The translations under genes and the position numbers were made by a program. From Scenedesmus sp. PABB004 (Eukaryota): a stretch of 64,000 bases of DNA. Every line of letters starts with the position of its first letter. Position 1 is the first letter of the stretch. The notes under the pieces are model-generated. The model was not told the DNA's origin and searched no databases. It saw only the letters and a program-made list of their open reading frames with translations. Positions 1 to 64,000 of this stretch are shown piece after piece. The stretch is from the NCBI GenBank assembly GCA_014905635.1, contig CM026547.1:2480001-2544000 (forward strand), written 5' to 3'.

Positions 1-341
1 GTCGCCAGCGCCAGCACCGATGGAGGCGGGCCGTCGGGCCCGCCCTGGGCGGCGGCCTGGGCGGCCATACGCTCGCGCGGCGCGGCGGGCGGCGGGCAGC
101 GCGCGGGTTGGCGGCGGTTGCGGCGGCGATCGCGCGCGGCAGCGGCCGTGTGCTGTCGCTCGTGCTGCCGGCACCGGGAGTGGGCGCGGCGGCGCGAGCG
201 GTTGGGGCGCCGAGAACCCGCCGGCCGGTGCCCCTGCTGCTCGGCGGCCCTCGCAAGTGGCCCACACTGCGCCCGCCCGTCCGCACCGTGAGGCTGCCCT
301 GTGACCGTCGCGCCGCGCGCCGCGTCCAGCGCCCGCGTGGA

Positions 342-2257
342 ATGAAAGCCCTACAGCAGCATGCGCCTTGCCGCGCCCGGCGCGCCGCGCCTGGCGCCGG
401 CCGGCGCGCGCTGAGCGTGCGGGCGGCCGCAGCGGTGCGTGGGCGCCGTCTGGGGCAGCGCCGTGCGCCGCGCCAGCCCACGCCGGCCCCGCACCGCAGG
501 CGCCTGCTGCCGCGCCCGCCAAGGCCGGCCCCGGCGCCGAGACGTGCCGCGTGGCGGTGCTGGGCGCGTCGGGCTACACGGGCGCCGAGGTGGTCCGCCT
601 CAGCGCGCTGCACCCGCACCTCACGATCACGGCGCTCACCGGCGACCGCCAGGCCGGCAAGGTGCGGCGCGCCGCGCCTGCCCGCGCCGCCGCTGCGCCG
701 ACCGCGCTGACCGCCCTCCCGCCGCCCTCCCGCCGCCGGCGCGGCGGGGCTCTCGGGCAGGCGTTCTCGGAGGTCTTCCCGCACCTCGTCGCCGCGGCGG
801 ACGTGCCGCGGCTGGCCAAGATCGACGACGTCGACTTCAGCGCCGTGGACGCGGTGTTCTGCTGCCTCCCGCACGCGACGACGCAGAAGATCATCAGCGC
901 CCTGCCGGAGCACCTCAAGATCGTCGACCTCTCCGCCGACTTCCGCCTCGCAAACGTCGACACCTACGCAGAGTGGTGCGGCGCGCCGGCACGCGGCAGG
1001 CGCCGCGGCGTGCCCCGCCATCCAAAGAACGACCCCGAAGGTCGGGCTCGTTCTGGTGCACCGCGGTGTGCCTCGTCATCCAAAAGAAGGACCCGGGCCG
1101 TCCTTTTGGATGACGGGGCGCGCCGCGGCGCACCAGAACGAGCCCGACGCCGGGGTCGTCCTTTTGGATGGCGGGGCGCGCCGCGGCGGGCGGCGGCGCA
1201 GCAGGCGGCAGAGCGGCGCGGCGGCGGCGACCGCGGCCCACAGCGCGGCGCCGCGCCGGCTCGCAGGTACGGCGGCGAGCACAGCGCGCCGGAGCTTCAG
1301 AAGACCGCAGTGTACGGCCTGACCGAGGTGTACCGCGACGCGATCGCGCCCGCGCGCCTCGTGGCCAACCCGGGGTGCTACCCCACGACGGTGCAGCTGC
1401 CGCTGCACCCGCTGCTGCGCGCGGGGCTCATCTCGCCCGACGACATCATCATCGACGCTAAGTCGGGTGCGGCGGCGGCGTGACGCACAGCCGAGCCGCG
1501 CGCGCGCACGCCCCCCGCGCGGCAGGGCCAGCGGCGGCACCGGCGGCGGCGGCAGCGGCCCGCGCGCGCGCCGACCCACGCCGCGCGCCGACCCTGCCGC
1601 CGCGTGTGGGTCAGGCGTGAGCGGCGCGGGGCGCAGCGCGAAGGAGTCCAACCTGTACGCCGAGATCGCGGAGGGCATCAACGCGTACGGCGTGACCAAG
1701 CACCGCCACATGCCCGAGATTGAGCAGGGCCTCAGCGACGCCGCGGGCAAGCCCGTGACCGTGAGCTTCACGCCCCACCTCATGCCCATGAGCAGGTGCG
1801 CCCCGCCGGCCGCGGGGGTGTGGGGGGTGTGGGGGCTGCGGGGGCGTGGCTGGGGACCGCGGCGCGGCGCGGCCGACCCCGCCCCGCTCCGCCCGCCGTG
1901 CCCCGCGCTCCGCCCGCACGCGCCGCGGCGGCCAGGGGCATGCAGTCGACCATGTACGTCAAGCTCGCGGGCGGCGCGAGCGTGGAGGACCTGCGCGCCA
2001 AGCTGGCCGAGACGTACGCGGGCGAGCCCTTTGTGCGCGTGCTCGAGCCGGGCGTCGTCCCGCACACGCGCCACGTGCGCGGGACCAACTTCTGCCTGGT
2101 CAACGTCTTCCCCGACCGCCTGCCGGGGCGGGCGATCGTGATCAGCGTGATCGACAACCTCGTCAAGGGCGCGAGCGGGCAGGCGATGCAGAACCTCAAC
2201 CTCATCTGCGGCTTCCCCGAGACCACCGCGCTCATGCAGCTCGCGCTCTTCCCCTGA
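342..2257 (+). CDS. argC: N-acetyl-gamma-glutamyl-phosphate reductase, chloroplast-targeted (about 6 exons)
   Basis: Spliced exons give [69 protein letters not shown] and [17 protein letters not shown]. The N-terminus [14 protein letters not shown]... is R/A-rich like a transit peptide. Confidence 0.96.
1001..1188. repeat. Long imperfect inverted repeat (fold-back hairpin) in argC intron 976-1266
   Basis: The arm at 1001-~1090 is the near reverse complement of the arm at ~1097-1188. Each arm contains two copies of a cgccgcggcgYgccYcgYcatccaaa unit. Confidence 0.9.
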
Positions 2258-2460
2258 GCGCGCGCGCGCGCGCGCGGGGCGTGGACGGCACGCGCGGTCC
2301 GCGGACGTGCACGGGCAGCGCGTGCACGCGCGCGAGCGGGGGCCGGGCGGCGTGCGCCGGGCGGGGCGTGCCTGCAGCAGCGGGCGGCGGCGGCGGCGGC
2401 GGGGAAGACACCCTGAACTGTCGGCTCGGCTGTCGCGAGTTGCCGCACCGCGCGGTCAGG

Positions 2461-3227
2461 TCAGATGCCCTCGCTGCCGCCGCCCGCCGCGTCGCCGCCC
2501 GCGTCGCCGCCCGCGTCGCCCCCCGCGTCGGCCACGGCCTCGGCGAGCTCGGACTGCAGCTCGCGCCGCGCGGCCATCATCTGCGTCATCTCAGCCTTGG
2601 CGCGCGCGAGCTGCGCGTCCAGGTCGGCGATCTCCGCGTCCAGCGCGCGCAGGTCCGCCTCGCCCGGCTCGAGCTCGGGCCCGGCGGTGGGCGCCGCGGC
2701 GGCCGCGTCAGCCGCGGCCTCGGCCGTCGGCGCGTCTGCCAGCGCCGGCGGCGCCTCGGGGCCGTCCGCCGCGAGCGGGCCGAGCTGCTCGAGCTGGCTG
2801 CGCATGCGCTCCAGCTCGCCAAACACCTGCAGCTTCCAGGCCTCGGTCTGCAGGTCGGCGAGCTGCGCGGCGGCGCAGGGGCGCGCGTCGGCGGCGGCGG
2901 GCACGCGCGCGGCGCGCGCCGCGCGCCAGCACCAGCGGCGCGCGGCGCCGCGCACCTCCTGCGTGCACCGGTCCTTCAGCTCCGCGAGCTCGCTGGTGGC
3001 GCTCGCCTGGCTGCCCAGCAGCGCGGCGACCTCGGTCTGCGTGCGCAGCACGTCGCCCTGCACGGCGAGCAGCGAGTGCGTCAGGCGCCGTGCGGCCGCC
3101 GTCGGCGCGCGAGCAGCGAGCGCGTGCGCACGGGCAGGCGCCCGCGCCCCCGCACCATCAGCTCAGCGGTTTCTGCGGCCCAACAGGCCTCCGCCGCGCT
3201 GTCGCAGGGCGGCGGGGAGCTCGCCAT
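2461..3227 (-). CDS. Hypothetical coiled-coil protein (about 3 exons)
   Basis: ATG at 3227 (MASSPPPCDS...), GT-AG introns, and heptad-like segments ADLRALDAEIADLDAQLARAKAEMTQMM with coding-like codon usage. Confidence 0.6.
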
Positions 3228-3667
3228 CGGTTGACCCGGGGCGCGCGCTCGCGTGGGGCAGCGGCGCGACCGGATGAGCTGCGCAGTGCAAGCAGTCGGC
3301 TGGGGCGCGCTCAACAGAGGGGAGCGGGAGGCAGGCTCGCGCGCGCTTCTGCGTGCGGCGGCGTGGCGCGCCGTCGCCCCGCCGGCAGCAGCGGCCCCCG
3401 ATCGCCGCCCTGACGCCCAGCCTCAGGTTTCCGCGCCCCACACACTCCCGCGCAGCAAGCCGCCTCAGGCCTGGCGGCGAACGCGGCAGCAGCGGCAGCA
3501 GCGCCGGCGGCCTCGCGGGCGCCGCCTGGGGCACGGCCAGCTCTCGATCGGGGCCCCCCGGAAGTAACGAGGGCCGTGCCACACTCTCTGAGGCCCGCCT
3601 GTCCGGCGCCCGTCCCTCCTGCGCCGCCGGCGGCGGCCGCGGCAGCAGCGGCGGCCCGCGGCCCACG

Positions 3668-6157
3668 ATGGCGCCTGTGCCGGTGCTGCCGCTGGCGTCC
3701 ACCACGCCGCAGGACTTCTGGGCCGCGCACATTGCCAAGCGCCGGCCGGTGGGTGGGTGGTGGGCGGGCGCCGCCGCCTGCGCGCTGCGGCTGCCGCGCC
3801 GACCGCGCCGCTGCCGCAGGCGGTGCTGGATGGCATCGACCCCGCCTGGGCCAGCTGGACCGACGACGCGCTCATCGCCGCCGCGGTGCGCGCCACAGCC
3901 CGCGGCCGCGGCGCGCGCGGGAGGCCCGCGCGGCTCGCCCACGCGCCCGCCGCGCGCGGCGGCGCCGCCGCAGGGCGACGCCCGCGTCATGGTCGAGCGG
4001 CGCGGCAGCGCGGCCGAGGCGTTTGGGCAGGGGGTCAAGGTGCCGATGCTGTTTGGCGACCTGGTGCGCGCGCTGCAGGCGGGCGACACGGGGCTGTACC
4101 TCTCAACCCAGGAGGTGCGGCGGCGGGCGCGGCAGCAGCGCGCGCAGCGGCGCTGCGCCCTGCTGCCCCCATCCCCCAACCCCAGCCCCCGCTCTCCGCG
4201 CCGCCCGCGCCCGCCAGGTCGGCGTGGGGAGCGACGGCCACCCGCTGCTGTACGGCGCGCCGCTCGCCGCGCTGGAGGGCCGCTTCCCCCTGCGCCAGCG
4301 CCTCATGGGCCAGCTCGTGCCGCAGAGCATCAACATGTGGATGGGCTGCGCGCCCGAGGGTGCGCGCCCGCGCGCCCCCGACTCGCCGCCGCGGCTCGCC
4401 GCCGCGCCCGCGCCTCGCCGCCGCGCCCACGCGCCGCGCCGGCGCGCGGCCCGCCCCCGGCGCCGCTGTCAGGTTCGTCGAGCGGGCTGCACCACGACTT
4501 CCACGACAACCTCTACGTCCTGCTGCGCGGCACCAAGCGCCTCCGCCTCTTCCCGCCCAGCATGGCGCACCGCATGTACCTCTCAGGCCGCCTGACCCGC
4601 ACCTTCCCCAACGGACGCATCGTCTACGAGGGACAGGGCGACGTGCAGGCCGACGGCGCGGGTGCGCCGCGCCGCGCCGCGCCGCGCCGCCGCGCCGCCG
4701 CGCGGCGAGGCGGGGCCGCCGCCGGCCGCGCCGCTGAGCGCGCCGCTGAGCGCGCCGCCCGCCCGCGCGCGCGCGCGCCAGACCTGCACGACGTGCGGCT
4801 GTGGCAGGCGCGGCACGGCGCCGACGCGGCCGCGGCGGCCGCCGGCGACTCGGACGCCGACTCGGGCGCGGAGGCGGCGCTGGAGGCGCAGCTGGAGGCC
4901 ATGCTGGACGAGGGCGCGGCGCTCGGCGGCCGCGGCGGCGACGACTACGTCGGCAGCGACGACCCTGCGCCTGACGATGACGACGACGACGACGGCAGCC
5001 AGGGCGACAGCGGCAGCGACAGCGACGACGACGGCGACGCCAGCGGCCGCCAGCGCGGCGGCGGCAAGCGCCACGCCAAGACGCTTGGGTCGGCACTGCT
5101 GCCGGCGGCCAAGCGGCGCGCGGGCGGCGCGCCGCCCGCGGCGCCGGCGGCGCCGCGGCGGGCCACCGAGCCGCCGCCGCCGAGCTTCAGCGGCGTCGAC
5201 CTCAGCCTGCCGCCGGCGGAGCTGCGGCGGCGCTTCCCGCGCTTCCCGGGGCTCGCCGCGGCGAGCGAGGTGGTGCTGCGCGCGGGGCAGATGCTCTACC
5301 TGCCCGCGGGCTGGTTCCACGAGGTCACCTCCTTCGGAGGCCCGGGTGCGCCGCAGCGCGGCGCTCCGCGGCGCGGCGGCCGCGTGCGCGCGCGCCGCCA
5401 CGCTCACGCCACGCTCACGCCGCGCTCACGCCGGCGCCGGCGCGCAGGCCGTGAGGGCGGCGGCGGGGGCCACCTCGCGGTCAACTACTGGTACCACCCT
5501 CCCGACGTGCTCGACCCCGGGGCGGCGGGCTTTGCGTCGCCCTACTCCTGCCCCTTCCTGCCGGCGCTCTGGGCCGCGCGCGCGCCGCGCCTGCAGGCCG
5601 AGACGCGCGCGTGGTGGGCGCGGCGGCGCGGCGCGGGCGGCGGCGCGCCGCGGGCGAGGCGCGTGGGCTGGCGGCCGGGCGTGCACAGCCCCACCAACCG
5701 GTACCACACGTCGATGACGCGCGAGGGCAGCGACACGGGCGACCCGGGCACGCCGCCGGGCGCCGGCGCCGGCGGGGGGCCGGAGCCCGACAGCAGCAGC
5801 GACCCGGACTCGCCCTCGGCCCGCCGCCGCGAGCGCGGCAGCCCGGCGGACGCGGTCGCGCTGCACCAGGCGGCCGCGGCGGCCGGCGTTGACGCCGCCG
5901 GCACCGAGGGCGCCGACGGCGGGCGCGCGCTGAGCGCGGAAGTGAGCGCGGGCATGCAGGCGCTGGCTGACTACTTTGAGGACGACACCGCCGCGCTGGA
6001 CGAGATGCTGGCCGAGTTCTTGGCGGCGCGGCGCGCGCGCCTCGCGGCGGGCGGCCGCGGCGGGCGGCGCTGCGTGCGGCTGCCGCGGCTGCTCGGGCGG
6101 CGGCACCATCACGTCGTCGTCGTGCGATTCGTACCGCGGCCGCGGGCGCCGCGCTGA
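3668..6157 (+). CDS. JmjC / cupin-like 2-oxoglutarate Fe(II) oxygenase (multi-exon)
   Basis: INMWMG, SSSGLHHDFHDNLYVLLRGTKRLRLFPP and LRAGQMLYLPAGWFHEVTS give the HxD...H triad, followed by HLAVNYWYHPP. The exact 3' exon structure is uncertain. Confidence 0.88.
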   Translation: MAPVPVLPLASTTPQDFWAAHIAKRRPVGGWWAGAAACALRLPRRPRRCRRRCWMASTPPGPAGPTTRSSPPRCAPQPAAAARAGGPRGSPTRPPRAAAPPQGDARVMVERRGSAAEAFGQGVKVPMLFGDLVRALQAGDTGLYLSTQEVRRRARQQRAQRRCALLPPSPNPSPRSPRRPRPPGRRGERRPPAAVRRAARRAGGPLPPAPAPHGPARAAEHQHVDGLRARGCAPARPRLAAAARRRARASPPRPRAAPARGPPPAPLSGSSSGLHHDFHDNLYVLLRGTKRLRLFPPSMAHRMYLSGRLTRTFPNGRIVYEGQGDVQADGAGAPRRAAPRRRAAARRGGAAAGRAAERAAERAARPRARAPDLHDVRLWQARHGADAAAAAAGDSDADSGAEAALEAQLEAMLDEGAALGGRGGDDYVGSDDPAPDDDDDDDGSQGDSGSDSDDDGDASGRQRGGGKRHAKTLGSALLPAAKRRAGGAPPAAPAAPRRATEPPPPSFSGVDLSLPPAELRRRFPRFPGLAAASEVVLRAGQMLYLPAGWFHEVTSFGGPGAPQRGAPRRGGRVRARRHAHATLTPRSRRRRRAGREGGGGGHLAVNYWYHPPDVLDPGAAGFASPYSCPFLPALWAARAPRLQAETRAWWARRRGAGGGAPRARRVGWRPGVHSPTNRYHTSMTREGSDTGDPGTPPGAGAGGGPEPDSSSDPDSPSARRRERGSPADAVALHQAAAAAGVDAAGTEGADGGRALSAEVSAGMQALADYFEDDTAALDEMLAEFLAARRARLAAGGRGGRRCVRLPRLLGRRHHHVVVVRFVPRPRAPR

Positions 6158-6942
6158 GCGCGCTGCGCGCCGGCGGCGGCGCGGCGCTTCGTCTCTAGCG
6201 GCGTCGCGGGCCGTGCGTGGGGCGGGGCGCGCGGAGCTGGGCGAGCCTGCGGTGCGCCGGGGGCGCCCTTGACCGCCCGCGACCGGGCCGCCTATCTAAT
6301 TTCTAATTTCTAATCGGCGCCCGCGCGCCCGGGCGGCAGCGACGGCGATCGCGCAGCGGTCCCAGCGGAAGTGTGGGCTGCGCGCCGCGACGCATCGAGC
6401 CGGTCCGTCGCTGAGTGTCGGGCCGCAGCGTCGTCGTGCCGCGTCGGACGGCGCAGGAGGTCCGGCCGGATCCCACGGCACGGTCGCCGGGCGGCGGGTG
6501 CGCCGCGGCGCGCGTTCGCGCGGGGCGGCCGGGGGTGCAGCGGGCCGAGGCGGTGACACCTCGCAGCCGCACCCGCACGCCGCCGCCAGCTGGCCACAGT
6601 CTCGAGCGCGCGCCGATAGGGGCGTCGAGCGCCAGCTCAGCCCGCGCAGCGGCCCCCACGCGGCGCCACCGGTGTGCAATCCCGGCCGGCCTGCGGCCGC
6701 TCCGCGCCGACGCCGCGAGCGCGCCGCCCGGCGGGCGGGGCCGCGGCAGCGTCAGGGAGAGGAGGCGGTGTGCAGACCAGTTTTCTGCATAGCGGGCGCG
6801 CCAGCAGGCACGCAGCCGGTGCCACACCCGCGCGCCCCGGCGCGCTGAGCGCGTTCTGGCGCCCGCCTGAGCGTGCTGGCGGCGCTACCGGGCATGGGCC
6901 GGCCAGGCGCGGCCTGAGGCGCCCGCGCGGCGAGTGGGGGCG

Positions 6943-7316
6943 ATGGTTCCCCAGGACTTTGGCGGCCCCGACGCCGACGGGGGCGCGCGTGGCGCCGCCT
7001 ACCCCGGCTCCTTCTACGCGCCGATGCCCCGGCCCGTTGGCCAGCTGGGCGGCGCCTACCTCGGCGCGCCGGGCGCGGGCCAGCAGCAGCAGCAGTTCCT
7101 GGTGCTCCCGGGCGGCGGCGTCGTCGGCCCCGGCGGCCAGGTGCTGCAGGGCGTTCAGCTCGTCCCCCAGGCGCAGCTGCAGCCGATGGGCGTGTCGCTC
7201 GTGTCGGCGCCGATGGTTGACGTCGGCCTGCCCGCAAGCGCGCCGCTCATGATGACCGGCGGCGGCCCGCCGGGCGGCATGCTCATGCCGGGCGCCCTCT
7301 ACCGCCCCCTCTACGC

Positions 7317-7348
<32 letters not shown>

Positions 7349-9751
7349 CGCCCGCGCCGCGCGGCCGCCACGCCTACGGCGGCACCGCCGGCGCGGGCGC
7401 GGGCGGCCTGTGGGCGCCGCTGCCGGGCGGCGGCGCCGGCGGCGGCGTGTCGCCGTACCACCTGGGCCAGCCCACCAACGTGGAGGACATCCTGCAGATG
7501 CTGCGCACGATGCCGCGCGGCAGCTCGGCCATCCCCGTCGTCGCCGACTCGCTGCGCTTCCTCGACAGCCGCGCGCTCGCGGCGCTGCTGAAGGAGCTCT
7601 CCAAGACGGGGCTGCGCGAGGTCGCGTTTGAGATCTTTGACTGGCTCCGCGCGCAGAGCGAGGCGGTGCACCCAGAGTACGCCGGCCTGCTCGACGTCTT
7701 CACATACACAACCATGATCGTGAGCCGCCGCCACGCGCGCGCGCGCGCGCGCGCCGCGCCACGCCGCGCCGCACAAGCAGGCACACGCGCGGCGCGCGCG
7801 GCGGCGAGCCCCGGCGCGCGCCCGCCGCCCACGCCCCGCCCGCGCGCGCCGTCGCCCGCCGTCGGCCGCGCCGCGCAGGCGCAGTGCACCAACCACATGC
7901 ACCTGCCGACCGCGCTGGAGCTGGTGAACGAGATGCGCGGCCGGCGCGTGCCGCTCAACACGCACACCTACAGCGCCATGCTCAACGTCTGCATCAAGGC
8001 GGGCGAGCTGGAGCTCGCGCTCGACGTCTTCAACGAGGCACGCAGCGTGCAGACGCGCAGACGCAGCCGCGCGCGCGCGGGCGGGCGGGGCAGGGAGGGC
8101 GCGGCGCGCGCGGCGCGGTCACGCGGCGCCGGCGTGGCGCGGCGCGCGCAGATGCTGGCAGAGGGCCTGCAGCCCAACCTGGTGACCTTCAACACGCTGC
8201 TCGAGGTCTACGCCAAGCGCGGCATGTGGCGCGAGGCCGTGGGCGTGCTGGACACGCTGGAGCAGCAGGTGCGCGCGCGACCGCGCGCCGCGCCGCGCCG
8301 GCGCGCCGGGCCCGGGCGCTCACGCGCCTCTGCGCCGCGCCGCCGCGCGGCGCAGCGCCTCGTCCCCGAGCCGCGCACGTTCAACATCGTAATGAACGCG
8401 TGCAACGCGGCGGGGCAGCACGCGAGCTGCATCGCGGTGCACGGCCGCATGGTCGGCGCTAAGGTGCCGCCCACGGTCGGGACCTACAACGCCGTCGTGC
8501 TGGCGCACTGCAAGTGAGCGGCGGCCGGGCGGCCGCGCCGCGCCGCGCGGCCGGGCGGCGGCCGGGGCCGGCCGCGCCCCTTGACCGCGCCCCCTGACCG
8601 CGCGGCCGCGCGGCCCCGCGCCCGCGCTTGCGCAGGCTGGAGCAGCCCTCGTCGGCGCAGGCGCTGTTCAGCGAGATGCCCCGCGCGGGCTGCATGCCCA
8701 CGCACACCACGTTCATCACGCTGCTCCAGAGTGCCGAGGCGCACGGCCAGGCGGCGGTCGCGGTGTCGCTGCTGGAGCAGATGTCGGCGCTGTCGCTGCG
8801 CCTCACGCCGCAGTGCTACGCCGCCGCGATCGGCGCGTGCGCGGCGGCGGGGCAGCTCGCGACCGCGCGGCGGCTGCTGGGCGACATGCTCGCGAGCAGC
8901 AAGGCGGGCATGGCCGCGCCGGCGCACATCATCATGCAGCTGCAGGACCGCTGCGCCGACTGGGTCGGCGCGCACCGCACGTACCAGAAGCTGCTCGCGT
9001 CGGGCGTGCGCCCCGACGCACAGACCACGGCGACGGCGATCGAGGCGCTCTGGGGCGCCGGCAGCGTCGCGAGCTGCCTGCTCGCGCTCGCCGCGTTTGA
9101 GGGCGCGTGCAAGGCGGGCGTGTTCCGGCTCGCCGTCGCGGTGCGCCCCGGCGACGCGACGGTGGAGTTCAGCCTGCCCGTGGCGGGGACGTGCATGGCG
9201 CTCATCGGCCTCTGGCGCCTGCTCGCCGAGCTGCGCGGCCGGCTGCTGCGCGACGGCCCCAAGATCCTGCGCGCCAGCGTCGTCGTGCTGCTCGGGGACG
9301 GCCAGGCGGCGGTGCCCAGCCTGCAGGCCGCCATGACGCAGGCGCGCGCGCGCGCGCGCCGCGCGGCGGCTCGGCGCGCGTGCTGCACACAAGCGCGCGC
9401 GCGCGGGCGCCTCGGCCCGCCCCCGCCCGACCCCGCACGCCCGCGCGCCCCGCAGTGGTGCGCCGTGCCAGGCGTGCCGTTTGAGCTTGAGGCGAGCGCC
9501 GCGGCCAACCAGGTCGCCCTCAGCGCGCCCGCGACGACCCTGGCGGCCTGGCTGCTGGGCGACGGCCTGCTGCTGATGTGCCCCGTCATGCCGCCGGCCG
9601 CTGAGCTGGAGGGCCTCGACGAGCTGCAGCTGCAGGACGCCGAGGCGGCCGCGCTCGCGGCCTGCAGGCAGCAGCTGGTGGAGGCCAAGGAGGCAGAGGC
9701 GGCGCTGCGCCGCGGCGCCAACGTGAGCGGCGGGCTGCCTGCGCGCTGGCA

Positions 9752-9802
<51 letters not shown>

Positions 9803-10728
9803 GACCCCCCCCCCCCCCTCCCCCACCGCCGCAGGCGCTGCCGCCCGCCTACCGCCAGGCGCGCGCCGCCCTGGCGCAGCAGCTGCAGGCGGCGTGCGCG
9901 GCCGCGCCGCAGGCTGCGCAGCTGCACGGCGCCGCCCTCACGCTGCTGGACGAGGCGGCGGCCGCGGGCCTGCTGGAGCCGCGGGACGGCGGCGCCGAGC
10001 AGCCCGTGCCGCAGGCCCAGCTGCTGGCTGCGTGCGTGGCCGTCTCCGCGCAGGCCACGGCCGGCGCGGCGGGCCCGGCGCTGCCCTCGGAGCAGGCGTT
10101 GGCGCAGCAGTTTGGCGTGGCGCCCGAGGAGCTGGCGAGCGCGGCGGGGCGCCTGCGCGAGGCGTGCGGCGCCGCTTGCGACGTGCCCGTGAGCGCCGCA
10201 GGCGTGCTCGAAACGTACGTGCAGGCCCTGCTGGCGGGGCAGCTCGACAGACAGGTGCGGCGCCGCGCGTGCACGCGTGCGCCCGGGCTGGCGGCGCTGC
10301 CGGCGTGCGCACGCCGCGGCCGCGGCCGCCGTTGCTGCGCCGGCGGGCGACGTGCCGCGCCGCCGCCGCCGCCGCCGCCGCAGGTGCCGGCGGCCAGCCT
10401 GGTTGGCGAGGCGCGCGCGCTCGCGGGTCACCTCCCCGACCACGCCGCCGCGCTGGAGCTGCCGCCCACCAGCCTGGCCGCGCTGCTGGTGGCGGCAGGG
10501 CGCAGCGCGCGGGGGCTGTACCCGGCGTGGCCCAAGGTGCTGGTCGTCCTCACCGGCATGGTCGCGCCCGCGGAGGGCGCGCAGCAGCTGCTGGACGCCT
10601 TGGTGCGCACGGCCGCGACGCTCGGCGACGCCACGGTCGCCTGCGGGGGCCCGGCCGGCGCCGCCTTCACCAGCTCGATCCTGGGCGGCGCCGGGCTGGG
10701 CGCCGTGGCGCTGGGCGGCAGCGTCTGA
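6943..10728 (+). CDS. Pentatricopeptide-repeat protein with C-terminal cyclin-like fold (PPR-cyclin type)
   Basis: Tandem PPR motifs (DVFTYTTMI, NTHTYSAMLNVC, PNLVTFNTLLEVYAKRG, PEPRTFNIVMNAC). The C-terminus has a cyclin-box-like pattern (ALTLLD, QLLAACVAVS, PPTSLAALLVAAGR, PAWPKVLVVLTG). Confidence 0.85.
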
Positions 10729-12469
10729 CTGCGGGAACCGCGCGTGGTTGGGCTGCGTGGGCTGTGTCAGGTGTCAGGGCAAAGGCCTGGGTGTTCTTCC
10801 GAGTGATGCGACGCGGGACGGTCTCGCTCGCTGTGTGGCAGTCAGCGGGGGAACGTGCGCGTGGGCCCAGGCTGAGGCGGTCGCGCTCCCATGTGCTGCT
10901 GGCATGCGGTGCTCGGCGCGCGCCTGCTGCCCGCTCAAGCCCCCGAGGCAAGTGCAGTCAGTCGCACACCTGGGGGCCCTGGCGAGGTCGAGGGCTTCCA
11001 ATGCCTATATGTTTGCTTTGTTTTGCTTTGTGCCGGGGAGTTGGGTCACGGAGCGCCCCGCGACCTCGCCACCGCGGTCGCGCGCGGCATGCAGGCGGGC
11101 TGCCGGCGGCGGTTGGCGGTGACGCCACCGCGCACGAATTGCCAGGGCTCTGCAGCTGCACGTTTGCTTTTGCAGCGCATTTGTGAACGCCGCAGTCCAC
11201 ACCTCCGCTGTCGGGCGGCGAGCAGCGATTCTTTCCTGTGCACTTGTGCTGCGCGCTGACGCGCGCGCGCCGCGCCCCGCGCGCGTTGGCTGTCCCTCGC
11301 AAATGCTGCCCATCCATGCTGGCGCGGGGCGCGAGCCTGCCCCCGATGGCGGCGCGGCGCCGCGCCCCCACCGCCGCGCGAACTGGCGGCCAGCACGGAA
11401 CCTCTGCTCGGGCGCCCGCTAGCCGCCGGCAGGCGGTTGCCGAACCGGGCGGCTTCACGGGCGCCTCTGCGCCACTGCGGCCACCTGTGCGGAGCGGCGG
11501 CGGGGCGGCTCAGGCATGGCGCCAATTCTAATGCACCTCTGCGGCGGCCCCGCCGCCATGACGGGCGGCAAGCGCCCACGATCTGTCGCCCGCACAATGC
11601 GGGCGCGCCCAGCGGCTGTTCATTCATTCGCTGGCTTTCTGTGCCCTTGCTCGAACGGGGCGGCCGGCGGTCGCATGGGCTCTCTGGCTTGGGGCGCCCG
11701 GCTGCGCGCAGCCGAGGCAAGCACTGTCGGCGCGCCTGGCACTCGCTGCTCTCTGAGCGCCGCTTGGCTCTGCATGCCTTGCTCGCCAGCCATCGGCGCG
11801 AGCGCCCCGGGGCTCCCGGCCGCGCGCGCGCGTGGTGGGCGGTTGGCGGTGGTTGGATGGATGGTCAAGAAGTTGGGCGGCCCGGTTGCGTGCTTGCTTG
11901 CGCTGCTCTGCTCTGCTCCTGCCTCGGGTTGGTTGCGGCCGAAGCCCTCGGGCAGTGCCCTCACTCTACCGCTCAAAAGGGCCCGCCGCCGCGCGGTGCG
12001 AATGCGCTCGGTTGTGAGTTGGTGTCGCCCATAGCGGTACGATCTGTCCGGGCCGGCGCTGCTGTTGGTGTGCCCATGGAAAGCCAAAAAGAGCAGGGCG
12101 CGCCCTTCACCGCACACGGCGTGCGCCGTGTGCCGGTTTGTGCGTGGTGATGATGATGACGATGAAAGTGGGACAGCGGGGCAGTGGGAGACGGCGGGGG
12201 CGTCGGGGCAGAGAACAGGCCGGCGTCTGGGCTGCGCGGCGTGCCGCTGCCCAGGCGTCGGCCAGCAAACTGGCGTCGCCTCCAGGGGTGACATTGTTTG
12301 CTTCACCCCTGGCCCTGGATACGTCTACCCAATAAGCTCAAGAGCGGGGGGGGGGGGGGGGGAATCCACCCGGTCCCGCCCGCGGGCGGCGCGCGCGCGA
12401 ATTGCGGCGCTGTCGCGGGCGGGCGCCGCGGCGCCCTCGCGGCGCGGCGGGCGGGTGGTGGTGCTGACG

Positions 12470-12474
12470 TGTAA
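12470..12474 (+). promoter_or_regulatory. TGTAA polyadenylation signal, probably for the PPR-cyclin mRNA
   Basis: First + strand TGTAA I noticed after the stop at 10728. TGTAA is the established chlorophyte poly(A) signal. Confidence 0.45.
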
Positions 12475-12510
12475 GTGGGCTTGCAGCTCGAGCTGCATGC
12501 GGGCGTGAGC

Positions 12511-14459
12511 TCACGCCCGCATCCACGCCTCCAGGAACAGCGCGGCCCTTCCTGAGTGGTAGCTCGCCTTCCACCGGTTCCCCTTGCTGTCCTTGTCCGC
12601 ATCGCCCCACACTCTGCTCGTGCCGTCAGCCTCGACCTGCGCACGCGCGCGGCCGTGCTCGCGGGCGGCGGCGCCCCGCGCAGCGCGCGCGAGCGCCCCA
12701 CCGGCGCCGTCAGCAGCCCCCCTGCGCGCTGCCGCCGCCGCCGCGCCTGCCAGAGCATCTCGCCGGCGCCGCCCTGGTCGAGCAGGTGCGCGGACACGAA
12801 GCGAGCCGTCTGCGCCAGTCGCTCAAGGTGGCCGCCACTCCCCCCGCGGAGCTCGTGCAGCTTCCACAGCGCCAGCATCGACTCCGCCTGCACCCACCAC
12901 ACCTGCGACGGCGGCGCGCGGGCTGTCGGCCGGGCGCGCGCGCGCGCGCGCGCGCGCGCGCGCGCGCGCGCCGCACCTTGACCCTGCTGGTGGGGCCGCC
13001 CTCGGGCGTGCCCGCCTCGAACACGCCCCCGTGCACGGCGTCGTAGCCTGCGGCCAGCGCGGCCTCGCCGACCGCGAGCGCGGCGTCACGGCAGGCCATT
13101 GCCGCCGCGTCGTCCAGCGCGCCCACCGCCTGCAGGTGGTCGATCGTGTCCAGCAGCAGCCACGCCGCCTCGAGGTTGTGCCCTGCAGAGAGGGGGAAGG
13201 CACCAGCGGCGGGCACCAGCAGTCGGGCGAGCCTAGGCCGCGCGGGGGCCGCCGCGCGCGGCGGGCGCGGCTGGCTGGCGGCGCCGCCGGGTCGGCCGCG
13301 CCCACCGCACCGTAGCTGACGGTGCTGGCCGGGTCTGGCGCCCAGTGCCCCGGGGTCGGCGCGGGCAGGTAGGCCTCCAGCAGCAGGCCCCGCCGCCGGG
13401 CCAGGCGCGTGCAGAGGATGGTCACCACCTCGACCAGCCGCGCCAGCACCGCGGCGTCGCCCGTCGCGCGGTGCAGCGCCACGAGCGCCTCGGTGCCGTG
13501 CAGCAGGACGTTGAGCGTGCGCGGCAGCTCCGGCGCGGCGCCGCCCCGCGCGGCGGCGCGGCGCGGCGCGTCGGCCGGAAACGAGTTGCTCGGCAGCTCG
13601 TCCCAGCCGCCGGTGCTCGCGTTGTGCCAGGCCCGGTCGAGCGCGGTGAACGTGGCGAGCGCCAGCTCGGGCGCCTCGCGCGCGCCGAACGGGGCGGCCG
13701 CGTGCTGGGAGAGGGCGTAGATCGCAAACCACTGCCCGTAGAGCACCGTCGCCGGCGACACCACGCGCGCGCCGTCGCGCGTGACGTTCCACACGAACAG
13801 CCCCGTCCCGCGGTCGAGCATGTGTGCGATCATGAAGTCCGCCGCGCTGCACGCCATCGCCGCGCTGCTCGGCAGCGGCCCGCCGCGGTGCCGGCCGCCG
13901 CCGTGCGCCGGCGCCACCGGCGCCTCGGCGCGGCCCGCGCCGCCGCCGCGCGCGTCGCAGCGCGCGTGCCGCGGCGGCTCGTCGTGGCCGTGCAGCGCGT
14001 AGGTCGCAAAGGCCCACGCGTGCCGCGCCTGCTGCACGAGGCCCTTCTCCTCCGGCGGCGTCGGCGCGCCATCGAGCGACAGCGTTCCGCGGAAGCCGCC
14101 GAAGCGCGGCTCGTCCAGGCCGTGGCACGCCCAGAAGCCGTGCACGCTCTCCCGCAGCGCCGCCACGTCGCCGCGCACCTGCGGCGGCGGCGGCAGCGCG
14201 GGCGGTGGGATGGACCGGCGGACGGCCCGCCACGCGCGGCGCGTGCGCGTGTTGACCGCGGCCCGCCGCGCGCCCCCGCGCGCCGCGCGCGCGCCCGCAC
14301 CTGGGCCAACAGGTCAGCCTGCGTCTGCGGCTGCGCCTGCGGCTCGGACCCCGCCTGCTGCGCCTGCTGCGCCTGCGCGGCGCCGCTGGCCGGCGCCGCC
14401 GCCGCGAGCATCGCCGCCACCAGCAGCGCGAGCGCCCACGGCGGGATGCCCCGCGCCAT
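12511..14459 (-). CDS. Secreted AGE-family epimerase (cellobiose 2-epimerase / N-acylglucosamine 2-epimerase-like)
   Basis: Signal peptide MARGIPPWALALLVAAMLAAAAPASG, then GGFRGTL, KGLVQQARHAWAFA, LYGQWFAIYALS, TLNVLLHGTEAL, SYGHNLEAAWLL, KVWWVQAE and terminal WKASYHSGRA. Confidence 0.88.
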
Positions 14460-14821
14460 GCGCGAGGTGCGGAAAGCTCCCAGCCCGGCGCGCGCGACGC
14501 GCAGGGCCCGCAAGCGCGCGCGGCCAGCCGCGGCTGCCCCGTGCTGCTGCTCCTGCTCGCGCTGAGGCTGGCCGCGCCACCTCCTGCATCCCGGCAGTCT
14601 CTCGCAAGCTCAGCGACACGGGCGCTGGGCAGCGGAGCGCTTGCCAGCGACCGCCCGCCGGCCTTCCTGCTGCGTGTCGCGAAACAGCGCGGCGAGCGCT
14701 CTCGCTCATGCTCCCAGTTCCGAAGCGACACCTGGCGGCTCGTTGCGCCTGTCTCGACGCCCAACGACACTCCGGTCCGTTCCGACAGCAGCAGCAGCGT
14801 GTCCCGCTCGCTCCCTGCGCC

Positions 14822-16499
14822 ATGGCCATGCTGCTCGCTCGACCCACGTGCGCGGCGCTGGCCGCGGGGCGTGGGGAAGTGCGGCACGTGGCGCCCAGGT
14901 GCGCGGCTGGCGCGCAGCGGCCTCGCCATCTCTCTGAGCCCATCTCCGACATGCATTTCCGGCCTCCCGCCCACGCAGGCGCGCCGTGGTGGTGCGCTAC
15001 CGCAAGGACGCGTCGGGGAAGAACGAGGGCGGCAACGTCGTCGTCTGTGCGTTGCCGGCGGCGCCGTCCAGCTGCCGCTGCCGCTGCCGTGTGCCACCGC
15101 TGCCGCCGCACGCTCCACGCTGGCGCTCGCTCGCTCACTCCGCCGCTGCCGCTGGCAGCTGCCGCTGCCCTGTGCCACCGCCGCTGCCGCCGCACGCTCA
15201 CGCTGCCGCTCGCTCACTCCGCCGCTGCCGCCGCCGCCGTCTCGCTCACGCAGACACGGCCTCCGACCCGCTGGGCGGGCTGTGCCCGGGCAGCCAGGCG
15301 GTGATTATGGCGCTGCTGGAGAAGCGGCTCCCGTTCTCGGAGGTCAAGGTCGACCTGGGCGCCAAGCCCGCCGACTTTGTCGAGCTCTACCACAGCGTCA
15401 TACCCGACGTCGACGTGCGCGAGCGCGTGCCCGTGCTGGTGAGGGGGGAGCGCCGCGCCGGCGTGCCTCTGCCGCGTGCCGCGCGCACGGGCGCCCGCCT
15501 GTGCCGCGCGGGGTGGCCGCGGCGCCACGCTGCGCCACGCCGGCGCACGCGCGCGCGCGCAACGACGCGGCCGCTGCGGGCCCGCGGGCCCCGCGCGCAG
15601 GTCAACGGCAGCGACATCCTGGTCGACGGGCCGACGATCGTCGAGTACCTCGCGGCGGCCTACCCCGACAGCGGCACGCCGCTGACGCCGCCCGACGCCT
15701 ACACCGCGGCGCGCGTGCGCCTGTTCAGCTCCTACTTTGCCGACCACGTCATCCCCGCGGCCAGCCACCTGCTCAAGGCGAGCGACCCCGCCGCGGTGCA
15801 GGACGCGCGCGAGGCGCTGCTGCGCGCGCTCGCCGCCGTCGACGCGTTCCTCGGCCTCCACGGCGCGGGCTGGGGCGACGCGGCGCTGGGGCCCCACTGG
15901 GGCTGGTCCATGTCGTCCGCCGGCGACGACCAGGTGCGGCGCACGCGGGCGCCGCGCCGGCGCCGCGCAGGCGCCGCGCGCAATGGCTGCGCCGCGCGCA
16001 ATGGCTGCGCGCACACGCGCCCACCCGCCCACCCACCCACCCACCCACCCACCCACCCACCCACCCACCCACCCACCCACGCACCCCCTCCACCCCGGGC
16101 GGGCCCAGGGGAGCCGGGGCGAGGCGGAGCACTACCTCATGGGCCCCTTCTACACCACCGCTGACCTCCTCGCCTCACCGCACATCGCGCGCATGGTCGA
16201 CGCGCTGCCCGAGGTGCGGCGCGGCGTGCCGCGCAGCGCAGCGCGGCAGCGGCGGCGGCGGCGCAGCATAGCGCGGCGGCGGCGCAGCGGCGGCGGCGGC
16301 GGCGGCTGCGGGCGCCCACGTGTGCCGCGCGCAGGTGCGCGGCCTGGACGTGCTGGCCGAGTGCGAGGCGCGCAAGCTGTCGAGGGTTGCCGGCTGGATG
16401 CGCGCGTGCCTCGCCCGCCCCAGCGCGCAGCTCGTGAGCCCGAAGCGCGAGGAGCTGGCCGCGGGGCATGCCGCGTGGGAGTGGAGCCACGCCATGTGA
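14822..16499 (+). CDS. Glutathione S-transferase (omega/lambda/DHAR-like, Cys-type), likely organelle-targeted
   Basis: LCPGSQAVIMALLEKRLPFSEVKVDLGAKPADF, RVPVLVNG, IVEYLAAAYP, LTPPDAYTAARVRLF, YLMGPFYTTADL and VAGWMRACLARPS. Confidence 0.82.
15071..15238. repeat. Two-copy ~85-bp tandem duplication in a GST intron
   Basis: gctgccgctgcc..tgtgccaccg..ctgccgccgcacgctc..acgctg..cgctcgctcactccgccgctgccg occurs twice in tandem. Confidence 0.7.
16021..16080. repeat. (CCAC)n tetranucleotide microsatellite in a GST intron
   Basis: Directly visible ccacccacccac... run. Confidence 0.95.
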
Positions 16500-16780
16500 G
16501 CGGGGTGCTACGGGGCACTTAGTTGAGGTTGGTTTTGGTGGCCGATCACGTGTGTGCGCACAGCTAGAGGCCGGGTGCGGCCGGGCGCGGGCGGGCGCGG
16601 GCGGACGGACGACGGGCGGGCGGCGGCGCAGCCGCCGAGCGTGCGTGGTAATTGCTCGCGTTACCCCGCCGGCGGCCCGAGCTGGGGCCCGTGCCACTGC
16701 TGACTCACTCGTCAGCTGATCAGCAGCAGGGGCTTGGGACAGCGGGGCGCGAAGAGGGGGGGAGTGGGGCGGCCGAGGTC

Positions 16781-18707
16781 TCAGCCTGCGCCGAGGATGC
16801 GGCGGAACGCGCTCGCCGCCCGGTCGTGCTCCGAGCGGCGCTCCGCGCGAACCTGCGGCGCCGCGCGCACGTGCCAGGGCAGCCGGGCGTGCGGCGGCCG
16901 CCCAGCCCAAGCGCGCGGTCAGAGGCCGCGCGCGGAGGCCCGCCCCGCCGCGGCAGCTGGCCGGCGCGGGCGGCCGCACCTGGTCGGCGAAGCTGGCGTG
17001 CCCCTGCCCCCCCGGCCCGGCGGGCCCCGCGGCGGCGCCCGCCCTGCCGCCCCCAGCCGCCGCGCCCCCGCGCGCGGCGCGCGGCCCCCCCTCCGCGCTG
17101 GCCGCGTCGTCCTCGTCCTCGCTCGCCCACAGCGCCTGGGGCGGCCCCAGGCCGTCGATGAAGCGAACCTCGACGAGCTGGCGGCGGGGCGCACGCAGGC
17201 AGCGTCAGCGGACCGCTCGCGGAGCTGCGCGCGCCGCCGGCCGCCGAGGGCCTCACCTGGCGTGCCGGGCGCTGCGGCCCGATGGTGAACCCCTGCGGCT
17301 GCGCCTCCTCCTCGCCCTCGTCAGGCCAGCGCACGCGCACCTGCCTGCGCCCCGCGCTGGCAGGCGGCCCGCCGCTGCGCAGGATGCCGCGGCTGCCGCT
17401 GCTGCCGAGGCTCATCGCGCTGCCGGGCCTGCCGCCGCCCCTCGAGCTCGTGCCGCCGCGCGCCGCGCCGCCGCCGCTGCCGCCGCCGCTGCTGCCGGGC
17501 GTGCGGCCCTCGTCGGCGTCGAGCTGCTCCAGCTCCCGGTTGACGCCCGCCAGCAGCGCCGCGGCGTCAATCTCCAGCGGCGCAACGCCCAGCCGCGCCT
17601 TCTTGCGCCCCCGCGGCGTCCGCGCGGCGTCAGCGGCCGCGTCGGTGTCGGCGTCATCGGCGTCGTCGCCGTCGCCCTCGAGCTCCCACCTACTGCGCGG
17701 CGCGCCGGCGCCGCCCAGCGCCGCGCCCGGCGGGCTCGCGGGCGCTGCCGGGGCCTGCGCGGGGCTGCTGCCGCCGCCCTGTCCGGCCGCGGGCTCGTCC
17801 TGCGACATGTCCACGTCGCTGGCGGCGGGCGCTGGCGCGGCTGCTGGGACGCTGCGCTCAAACAGCGACGCTGCGCTCGCCAGCGCGTAGCTCGCGGGCG
17901 GCGGCTCAAACGCGGCGGCCATGTCGCGGATGTCCTCCAGCGTGCGGTCGTGCACGCACCGCGCAAAGCACGCCTGCGCACGGCGGCCCAGGGCGGCCGC
18001 GCGGGCGCGCGCGCCTGGACGGCAGCCCGCCGCGCGCCGCCGCCCGCCACACCCCAGCGCGCGGGGCCGCGGGTCCGCGCGCGCGCGCGCCGCACCTCAG
18101 GGTCGGTGGTGAGCGGTGGCACGACCATGACCTCGTACCCGGCGCCCTGCCCCAGCGCCCACGCCTCGCGCAGCTGCTCCGCGCGCGGCAGCGGCGCGTC
18201 GAGCAGCACCAGGCCGTGCGTCCCGCCCGACAGCGTCTTGCCGAGCGCGCGCAGCAGGCTGCGCACGTACCCCGGCTCCGCCGCTGCGTCGTACACGTAG
18301 CGCGGCGGGCCCGGCGCGGCGCGGCGCTTGGGCGCGTGCCCGCCCGGCGGGTGGTGGCCCGGCTCCTCGTCCTCCACCAGGAAATAGTCGTCCAGGCTGT
18401 GCACGCGCGGCGCGGGGCCGCCCGCCGCGAGCTCCAGCGCGCGCACCGCGCGCGCGGCGGCGCTCTTGCCGCTGCCGGGCAGCCCGCGCAGCAGCAGCAG
18501 CAGGCGGCGCGGCCGGGTCGCGCGGCCGGGCGGCTCCAGCAGCGCGCGCAGGTCCACCGGCGCGGGCGGCGGCGCGGGCGCGGGCTGCGGGCCGCCCGGC
18601 GGCTGGCCGCCCGGCGGCGGAGCCGGCTCGCCCTGCGCCGCGCCGGGCGGGGGCCCCTGCCAGCCCTGCGCCATGTGCGCCTGCTGCACCTGCGCCTGCA
18701 TCTGTGC

Positions 18708-18759
<52 letters not shown>

Positions 18760-19445
18760 CATTGCTGCGGCACGCCGCCCGCCAGCTGCCCCGCCTGCTG
18801 CTGCATCAGCATCTCCGCCTGCTCTTGCTGGCGTTTGAGGAGCTGCTGCTGGAGCAGCATCTGCTGCTGCTGCTGGTACAGCTGCTGCTGGTGCAGAGCA
18901 TGCGCCTGGAAATGCTGCGCCTGCAGGGCGTACTGCTGCGCCTGCTGCTGCTGCTGCAGGGCATACTGGTGCTGCTGCTGCTGCTGCTGCTGCTGCTGCA
19001 GGGCATACTGGTGCTGCTGCTGCGCCTGCTGCTGCAGGGCAAACTGGTGCTGCATCGCCGGCACCGGGTGCTGCACGGGCTGCGCCCACTGCGGCGCGCC
19101 GCCGGGCACGCCGGCGCCCCACGCCACAGGCTGCTGCTGCACCGGCAACTGCCCCGCGCCCCACTGCTGCTGCTGCGGGTGCGGCGCCGGCGCCCACTGC
19201 GGCTGCGCACCACCCCACTGCTGCTGCGGTTGCGCGCCCCACTGCTGCTGCTGCTGCGGGCCCCACTGCTGTTGTGGCTGTGGCTGCCAGCCTGCCTCCG
19301 GCTGCGGGCCCCGGGCAGGCGGCGGCTCCGCGGGCAGCGGCGGCGGTGGCTCCGCAGGCAGCGGCGGCGCAAACGCCGCCGCCGGCTGCTGCTGCACGCC
19401 GTGTGGCTGGCCCGGCTGCTGTCCCGGCCAGAAGCCATTCTCCAT
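16781..19445 (-). CDS. YLPM1: YLP motif-containing protein 1 (ZAP3)-like P-loop protein with Q/P-rich N-terminus
   Basis: LLEPPGRATRPRRLLLLLRGLPGSGKS...GGPAPRVHSLDDYFLVE...YVYDAAAEPGY, plus a PP1-binding-type VRVRWPD motif. The last exon ends AFRRILGAG*. Confidence 0.85.
18709..18753. repeat. CAG/CTG (polyQ) tract in the YLPM1-like gene
   Basis: Visible (ctg)n run encoding polyQ on the minus strand. Confidence 0.9.
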
Positions 19446-19718
19446 GCGTGAAGCTGCACGGAGAGGTGCCGGGCGCGCCTGGGCCTCAGGGCCGGCCGCT
19501 GCTGCTCTCGCCGCCGGCCATCACGCGTCCGCCGCCGCCCCGCGCGGGCCCAGCTGCGGCGCTGCCGCGCAGTGACCTATGAACGGCTCCAGCAGCTCAC
19601 GCGCCGGGCGGGGAGCTGCCGGCGTGTGCGGTGCGGCGGCTGCTTCGTCCGCTGCAGGCGGCGCAGGGCTCGGACGGCGCGGCGCGTGTGTCACGGCCGC
19701 TGGCCCAGAGCGCAGACC

Positions 19719-19723
19719 TTACA
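19719..19723 (-). promoter_or_regulatory. TGTAA polyadenylation signal for LRRC6
   Basis: ttaca on the + strand, about 80 nt downstream of the LRRC6 stop. Confidence 0.6.
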
Positions 19724-19803
19724 GATCCAGCTGCCCGCGGCCCAGCCGCGCTGAACCGCCGCCCGCCCGGCCTCCGCGAACCGCGCCCGACCAGTCGTCC
19801 TCT

Positions 19804-21875
19804 TCAGCCGGGGAGGTCGGGCAGGTCGTCGTCGCCGCCCGCCGCGGCCACCACCGCCGCGCGCGGCACTTCGCGCAGCAGGAAGTCGCCGCCACCGCCT
19901 GGCCGCCCGACGGCGCCGCCGCGCGGCTGCTGCTTGGCCGCCGCCGGCCGGCCGCGGGCGCCGGGCGTCGCCACGCCCGCTGGCCGCCTGGCTTGCGCGG
20001 GGCGCAGGTGCGTGACGTCCAGCGCCGCCGCCGCAGCGTCCTCCTTGGGCATGGTCAGCACCAGCCGCCCGCTCGCGGCAGAGCGCTGCGCAACGCTGCT
20101 GTCGGGCTTGACCTGCGGCGGCGCCGGCGGCACGCCCGCGCCGGCGTGGGCGCCGCCGCCGCCACCGCGCGGCCGCGCGGCGCGCGAGGGGGGCGCGCCG
20201 CACCTCGGCGGGCAGCACCAGCTGCAGCAGGCGCCCCTTGATCAGCAGGCGCGCGAGCCGCGGCTGCACGTCTGCCTGGATGAGGGACGAGTCCAGGAAC
20301 CTGCCCACGGCCACGCTCAGCACCAGCGCCGTGCTGCGCCCGCACCGCGCGTGCGGCAGGGCGGCGCGGCGGCGTTGCGCGGTGCACCTTCGCGCCGAGC
20401 CAGCACCCGGCGCGGAGCCCACTGCGCCGCGCGCCGCGCCGCGCCCGCGCGCCGGCCGCACCCGTCCTCCGACTCCTCCAGCGCGAACTCCCACTTGCCC
20501 TCGTTTCGCTGCATCACGCGCCCACCCTCGGGCAGCGGCGGGAACTCCTGCGCGCACGCACACGCACACGGCCGGCGGAGGCGTGGGGCCCGGCGCCGGC
20601 GGCCAGGCGGCGCGCGCGTGCCAGGCCGCACCTCGAGCCGCGGCGGCGCGGGCGCGGGCGCAAAGGGGTCCTTCTGCCCCGCGGCGCGCGCCGCCTCTGC
20701 CTCGCGGTTAGCCCTCTCCTGCGTGCGGCCGGTGGCGAGCAGGGCTCCCGCGTGGGCGGCGGGGCGCCGCCGGCGCTGACGCAGCCGCCGTGCCGCTGCC
20801 GCGCCGCGCCGCACCATCTCGCGGTGCTCCAGGATGCGCGTCGCCGCGCACCACGGCCGCCGCAGCTCGCCCGCGTCGTCGACGTAGCCCGTCTCGGGCA
20901 CGTCCGCGTCCTCCAGCGCGCCGTCGTCCTCCACGCCCGCCGCCGCCGCGACGTCGACGCCCTCGGCCGCGAGCTCGGCCGCCAGCGCCGCCGCCAGCGC
21001 CGGCAGCGCCTGCCGCGCGGCGATGCGCTCCGACACCTTGATGGCCTGCCCGTCCTGCGCGCGCGGGGGGCGTGGCGGTGGACGGGTGGGCTCAGTGTCG
21101 CGCGCGCCGTCGCGTGCCGCGAGCCGCCGCGCGCCGCGAGCCGTCCCGCGCGCGGTGGGCCGCGCCGCGGCGCGCACCAGCTTTGTGAGCTGCGGCAGCG
21201 TGGCCACGACGTACTGCCGGTAGCCGTGCCAGTCGGTGCAGGGGTTGCCGGTGAGGAACAGCTCGCGCAGGGCGTGGTTGGCCGACAGGCTGGCCACGCT
21301 CAGCAGGCCGGCCTTGGGTATGAAGTTGAGCGTGAGGTCGAGCTTGGACAGCGACTCGCAGCGCTGCAGGTTCTGGAGCTTCGTCACGTTGTTCACCGCC
21401 AGGTTGAGGTACTGCAGCTCCTGAACGCACAGCAGCGCCGGCGCCGGCAGCCGCGGCGGCGGCGGCGGTCATCCCGTGCGGGCGCGCGGAGCCGGCGCGC
21501 GGGAAGCTGGCCGCCGCCGCCGGCGCGCCCGCCGCGCGGCCGCGCGCCTTGAGCTTGTGCAGGTTTTGGATCTTGGCGATGAGGTTGTTCTGCAGGTACA
21601 GGATGCGCAGGCGCGGGCAGAGGTGGCCGAGCAGCTCGATGCGCTCGATGCTCTGCTGGTGCAGCGCGACCTCCTCGAGCGTCGACAGCATGAACTCGTT
21701 GTGCTCAGCGCGCTGTGCCGCGGCGCGGCGCGGGATAGGGTCGTCCGGCGGCCCCTCTGGCGCCGCGGGCCGGCGGGCCGGACGCGCTGGCGGCGGCGCC
21801 GCGCGCGAGAGCAGCGAGAGCAGCGCCGGCGCGCCGCCTCGCCTTGCGGATCATCTGCTCGCTGATGCGCCCCAT
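19804..21875 (-). CDS. LRRC6: Dynein axonemal assembly factor 11 (LRRC6/TilB/MOT47)
   Basis: [37 protein letters not shown]..., [72 protein letters not shown] and [10 protein letters not shown]. Confidence 0.95.
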
Positions 21876-22427
21876 GGCGACGCTGTGGCGAAGCTTCAGC
21901 TATCCGCCAGACGCCTGCCGCGGCCTGGGACGACCGGGCTGCGGCGCGGCGCGCGTTCCCGCCGAACGCGCGCCGCTCGACGGCGCCGCGCCTGCGCCCC
22001 GGCGCGGCTCCGCTGACTGAGTTGAGCTCTTCCCGGCACGACGCTTTGCTCACGCGATCGCCGGGACGGCCCCCGCGCGGTGCGGCGGGCGCGCCGGCGT
22101 GCGGCGTGGTCGGCGGGCGCGGCGGCGCCTGGCGCACAGCAGCCCTGCTTGGCGGGCAATTCGGGGGTGCGGACGCGCCGGCCGACCGGCCCTCGGCGGC
22201 GATTCCAGCGCCGCGAACCGCCGGCGGTTCGCCGCACGCACAGGCCGCCGGAGCCAACCCCTCCTCGCGCCGCCGCCGCCCGCCCGCCGTCCCAGAGCGC
22301 CCGATCCGCGCCCGCCCCCGCCTGTCGCGCGTCGCGCGGCTGCGGGGCGGCAGCGGCGGCGGAGCGCTCCCTTGGCTGCGGCAGCGGCAGCGCGCTGCGC
22401 GCGCGCCTCGGCGAGCTTGCAGCCGGC

Positions 22428-23187
22428 ATGGAGCCGGCCGCGGTGACCAGCCTGAGGGTGCACTGCCACGCCTGTGGCGCGACGCTGGCGGTGGCGCTGC
22501 CGCCGTCGCACGCGCACGCCCCGGAGCTCCTCGTGCGGTGCGGCGACTGCGCGAAGCTGCTGCGCGTCGCGCTCTGGCAGCAGCACCCCGGGGCAGCCGC
22601 AATGGCGCCGCCGCCGGCGCGGCCGGCCGCCGCGGCGGCCAGCGGCGGTCACCTGGCGCTCGGGGGCCCCGGGCTGGCGGCGGGGCTCGAGGAGCTGCAG
22701 CTCGCAGGCAACCAGGTGAGGGCACGCCTGGCAGGAGCGCACGCCTGCCGGCACCCCCCCCCCCCAACGCACACGCGCCCACGCCGCGCCGCAGGCCGGC
22801 GGTGCTGCCGCGGCCGCGCCGGAGCGCGAGCTGGGGGGCGGCTGGCGCGTGCACGACGCCCAGCTGGGCGCGTGCCGGCCGCGCGGGGCGACGCCGCCGC
22901 CGCCCGACGCGCCGGCGGCCAAGCGGGCCAAGCACGACCCACGCCCGGCGCCCGCGAGCTCCCGAGACGACGGCTGGCCCCCGCCGCCGCCGCCCCTGAC
23001 CCTGGAGAGCGCCTGGCAGGCGGTGTGCCGCGGCGCGCTGCAGCAGGAGGCGCGCGTCGACCCGGGCGCGCAGCTGCAGGAAGGGCCGCCTGCGGCGCCG
23101 GCGAGCCCGCGGCGCGGCGGCGCGGCGAGGCCGGGCGGCGGCGCGCGCGGGCGCGCCTGGGCGCGGGGCTGGCTGCCTCGAGCATGA
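22428..23187 (+). CDS. Protein with N-terminal YABBY-type C2C2 zinc finger (2 exons; intron 22716-22794)
   Basis: VHCHACGATLAVALPPSHAHAPELLVRCGDCAKLLRV matches the YABBY Zn-finger pattern. Exon 2 has an NLS-like AKRAKH and no evident HMG-like YABBY domain. Confidence 0.62.
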
Positions 23188-23616
23188 GCAGCAGTGCGAG
23201 CCGCTTCAGCGGCGGCGGCAGCGGCGGTGGTGGCGCGGTGGCGGAGGTGGGGCGCGTGGCACCGCCGCCCCGGCGCCAGCGCTCCGCGCCGGCGGGCGCC
23301 GCGGCGCCGGCCGCGGCGCCCGCGCTGCGCCGGTGCGCGTCGGCGGGCGCGCCGCCGCAGCGGTGACGCTGAGCTGCTGGGGCGGTGGTGGGGAGTTGCC
23401 CGCAGCGGCGGGGGCTGTTGAGGCTGTGTGTGCGTGTGGCGGGGGAGCGCCAGGCATGCTCGCGCGGGCTCACTCGCAGCTCGGTTACCTGGCAACTCTC
23501 TGCCGCGCTCACCGCAACGCCCATCAGAAAGCGCCGCTGCCCCAGGCGCGACCCAGACGCGGCTCGTCAACTCCCCCGCGCGCCCGCAGCACGCGCCGCG
23601 CCGCGCCGCGCCGCGC

Positions 23617-26008
23617 TCAGGCGGTCAGCGGCTCCCGCGTCTCGGGGTCGAGCGTCGCGCCGGGCGCGCCGGTGCCGACGTCAATCTCGTTGCCAAACGC
23701 GCCCGCGCCGCCGCAGCCGGCGTCAATAAACTCCAGGCGCGCCGCCGCGTCGGGCGTCATCAGGTCGGCCCAGCTGCCGCGCAGCGCGCGCACGACCGAG
23801 AGCCACGCGCCCTGCACCCAGCCTGCGCCCAGCCGCCGGCGGCGGCGGCTGGTGAGGGCGCGCGGGCGGCCACGCGCGCGCCCCGCGCCGCAGGCCCCCC
23901 AGTGCTGCCGCCCCCTCAACAAGCACACCCACCTGTGTACTTGAGGCCCCATGCCTCGCCCACGAGCACGAGGCTTCGGTCGCCCGGCAGCGGCGCGGCC
24001 GCCCACGCCCCGACGCTCTCGGCCGTCGTGTTGTGCTTGGCGCCGGCAAAGGGCGCGAGGTAGTGCCAGCCGTCGCGCCAGACGTTGAACCAGTCGAGCG
24101 TTGGCTCGGGGATGGGCTCGTGCGGGAACATCGCGGAGAGCTGGCGCCGCACGGCGCGCCGCACGGCGGGCAGGCCGCCCGCCTCGTGCAGCGCCGCCCA
24201 CTGCGCGACGCAGACCAGGTCGGCGGCGTAGATGGGGCGGCTCGCGTTGCTCGCCCGGAAGTAGGGGTGCCCAGGGAACTCGCTGAAGATGGTGCAGCCC
24301 TCGTCGGTCTGGACCTGCGGCGCGGCCGGCGGCGGTGGCGCGCGCGCGAGCGTGTCGGCGCGCGCGCGCGCGCGGCTGGCTCGCGGCGGCGCGCGCAAGG
24401 CGTGTGCGCGGGGCTGGCGCCGCGCCTGCAGGTTCCAGTGCTCGTGCGCGATGTAGTCGTGCCAGAAGCGCCGCGGCCAGAACGCGTCGTACACGGCGAC
24501 GCTGATCGGGAGCACGTCGCCGACCACGGGGTGCGCCGCCAGCGCGGCGCCGACGTCGCCGCCGAGGCGGCGCACGTCGAGCGGGCCCGACGCAAACGCG
24601 AGGCGCTCCGCGGTGAACGCGCGCCCGCCCGCGGTCAGCGCGACGTAGCCGCGGCCCGCGGCGGCGCCGCCGGCGCCGCTGAAGCTCGACACGTTGGCGA
24701 GCGCCGAGGCGTTGGCGGGCGCCGAGGCGGCGGCGGGCGCCGAGGCGTTGGCGCGGTAGATGCAGGCGACCGGCTCGCCCGCAAAGAAGCGCACGCCGGC
24801 CGCCTCGCTGGCGTTGCGCAGGCGGGCCATGATCTCGGCCCAGCCGCCGTGCGGGATGAGCTCCCGCGCCGCGCGCTGGTTCTCCACCTGCGCGGCGGGC
24901 CCGGGCGCGCGGGGCGTGGGCGGCGGGCGGCGCGCGGCTGGCGCCGGGCGGCAGGCGGCGTGCGCGAGCAGCCAGCGCCGCGCGCGCCAGCCTGCCAGCC
25001 CGGCCAGCCGTCTGCTGCGCCCACCTTGAAGTGCTCGATGTAGGCGCAGACGTCGATCGGGACCTGGGCGGCGGCCGCGGCGCGGGCGGCGGCGGGGAGT
25101 CTCGGGGCGGGGCCTGACGCCAGGCCGCGCGGCCGGCGCGGCGCGCCCGCGCGGCGCGCGCCTCGAGGTCGGCCGGCTCCACGATGCCCGCGGCGAGCAG
25201 CGCGACCGCCTCTGAGCTGCCCAGCGCGGCCTCGAGGTACTCGCGCAGCGTGGCAAACTCGCCGCACCGCGTCGCCGGGTGCGGCGCGACGGTCTGGTTG
25301 GTGAGCGGGTTGACGGCGGTGGCCGCGAGCAGGGCAAAGGCCTGCAGGCGGTCGTCGATGTCGTCGACGTCGCCGCCCGCGGGGTTGACGTCAAAGACCG
25401 CGCCGTCGACCAGGAAGCCGGAGAGGTCGCGCCGCACCCAGCGCCCGCGCGCGCGCACGATGAAGTCATCGCGGCTCGTGTCGGAACTGACGTTGACCAG
25501 GTGCGCCAGGCAGCGCAGCTGCGCGGCGGGCCCGGGGCGGGCCCGGGGGCGGCCCGGCGCCGCGCTGTGCGGCGCGACGCGGCGCGCGCGGGCTGGTGCC
25601 GCCCCGCGCGGCGCGGCGTGGTGCCCGCCGCACCTCGTGCTGGCTCATCTCGATGCGCGCCGCGGCGGTGCCGACGCGTATCGGCTCCGCGCCGGGCGCG
25701 CCGGGCGCCGTCACGACCTGGAGCTTGCCGCCGAAGAAGGGCCGCGCCTCGACGACGCAGAGCGCGCCGCCGAGGTGCCGCGCGAGCCAGGCCGTCAGCA
25801 GGCCCCCCGCGCCGCCGCCCACGACCAGCACGCGGCAGGCCGTCGCGCCGGCGAGCGCCGCCGCCGGCGGCGCGGCGGGGCAGGGCGGCGGCGGCGCGCG
25901 CTGCGCCGGCGCGGCCTCGATCTGCTCCGCCGGCGTGGGCGACGCGCGCGGCGGCGGGACCGCCGCGGCGAGCGCCAGGGCGCAGAGGAGCAGCACCAGG
26001 CGCGCCAT
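23617..26008 (-). CDS. Secreted FAD-dependent (flavin amine oxidase family) oxidoreductase
   Basis: Signal peptide MARLVLLLCALALAAAV, Rossmann motif VLVVGGGAGGLLTA...VVEARPFFGGKL, IPHGGWAEIM, and C-terminal LVLVGEAWG..GWVQGAWLS. Confidence 0.85.
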
Positions 26009-26342
26009 TGTGTGCACGCCGTGTGTGCTGTGTGTGTGGGATCGGCGCCCCATGCAGCGGGGCGGTGTCTGTGCGCGGCGCGGCGCCCACCACGGCGGAG
26101 GCGCGGTCCGGCTGCGCGCTTCAGCGCGTGGTACCGGCGGCGCCGCCGCCGAACGCCCGCCGGCGCCCACCGCCGCGCGCGAGTACGGACACGCAGTCGC
26201 CACGCGCCGGCGACCCACGGCCGCCGCACGCCGCCGCGTCGCCCCAACCGCCGCGCAAAAATCGCCGCCCTCTGCTGCAGGCCAGCTCCGCGCTCGCCGA
26301 GCCCGCCAGCGATCGTCAATCGACGGCGCCACCTCTCCGGCC

Positions 26343-28270
26343 ATGGCAGCGATGCACCAGCAGCGCCGCGCCGGCTGCGCGGCGTCGCCCGCCGCCGCGC
26401 GGGCGCGCGCCCCGGCAAGCCTTGCGCCTCCTCTCGGCTGCGCCAGGCGCTGACGCCGCTTCGGGCGGAGGCGCACCCGGACGGCCGCCGCGCGAGGTGG
26501 GCAGCAGCGAGCGGCGGTTGGCGGCGCGGCTGCGCGCCCGCTGTGCTGCCGCTCCTCCGACCCGCCGCCGCCGCCCCCCCCCCCCGCCTCCAGGTACCTC
26601 ACCATCACCAGCAGCGGCTACGGCGCGCCGGCGCCGGCCAACAACGGCGACGCGCGCATCAAGGTCGTGGGCGTCGGCGGTGGCGGCGGCAACGCGCTCA
26701 ACCGCATGCTCCAGACCGGGCTGCAGGCGCGGCGGCGCGCGCGCGCGGCGGCGGCCCGCCCGGCCGCGTGCGGGGCCGCGACCGCCGCTGACGCCAGCGC
26801 CCCGGGGCCGCGCGCGCAGGGCGTCGAGTATTGGGCGATCAACACGGACGCGCAGGCGCTCGGGCACCACCCCTGCCCCAACCGCATGATCATCGGCAGC
26901 GAGGTCACGCGCGGCCTCGGCTGCGGCGGCGACCCCGCCATGGGGCGCGCCGCGGCGCTGGAGAGCGAGGACGGCATCCGGCAGGTGGTCTCTGGCGCAG
27001 ACCTGCTCTTTGTCACCGCCGGCATGGGCGGCGGCACCGGCACGGGCGCGGCGCCGGTCGTCGCGCAGATCAGCAAGGACGCCGGCGTGCTCACCGTGGG
27101 CGTGGTCACGTACCCGTTCAGCTTTGAGGGCCGCCGCCGCTGCAGCCAGGCGATCAAGGGCATCGAGGCGCTGCGCGGTGCGCGCCGCGCGCGCGCGTCG
27201 CCGCCGCCCCCGCGTGCGCGCCCGCCGCCCCTGCTCGCCCACGCCGCTGCCGCCGCTCGCTTGGCACTTGCCTCCGCGGTGCGCGGCCGCAGACTCTGTT
27301 GACAGCGTGATCGTCATCCCCAACGACAAGCTGCTCGAGGTCTCCGGCGAGGCGACGGCGCTGACCGACGGTGCGCGCGCCGTCGCCGCGGCGGCGCCGG
27401 CGCGGGCAGCCGGCTGCCCGCAGCCACCGCACGCGCGGCCGCTCTGCGCCGCTCTGCGCCGACGCCGCGCGCCCCGTTCCCCCGCGCCCCCTCCGGCCGC
27501 GCCGCCAGCGTTTGCGCTCGCGGACGACGTGCTGCGCCAGGGCGTGCAGGGCATCAGCGACATCATCACCGTGCCGGGGCTCATCAACGTCGACTTCGCA
27601 GACATCCGAACCATCCTCACCAACTCCGGCACCGCCATGCTCGGCGTCGGCTGCGCGAGCGGCCCGTCGCGCGCGGAGCAGGCGGCCCTGGCCGCCGTGA
27701 GCGCGCCGCTCATCCAGCAGAGCGTGGAGCGCGCGACAGGTCCGCGCGCGCGGGGCCGCCGGGGCGGGGGGGGGGGGGGGGCGCCCAGCGGGCCGGCCAG
27801 CCCGCCCCGGCGCGGCCTGGCGTCACCCGCGCCACCCGCCGTCGCGCGCCGCGCACAAAACGCCAGGCATCGTGTTCAACATCACCGGCGGGCGGGACAT
27901 GACGCTGAGCGAGGTCAACCGCGTTAGCCAGGTCGTCACGGGCCTGGCCGACCCCGCCGCAAACATCATCTTCGGCGCCGTCGTCGACGACAGCTTCGCC
28001 GGCGAGCTCGCCGTGACTATCGTTGCGACAGGGTTCAGTCAGAGCGTGGAGGAGGAGCTGTTCGGCGCGGCCGACGCGGGCGCCAAGCGCCGCGGCGGCG
28101 CGCGCGTCCGCGCCGGCGCAGCGGCCGCGGCTGCGCCGGCGGCGGCGCCCGCGCCCGCGCCGGCCGGCGACTACGACGACGAGCCGCCCGCGGCGGCGGC
28201 GTGGGGCCGGCAGCCCCGCGCGCAGGAGGCGCCGCGCAAGAGCAACTTCTTCGGCCGGAACCTGTTCTAA
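26343..28270 (+). CDS. ftsZ1: Plastid division protein FtsZ (FtsZ1 type)
   Basis: IKVVGVGGGGGNA, GVEYWAINTDAQAL, tubulin signature AGMGGGTGTGAAP, PFSFEGRRR, GLINVDFAD and NIIFGAVVD. It has a transit peptide and lacks the FtsZ2 C-terminal core motif. Confidence 0.95.
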
Positions 28271-28604
28271 TCGCGCGCGGCTGGCGGGGGCCGGCGGGGA
28301 GCGATCTGGGGCGCTGAGCTGCCTGTTCAGCGCAGGGCGCGCGGGGGGAGATGTAGCCAGAGGCAGCGCGCGCGCCCTGCCGCAGCAATGCGGCGGCCGC
28401 GCGGGCGCGGGCGCGTGACACCGAGCGGGGCTTGTGTGGTGGGCTGCGCGGGGGTGCGGCGGCGGGTGTGCGGCGGCGGGCCAGCCTGACTGCGGCGCAG
28501 CCGGGTGACGACGTGTGCGGCGGCCCTCGGGACACGCGCGCGGCCGGCGCGGTTGCCAGCCAGGCCCGGCCCTGCTGCAGCGCCGCACAGCCGCCGGCGC
28601 GCGC

Positions 28605-30207
28605 TCACACCGCCGAGTCGGCGAGCGCGGCCGCCTCGTCCGACCACTGCGACGACACGTTGGACGTCTGCCCCTCGAGCCCCGCTGCGCCGTCGAGCTC
28701 GGCGCCCGAGCACTGCGTCAGCAGCGCGGCGGCGCCGAGGTTCCACGCCACGAGGCCGCCGCTCGTCGCGGCGACGGCGAGGGACCAGGTGTAGGGCGAG
28801 AAAAACTCCTCCGGCGCCGCCTCCTCCTCATACACAAAGCGCAGCTCCGGCAGCGCCTTGAGCCGGTCGCCGCGCCAGCCCGCCGCAAAGCCCTGCACCA
28901 GCTCCAGCACGCGCGCCACGCTCCAGTCGGCCTGGCCCTCGGGCGCGGCGGCGCCGCCGCCGCCGCCGGGGCCCGCGCTGACGGCGTCGAGGCGGGCATT
29001 GAAGTAGGCGATGACCGCCTCCAGGTTGTCCACCAGCTCCGCGATGCCCGCCTGCCCCCGCAGCGCGGCAAAGACGTCCTGCTTGTGCAGCAGCGCGTAG
29101 ACGAGCTCCGGGTTGCGCCCCAGGTTGAGGCAGAGCGCGACGTTGACCACGTCCAGCAGGATGCGCAGGAAGTCGCCCAGCACCTGGCGCGGGGGTGGTG
29201 GGCGCGCGTGTGCGTGTGTGCGTGTGTGCGTGTGTGCGTGTGTGTGTGTGTGATGGGGGGAGGGAGGAGGCGGGCGGCAAGCGGGTGCGCGCGCGCAGCC
29301 GCGCGCGCCCTGCGGCCGGCCGCGCACCTGGATGTCCTGCGGCGGCGTCGACAGGCCGCCCGCGTGCGCCGCCTGGCTGAGCTTCAGCCAGCGCCGCGCC
29401 AGCAGCGCCGTCAGGCCGACGAGGCGCTGCGCCGCGTGGCTGTGCAGCCCGCTGACCTGCGCGGCGCAGCGGCGGCGGCGGCGGGGCTCGGGCGCGTGCG
29501 GCGGCGCGGTGGGCTCGCCGCGCGCGCGTGCGTCGCACCTGCGGCGCCAGGTTGGCCAGCGCGGCCAGCGTATTGGTGGGCAGGAAGAGGTCCTGCAGCT
29601 GGCCAACGTTCTGGTGCGCCGTCCTGCGAGCGCGGGTCCGCGAGTCGGCGCGGCGGCGCTGGCGCGGTGCGGCGCTGCGGCGCCGCCGCGGCCGCCGCGG
29701 CCCCGGCCGCCAGCCGCACCGCAGCAGCACCACGAACACGAGGCTGCCCAGGGTGATGCGGCTGAGCTGGCGCTCCTTGTACCAGCTCACGCCGCCAGGC
29801 AGCACGACCTTGTGGATGTTGTGGCTGAACGACGTGTCCTGGCTCAGGATGAGCACGATGATCTGATGACGGCCAGGCGCATAGGCCAGCGGGGCGGCGG
29901 GCAGCGGGGCGGCGTCGGAGCGGCGCGCGCGCGGGCGGGCGCGTGCCGCTGGCGCGGCCTCGCTCCCCGCGCGGGCAGGGCAGGGCAGCGGTGGCCCCGC
30001 GGCGGCGCGGCGCCGCCGCCGGCGAGGAGGCGCGCCTGCAGCATGTAGAGGTGGTTTGCGCGGCGCTTGCTGGCGCGGTAGAGCGCGGAGAGCACGGGCA
30101 GCAGCAGCGCCTCGGGGTCGCTGCGCACGAGCACATAGTCCTGGAAGCTGCGGCTGCCGTGCAGCAGCGTGTAGAGCAGCAGCGTCGACGCCTCGCCCTG
30201 GGGCCCT

Positions 30208-30253
<46 letters not shown>

Positions 30254-31732
30254 GCCTCGGCGGCGGGCGGCCCGCGGGGCCCTGGCCTCTCCCCGCGCGC
30301 AGCAGCCGGCGTGCGGCGCGCCCCTCCTTCCTCCCGCACGCAGCAGCCTGCGGCGGCGCGCCCCTGCGCGCACCTGGCGCCGCGAAGAAGTCGTACAGGC
30401 GGGCAAAGCTGATGCTGGGCGCGCCGCCCGCCGCCGCGCTCGCGCGCGCGCCGCCGCCGCCCTCCGCGTCGCCGCCGGGCTCGTCCTGCAGGCGCGCGAG
30501 GCCGTCGCGCACGCCGTTGGCGAGGCCCGCGTGGTGGGCCGGGTAGTTCACCAGCACGAGCAGCAGCGACAGGCTCAGCTCGCCCAGCGGGCTCGGCGGG
30601 CCGCCGCCCGGCGCGGGGCCGTGGCGCAGGATGAAGTGGTACGTCCGCAGCGGCAGCCACAGCACGCTCGCTGCGGTGCAGGCGGCACGGGGACGCGGCG
30701 CGGCGGCAACGTCGGTGCGGTGCCGCGCGGCGCTGCGCACGCGCGCCGCCGCCACCCCCACGCCGCGCCGCGCTGCGCCGCGCCGCACCCGCCGCGGTGC
30801 GCACGAGGCGCATCACGCTCGTGCCGCCGCCGGGCGCGGGCGCGTGCAGCGCGAGCTTGGGCGGCAGCGGCGCGCGCGCCACGACGAGGCGCAGCAGCGC
30901 GCCCGCGAGCGCCGCCGCGCTCTGCTCCTGCTCCATGAGCGCCTCCAGCAGCGGCTGGCTGCCCAGCGGCGCGGCCGTCTGCTGCGAGTAGAGCTGCGTC
31001 GACGCGCACACCAGCAGCAGCAGCACCGCCTCCAGCAGCACCAGGTAGCTCACCTCATCCCTGCGCCGCGGCGGCGCGCGGCGCCGGCTGAGCGGCCGCG
31101 GCCGCGCCTGCCGCTGCCACGCCGGCGTGCGGCGGGCGCCGGCGCCCCGCGGCCGTGCGCCGCCGCACGCACTGAGGCTGCAGGTTGCAGATGAGCAGCA
31201 CCAGCCGGTTCACGAGCAGCGGCAGCAGCGACGGCTGGCCTGCGGCGCGGCGGCGGCCTGGGCGCCGCGCCCGGCGGCGGCGGCGGCGGCGGCGCCGCCG
31301 CGCGGCGCGGCGGCGCGCCGCGCGCGCACCCTGCACCGCGGGCGGCAGGTTTGGCGCGACCTCAAAGGCGATGGCCAGCGAGGCGGGGCTGCAGTTCTCG
31401 ATGATGTACTTGACCACCAGCCCCACGACGCGCAGCGCGTTGGCGACGCCCACGCTCGGCCGCCCGCTCTGCGCCGCCGCGACGAGGTCGAGCGCGCGCA
31501 GCAGCAGCTTCTGGAAGTTGTGCGTGAGCGGGTTGTGCACCACGAGCGACGCGCAGTGCGGCGCGAGCGCCGCCGCGACGCGGGCGGGGTCCTCGCGCGC
31601 GAGCGGGGAGGGCCAGCTGAAGATGCCGTCAAAGAGCACCGCGCCGGCGTCGACGTCCTCGGGCCCCGCCAGCCGCGCCAGCAGCTCCTCGTGCGCCGCA
31701 AACGCCGCCGCGCTGCTCTGGCCGGCGCCCAT
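28605..31732 (-). CDS. DYM: Dymeclin (Golgi protein)
   Basis: Myristoylation-type start MGAGQS, SPLGELSLSLLLVL, TLLLYTLLHG..FQDYVLVRSD, YMLQIIVLILSQD, WYKERQL..ITLGSL, TNTLAALANL, NPELVYALLH and LRFVYEEE..PEEFFSPYTW. Confidence 0.94.
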
Positions 31733-32381
31733 CGCGGCGGCGCGGGGCCGCGCGGCGCCGAAGGGGCCCCCCCCCCCGCGGGGGACAGCGCGGCGCGCTG
31801 CGCCCGCCGCTGCCGGCCGCGCGGCGCGCGCGCCGGCGGCGCCGCGCCGCGCAGCAGCTGCCGCCGCCGGCCGCCGCGGACGGCAGGGGCGCTGCGGCCC
31901 AGGCGGGCGCCGGCGGCGCCGGCGGGAGCTGCGCTGCGGCGCGCAGCAGCTGCGGCGCCCGGGGCGCGGCGCTGCGCGGCGCGGCGCGCCGGCGGGGCGG
32001 TGCGCCCGGCTGCGGGCGGCACGGAGGTCGAGGCTCCCGGATCGGGCGCGGGCGCGGCTGGAGCTGGGGCGCCTCGCGCGGGCGTCTGCGCGGGCGCGCG
32101 GCACGGGGTCCCGGGAGTCGACGGCGGGGCGTGCCTTGCGCGGGGCAGGAGGTCGGTGGTGTGCCCGGGATGGCCGCAGGGCGCTGCGGCGGCGCAGCGC
32201 GGCGGCGCGTCAAAAACAACAACGGCGGCGGCCTCCCGCGCGCCCCCTGGCCTCCGCAGCTGCTGCGCCGACCGCACACCGCCCGCAGCCGCGCGCCCGC
32301 ACGCACCGCAGCGACCTCTCCGACCGCTCCGCCAGACAGCGCGCGGCGCCGCGCCGCTGCCCGCCCGAGTCAACCGCGGCG

Positions 32382-32608
32382 ATGGCGGGTCCGCCCGACG
32401 GCGAGCTGGAGGAGCTGGTGCGGGCCAACATCCAGGAGGTGCTGGCGGCGGTCGCCGCGGTCGCGCCGGCGGCGGAGCCCGCGGCGGCGAGGTCGGCGCG
32501 CGCGGCGCGGCCGGCCGCGCGCGGCGGCACCGCCGGCGGCGCCTGCGCCGCCCCCCTCACCGCCGCCGCCGCTGCCCCGGGCTCCAGCAGCAGGCAGCTG
32601 CAGGAACC

Positions 32609-32652
<44 letters not shown>

Positions 32653-33643
32653 CGCAGCAGCAGCCGGCAGGGGGCGGCGATGGCAGCGCACGCAGCGGCG
32701 GCGCGGACGCGCTGCTCGAGCTGCCGGCCGGCGCGGAGGCGCGGCTGCTGCGGGCACGCGTGCGCAGCCTGGAGGAGCAGCTGGCACTCGCCATGGCGCT
32801 TAACCAGGAGAAGGACGCGGAGCTGGTCGCGGCGCAGCGCCAGGCGCGCCTGGCGTCGCAGAAGGAGGCCGCCGGCGGGAAGCAGCACAAGGCGCTCGAG
32901 GCGCAGGCGCGTGCGCGCGCGGCGCCGCAGCCGGTGCACGCGCACGGGGCGCGCAGCGGCACAGGCCGGGCGCGACGCGCGACGTGCGACGCGCGACGCG
33001 CGCGCAGGTGGAGCGGCATAAGCGCGCCGCCGAGGCGGCGCGCCAGGCGCTGGCGGCCAAGGAGCAGCAGCTGAAGCAGCTCAGCCAGGACGCGGCCAAG
33101 GTCGACAAGGACAGGTGCGGGCGGGGCGGCCAGGGAGCGGCGGCCGGCGGCGGCACGGTGGGCGCGGCGCGGCGCGGCGTCGGAGCAGCCCGCGGGGGAC
33201 TCGCGCGCGCGCGCCCGCGTCACGCGCCGCAGGCACGCGGCCGAGGCGGAGACGCGCGCACGCGACGTGCGGCTGCAGCGCGCGGTGGAGGAGGTGGAGA
33301 AGTACAAGGCGCTGCTGCTGGAGGTCAAGTCGCGGGTGCGCCGCGCGCGTGCCCCCACGGCGCCGCGGGCAGCCCCCGGCGGCGGCGGGGCTGAGCGCCC
33401 ACGCCGCGGCCGCGGCGCGCGCCGCAGGGCGCGGAGGTGAAGGACGCGGCGCGCAGCGACCACGCGAGGGCGCTGGGCGAGGTGGAGCGGCTGGAGCGGC
33501 AGAAGGGCGAGCTGGTGGGCGTGCTGCGCAAGCAGGCCAAGCTCATCGACGTGCTGCGCCGCCAGCGCGCGCACCTCGAAGCCGCGCGGCTGCTGGCGTT
33601 CACGGAGGAGGAGTTCCTGCGAACCCTGGACACCGGGGCGTGA
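32382..33643 (+). CDS. TEX9: Testis-expressed protein 9-like coiled-coil protein
   Basis: [16 protein letters not shown] and C-terminal [35 protein letters not shown], which is characteristic of TEX9. Confidence 0.88.
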
Positions 33644-33659
33644 GAAAGCGACGCGTGGG

Positions 33660-33664
33660 TTACA
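33660..33664 (-). promoter_or_regulatory. TGTAA polyadenylation signal, probably for the CCDC90-like gene
   Basis: ttaca on the + strand, about 315 nt downstream of the stop at 33978. Confidence 0.5.
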
Positions 33665-33977
33665 GCCAGCCGCCGGTGAGCGCGCACACCCCAGGAAGGC
33701 CCCCGCCCGCATCAGTGCAGCCGCCGCAGGGTTCGTTGGTCGCGCGCCGCGCGGTCCGATCGAGTCCCCGTCCGCTGCGCAGGCCGTAGTCAGTGCGCGA
33801 GCTGGCCGCCGCGCGACGGCCCGCCCGCTCCCCTCACTCGGCCCCCCACAGTGCCCGCCAGCGGTGGGCCGCGGGCCGCCGCCCACCGCTCGCCCGCCGC
33901 TGGCGGCAGCGGCGGGCGGCCCCCGTCGCAGCGCCGGCGGCCGCCGCTCGCGGGAATCCCTCGTAACGTCGGCGCGT

Positions 33978-35096
33978 TCACATCGTGGCCATGAGCCGCG
34001 TGATGGTGAAGGCGATGGCGCTGAAAGTTCCCATGATGGCGATGGTGCTCTTGATGACGTCGTTCTTGGCCTTCTCCATGCCCGCGCGGATGTCGTTCAC
34101 CTCCTGCGCGCGCACACGCGGCGTCACACGCGCGGCGTCACAAGCGCTCGCGCCCGCTCCCGCGCTGCGCGGCGCGGGTGCCGCCGCGCTCGCCGCTGAG
34201 CGCCGGTGCGGCGCACCCGGTCCAGCTTGATCTCCAGCTCGACCGACTTGTCCCGCATCTGCTGCAGGTCGTCGCGCATGCGCCTGCCGCGGCGCGCGGC
34301 GAGCGAGTCTGCGCCGGAAGAGCGGCGCCCCGGCGCGCGCGCGCGCTGCCCGCGTGCCGCGCCGCGCCGCGCCGCCGCGGCCGCGCTCACCCCTTCTCGA
34401 GGTTGAGGTCGAGGCGCTGGCTGGCGGAGAGCTTGTCGATCTCGTGCCGCACCTCGCTGCGCATCTTGTCCAGGTAGTTCTGCTGCCGCTCCAGGTCCTT
34501 CTGCAGCGTCGCGAGGTGCATGTCCTGCTTCTGGATGAGCTCCGCCTTGAAGCCGCCGATGCGCGCGTCCTGCTCGAGCATGGCCTGCGGCGGCGGCGGC
34601 CGCCACGCCCAGGGTCAGGCCGCGCGCCGCCGGCGGCGCCGCTGCGCTCGGGGTCGGGCCGCGCGCCGGCGGCGCCGCCGCTGCGCCCGGGGCCGCCGCC
34701 GCACCTTCTCCAGCTCCACGCGCGCCGTGAACTTTTCCGACAGCCGCATGCGGTCCAGCACCACCTGCTCCGTGAGGTGCCGCGTCAGCTTCTCAGCCTG
34801 CTCGCGCGAGAGGCCGATCGACTCAAACTGCTTCGTCTGCGGCGGCGGTCGCGGCGCGCCGGCGTCGGCGCGCGCGCCGCAGCGCGCGCCCGCAGCGGCC
34901 GCTGCGGGCGCGCCGGGCGCCGCGCCTGCGCCAGCGTGTCGACCACCACGGTGCGCTCGATCGCCTCCTGCGTCGGGCCGGTCGCAAACGCGCGGCGCAG
35001 CAGCAGCGCCACGCACGGCGCCAGCGCGCCGGCGCCCGGCGCCTGCCCTGCTGCGGCGGCGACAGCGGCGGCGCCCGCTGCCCGCAGCAGGGCCAT
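33978..35096 (-). CDS. Mitochondrial CCDC90/MCUR1/FMP32 (DUF1640) family protein
   Basis: Mitochondrial presequence ending RRAFAT, VVDTLAQ..FESIGLSREQAE, EIDKLSASQRLDLNLEKGRMRD, and C-terminal TM after EKAKNDVIK. Confidence 0.9.
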
Positions 35097-36429
35097 GGGG
35101 GCGGCGCGTCCGCAGCCGCTGCGAGAGTGGTCCGGGAACGGGCCTGCTGTTGCCGGCGAGATGGCCTGCCCCGCGCCACCCGGGCTCCCGGCCCCCTCGC
35201 AGGGTGTCACGGGCGGGAGGGTGGGGCTCCTGGCCACCTCGCTGGATGGGGCTGGCGCTCGGGCGGCGGGGGGGGGCGGCGGCGGGAGGCGGCGGCGGAG
35301 CTGCTCCGCTATTGTCGCGCACGCCTGGCGGTCCGGCCTTGGGTGGTGGCGACGCGAGGAGGAGCGTGTGCGGCGGTGGAGCTCTGCAGCGCAGCGGCGG
35401 CTGTGGCGCTGCGGCGGCTGTGGCGCTGCGGCGGCGCGCGTCTCGGGGCCTCGCGGGGTTACGCCCGGCCCGTGTCGCGCACAGCGCGCCGCCCAGTCCC
35501 TGGTGCTTCTGCAGCACCTCGGCAATCCCTCGTCGAGAATTATGCACACATGCAGCCACCCTGATCACGCTGCCCAGAACGCTCGCGCGGTAAACACGGG
35601 GGCGGGCGCGCGGGAGCGCGGGGGGCGCTCGGACCGCGCAGCCCGCCCTGCACGCTGCTGCTGCGGGGCTCGCGGATGTCGATGCATCAGAGGGAGAGAG
35701 GGACCACACCGCGACCGCAGCGCGGTGCGATGCAGGTTCAGTGCGTGTGTGTGCACGCGCCCCGTGTCGTGTGTGTGTGTGCGGCGTCCAAACGCCCCTG
35801 CCGCAGAGATTCTTCTTCTTCCTTTCTCATGCATGTGGCTAGGGAAGAGTGCGCCCCACGCAGCCGCGCCCGTGCGTTCAGCGCGCGCGCCCGGCGGCTG
35901 CGCCCGCCCTCGTGGGGGCGGGCAGGGCCGAGCACGGGCGCGCGCGCGTGCACTCGAGCGGGGGAGTCTTCTCCGCGCGCAAGAAAGAGAAAGAGACCAG
36001 CCTCTCCCACCCGCACCCCCACCCGCACACCCGTGCGTGCGTCAGCAAACTACAACTCCCCCAAACGAGCAAGCGACGTCAGTTGGCCCCCTTATTTGGA
36101 GACCGTGGTCTTATCATGGAGTTTGCCAAAATCTCTCTGTCGACTCCTGCGCTGACCGGCGCAGCGGCTGCTGCTGCGCCGGCCGAGGATCCGGGTGCGA
36201 GAGGACACCGTTGGCGCCGCGCGCGCCGGCGACCGCAGGCGCGCGGCGCGCCGCCATTGGGCGGCGCACGCGGCCAGCGCGCGCGGCGCGGCGCCGCGGA
36301 TCCCTGCCTGGCCTGGCCGCCCTAAGCGGGGCGCCCCGGGGGGCGCCCCGGGGGGCGCCCCGCGTCAACACCGGCGGCGGGGCGCGCGCGCGCGCACGCG
36401 GCCCCGGCCGCGGAAGGCGGCGAGCTCGC

Positions 36430-37622
36430 TCAGGCCATGCCGGCGACGCCGCGCAGCTTGCGGCCCTGGTTCCAGTCGATCGTCTTGTACGGGCGCTTGT
36501 CCATCGCGGGGTTCCAGTTGCCGGGCGGGCCGCGGTCGGGGCCGCTGCGCTGGCCCCAGGGGTTCTTCGCGGGCTTGTTGGGCTTGTGCCAGCACGGCAC
36601 GTCGCGCCACTCGATCGCGATCACGCCCCATTTGGTGTCCGCGAGCTTCTCGTACGCCCACAGGCTGATGTCCATGTGGTACATGTCGCCGCAGCACCAG
36701 CGCTTGTTGGAGTAGTAGTTGCTGCGAGCAGGCGGGGCGCGCGCGCGCGCGCGCGCGCGCGTCAGCACGCGGCCCGCGCGGCGGCGGGCGCAGCGCGGCG
36801 CGCGGCGTGCGAGCGCGGGTACGTGCGGGGGAGCCGGCCACGGCGGCGCGGCGCGGCTGTGCAGCGCGGCGGCAGCAGGCGCGCGCGCGGCGCTCACCCA
36901 GGGTAGTGGCAGGGGCAGGTGTCGGTGATCGTCACGACCACGCTCGCGCTCGTGTCAAAGCAGACCGAGGCGCGGTCCAGCCACTGGCCGTAGCCGTCCT
37001 TGAAGCCGGAGGCCTTGCACTTGACCTCCTTGCACTTGCTGCGCGGCGGCGGGCGGCGGCGGCGCGCGTGGGCGAGCGCGCAGCGGACGTGCCCGCTCGC
37101 CGGGTGACTCGCCGCGCCGCCGGCCTGGGGCACGCGCCACCGCTGCCTGGCTGCCCGCTGGCGCGGCGGGGCGAGCGCCGGGGGCTGCCGGTCGCTCTGC
37201 GCGCGCAGCGGGGCCGGCGCCGGCGCGTGGCGCTGCCCGACTGCGCACCCGCAGGAGCCGCTGTAGTCCCAGGCCGTGTCCGAGATGGCGGCGGTGTCCC
37301 AGCCTGCGCGTCGGGGGCGGCGCAGAAGGGCACGTGAGTGAGAACGGCGTGGGGAGTGCGCCGCGATTGACTCGGCCCCACCCGCCCCGCGCGGCGCCGC
37401 GGCACGGCGCCCGGCCGGCGGGCGCAGGGTAGGGCCAGGGGGCTCACCGGTGCCGGCCTTCTCGTCCAGGTAGTTGTAGCCGCAGGAGCCATAGTGGATG
37501 GACCAGCCGTCCTTGCCGTAGAAGGTGGCCCGGCCCATGTTCCAGTTGCCGTAGCCGTTCTGAGCCGACGCCGCCGCGGCCAGGCCGAGCAGCAGGGCGG
37601 CGAGGAGGCAGGCGCGGGCCAT
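36430..37622 (-). CDS. Secreted expansin-like DPBB (RlpA/expansin D1) protein
   Basis: Signal peptide, GRATFYG...GSCGY, GSCGKCKEVKC, VVVTITDTCPC, WCCGDMYHMDIS and GVIAIEWRDVPC. Confidence 0.9.
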
Positions 37623-38123
37623 GGTGGCGGGCGTGTGTGGGCGCGCGTGCGTGCGCGGTGGGGGGCTTGGGGGCGGGGAGAGTGACTGGGGAGGTGCGCG
37701 CGCGCATGTATGAGGGAGGGAACGCCCGACGGCGGCTCTGTCAGTGGGTTAGCCCGAGGCAACGCGGTCGGGCGCGCTTTGAGTCAGACTTGCCCGCCTG
37801 TGCCCCACACGGCCCCGGCGCGCTCGTCCGAGGGCGACCGGCTGCAAGGGGGCCACTGGTGCCGGGCACGCCGGGTGCGCGCCGGGCAGCGCCGTCGGGC
37901 GAGCAGAGCAGATGTCGGTCGCGGCGGGTGACACCGGCGCAAACGCTCCAAACACGGTCACAAACGAGCCGAATAGGGATGGCGCGAGGCCAGCGCATCG
38001 CAACGCCGCGCGCAGGCCCGGGCGCGCCCAAATGCCGCTGCCGCCGCCGCGCGCAGCGGCGTCGCCATGCTCAGCAGCAGCCTCGCCAGCGGCTCCGCCC
38101 TCCGCAGCAGCCCGAGGCGCCCG

Positions 38124-39593
38124 TCAGCTGCTGTTGTCCTCGCTGCCGCTGCTGCTGCCGTAGCCGCCGATGAGGCCCATGAGGCCGCCCGCCCCGCCCG
38201 CGTCCGCCTTGGGCCGCTTGCTGCTCGCGTCGGGGCCGGCGCCGGCCGCCGCCGGCGGCGCCGCCGGCGCAGCCGCCGCCGGGCGCTTGCGCACCGCCAC
38301 CTTGATGGCCGGCCGCGCGGGCGCGGGCGCCGGCTTGGGCGCGGGCGCAGGCGCTGCTGCGCCCGCTGCGGCCGCCGCCGCGGCGCTGCTGCCGGGCCCG
38401 GGGCCAGCGCCGGCCGCGGCGTCGCCGTCGCTGTCCTCGTCCGAGTCCAGCCGCCGCATCACGGTGCTGCGCTGCGCCAGGAAGGCCTGCATCGCCTGCC
38501 GGTCCTCCTCCGACAGCTCGTCGTCCTCGTCGCCGCCAGCGCCGCCGCCAGCGCCGGCGCCGCCGGCCGCCGCGCCGCCGCCGCCGCCCTCGCCGCCGCC
38601 GCCCTCGCCGTCGCCCTCCTCGCCCTCCTCGCCCTCCTGCGCCGCGCCCTCGCGCACCAGCGCCGCCAGCGCCTGCTCGGTGGTGATGCCGGCATGCCTG
38701 CGGCGCGCCGCGGCGGCGGCGGCGGCGCCCGCGGCGCGCGGCCGTCGGCGGGCCGCGCCCCCTGCCCGCACGGCTGCACCCGTGCCCGCGCTCGCGCGCC
38801 GCGCCGCGCCGCCGCGCCCGCGCGCCCCTGGCGGTGTGTGGGTCCTCACCGCGCCTTGAGGCTGCGCATCTCGTCGAGGGCCTCCATGATGTCCATCTCG
38901 CGCTTGCTGTCCTTGGTGCGGTTCTCCAGCGCCTTCATCGCGTTGCCCCGCTCCTCCTCCTCCCGGCTGCGCACCGCCTCCGCCTTGAGCACGTCGGCCT
39001 GCGGCGCGCGCGGGGGGCGTCGCGCGTCTGCGCGCCGCGCAGACACGCGCGGCGGGGCCCGCGGCGGCGCCGGCGCGGCGGCGCCAGCGCGGCGGCGGCG
39101 CCCCGCTGCGCGCGCGCCTCGCGCCAGGGCTCGTAGTTCCTGTTGGCGCCCTCCTCCATGACGTAGTCGGAGGTCTTGGGGTCGGTGCGCATCGTGAACT
39201 CGGCCGCGCAGTTCTTGCAGCGGTAGTAGAAGCGAAAGATCTGCGCCGCGCCGTGCGCGCGACGGCAGCGTCGGCGCACGGCCGCGCGGCCGCCGCGCCG
39301 CGTGTGCCGCCGCCGCGCCGCGTGCGGGTGGCCGCCGCGCGCGCGTGCGCCGCGGCCGCCGCGGCGGGCGCGCGCGCCTGGATGCCGAGGTAGGTCTCGC
39401 CCACGATGTCCTCCTTGCGCGTGTTGAACTTGGTGCCCTTGTACATGAAGTTGCCGCACGTGCGGCAGCGCACGCTCATGGGCAGCATCATGCGCACCTT
39501 CATCTCATTGTTCTGCCCCCGCTTGCCCCGCGGCAGCTTCGCGGGGTCAAAGTCGGGCGGGTAGTACTTGTTGAGCACCTTGCGCTCGCCCAT
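38124..39593 (-). CDS. YJU2: Splicing factor YJU2 (CCDC94)
   Basis: [49 protein letters not shown] and [17 protein letters not shown]. Confidence 0.97.
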
Positions 39594-40111
39594 GGTGCCC
39601 CGACGACGGCGGACCGCCCCAACGGGGAGCTGGCGGAGGAGACAGGCGCACGGGCTGGGGAGGCGCGCGCGGCAGCCGACGCGGCGCCGCTGCTGCTGGC
39701 GTCCGCTGCTGCTGCTGCGGCCGCCCTGTCGCAAGCGCTGCGCGGCTGAGGCGGGTCGGGTGCCGAGCGCCGGGGCCGGCGGCTGGCGCTGGGGGGCGGG
39801 CGCGGCGGCGCGAGGAGGCGGCGCGGCACGCGGCAGCGGCGGCGCTGGCGGCAGCGGCGCAGCGGCAGGGAGCGGGCGGCTTTCTGGTGGCACGGGGTGG
39901 CACGGGGACGCGGCGGCGGGGACGGGGAGTGACCGGGGCTGCCCGTCGGCGGGCTCAAAGGCCGTGCAGCAAGCCGCGCGGGTTCCGAGGCCCTGCCCGG
40001 CCGCCTCCCAGGGCGTGGCCAGATCGGCTTGCGGTGTGTGTGCGTGTGTGGCGGTCGCCGCGGCCCTGCGACGCCCTGGCAAAGCGCACAGGCGCAGCAG
40101 CAGCAGCAGCG

Positions 40112-41228
40112 ATGGCGCCGCCGCTCTGCGCCGCCCACGCGCGGCTGCTGCTCTCCTCCCTGGCGCCGCTCCTGGGCAGCAGCAGCATCAGCGCGTGCGC
40201 CAGAGCGCTGGGCGGGCGGCGGCCCTTCAGCAGCGCCGGCGGCGCCGGCGGCGGCAGCAGCAGCAGCGGCGGCGGCGGCGGCGACGGTGCGCGGCGCCGG
40301 CCGCACGCCGGCGCGCGACCGCCGGCTGCCCCCCCCCCCCCCCTCCCCCGCTCATGCACCGCGCCGCCGGCCCCGCAGGCGACACGCTCGCCGAGTTCCA
40401 GCAAAAGGTCGCGGCGCTGCGGGGCGGCGGCCAGACGGAGCAGCGCCTGCAGGCCTTCATAAGCGCGGCCGGCGCGCCGGGCCCGGGCGCAGCACCCGGC
40501 GGCGGCGCACGCGGCGGCGGCATCGGCGGCGCGCGCGCGGCGGCCGACGCGGCAGCGGCTGCGGACGCGGCGCCCGGGGGCGGCGCGGGCGAGGGGGGCG
40601 GGGAGGCGAGCCTGTTCAGCGCGAAGTTTGGCTACGCCGTGCTGGGCGGCGTCAACCCCGACGCGAGCCTGCAGGAGGCGGGCGCGGCGCAGCCCAAGCT
40701 GCACCCCACGCGCGACTTTAAGCACGGGGAGACGTATGAGCCCTCGGTGAGCGGCGGCGGCAGCGGCGCAGCGGCGGCGGCGGCGGCGTGTGGGCCGCCC
40801 GGGCGGTCGGCGCGCCCGGCGGCGCGCCGACCCCGCCTGCGCCCCGCGCGTGCGCGCGCGCGCGCGTGCCGCAGGACCTGAGCCCGCTCGCGCGCGAGGA
40901 GGGCGAGGCGTGGCTGCCGCGCATGCGGCGCGGCGCTCGGCCGCAGCGGCTGCCCGCCGACGAGGTCGCGGCGGCGCTGGACTTCAAGGCCGTGGACCTG
41001 CTGCTAAACTTTGTGAGCGCGTCGGGCCGCCTCAGGCCGCGGCGCGAGACGGGCTTGAAGCCGGTGCTGCAGGCGCGCGTCGCGCGCGCCGTCAAGCTGT
41101 CGCGCCAGATGGCGCTGCTGCCGTACGAGATGCGCGTCGGCGACGGCGGCGACGGCGACCGCTGGCGGCGCATGCGTGAGGCCAAGGCCGCGCAGGCGGC
41201 GGTCGAGCGCGCGCGCGCGGAGCGGTAG
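40112..41228 (+). CDS. rps18: Mitochondrial ribosomal protein S18 (bS18m) with N-terminal extension
   Basis: Mitochondrial-type presequence (..RRPFSS) and [46 protein letters not shown]. Confidence 0.85.
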
Positions 41229-41256
41229 CGGCGGCGGGGCCCGAGCAGTGCAGGCG

Positions 41257-41261
41257 TGTAA
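41257..41261 (+). promoter_or_regulatory. TGTAA polyadenylation signal for S18
   Basis: TGTAA 28 nt after the TAG stop. Confidence 0.6.
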
Positions 41262-41405
41262 CGTCGTCGGCCCAAGCGCGCGGTCCCGACTCGCCCGCTC
41301 GATCACAGCCATACCAGAAGCGGCACACACACAGCGCAGGCCGCCCCGCATGCGTGGCTCGCGGCGGCAGCAGCGGGGCGCCGCGCCGCGCCGCCTGCGC
41401 GCGGC

Positions 41406-43683
41406 ATGAGCGCCGGGCAGCCGGGAGCGATCTACTCGCCTCCTCCCTGTGCCGTGGCGCTGCTGCAGGAGCTGCTGCGTGGGCCCGGCGCTGCGGAGGG
41501 CGGCGCGGCTCGGGATGCTGCTGCTGCGCCGCCAGCCAGCGCCCAGCACGCGCCGCACGCGGCTCAAGGGCACGGCAATGGTGCCGTGCGCTGCGAGGAG
41601 CAGCAGCTTGGCGAGCAGGCGGCGGACCGCAAGCGTGCGCGGCCGCCCGGCAGCAGCGGCGCCGGCGGCGCGTGCGCGCCTGCGCCCGGCAGCGAGGCGC
41701 AGCCACCGGAGGCCGGCGGCCCCACCAAGCGCCCCAAGCCTTGCGCCAAGCCAGTGGACCAGGCGAAGCTCCTGAGCAAGCTGGTGCGCGACGCGCGCGC
41801 GGGGCGCGGCAGCGGCAGCGGCGCGGCCGCGCAGCGGTGCTCCCCCGCGCCGCGCCCGCCGCCGGGGCCGGGCCCGCGCGCGAGCCCGCAGCCCGCCAGC
41901 AGCAGCCAGGCGCCCGGGCGCCATGGCGGGGCACCGGCGGCGCAGCGCGCGCCCAGCCGGGAGCCGTCGCCGCCGGGCAGCGCGGGCAGCGCCGCGTTCT
42001 TGGCGGCTGCCGGCGCGCTGGAGCAGGTGGTCGCGCGGCAGAGCAGCCAGGAGGCAGAGCAGCGCGTAGGCGCGGCGGAGCCGCACGCAGGCGACGGCGG
42101 CGAGTGGCTCGCGCTTTGGCACGCGGGCCTGCTCTCGGCGCGCGGCGGCGGCGCGGCAGACGCGGCGGCGGCAGCGGCAGCGCCGCACGCAGCAGGCGGC
42201 CCGGCGATCGGCGGCGGCACGCAGCCAGGGGGCGGCCCGCCGCCGGAGCAGGCGCAGCAGCAGCTGCGCTCGGCGCCGCAGGCGGAGCGGCCGTCGGAAG
42301 CTGGGGGCTTTGACGGCGGCGAAGGCAGCATGGAAGACGGGGAGCTGCCGGACGAGCCGGCGGACGAGGCCATGCAGGAGCAGCAGGAGCAGCAGCAGGA
42401 GCAGCAGGAGGGGCAGGAGCAGCAGCAGCAGCAGCAGCGGGAGCAGGAACCGGCCTCGCGCGGGCTCACGCTGGCGAGCCTGCTGTTTGCTGTGCCCGAG
42501 CTGCCAATCAAGTACGCCGGCAGCAGCGCTGCTGGCGCCGCTGCGGCGCGCCCGGCAGCGCACACGGGCCAGCAGCAGCACCAGCAGCGACAGCCGGCAC
42601 CGCCGGCGCAGCAGCGGCGGCAGGGCGTCCCGCCTGGCGGCCACACCGGCCGCGCGGCCACGGCCGGGCAGCACGTCAGCAGCGACGAGGAGGGCGAGCT
42701 CCCCAGCGAGGAGGAGGGCGAGGTTGCGGCGCCGGCCGCCGCCGCGCTCGCGGGCCGCGGCGCCGGCAGCGCGTCGGACGAGGACGGCGACCCCGCCGAC
42801 GGCGCGGGCGCGGGCGCAAAGCGCAAGGCCAAGTCGCGCGGCGGCAAGAAGGTGCGCGCGCGCCTCAACCGCGAGGCCGCGGAGCGCGCCGCGGCGGCGG
42901 CGCCCGGCGGCGGCGGCGCCGGCGGCGGCGTGGGGCTGTACGCCGACATCCGCGCGTGGGAGAAGGAGCAGCAGACGCGCGGCGCCAAGGTGGTGAGCGC
43001 CGCGGCGGGGGCGGCTGGCCGGGGCGGCTGGCGGGGGCGGCCGGCCGGGGCTGCTGGCGCTGGGCCGGCTGCTCGCCTGGCCGCGGCGCGCGCGCCCCAC
43101 ACCTCTGCGTCTGCCGCCCCGCGCGCAGGCCCCCGACCCCGCCAAGGAGCTGCGCTTCGCGATCGCCGCCGACAAGCCGCCCTGCACCTTTTGGCAGGCG
43201 GGGCGCTGCACACGCGGCGCCGACTGCCCCTTCCCCCACGCCGGCACGGCCCCGGCGCGGCTGCTCGCGTGCAAGTTCCACGCGCGCGGCAAGTGCGCCA
43301 AGGGCGCGGCATGCCGCTACAGCCACGACCCGCTGTCGGCGCTGCCCTGCCCCGACCTGGTGCTCTACGGGCGCTGCGCGCGCGCGCCGGGCGCGCCGCC
43401 GGGCGGCGCCCCCGGGCCGCCCTGCCCGCACAGCCACGCCGCGCTGCCCGACGCGTCGGCGCTCGCGCTGCGGCGGCTGCTGCTGAAGCTGCAGCAGTCG
43501 GCGGCTGACGACAAGGGCGGCGGCAGCGGCGGTGGCAAGGGGGCCCCCCGCCGCGGCGGCGGTGGCGGCGGCGGCGGCAGCCAGAGCCTCGCGCAGCAGC
43601 GCGCGCCGGCGCCGCCGCACGCGCCGGCGCCCTGGCCGCCGCAATCGGCGCCGCCACCGCAAGGCTGGCCGCCGCGGCTGTGA
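41406..43683 (+). CDS. CCCH zinc-finger protein (three CCCH fingers, ZC3H4/6/8-like)
   Basis: After an intron near 42993-43128: CTFWQAGRCTRGADCPFPH, CKFHARGKCAKGAACRYSH and CPDLVLYGRC...CPHSH. Also EDGEL/EEGEL motifs. Confidence 0.8.
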
Positions 43684-43898
43684 GGGCGGGGAGGAGGTGC
43701 GCGAGGCATTACGCGCATTACAGCTCGTTCTGCCCGCAGAACAGCCCGGTCGTCTCCCGCGCTGCGCATGCTCAGCCGCCCGCGCGGCGCCCGCGTCCGC
43801 AACGCTCGCCCGCGCCAACGCGACCAGGCCCGCCCCGCGCCGCGCAGCAGCAGCTGCGACCACAGAATCGCGCGCGCTCGCTGCGCCCGCCACGCGCC

Positions 43899-45316
43899 AT
43901 GGCGGCCGCCCTCACGCACTCCAGCGTCGCGGGATGCGCCGCGCAGACTTCCCGCACCGGCCGCAGGTGCAATCCGGCCCCCGCCGCGCGCGGAGCGGCC
44001 GCGCCTGCGCCGGCCTCACCCGCCGCGCGCCCCGCGCTCCCCGCAGGGCCGTGGCGCCGCGCCCGGCGCCCTTCAGCAGCAGCACCAGCAGCCCCAGCAG
44101 CTCCCGCAGCGTGCAGGTGCGCCGGCGTGCCGGCGGCGCGGCGGCGGCAGCGGTTGCGCGCCTCTGCTGCTGCCGCACGCCCAGCGGCGTGTGCCCCCCC
44201 TCACCCCCGCACGCGCGCAGGCGCACGCCAAGGGCAAGGGCAGCCGGCGCATGATGTCGCCGACGATGAGCCCCGGCCAGATGGTGCGCGCCGCGCGCGG
44301 GCCGAGCGCGCGGGCCTCGCCGGCCGAGCGCGGGCAGGGCGCGCGCTGCGAGCGGCGCGCGCGGCGGCGCGTGCCGAGCGCGCGCCGCGCGCGGCCGCCG
44401 CGCAGATGAAGCCGCCCGTGCCTGAGGTGGACCCGGACAACGAGGAGTTTTGCATCTTCATCCGCGCCACCTCGGGGGTGGGCACGCGCCGCGGCGGCGG
44501 CGGCGGGGCGGGGCGGGGCGGGGCCGCGGCGCAGCGGCAGCGCGGCAGCGCGGTGTGGCCACGCCTCCCCCTCACGGCGCTGCCGCTGCGCGCGCCGCGG
44601 CGCGCGCGCAGAACTACCAGAACTGGGTGTTTGTGTCGGTCGTCAAGGGCGGCAGCGCCGCCAACGCGCTGGTCAAGTCCCTGCAGACCGAGTGGGGCCG
44701 CAAGCTGTACGGCCGCACGCTCATCTCCAACATTGGCAACGCCGTCTACAAGGCGCGCCGCGCGCGCCCGCGGCGCAGGGCCGCCCGGCCGCGGGCGCCG
44801 GCGGCGGGGCGGGCGGCGCCTCTGGCGCGGCGCGCGCCCGCGCCGGCCGCGCGCTCACTCGCCCCCGCGCTCACTCGCCCGCGCGCCGTGCTGCGTGTTG
44901 CCGGCCGCAGGACCGCGACGTGATTGTGAAGAGCCTGAAGAACCAGATCAAGCAGAGCATCGCCAACAGCCAAATGGCGCCCGGCGCGCGCGTGATGGAG
45001 CCGCTGCTCAACCAGCCGACCAACAACTTTGAGTTTGCGTTCAAGATCAGGGTGCGCAGCAGCGGCGGCCCCGGCGGCGGCGGCGGCGGCAGCGGCAGCG
45101 CGGTCGCCGCCCGCAGCGCGCTGTCGCCGCGCCCGCGCCGGCCGCCCGACCGCCGGCCGCCGCGCGCAGGACAAGACGCGGCCGGGCGAGTTCCAGAAGG
45201 CGGAGGGCCTGACCATCATCCCCAAGGAGAGCGAGATCGTGGCGCTGCCGCTCGACAAGCTCCGGGCCTTCTTCTCGCCCGACAGCCTCGGCACGCTCCT
45301 CGGCGGCAGCAGCTGA
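43899..45316 (+). CDS. HHL1: HHL1-like thylakoid protein (PSII repair)
   Basis: Transit peptide, PEVDPDNEEFCIFIR, WVFVSVVKGGSAANALV...WGRKLYGRTLISNIGNAVYKD, FEFAFKI and PLDKLRAFF, resembling plant HHL1. Confidence 0.8.
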
Positions 45317-45454
45317 GTGGGCGCGCGGCGCCGCCACGGGGGCCCGGCGGGGTAATCTGCTCGTCTCGTGCGCTGAGCTGCGCTCGGGCCGGCCGACCGC
45401 GCGGCGCGGCGATCGGGGGCCGCGCGGGCGGGCGGCCGCGGCCGCGCCGGCACG

Positions 45455-47447
45455 TCACAGCTCCTTGCCCGCCGCACCCGCACCCGCCGCGCCGCCCGGC
45501 GCTGGCCGCGCCTGCAGCTGCTGCTGCCGCGTGTTGTTCCGCACCGCGACCCGCAGCCGCGGCCCGTCCACGCTGAGCGCGAGCGTGCAGCCCTCGCGCG
45601 CGCGGCACCCCGGCAGCGCCATCGCCTGCCGCAGCGGGCGCCCGACCTGGCGCGTGATGGCGGGGTCGATGACCTTCGCGCCGTCCAGGGGGTACGGCCC
45701 GCTGAAGTCGACCTGCGCCGCGGCGGCGGCGGCGGCGCGGCGGGGCTCAGGGCGCGGGGCACAAGGGCTTTGCGGCCGTCAGCGACAGCGGCGCCGCGGC
45801 GCGTGCAGCGCGCGGCACGCGCCTTGCCCGCGAGGAACGCCGGCACGTCGGGGCCCCAGGTCAGCGCGGCACGCGCGTGCTGCGCGGCGAGCAAGTCGGC
45901 GCGCTCGCGCAGCGACAGCTCCGCGAGCTGCGCCATGTGCCGGCGCTCGAGGGGCAGGAAGGGCAGGAAGGCATCGATGAGGCTCAGCAGCACCAGCGTG
46001 TCCTCGTAGCTCTCCCCGCACCCCGCGCGCCGCCACTGCTCAAACACGACGCCGCGCAGCAGCGCCTCCGCGCCCTCCGCCGTCACCTGCGCCGCCGCCG
46101 GCGCGCTCGGGGGCGGCGTGGCGCGCTTGCGCGCCGGCGCCCCGCCGGCCCCCCGCCGTGCGGGGCGCCGCCCGGCCCCCGGCGCGCACCTTGCGCCTGT
46201 CGCCCAGCTGGCTGAGCATCTCCTCCAGCTCCGCCATGCCCAGGTTGGACTCCAGCAGGATGACCGCCCTGCAGCGCGCCAGCGCGGCGGCAGCGCCGGC
46301 GGCTGGGCGGCGCGCCGCACGCGGCGCCCCGCGCCCTCCCGCCCCCGTGTCGGGCGCGCCTGTTGGTGGTGATGTTGGCGCGCTCGGGGTGCTGCAGCAG
46401 CTGGCGCACGAGGCCCCGCGCGGCGCAGTCCATCTTGTCATACTCCTCCACCACCAGCAGCGCCTCGGGGCTCGACCGCAGGTGCCCCACCACCTCGCCG
46501 CGCAGCGCGTCGAGCCGCCCCGCCGCCTCCGGCACCAGGTAGTCCAGGCCGTACACCACCTGGCGCGCGCGAGGGTGGCGCGCGGCGCGGTGGGCGGACG
46601 CCGGCCGGGCGGCGCACGGGGGCCCCGGGCGGCGGCGCGCGGGGGCCCCGGGCGGGCGCGCGCGGGCCGCGCCTTGTAGCCGCGGCACGCGGGGCCGGGG
46701 CAGTGCAGGCCGCGCGCGGGGCGGCGGCTGTAGAGCGCGCGCGCGAGCCAGAGGTGGCTGTAGGTCTTGCCCACGCCGGGCGGGCCGTGCACCGAGAGCA
46801 CGAGCGGCTTCTTGGGCCGCGGCTGTGAAAGGTGGTGGCACACCGCGTCGGTGAGCTGCCCCAGCGCCAGGTCCTGGCCCACCACCTCCGCCGGCAGCAC
46901 GCGCTCAACGTTGGCGCACGCCGTGTCGACAAAGTGCGCGCCGCCTGGCGCGGCGCGGCGCGGCGTCGACCGGCGGCCGCGCAGGCGGGCGGCGCGGGCG
47001 GGCGGCGGCCGCACCCGTCATGTAGAGCGCCACCATGCTGCCCAGCGCGACCACGCCCGCCGCCAGCAGCGACATCGCAGCGCCCCCGCATGCGGCGCGC
47101 GCTCCCGCCGCTGCCGCCGCCGCTGCCGCTGCCGCCGCTGCTGCTCCTGCTCCTCCTGCTCCTCCTGCACTTCCTGCTGCTCCTGCTGCTGCTGCTGCTG
47201 TCCCGTTGCCTGGTGGGCGATTTTTCGCAGCGGCCGTTCGAGTGCGCCGCTGCCGCTGCCGGTGCGCGATCGCTGCTGTCGGCGACGGGATCGCCGTGCG
47301 ACGCGCTTGAGATATCGGGAGCCGCTGTGCGCAGCGCGGCAGCGCGGGAGCGCTTGTCGCCGAGCGGCGGCGGTGCAGGCCGCTGCGCCCTCGAGCGAAC
47401 AGCTCCCCAGCCTGGGACCCCAGCCCAGCAGTTCTCGCCTCTGCCAT
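45455..47447 (-). CDS. Torsin-like AAA+ ATPase, membrane-anchored / ER-type (alternative start 47075)
   Basis: Hydrophobic LLAAGVVALGSMVALYM, EVVGQDLA, PRPKKPLVLSVHGPPGVGKT, LLVVEEYDKM, RAVILLESN, LIDAFLPFLPLERRHM, DGAK and C-terminal GKEL*. Confidence 0.85.
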
Positions 47448-47595
47448 TCGTGCCGTTCACTCCCGCAGCTCGCCACCAGCCACACGCTTGCCGCCGCCGC
47501 CGCCGCCACCGTCGGCGGTGCGCCGCCGCTGCCGCTGCCGGCGCCGCTCCGGCACCGCCGCGCGTCGCGCGCGCACCAGCCAACGCCACGCCCGC

Positions 47596-48267
47596 ATGGC
47601 GGCAGCGGTAGGCGAGGCGCTCAAGCACACGGGCCTGACCTGCGCGCGCTATGCGGCGGGCGACGGGCTGGGGCGCGCGCTCGCGCACGTCGCGCTCGCG
47701 CCGGTCGCGCTGCTCGTCTGGCAGGCGGCCAAGGTCTACACGCGGCGCGAGGTGCACGAGGCGGCGCTGCTGCTGGGCCTGGTGCTGGAGGAGGGCCTCG
47801 CGCGCGCGCTCAAGCACGCGCTCGCGCACCCCCGGCCGCCGAGCTGCGCCGCGCTGGGGCTGTGCGCGTCGCACGGCATGCCCTCCAGCCACACCAGCCT
47901 CATGTTTGCATACCTCGCCGCCACGACCGCCGCGGCGGCCGCCGCCGCGCCGCGCCGGCGGCCCGCCGCGCGCGCGCTCGCGGCGGCGGAGCAGGCCGCG
48001 CTCGCCGCGGCCGCGCTCGGCGTCGCCGCGTCGCGGCTGTACCTGGGCTACCACTCGGCCGACCAGGTCGCCGCGGGCGCAGCGCTCGGCGCGGCGTACG
48101 GGCTCGCGCTGCACGCCGCGCTCGCGGCGGCGGCGCCGCTGTTCGCGCGGCTCGCGGCGCTGCCGCCGCTCGCGGCGCTGGGCGCCAAGGACACGTGGGG
48201 CTGTGCCGAGCCGCTCGCGGTCGAGCAGGCGGCGCACGCGCGCGCCGCCAAGGCCAAGGCCGGCTGA
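47596..48267 (+). CDS. DOLPP1: Dolichyl-pyrophosphate phosphatase (PAP2 family), intronless
   Basis: LTCARYAAGD.LG, and the PAP2 motifs LKHALAHPRP, GMPSSH and SRLYLGYHSADQV. Confidence 0.9.
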   Translation: MAAAVGEALKHTGLTCARYAAGDGLGRALAHVALAPVALLVWQAAKVYTRREVHEAALLLGLVLEEGLARALKHALAHPRPPSCAALGLCASHGMPSSHTSLMFAYLAATTAAAAAAAPRRRPAARALAAAEQAALAAAALGVAASRLYLGYHSADQVAAGAALGAAYGLALHAALAAAAPLFARLAALPPLAALGAKDTWGCAEPLAVEQAAHARAAKAKAG

Positions 48268-48426
48268 GGGCTGGCGCGGCGGCGGAGGACGCAACCGTGT
48301 TACCGACGACCGGTCGCCCGTCAGTTGTGTGCGCGCGAGCACTCGCGCCCGGCCCAGCCCCCGCAAGACGCCCGCCCGCCAGCCCACCCCCCTCCCTCGC
48401 CCACGCGCTCGCGCGCACCGCCGCGC

Positions 48427-50321
48427 TCACAGCGCCTGCTGCTGCGGCCGCGCCGGCCCCGGCGCCGCGGGCCTGTGCACGGGGCGCTGCAGCATGACCA
48501 CCGGCAGTGCACCGCCACCGCCGCCGCCGCCGCCCGCGTGGGGAACGTGGCCCGCGGCGCTCGCGCCGTTGCTGCCGCTCGGCCGGCCAAAGCCGGTGGC
48601 GCTGCCGGCGCTGCTGAAGCCGGCGCCGCTGCCGCCGCTCGCCCCGCCGCTGCCAGCGCTGCTGCTCGCCCTGCTGCCGCTGCCGCCGCCGCCGCCGTCC
48701 CCGCCGTCCTGCCCCAGCGAGTGCGCGTGGCGCGCTGCGGCGGCGTACCACGCGGCGTCCGCGTGGCGCAGCACCTTGTAGGCCCACGCGAGGCGCGGCA
48801 GGTGCTGCGGCCGCAGCGCGCCGGCAAACGGGCTGCCCGGCAGCGCCGCGCCGCCGCACGCGCCGTCGCCGGCGAGCGCGCCGCCGCCGGCCGCCAGCTG
48901 CTGCACCAGGACCGCCTGGTAGGCGCCCATCTCGGCCGCGACGCGCGCGCTCACGGCGTCGAGCAGCGCGTCCGACCGCTGCCCGGAGCACGCGAGGCCC
49001 CACACGAGCTGCACCACGTCCGCGAGCGCCATGCGGCCGAGGCACGTCGCCGCCGCGCCCGCGAGCAGGGCGGCGAGCGGCTTGTGCCGCACGCGCGCCG
49101 CGCCGTACGCGCCCGACAGCGCCGCGAGCTCGTGCGGCGTGAGGCCGGCCAGCGCGGCCGCGCCCTTGGCGGACAGCGCGTCGCCGAGCGACGACAGCGC
49201 GGCACGGAAGCGGTACGTCGGCAGGCCCTCGCTCGCGAGCGTCGCCGCGAGCTTGGTGCACGCCTTGGCGTCCCAGCTGCCCGCGTGCGCGGCGGCGTGC
49301 GCCGCCGCCGCCGCGAGCAGGCCCACGGGGCGGCAGCGCAGCGTCGCGAGCGCCCACGCGAGGTTGGCCAGCTCCGCGGGCGTGAACCCCTCCAGCAGGC
49401 CGCGCGCGCGCCGCGCGACGCCGCCGCAGAGCGCGCCGTCGTAGTGCCGCGCGCGCGCGAAGCTCCACGCCAGGTTGGACAGCGCCTGCGGGCCAAAGCG
49501 CGGCAGGCTGCGCAGCGCCGCGGCCGCGAGCTCGTGCATGACCAGGCTGTCGCCCAGGTTCCACAGCCGCCCGTGCGCCCACGCGAGCACGGAGAGCTGC
49601 TGCGGCTGCATGCCCGGCAGCTTGGCGATCGCCGCGCCGCCGACCGCCTCCAGCGCGGCGGCGGTCGCCGCGTCGGCCTGCCCGCGCGGCGCGAGCCGCG
49701 CCGCCGCCCACGCGGTCATGACCAGCTGCTGCCGATTCATGCCCCCCGCGGCCGCGGCGGCGGACGCCAGCAGCGCGCTGCGCAGCGCGGGCGAGGGGCT
49801 CGCGCGCGGCGCCGCGGCCGCGAGCGACGCGAGCATGCAGGGCACGTGCCCCGCGCCGCCCGACAGCACCAGCGCAGGCTGGCCGGCGAGGTGCGCGTCA
49901 AGCGCGGCCACCAGCGCCAGCGCCGCGTCGCCCGCGCCGCCGTCGTCGCCGTCCCAGCTGCTCAGGCTGGCCGTGCTCGCGGCGGCGCGGCCGCCCACAC
50001 CCGCCGCCTCTGGCCGGCCCGGCTGCTGGCCGCTCTGCTCCGCCGCCGCATCGCCGACCGGCGCCGCGGCCGCTGCGCCGCTGTCGGTGCCTGCGACGCT
50101 GCCGCCGCTCCTGGCACGCTGCTGGCGCAGGCGCGCGCGCACGCGGGACGCGGGCTGCAGCACGAGCGCGGCAGCCTGTAGTGCCGTGGCGGCCTCGGCG
50201 CAGCCCAGCGCCGCCTCGCCCGCCGCCAGCCGGCGGCGCAGCTCCTCGACAGCCAACTGCAGCAGCCGCCCCGCGTGGTGTGCGGCGGGCAGCAGCGCTG
50301 CGTCCTGCGAGTCGCCGCCCG

Positions 50322-50389
<68 letters not shown>

Positions 50390-51960
50390 AGCTGCTGCTG
50401 CTGCCACGGCGCAGCGGCTGCGGCGGCGACGACGCTGCCGCAGCCGTGCATCACGAGCGTGAGCTCCTGGGCGCTGCAGCGCACCAGCCAGCCGCCGGGC
50501 GCGGCGTCCGCTGCCGCGGCCAGCAGGCCCAGGTGCTGCGCCTGCAGCTTGCCCAGCGCCCACAGGCTGTTGCTGGCGTCCTGGCTGTTGCAGCGGCCCT
50601 CACGCAGCGCCGCCGCGACACGGTCGGCCAGCGCGTGCGCCAAGGCCGCGTCCCTGTAGCCGAGCGACGCGAGCGCCCACAGCAGCATGGCCAGCTCCTG
50701 CGGCTTGAACTGCTGAGCCGCCAGCTGCCCCGGCAGCGCGCTGGCAACGGCGGGCAGCAGCTGCTGCAGCGCCTGCTGCAGCGGCGCGCCCTGCCGCAGG
50801 CTGCCGCTGCCGCCGGTGCGGCCGCCGCTGCTGCCCACAGCACGGCCGGCAGCGGCGGCGCTGGCGCCGGCGCCGGCGCCGGCGCCGGCGCCGCTGCTGC
50901 TGGCGCGCGCTCGGCGCTGCGCCTGCTCCGCCGCCGCGCCCTGCCGCTGCTGCCCCGCCGCCGCCGCCGCCGCCCGCGACGCCGTGCCGCGCCAGTGCTG
51001 CTGCTGGCACAGCTGCAGCGACGCGAGCGCCCACAGCAGCATGGCCAGCTCCTGCGGCTTGAACCCCACGAGCTGCTGCTGCGCGGCGGCGACCAGCTGC
51101 GGCCACAGCGCGCAGTGAGGGCTGTGCTGCAGCCGGGCAAGGCCCCACGCCAGCGCGGCCAGCTCCTGGGGCTGGCTCGCCGCCAGCAGGCGGCCGTCGT
51201 CGGCGGCCAGCGCCTGCGCCGCCTGCGCGAGCAGCGCCGGCGGGACTGGGCACTGCAGCGTGGCGAGCGCCCAGCACGCGTTGGCCGCCTGCCGCGCGTC
51301 GCCGCACTCGCCCAGCTGCTGCACAAGCTGCTGCGCCAGCTGCAGCGCCAGCCGCTGCGCGGCGCCAAGCTCGCCCCTGCCGGCGGCCACCACCGGCGCC
51401 GTCAGCCGCGCCAGCCTGACGAGCATGGCCGAGGCGTTGATCGCATTGAATGCGCCGCCGTGCGCCGCGTGCAGCTGCTGCAGCTCGCGCACACTGCCGG
51501 CGCGCCGGGTCCAGCCCGTGATCTGCGCGGGGTGGCGCAGCTCGAGCATGCGCCGCAGCTGCGCGTCCTCCTGCGCCCCGGCCTGCTGCCGCCGGCCCGG
51601 CGGCCGCCGCTGGTGGTGGTGGCGCGGCTCGCCCGCGCCGTCGGCGCCCGACGCGGGCTGCCGCGGCTGCGGCCGCTCGTGCGCCGCCTGCTGCGCAGCG
51701 CCGTCCGGCGGCGGGTCGCCGCCGAGCTGCTGCTGCGGCGCCGCCGCCGGCTGGCCCAGGCACAGCTGCATGTCGCCGTGCTGCGCCAGCTCGCTGTGCT
51801 GCAGGTGCCGGTCCTGCACCTGGCGCCGGTGCTGCTGCTGCTGCTGCTGCTGCGGCAGGTCCAGCGTGTGCGTGTGCAGCACCTGCACCGCCTGCTGCTG
51901 CTGCGCGCGCAGGAGCGCGCTGTGCATGCCGCTGCTGTCTGGGAAGGGCTGCTGCGCCAC
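48427..51960 (-). CDS. Octotricopeptide-repeat (OPR)/FASTK-like helical-repeat RNA-binding protein; 5' exons probably extend to about 52529
   Basis: Repeated PQEL..LLWALA.L motifs (FKPQELAMLLWALASL twice, FGPQALSNLAWSFAR, FTPAELANLAWALATL) and FNAINASAMLVRLA. Confidence 0.82.
50323..50388. repeat. Long CAG/CTG (polyQ) tract in the OPR gene
   Basis: Visible (ctg)n run. Confidence 0.92.
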
Positions 51961-53628
51961 GTCCTGGCGCTGCAGCTGGGCGGGCCACAGCGGCGCGGCG
52001 GCGGCTTCGTGCCAGCCCTGCAGCGTGCGGCGAGACGGCGCGGCGCGTCAGGGCCTGCCTGCGCAGCGCCCCCCCCCCCTGCGCGCCCCCCGTGCGCCCA
52101 CAGCCCGCGCACCTGTCCGGCGCACTGGGCTGCCGTGCGTCCGCGCGGGCAGCATGCAGCGCCGCCGCGCGGCCGCAGCTGCTGCTGCGGCGGCGCCGCC
52201 GCCGCGCGGCCGGGCGCCGCATGTGGCCCCGGCGCGCGCGGCCCTGCGGGCCGCATGGTGCGGGAGCTCCCGCCCCCGGGCGGTGCCTGCGGCCTGCGCG
52301 CCTCACGTGCGCCGGCGGGCGCGCCTGCGGCGGCAGCAGCGGCGGCGGGCGCGCGTCGGCGCGCCGCGCCGCGCCCCTGTGCCGCGGGCGATGCGCGCCA
52401 GGGCGGCTGGCGCGCCTCCAGGCGGCCCCAGGCGCCCAGGGCGCGCGCAGGCGCGGGTGGAGGGCGCCTTGATGCCCACGCAAGCGCGCCCCGCGCCCCT
52501 CACCGGCTGCGCGCCCTGCCGGCGCTCATGGCCGCGGGCGCGTCCAACGGGCGTGTAATGCGCCCGCGCGGGCGGCGACCGCGCTCGCTAATGCGGCGGG
52601 CGGGGCCTCTTCGCTCCGCAGGACCCGGCGCGCGGGGTCCGCCTGTCCCCGACGGCCGTGCCGAGGCGCTGTGAGCTCCCGTGCGCCGCTGGCGGCCGGC
52701 GCGGCGAGACAGCGCCGGCAGTCGCGGCGCGGCGCCTGCGCCTGCTGCGAGGGGCGGGCGCCCGTGCGTGGTCGCGGCCGCGGCGGAGGTGTGCGTGCGA
52801 TCAGCGGTGCGCGCGTTTGAGCGCTGCGGGCGATGAAGATCGCGCTTGTAACACAGCGCGGCCCGCTGCACACCGCCCGCTGGCTGCCCCCGCGCTCGCC
52901 CGACCAGCCCGGCCCAGCGCGACACAGCCGGCGGGCGCCGGGGGCGCGCCGCCGCCGCCGCCCGGGCGCGCGCCGGCGGCCGCGCTGCGCCCGCCGCTCG
53001 CTGCAACCCTCCTTCCTGGGCTCCCGCGCGCGGCCAGAGCCGTGGTTGCGACGGGGCGCGCGATCCGAGTTACGAGGGCGCTCAGCGCGCAGCCGGCCCC
53101 GACGGCCGCAGCGCGCCGCCCGCGGCGCGATCGATCGTCCGAGGCGGTTCAGCGCAGCCGCGGGCGGCGCCGGCGGCGACGGAGGCGCCGCCGTGCAGGC
53201 CCCCGGCTCGTGGCCGACAAGGTGGGGCACTGATTTCCTGCCCCGCCCGCGGTGCCACGCCCGCGCCGCCCGCAGATCCCGTCGCCGCCGCACGGCCGGC
53301 AAGGTGGTCCGCAAGAGCCGCAACATCGACGCCGCCATCCCCACGGGTGCGCGCGCGGCTCGCGGCGGCCGTGCCCGCACGCCGCGCGCCGCACGCAGCA
53401 GCACGCGCCACGCCGCGCCCGCCCCGCCCGCGCGCGCGCGCGCGCGCGCTCCGCTCCGCCATGGCGGCGGTCACCGCTCGCGCTGCGCCGGCGGCGGTGG
53501 CGGCGGCGGCGGCGGCCACCGAAGAGGGGTGGTGCACAACGGGCTCGGTAATGGTACACACGACAACACCACACGCAAAACACGAGCCCCCCAGACATTC
53601 CCCTCCGCACACGGCGGCTCGCGCCCTC

Positions 53629-53944
53629 TCACAGACCGTGGCCGTCGCGGCGGCGGTCCTCGAAAAAGTTGAACACCTGCTTCAGCGCGCCGCGCGTGGG
53701 CCGCGCGTCCGGGTAGCAGCTGCTGACCAGCGCCAGGCGCTGCCGCACGCTGTGCTTGCTCACGGGCACGGGCGGCAGCGCCGGCGCGCCGCAGGCCGCC
53801 GCCGCCGCGCCGCGCGCGGGCCACGCGGCCACGAACCGCGGCTCCGCGCCGCGCCCGCCGGGGCCGCCGGCCGGCTCGGGCGGGGTGAAGCACGCCAGCA
53901 GCGCGGCCACCGCGACGCACACGCAGCTGTCGTGGCCTGCGCGC

Positions 53945-53988
<44 letters not shown>

Positions 53989-56062
53989 AGCGGCGCGGGC
54001 GGGCGCGGGCGGCCGGTGAGGCGCCGCGGGCGCGGGCGGGCGCGGGCGGGCGGGGCGGCCGACGGCAGGCCCGCGCGTGCGCGCATGCGCACCTCCCGGC
54101 TCCTGGATAAGCACGAGGTGCCCCGCCGCAAGGTGGGCGCCGCAAAACTCGAGCGCCTCCTGCAGGTGCGCCTTGAGGCTGCCGCGGTCGCGCTTGGCGC
54201 TCTGCACGGGCAGCCACTTGAGCCGCGGCACGCGGCCGCCGCCCGGCACCTGCGCGCCGCCGCCGGCGCCGGCCATCGCGGCCGCCGCCTCGTCGCTGCA
54301 GGTGCTGTAGTAGCTGCTGCACGCGCTGTCGCACGCGCTGTCGACGCCGCTGCTGCAGCTGCTGACGCTGTCGGCGCTGGCGCTGCGGCGGTGGCCCGGC
54401 GCCTCGCGCGCCGCCGGCGCCGCCGGCGCCTTGGCGGCGCGCCCCAGCAGCTCGGCCAGCATGCCGCCGCGCCGCGCCGCCGTGTGCTGCGCTGGCGGCG
54501 GCGACGCGACATCCTGCCTGCCCACCTCCAGCTGCGCCGCCTCGCCGCCGCGCGCCGTGCCCGCCGCGCCGGCAGCCGCCGCCGCGTGGCGCATGAAGGC
54601 GCCGCACGACGTGCTGCTCCCGCGCGGCGCGGCGCCCGCCGGGGCGCTGCTGCAGAGCGCGGGCAGCGCGGGCGTGCGCGCCGCTGCGAGCTGCGCGGCC
54701 GCGTGCTCCGCCGCCAGCATGGGCGGCAGCGAGCCGCCGACCACGAGCACCGCGTCGCACGTGCGCCACACGTCAGCCGCGGTCGCGCCCTCCAGGCTGC
54801 CCAGCGCGAGGCCGCTGCTGCCCAGCCAGAAGGCGCCCGGGCAGGCCGGCACGACGCGCAGGCCCAGCAGTCCCGTCTCGCCGCAGCCGCGCGGCGCGAG
54901 GCGCGCGCGGTCCGGCGCGGCGCCGCAGCCGGGGCCCAGGGGCCGCGCCGGCGCGGGCCGGCCCGCCGCCGCCAGCAGCGCGCCGGGCGGCGCGTGCGGC
55001 ATGCTGCGGTGCGCCGCGACCAGCTGCTTCGCCACCGCGCCGACGCCGTGCGGGCCGGCGCCCAGCAGCGCGGGCATGTGCTCCCAGAACAGCGACGGCG
55101 TGAGCCCCGCCGCCCAGCTCTCCTCGTCGTCGCCCGCGCCGGGCACGTACACGTACGACCAGCCGTCTGCTGCGCCGTCCTGGGAGCGCCGCGCGCCACG
55201 GCTGCTCGCGCGGCCGCCGCCGCCGCGCCGCGCGCGGGGGCTGCCGAGGCCCCCCAGGCCGTCGTCCAGGCCGTCGTCCGCGCCCTCGCCGCCGGCGCCC
55301 CCGAGGGCGGCAGCCGGCGCGGCGCACGCGGCACCAGGGCCCAGCCACGCGCCGAGCGCCGCCTGTCGCTCGCACTGCAGCGGATGGGACGCGCTGATCA
55401 GCAGCAGCGGCGTGAAGGGCAGGCTGCTGGGGTGCGCGACCTGCGAGCGTGCCGGCGGCGGCGGTGAGCGCGCGGGGCCTGGCGCGCGGGGCCTGGCGCA
55501 GCGCGGCCGCGCGCTGCCCTGGCCGCGAAGCGACGCGCGCACCTGGTTGGTCCAGATCTGGCTCTCCTGCGACACCCACAGCGGCCGCAGCGGCTTGCGC
55601 AGCCGCGCTGCCAGGCCGCGCACGTCGGCGCCGACCTCCAGCAGCCGCTCCACAAAGCCGTCCAGCCTGGCCTCGATCGCCTGCCGCTCGCTCTCGCTGA
55701 CCCACAGCGGCAGGTGCAGCTCGGTGTCCCACGCGTCGGCGGGCGCGCCACCGCCGCAGCCGCCGCCCGCGGCGCGGCGCGGGCTGCCGCCGCCCGGCCA
55801 GCCGCTGCCGCCCGACTCCAGGCTGCAGCTGCTGCACGCGCTGGGGCTGCCCGGCCGGACGCTGCCGCCCGACTCCAGGCTGCAGCTGCTGCCGCCGCTG
55901 GGGCTGCGCGGGCTGCTGCCAGCCAGCCGCGGTGGCGCAAACGCGCAGAGGCCGTCGATGCCCTGCCCCGTCTCCTCGTCCAGCCAGCAGACGCGCGCGG
56001 GCTCGCAGTCCGCCGCCGCCGCCGCCGCGGGCGCGCGCGCGCCGCACGGGCCCGCCCAGCAG

Positions 56063-56102
<40 letters not shown>

Positions 56103-56645
56103 GCCCGCCGGGCGGCGCCTGCCGCTGCGGCCCGGTGTCGTCGTCGTCGAGGGAGGGCAGGTGGTGCACGACGCCGGGCCGGAAGTCGGTGATGCCGGGC
56201 AGGCCGGCCACGTCCTCGAGGTCGGTGCTGCGCCAGATGTCGAGGATGCTCGCCGCGTCGCCCGGCTGGTGCGCTGTGCCGTTGAGAACGACGAGCGGCA
56301 TCTCCGGCGGCGCGCTGCCGCCGCCGCCGCCGCCGCCGCCGCCGTCGCCGCCGGGTGGGCTGCCGCCAGCGCTGCGCGCGCCGCCGCTGCCGGGCGGCAG
56401 CAAGCCGCAGTCGCCGGCGAGCGACGACGACTCCGCGCTCAGCGCCAGCAGGTGGGGCGCCGGAAACGCAAAGTCGGCCGGCTCCGCCACGCCCCCGGCG
56501 CAGCCGGGCTCGCCGCCGTGCGCCGACACCGCCGAGCCCACGGTGGGCGGGCCGGCGGCCGGCAGCGCACCCGATGCGGGCGCGTGGTGCTGCTCCAGCA
56601 GGCGCAGCTGCGCCTCAGTGAGCCCCGAAGCCGTCGGCGCCGCTG

Positions 56646-56681
<36 letters not shown>

Positions 56682-58479
56682 GCTGCTCCCGCTGCTGCTC
56701 CTGCTGCTGCTCCTCCCCGCACAACGCGTCTTGGATGCTGTCAAACGTGGCTGGCAGCGCGCCGGAGCAGCCCAGGCGCGGCGTGGAGGGCTCGCCCCCC
56801 GGCGCGCCGCCGAGGCTGAAGCCGCCGGCGCCGCTCTGCGGCGGCGCCGCGCCCGCACGCTCCCGCGGCGACGCCGGCTCCAGCAGCGGCCGCACGTCGT
56901 CCCCCGCGTCGTGATGCAGCGCGTCGCAGCCGGCACGGTGCGGCGGCGAGCTGCCCAGCAGGCAGCTCACCGCCGGTGCGGAGCTGGGCAGCAGCGCCGC
57001 GCGCGCGTCGCCGGCGCCGCGCCAGGGCGGCTCGTGCGAGGCGCGGTCCCCAGCGCGCGCAGGCACCGCCAGGAAGCTGTGGCACGAGGTGCGCGGCGCG
57101 CGCTTGCCGGGCGAGCGGGCGTCGTGAGAGTGGTGGCGCAGCGAGAGGCGCTGCAGCGCGTCCTCGTCCAGCCACTCCTGCAGCGACGGCTGCGGCGATA
57201 TGCGCAGCGACAGGCTGCGCTGCAGCACGCCCGGGCGGCCGGCTGGGCTGCCGCCCGTGCCGCCGCTGCCGCCGCTCCGACCGCCACCACCCGGCTGGCC
57301 GCCGCCGCATGGCTGGCTGCTGCCCGGCTGCAGGTCGGGCGTGCCGGGGCGCTGCACGCCCGCGCCCACGCCGGACAGCAGCTCCACGCTGTCCGCCATG
57401 CAGTCCGCGAGCAGCTCGCGGACCTCGCCGGCCTCGCCGGCGCAGCACCGCGGGACGTCTGCGCTGGCGCCACGCGCCAGCCAAGGCGCGCCCGGCGCCT
57501 GCTGCTGCTGCTGCTGCTGCGCCTGCTGCTGCGGATGCAGGTCGACGGAGCGCTCAGGCGCTCCGCCCTGCAGCCCACCCGCCTGCACAGCCGCCGGCCC
57601 GCCAGTGCTGCCGCCGCCGCCGCTCTCACCGCTGCTGGAGCTGCCGCTGCTGCACTCGGTCGCGTTTGCTGCGGCGCTGCTGCAGCTGGCGCTCGGCTCC
57701 TCGCTCCGCACCGAGATGCTGGTCTGCGTGTCCGCCACTGGCGTGAGCATCTCGCCGTCGAGGGCGGCATAGGTGCGGCGCCGTCGCTCCTTTTGCGCGT
57801 CGTGCGCGCGCACGCGCGCGACCGCGCGGTTGATCACGGCCGCCCAGATGGGGATGGTCTTGCTCAGCGCGTCCTGTGGGCGCGACGCCAGCGGCGGCGC
57901 CGGTGACGGCGGCGCACGCGCCGCGGCGCGGCAGCAGCGGCGGCAGCGGCGGCAGCAGCAGCGGCGGCAGCAGCGGCGACAGCGGCGGCGGCTCACCGGG
58001 AAGCGCTTGCCCTTGCGCGTCGCGTCGACGACGAGCGCGCCGCCGCGGCGCGCGGCGAGCTCCGCGACGTGCCAGTTGAGGCGCGTCGTGGAGAAGCCGA
58101 CGTTTGCGGCGTGGCCGTCGGTGCTCTTGAAGTAGCAGGACCCGTCGGGCGCGGGGCCGGTGTACCAGGCGCCGCAACGCAGGTTGGCCAGCAGCGGGAG
58201 GTCGGGGTAGAGCACCCGGATCTCGGCGCAGAAGGCCGCGTCCGCGGCGACCGAGGCGAGGCAGTTGTAGAGCGTGTGCGCCTCCCGCTTCAACTCCCGG
58301 GCGACCCGGTAGATGGAGGAGCTGGGCGTGATGCCGGGGGCGCCGCTCACCGGCGGCGCCTCACGGCCAGCTCCTTCTGCGCCGCCGCCGCCGGGCAGCC
58401 AGGCCTCGGCGGAGGCCGTTAAACCGGGGAGCGGCGCCGGCGGCCGTGAGGCGCCGCCGGTGAGCGGCGCCCCCGGCAT
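53629..58479 (-). CDS. RIT1: Initiator tRNA A64 2'-O-ribosylphosphate transferase with large low-complexity insertions (start codon uncertain)
   Basis: LYNCLASV, PLLANLRCGAWY, CYFKSTDGH, FSTTRLN, VVDATRKGKRFP|DALSKTIPIWAAVINRA, LRKPLRPLW, YVPGAGDDEESWA.GLTP.LFW, and C-terminal RPTRGALKQVFNFF. Confidence 0.93.
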
Positions 58480-58495
58480 CACGCCCAGCTCCTCC
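58315..58495. repeat. Perfect 54-bp inverted repeat (58315-58368 / 58442-58495) with 73-nt spacer
   Basis: ggaggagctgggcgtgatgccgggggcgccgctcaccggcggcgcctcacggcc is the exact reverse complement of 58442-58495. Confidence 0.95.
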
Positions 58496-58977
58496 GCCGC
58501 GCCGGGCGCCGCCGCCGCCGCTGCTGCTGCGCCGCGCGCCGCCGCGGCGGCTCCGCGCTGCACCGATGTCCGCTTGGCAGCGCCGCGTTCCCGGGCTGGC
58601 CCCGGGGGCTCGGGAGGCGCTCGCCCCTGCGCCTCGACAGCGCTGATGGGCGCCGGGCGCCCTGCAGCCGCCGTCAGGGCCCCATGCGTTGTGCCCGCAC
58701 CCGGGCGCGCGGGACTGGCTGGCGGGAGGGCGGCCGGGCGGGAGGCGTCGCAAAGCAGCGGTCTGCTGCCGTTCCTCTCACGACGCCGAAGAACCGCCGC
58801 TGGGCGGCCCCGGCAGCTGCACGGCGAGGTGCGCGGGGAGCTGTCGAGTTACGACGACGGCGCTCGCTCGGCGCTCAGCACGCGCCGCGCCGCGGCGCTG
58901 GCGCCGCCGCGTGCGCGCGCGCCGCTGCCCACCACCCGCACCGCCAGCCGGCGGGCCGGTCCGCAGCCACACCAGCG

Positions 58978-61001
58978 TCAACAACCAGGCGAGGGCGACC
59001 TGCCGGCGGGCCGGCGGCGCGCCGGGTGCCGCAGCAGGCCCGCGAGCCGCGCCGCGCTGCGCGACAGCACGGCCCGCGACACGCCCAGCTCCTGCGCCTG
59101 CAGCAGCACCTGCTGCATGCCCTCCGGCAGCTGGTCGACGCCCGGCAGCGCCGCCGCGGCGGGCGCGCCCCGCGCCGGCGCCGCCGCTCCGCCGGCGCCG
59201 GCGACCGCGCGCCACGCGCCGCCCGGCCGCGGCGCCCAGCTCGAGGAGGCCGCGAGCGGCGCCATGAGGTCGTCGATGGCCCCCAGAAAGGCGGCCAGGC
59301 CCGCCGCGTACGCGCCGTCCGCGCCGTCGTCCGCGCGCCCCGCGGCCCCGCCACGGGGCGCAGCCGCGCCGCGCCGCCCGCCGCGGCGCCGCGCCGGCAG
59401 CTCGTCGCTGTCCACCCACTCGCTGTCTGAGCCGCTCCCCGACGGGCTGCTGCCGCCGCCGGCCGCCCGCTCGGGGCGGGGCCCCGCCCGGTGCGGCGGC
59501 GGCCGCCGCCGCTGCTGCTCCCACCGCTGCTGGTGCTGCTGTCATCGCTGCTGTTGCTGGTGCTGGTGCTGGTGCTGTCGTCACTGCTGCTGCTGCTGCT
59601 GCTGTCGTCGCTGCTGCTGCTGCTGTCGTCGCTGCTGCTGCTCTCGCTGCCACTGCTGGTGGTGGTGCTGCTGCTGCTGCTGCCCTTGCCACCGGCTGCG
59701 CGCGCGCCGGGCGCGGCCGCTCCGTCGGCGGCAACAGCGGCGCGCGTCCCACGCTTGCTGCCAGGCTCGTCGAGCTCTGCTGCTGCCTCTCTCGCGCGCT
59801 TGCCACGCCGCCCGTCAGCAGGCGCCGCGGCCGCCGGCACGGAGCCGTGCGGCGCCGCACCCCCGTCAGACGGCTGCCTGGACCGCCGCCGTGCGCCGGC
59901 TGCGGCGGCGGGGCCGTCCCCAGCCGGCGACGGGCTGCGCCGCCGCCGCCGCTGCTGCTCTGGCTGCGCGTGATGCGCCTGCGCCTGCGCCTGCGCCTGC
60001 TGCACAGGGGCCGCGCGGGCGCTCAGCGCGCGCCGCAGCCCGAACGGTGGCGCGCTGGTCCACGCGTGCTGCATGAGCAGGCGCTGCGCCAGCAGGAGCC
60101 CCTGCAGTCGCTGCTCCTGCTGCGACGCGGCGCTGCTGTGCGGACGCCGCTGCGGCGCGGACTGCTGCTGCGCCGCCGCCGCGCCCTCACACCACGTGGT
60201 GAGGAGGTGCTCCACGTGGCGGCGCAGCGCCAGCACGCCCTCCCAGTCGTCACACTCTCTGCGAGCGGAGAGCGGCGCAGAGAGCGGCGCGTGTGTGCAT
60301 GTGTGTGCGCCGGCGCCGCCGCGGCCCGCGTCGGTCCGCCCCTGGCGCCTGCGGCGGCACTCACATGCACTCGGTGACCGCGACGTCGCCGCTGCTGGGG
60401 CCGCGCTGCTGCGCGGGCAGCACCTGGCGCCGCCGCTGGTCGCGCGCGAGCGCGCCCTTCCAGAGCCACTCGCCGAGCGGCAGCGCGTCCGCCACGAGCT
60501 CGACGGGCTCCGCACCGCCGCCGCCGCCGCCGCCCTGGGGGTCGATGCAGAAGCGGCGCCGCAGCACGGGCAGCGCGGGCGCCACCGCCGCGGCATAGTC
60601 GCGCAGCTCCTGCCGCAGCACCGCGCCGCGCCGGTCCAGCAGCGCCGCCATCGTCCAGCCCGGCAGCGGGCGCCGCAGCGCGCTGCAGGCCGCAGCGCCG
60701 CCGTCGGCCGCCACCGCCGGCGCTCGCCTGAACAGCCGCTCCACCCAGCGGTGGATGGCGCCCGGGACCTGCGCAGGCGGGCGCGGGCCGGGCGGCGCGT
60801 CGGCGGGCAGCGCCGTCGCCAGCGCCGTCGCCACGGCGGCACGGTGCGCCGCATGCGCGCGCGGCCCGCACCAGCTGGAGCGCCTGCGGCTGCTGGCTCT
60901 GGCGCCGAAACACGCTCAGCATGAGCGAGGGCGCCAGGGCCGCCGCCGCGGCCGCCGCCGCCTCCACCCGGCTGCCGGCGTCGGTGCCCCTGCCAGGCGG
61001 C

Positions 61002-61080
<79 letters not shown>

Positions 61081-62329
61081 GCCACGCGACCAGGTTGGTC
61101 TGCACGCCCGCCGGGCAGCCGGGCGGCAGCGGGGCCGCGGCACTCGGCGGCGCCGGCACGCCGTCCGGCTGGCGCGGCGCGGTCGCCAGTCCAGGCGCCG
61201 CGGCCGCCCTGCTGGCCTGCCGCGCGGCGATGAAGAGCTGCACCTCGCTGTGCACCACGGCGGGCGGCACCGCCAGGCCCGCCGGCGCGCTGCCGGCCTC
61301 GGCGACCACGCGCGCTACAACCTGCTGCAGCGTCGTCACGTCGAGGTCGGCCGTCTGCAGCGCGGCCACGAGCCGCGCGCGCAGCTGCCCGCCCGGGCCG
61401 TCCCACCTAGCCGCCCCGCACTCGCGGCAGCGGTGCGTGGCGGGCAGGTTGGGGGCCCCGCACGGCACCCAGGCCGGCGGGGCCGGCGCGCCGCCGCTGC
61501 CGCTGGCGCCGGGCGCCCCTGCCGGCAGCGGGACCGCGCTCCAGCACACCCAGCCCGCGGCGGCGGCGTCGCCGCTGACCGCCCCGTCGCCGGCCCGCAC
61601 GGTCGCCGGCGGCGGCTCGGGCCCAAACAGCTCGCCCAGCAGGCTGGCCTCGCCGCCGGGCGCGGACGCGCCGCGCGCCGCCGCCGCCTCCGCTGCCGCG
61701 CACTGGCGCTCCAGCGCCGCCGCCGCGCGCCCGCCCTGGCGCAGCAGCTGCGCCCGCTGCCGGCGCAGCCGCGCGGCCTGCGACTTGGGCAGCTTCTGCG
61801 GCCACCAGAGCTGCAGCTGATGCAGTCTGGGCGCGCGTGAGGAGGTTGGGCGGAGGAGAAGCACGCGGCGGGAGGTGAGCGCTGCGAGCCCGCGGGGCGC
61901 AGCGCCTGCGCCTGCACGCCCCTGCCGCGCCCGCACTCACCTCGCCTGCTCGTCCTGGAGCGCCATGCCCACCTGCCCCGCGGTCGTCCTGCGCGGCAAC
62001 AGCACGGCGGCGCGCACGGGCGCGCGTTGGCGGCCGGCCGCCGCCCCGGCGACGGCGGCCTGCGCCAACCGCCGCCCGCGGGCGGCGCGCCGGCGCGGGC
62101 GCCCGCACCTGGCGTCCCAGAGCTCGTTCCAGGTCAGCTGCGCCGGCTCCAGCTCCTCCTCGCCGCTGCCGCCCGCGCCCTCGTCGCCGCACACGCCCGC
62201 CGCCGCGAGCAGCGCGAGGCGGTGCTGCCGCTGCTCCTCCTGCGCGCGCGCCAGCTGCTGCGCGAAGGCGCTGCCCTCACCCAGCAGCCGCGCCCTGCTG
62301 ACATGGCCCTCCCGCGCCTGGCCGGCCAT
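58978..62329 (-). CDS. Hypothetical nuclear protein with degenerate RanBP2-type Zn finger and DEK-C-like helical domain; 3' end uncertain
   Basis: Spliced exons from ATG 62329, WVPCGAPNLPATHRCRECGAAR, LRARLVAALQTADLDVTTLQQVVARV, and polyQ and S/D-rich tracts. Confidence 0.55.
61004..61077. repeat. Long CAG/CTG (polyQ) tract
   Basis: Visible (ctg)n run. Confidence 0.92.
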
Positions 62330-62688
62330 GGCGGGCCGGCGCCGCCGCGCCGGGCGCCGCGCAGCGGCTGCTGCTCACGCCGCTGTGCCGCGCCCGGCGC
62401 CGAAGCAGGGCCGCCGCCGCCGCGGCGTGGCGTGCGCCATCGCAGCCCGGAGTGAGGTCCGGCCGGGAAGGGGGGGGGGCGGGGCGACGCGGCGCGCGAC
62501 GGCAGCGCTGCGGCGCCGCAAAGCCGCGGCGGCTTTGCAGCGCACGGGCCGGTCCAGGGTGCGCGCTCCAGCTGTCCGTTTCGACGACACGGCGCGCCTG
62601 TCAACCGCCGGCAGCTGACGACACGCTCTGCACACCCCCACCTCGCGCGCCGCTGCCGCTGCCGACTGCGCGCCGCCGCCGCGGCGCG

Positions 62689-63581
62689 ATGCTGCCGGTG
62701 TTCGTGCTGGGCGCGCTGGGTGGGCTGCTGGCGGGCTTGGTCAAGCACAGACTGCTCCCGGGCGGCGGCGGCGAGCCGCCGGCCGGCGACGGTGGCGAGC
62801 CGAGCGGTAGCAGCGCTGCTGGCAGCAGCAGAGGCGGCCGCCGGCGTCTGCTGGACGGCCGCCTGGGTGCGGCGGGCGCCTGCACGGCGGCAGCGGCGGC
62901 AGCTGCGGCGGCGGCTTTCGTGGTCGCGCGGGCGCGGCGGCGCGGGCGCGGCGGCGGCGCCGCGGCGCGGGCGCGGCGGCAGGTGCGCGAGGGGCGCATC
63001 CCGCTGCCGGACCTCGTCCGCTTCAAGGAGCGGCAGTGGTTTGTGGAGGAGCTAGAGGTGCGCACACTCCCGCGCGTTGGCGGCGGCGGCGGCGGCGGCC
63101 GGCGGGCAGCGCACGCACTCGCGACGCGGGCGGCGCGCGCCCGGTCGCGCACGCAGAACGCGCGCGACGCCGACCCCAACGCGATGCTGCGCCTGGCCAA
63201 GATGTACCTGCAGGGCCAGGGCTGCCAGCGCAACGTCGCGCTGGCGCAGGAGTGGGTGCGCAAGGCGAGGTGCGTGCCCGCGCCGCGCGGGCGGGCTCGC
63301 GGGCGGGCGGGCGCGCCGCGGCGGCGCTGCGCGCCTGCTGGCCGGCAGGTCCCACAGAGCGGCGGCGGCGGCGGCGGCGACGCAGGTCGATGGGCGTCGC
63401 GGCGAGCCTGGACGAGCTGTTTGCGACGGACGACCCCGACCCGCGCGGCAAGCTGCGCGCGCTCGCGGCGCAGGAGGAGCGCCGGCGCGCGCTGCGGCGC
63501 GGCGCGCCGGCGGGCGGGGGCGGCGCGCCGCGGCCCCCGCCGCATGCGCTCGCGCCGGGCGGCGCCGGCCCCGCAGCGTAG
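62689..63581 (+). CDS. Small membrane protein with a single Sel1-like repeat (3 exons)
   Basis: Hydrophobic N-terminus MLPVFVLGALGGLLAGLV and Sel1-like DPNAMLRLAKMYLQGQGCQRNVALAQEWVRKA. Confidence 0.72.
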
Positions 63582-63609
63582 CGGGCGCTCGAGGCCGTGC
63601 AACGCGCCG

Positions 63610-64000
63610 TCACAGCCGCCCGCACACGTCGGCCGCGTTGCGCGCCGCCCACGCGGCCGTCGACCACGCCGCGCCCAGGAGCTCCTGCAGTTGCCGCCGC
63701 CGCTGCGCGTCGAGCGCGGCCGCGCCGTCCGCCACCGCCTGCTCGCGCTGCAGCTCGCGCGCCGCCCAGGCCGCGAGCGCCTGGCACTGCGCCGCGCTCG
63801 AGGCCTCCGCCGCCGCCACCGCCTGCAGCACCCGCCAGGCCGTGTTGTGCCCGAGCGCCGCGACCACGTGTGGCCAGCTCTGCATTAAAAAGCCGCCCAC
63901 GCCCGCGGGGCCGGGCGTTGCGCCGCCGCGCGGCTGCGGCCGGCTGCGAGCCACCGAGCGGCTGACCAGCAGCGCCAGCTCCTCCGCGTGTGCAGACGGG
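63610..64000 (-). CDS. 3' end of a hypothetical protein running off the window
   Basis: Open frame from the window edge to TGA at 63610 with helical, coding-like sequence (FLMQSWPHVVAALGHNTAWRVLQ...). Confidence 0.5.
   Translation of the reverse strand, partial: PSAHAEELALLVSRSVARSRPQPRGGATPGPAGVGGFLMQSWPHVVAALGHNTAWRVLQAVAAAEASSAAQCQALAAWAARELQREQAVADGAAALDAQRRRQLQELLGAAWSTAAWAARNAADVCGRL

Follow-up and report, generated by a model that had tools for sequence, protein, structure and literature searches.

U2-type introns that begin with GC and end with AG make up 0.4–0.9% of introns in animals and plants (Sheth et al. 2006, PMC1557818; Churbanov et al. 2008, PMC2490688). The C at +2 of their donors is a mismatch to U1 that is offset elsewhere in the donor, the remaining positions fitting the consensus better by way of compensation, and GT and GC switch among orthologues. 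Shares are 39.6% in Aureococcus anophagefferens, 22.2% in Micromonas pusilla and 7.7% in Chlorella sp. (Iwata and Gotoh 2011, PMC3033335), 56–60% in Emiliania huxleyi, where 9 GC junctions were proven by RT-PCR (Feldmesser et al. 2014, PMC4028052), and, as predicted by annotation and put down to high GC, ~14–17% in pelagophytes (bioRxiv 10.1101/2024.10.30.620910).

The stretch analysed here, a 64-kb window (64,000 nts, counted from its first letter) of the nuclear genome of the chlorophycean Scenedesmus sp. PABB004 (Scenedesmaceae), is 77–82% G+C in a genome of 78.5% GC (PMC12571836). With G+C well above 60% it falls in the class of GC-rich genomes with abundant GC-AG introns. As in the three algae of Iwata and Gotoh, two of which are also green algae, high G+C goes with a GC-AG share far above 1%, though their genomes are at 64–70% GC and their shares are for whole genomes whereas that of PABB004 is for one 64-kb window (PMC3033335). 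Shared with E. huxleyi are a GC-rich genome as the proposed cause, an acceptor that is still AG and misprediction by GT-biased gene finders; however, E. huxleyi is a haptophyte studied by RT-PCR, and PABB004 a green alga with a predicted ~18–26% (PMC4028052). The pelagophytes have a similar fraction, but are stramenopiles with few introns per gene. With animal and plant GC-AG introns PABB004 has in common the offset U1 mismatch and the GT/GC switching, but has ~20% rather than 0.4–0.9%, and AG/GYGCG (the slash marks the exon-intron border) rather than AG/GTAAGT (PMC1557818, PMC2490688).

Ends, composition and frequency of the GC-AG introns

At least 16 introns with GC donors, all following exonic AG and nearly all reading GCGCG, had been proposed by a first-pass annotation, and the proposal holds for ends, frames and composition in every case. 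On the coding strand all 16 combine exonic AG with a GC 5′ end and an AG 3′ end (Table 1), and all have G at +5; the donor pentamer is GCGCG in 14, the others being GCACG at 8038 and GCGAG at 21842 (minus strand). Intron lengths, 12 of them not multiples of 3, agree throughout with the flanking frames, which were set independently on each side by GC3 periodicity. The composition of all 16 is intron-like: coding log-odds are negative in all three phases, at −6 to −23 per 100 nt, where the median is −12.8 for confident GT introns and +21.6 for 116 exon windows. With a GC start, an AG end and a donor remainder closer to consensus than that of the GT introns, they probably belong to the U2-type GC-AG class. 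A brief all-against-all blastn check of 84 introns revealed no clear introner-type sequence families; there were only matches of ~80%, spread over several registers, which GC-rich low-complexity sequence would be expected to give.

Table 1. Positions and donors of the GC-AG introns and further candidates in the window (exon in lower case)
Gene	Positions	Strand	Donor	Remarks
PPR (PPR#1)	8038..8151	+	gag/GCACGC...CAG	114 nt, in frame
PPR, C-terminal part (PPR#2)	9342..9455	+	cag/GCGCGC	candidate; 114 nt, in frame; GT alternative 9312-9455 (GTGCCC) possible
N-acylglucosamine/cellobiose 2-epimerase-like	12637..12746	-	cag/GCGCGG	frame shift needed; GT alternative possible
LRRC6/DNAAF11-like (LRRC6#1)	21421..21547	-	aag/GCGCGC	frame shift needed
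LRRC6-like (LRRC6#2)	21713..21842	-	aag/GCGAGG	candidate; after 11-codon exon 1
FAD amine-oxidase-like	24315..24425	-	cag/GCGCGG	in frame
FAD amine-oxidase-like	25064..25161	-	gag/GCGCGC	
Plastid-type FtsZ	26727..26819	+	cag/GCGCGG	in frame
Dymeclin	29863..30035	-	cag/GCGCGC	
Coiled-coil (TEX9-like)	32907..33007	+	cag/GCGCGT	candidate; GT alternative 32934-33007 (GTGCAC, +9 residues) possible
CCDC90-like	34837..34925	-	cag/GCGCGG	candidate 17th; gene parse only
YJU2	38999..39117	-	gag/GCGCGC	
YJU2	39241..39377	-	cag/GCGCGC	
HHL1	44753..44910	+	aag/GCGCGC	
Torsin	45713..45822	-	aag/GCGCGT	
Torsin	46269..46359	-	cag/GCGCGC	phase 2
Torsin	46560..46672	-	aag/GCGCGG	
	61796..61945	-	cag/GCGAGG	candidate beyond the first-pass range; gene parse only

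A gene parse of the 64-kb window called 86 internal introns, 63 with GT and 23 with GC donors; after three corrections there are ~65 GT introns, the 16 listed GC introns and 7 other candidate GC calls. Among the latter, the CCDC90-like candidate, which was outside the first-pass list, has no homology support. One GC call of the parse, 27731–27866, was rejected as false since it loses 3 Pfam positions while a GT donor at 27740 fits. The GC-AG share in this one window is 16 to 23 of ~88 introns, or 18–26%, several-fold above 1–2% and close to an earlier estimate of about one in six. The accompanying statement that such introns normally amount to ~1% is true of model organisms, but the literature has contained high values for GC-rich algae since 2011. 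The abundance of GC-AG introns is confirmed, and is a real pattern already known from other GC-rich algae.

Protein-level support for the junctions

Judged from the proteins, 12 of the 16 introns would be excised. At 12 junctions (torsin, three; YJU2 and the oxidase, two each; HHL1, dymeclin, FtsZ, PPR#1 and LRRC6#1) the protein is contiguous, to the exact residue, in homologues, profiles or structures; those of PPR#1 and LRRC6#1 were fixed by repeat period and the other ten by homologues, Pfam profiles or solved structures. The three torsin junctions are gapless against 11 homologues, two of them transcript-derived, and that of HHL1 in 5, one transcript-derived. The spliced models of both genes are identical to the NCBI proteins TOR1A and HHL1 of Scenedesmus sp. 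PABB004 (2 of 2 retrieved), so that public annotation already uses these 4 GC donors. A good-looking GT alternative for torsin 46269–46359, 52 nts long, was discarded, as its 13 extra residues are found in no homologue.

Pfam Saf4_Yju2 positions 64 and 65 adjoin exactly across YJU2 39241–39377, with alignments extending to the exon ends on both sides, and positions 105 and 106, by extrapolation, across 38999–39117; for dymeclin, positions 421 and 422 of Pfam Dymeclin adjoin. Residues 35, 36 and 37 of the FtsZ chain 2vam_A are contiguous only when the 31 codons of 26727–26819 (log-odds −13.3) are removed. The 37-residue insert that oxidase 24315–24425 would encode is in none of 11 representative homologues, against which both oxidase junctions are gapless; a GT alternative for 25064–25161 was rejected because it would lose 7 aligned residues. 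Removal of PPR#1, which has log-odds of −7.2 per 100 nt and is absent from the calls of the gene parse, brings back the exact 35-residue repeat period (Pfam PPR positions), and removal of LRRC6#1 preserves the LRR period to within 1 residue. Support for the epimerase junction is approximate, the upstream exon matching cellobiose 2-epimerases through its last residue and the downstream exon being located to ~5 residues only. Ends and frame fit also for the three candidates PPR#2 (log-odds −20.2; called by the gene parse too), LRRC6#2 (−18.5) and the TEX9-like intron, whose composition fits as well; Pfam and PDB searches with the C-terminal part of the PPR protein around PPR#2 gave zero matches.

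Restriction to exonic AG and phase 0

Exonic AG precedes 16/16 GC donors but 26/61 GT donors (Fisher p = 2e-5), and phase 0 is occupied by 15/16 and 32/61, respectively (p = 0.003), though both statistics are partly biased, as the earlier reader may have spotted AG/GC cases only. Donors in phase 0 behind AG number 19 with GT and 15 with GC. Codon position 3 is ~4% A+T (~96% G/C), with A at 1.7%.

Motif usage was assessed with identical position weights for GT and GC donors, which favour AG too, to an equal degree for both. AG/GCGCG is used as donor at 15 of its 82 occurrences, GG/GCGCG at 0 of 235 and CG/GCGCG at 2 of 552, whereas GT donors are used after GG at 12/39 and after CG at 6/51. The decoys AG/GGGCG and AG/CCGCG are used at 0/21 and 0/76. 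In the parse without position weights, GC was indistinguishable from decoy dinucleotides (CG was picked 63 times, GC 51 and GG 41); with them the score gain was +277 for GC, yet the decoys CG and CC still gained +191 and +152. The strong reliance on exonic AG that the first-pass annotation had put forward is borne out by the 16/16 against 26/61 and by the near-absence of GC donors after GG or CG. Such dependence is the published compensation rule, new machinery being unnecessary for it. The interpretation offered with that annotation is, as a whole, partly supported, its other suggestion, U1/U6 snRNA variants, having no support here. The AG and phase 0 restriction is a feature of PABB004; none is described for the algae of Iwata and Gotoh in the available text of their report (PMC3033335).

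Origin of the GC donors

The introns are quite probably ordinary U2-dependent ones whose donors changed from GT to GC under the extreme GC pressure of this nuclear genome, presumably through GC-biased mutation or gene conversion, with unmodified U1 and U6 likely in use. A T-to-C change at +2 would be tolerated only in a donor that otherwise pairs well, with exonic A at −2 and G at −1, and G at +1, +3 and +5. This need would explain why nearly all GC donors follow a codon that ends in AG; with third positions so rich in G/C, it is mainly phase 0 that can offer an A at −2, and all but one of the donors lie there. The AG context would be permissive, GC donors there being nearly as common as GT donors. 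The direction of change was presumably GT to GC: at the position of torsin 46560–46672, the unspliced gene calls of relatives have V (GTx) in 20 of 21 and A (GCx) in 1, and at the HHL1 junction two relatives' unspliced gene calls likewise read on with V (GTx). In algae the abundance of GC-AG introns tracks genomic GC, and the putative U1 end is canonical in A. anophagefferens and M. pusilla (PMC3033335). The correlation is weak, M. pusilla having 22% and Micromonas RCC299 2.7% (PMC3033335), so GC pressure alone is not the full explanation.

Quite unlikely is an adapted spliceosome, in which a changed U1 5′ end, a changed U6 ACAGAGA box, base modifications or U1-C/Prp8-type proteins accept C at +2 almost as well as U; that would be genuine co-adaptation to GC content. 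It would suit both the near-equality of GC and GT in the permissive context and the poor pairing of the usual donors, GTGCG and GCGCG, with canonical U1 at +4 and +6, and base modification or U1 snRNP proteins were left open by Iwata and Gotoh; but the same report, in its available text, gives the canonical AUACUUACCUG as the putative 5′ end of U1 for both A. anophagefferens (39.6%) and M. pusilla (22.2%) (PMC3033335), and a strict need for exonic AG is what unmodified U1 predicts. The 64-kb window has no Rfam matches, so no snRNA lies in it. It is doubtful that, once the exon ends in AG, the spliceosome hardly tells U from C at +2. If it were so, a change in a U1 snRNP protein, snRNA modification or U6/Prp8 proofreading, beyond tolerated drift, would be implied, third-position GC bias would set which intron phases can switch, and the species would be a natural system separating +2 recognition from exonic pairing.

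That borders were misplaced is very improbable; on this reading many of the 16 would be coding inserts that keep the frame, or GT-AG introns whose donors lie close by, and the true fraction would be ~1–2%. GC makes up 22% of dinucleotides, so that AG/GC...AG pairs easily arise, at least one GC call of the parse (27731–27866) was false, and GT alternatives are possible for PPR#2, the TEX9-like intron and the epimerase intron. Yet the top GT-only alternatives lose or gain 3 to 37 aligned residues and homology rejects them for 11 of the 16, and in both genes checked against public annotation, torsin and HHL1, the GC donors are identical. There is hardly any chance that these are introns of the minor spliceosome (U12-type), a few of which in animals are GC-AG: those animal cases have GCATCC at +1 to +6 (PMC1557818), a donor motif found in 0/16 here. 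Equally negligible is the chance of sequencing or assembly errors, with T read as C at true GT donors, since sixteen within 64 kb, every one at donor +2 behind AG, are implausible and a relative from another source also has A (GCx) at the torsin junction.

The pattern alone does not demonstrate a new splicing mechanism. With tolerated GT to GC change as the preferred reading, it suggests that switchable donors follow a simple rule: exonic AG and hence, under extreme GC3, mostly phase 0. Genomic GC and the use of GC-AG introns were already known to be linked, and PABB004 extends the series by a chlorophycean whose GC content exceeds that of all other members. In YJU2, torsin, dymeclin and other genes a GT-only parse spoiled residues that are conserved, and GT-only gene finders would mis-model about one in five introns here, and likewise in similar very GC-rich algae.

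Ends, frames and homology of the GC-AG introns

At all 16 introns that the first-pass annotation had listed as GC-AG, the exon ends in AG on the coding strand, the intron starts with GC and its 3′ end is AG, and in 14 of the 16 the donor reads GCGCG. The flanking frames, taken from the periodicity of G/C at third codon positions alone, are consistent with intron length at every one, and since the length of 12 is not a multiple of three, a frame change is required there. Phase 0 applies to fifteen of the introns, phase 2 to the remaining one. Scored with a coding model made from exons and a non-coding model made solely from GT introns, each of the 16 falls on the non-coding side whichever phase is taken, at −6 to −23 per 100 nt (the median for GT introns is −12.8 and for exon windows +21.6). 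The negative scores of the four in-frame introns mean that, by composition, they are not coding inserts. At the level of sequence, the observation of GC-AG introns with exonic AG and mostly GCGCG donors is confirmed.

Homology tests cover 13 of the introns (Table). Spliced models of the torsin and HHL1 genes are identical to the NCBI proteins TOR1A (letter for letter) and HHL1 of Scenedesmus sp. PABB004, and both map to a 4.85-Mb contig. Seven GT introns pass the same Pfam adjacency test, so the method is without bias toward GC. Once joined to exon 2, the 11-residue first exon of the LRRC6-like gene presumably resembles the N-terminus of human LRRC6. In the TEX9-like coiled-coil gene, the first exon contains codons for some 20 glutamines in a row.

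Introns and other features in the window (the slash marks the exon end; strand in brackets)
Feature	Position	Donor	Observation
PPR	8038–8151	GC	Exact 35-residue PPR repeat restored once intron removed
PPR	9342–9455	GC	Fits by ends, frame and composition; no Pfam match, no PDB match for in-frame read-through
Epimerase	12637–12746	GC	PDB alignments; placement to about 5 residues only
LRRC6	21421–21547	GC	LRR period preserved, within one residue
LRRC6	21713–21842	GC	Fits by ends, frame and composition
Oxidase (FAD amine-oxidase-like)	24315–24425 (−)	GC	No gap against 11 representatives, 32–49% identity
Oxidase	25064–25161 (−)	GC	As preceding
FtsZ	26727–26819	GC	Residues 35, 36 and 37 of 2vam_A contiguous only without the 31 codons
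Dymeclin	29863–30035	GC	Pfam positions 421 and 422 adjacent
TEX9	32907–33007	GC	Fits by ends, frame and composition
YJU2	38999–39117	GC	Pfam positions 105 and 106, extrapolated
YJU2	39241–39377	GC	Pfam positions 64 and 65 adjacent; alignments on both sides extend to exon ends
HHL1	44753–44910	GC	No gap in five homologues
Torsin	45713–45822 (−)	GC	No gap against 11 homologues, two of them transcript-derived
Torsin	46269–46359 (−)	GC	As preceding
Torsin	46560–46672 (−)	GC	As preceding
Candidate intron	34837–34925 (−)	cag/GCGCGG	Parse only
Candidate intron	61796–61945 (−)	cag/GCGAGG	Parse only
FtsZ, rejected	27731–27866 (+)	GC	Called by parse; three FtsZ_C Pfam positions lost
FtsZ	27740–27866 (+)	cag/GTCCGC	9 nt downstream of GC call; recovers the three positions
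Torsin, rejected	46269–46320	GTGCGG	52 nt; good on sequence; adds 13 residues absent from every homologue
CCDC90-like	34280–34389 (−)	ggg/GTGAGC	3′ end GGCAG; in-frame TGA within donor
GT intron	662–760	GT	Pfam adjacency
GT intron	1467–1614	GT	Pfam adjacency
GT intron	1796–1935	GT	Pfam adjacency
GT intron	20113–20203	GT	Pfam adjacency
GT intron	29184–29327	GT	Pfam adjacency
GT intron	29457–29538	GT	Pfam adjacency
GT intron	29624–29719	GT	Pfam adjacency
TEX9-like, first exon	32382–32906 (+)		
FAST kinase-like gene	48430–51927 (−)		One uninterrupted 1,166-codon exon; FAST_1 and DUF6832 matches
Rit1-like gene	53632–58359 (−)		777-codon ‘exon’; Pfam match in last 60 residues only

GT alternatives and the intron census

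When our two-strand gene parse is restricted to GT donors, the in-frame introns among the 16 are read through, or poor donors are chosen at which between 3 and 37 residues are lost or gained. Alignments to homologues, profiles or structures rule out such alternatives at 11 of the 16 sites.

Run without position weights, the parse places 85–90 introns in the window, and its choices include 63 CG, 41 GG and 51 GC. Because these decoys, non-donor dinucleotides which had been allowed as a test, are picked as often as GC, a composition-only parse is no proof of GC donors, and it was therefore used only for locating exons and counting introns. Position weights from 50 confident GT introns, identical for GT and GC donors, lead to 63 GT and 23 GC introns, with 15 of the 16 listed introns recovered exactly. 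The gain in score on allowing an extra donor is greatest for GC (+277), no decoy reaching it (CG +191, CC +152), and the decoy gain is partly mimicry of true GC sites three bases off.

Three corrections were made to the weighted count. The PPR intron at 8038, missed by the parse, was added; an FtsZ intron was moved from GC to GT, as it appears from its Pfam positions to use the non-consensus donor at 27740; and the GT intron of the CCDC90-like gene, visible in the sequence, was added, the parse having lost it to the in-frame TGA and split the gene in two. One of the eight extra GC calls is the refuted FtsZ call, two are candidates with exonic AG and five are candidates without it. The corrected census of this one 64-kb window is about 65 GT introns, the 16 listed GC introns and 7 further candidates, a GC-AG fraction of 18–26%, which roughly matches the earlier estimate of about one intron in six. 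A brief all-against-all blastn of 84 window introns found no introner-like families.

The FAST kinase-like gene is intron-less amid intron-rich neighbours. The long ‘exon’ of the Rit1-like gene (initiator tRNA phosphoribosyl transferase) contains either long inserts or introns that the parse missed.

Exon ends, phase and relatives

The exon ends in AG before 16/16 GC donors versus 26/61 GT donors (p = 2e-5), and 15/16 GC introns are phase 0 versus 32/61 GT introns (p = 0.003). Phase-0 donors after AG comprise 19 GT and 15 GC. Counted on both strands, 15 of 82 occurrences of AG/GCGCG are used as donors, 0 of 235 of GG/GCGCG and 2 of 552 of CG/GCGCG, both of these being candidates only; for GT donors the counts are 12/39 after GG and 6/51 after CG. 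Some ascertainment bias attaches to all these figures, as the earlier reader may have favoured GC after AG and the weights, though the same for GT and GC, reward AG. The phase bias is explained by the scarcity of A at third codon positions (1.7% in the window), which leaves A at −2 nearly unavailable in phase 1.

G+C is 77–82% all along the window, with the strong three-base periodicity of coding sequence whose third positions are saturated with G/C. Codon position 3 of the window exons is about 96% G/C, and their A/T sits at positions 1 and 2. The median G+C of introns is about 89%, versus a window average of 79%. The genome of Scenedesmus sp. PABB004, public assembly GCA_014905635.1, is tabulated as 39.8 Mb with 7,092 genes and 78.5% GC (PMC12571836). 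Relatives have lower values, about 57% in Tetradesmus obliquus and 65–72% in Raphidocelis and Monoraphidium. Rfam finds 0 families at gathering score on either strand of the whole 64-kb window, those for tRNA, snRNA and snoRNA included.

The torsin junction after ‘...GYK’ was compared in the proteins of 46 relatives: 15 run on into the next exon, 10 are without the motif and 21 are unspliced gene calls which enter the intron. The next residue in those 21 is V (GTx) in 20 and A (GCx) in one. For HHL1, V also follows in two relatives. Such read-through points to an old intron position at which GT is the common state, and the GC state in Scenedesmus sp. PABB004 looks derived, going by read-through residues rather than DNA. 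The relative with A has an Ala/Arg-rich read-through, like that of PABB004. The torsin GC donor may be common to PABB004 and another relative of very high GC content.

Origin of the GC donors

In human, mouse, fly, worm and Arabidopsis, 0.4–0.9% of introns are of the GC-AG kind; the major spliceosome splices them, with other donor positions nearer consensus that offset the U1 mismatch at +2 (PMC1557818, PMC2490688). Much higher fractions are given for Aureococcus (39.6%), Micromonas pusilla (22.2%) and Chlorella sp. (7.7%) by Iwata and Gotoh (PMC3033335), for pelagophytes (about 14–17%; bioRxiv 10.1101/2024.10.30.620910) and for Emiliania huxleyi, where GC accounts for about 56–60% of donors and RT-PCR has confirmed nine such donors (PMC4028052). 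The frequency in our one window of PABB004 is thus of a level already met in other GC-rich algae. No report of GC-AG introns in this organism was found in the literature searched, and introns and splice sites go unmentioned in PMC12571836.

The best explanation is that extreme GC pressure would lead to tolerated drift of GT to C at +2, restricted to donors with exonic AG. That restriction is known behaviour of U2-type GC-AG introns. An adapted U1 or U6 as a possible cause is not what the closest precedents, the GC-AG-rich algae, point to: the canonical U1 5′ end (AUACUUACCUG) is reported for Aureococcus and both Micromonas species, for which Iwata and Gotoh allowed that the cause might lie in base modification or in U1 snRNP proteins (PMC3033335). 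In practice, the abundance of GC donors matters when genes are predicted in very GC-rich algae.
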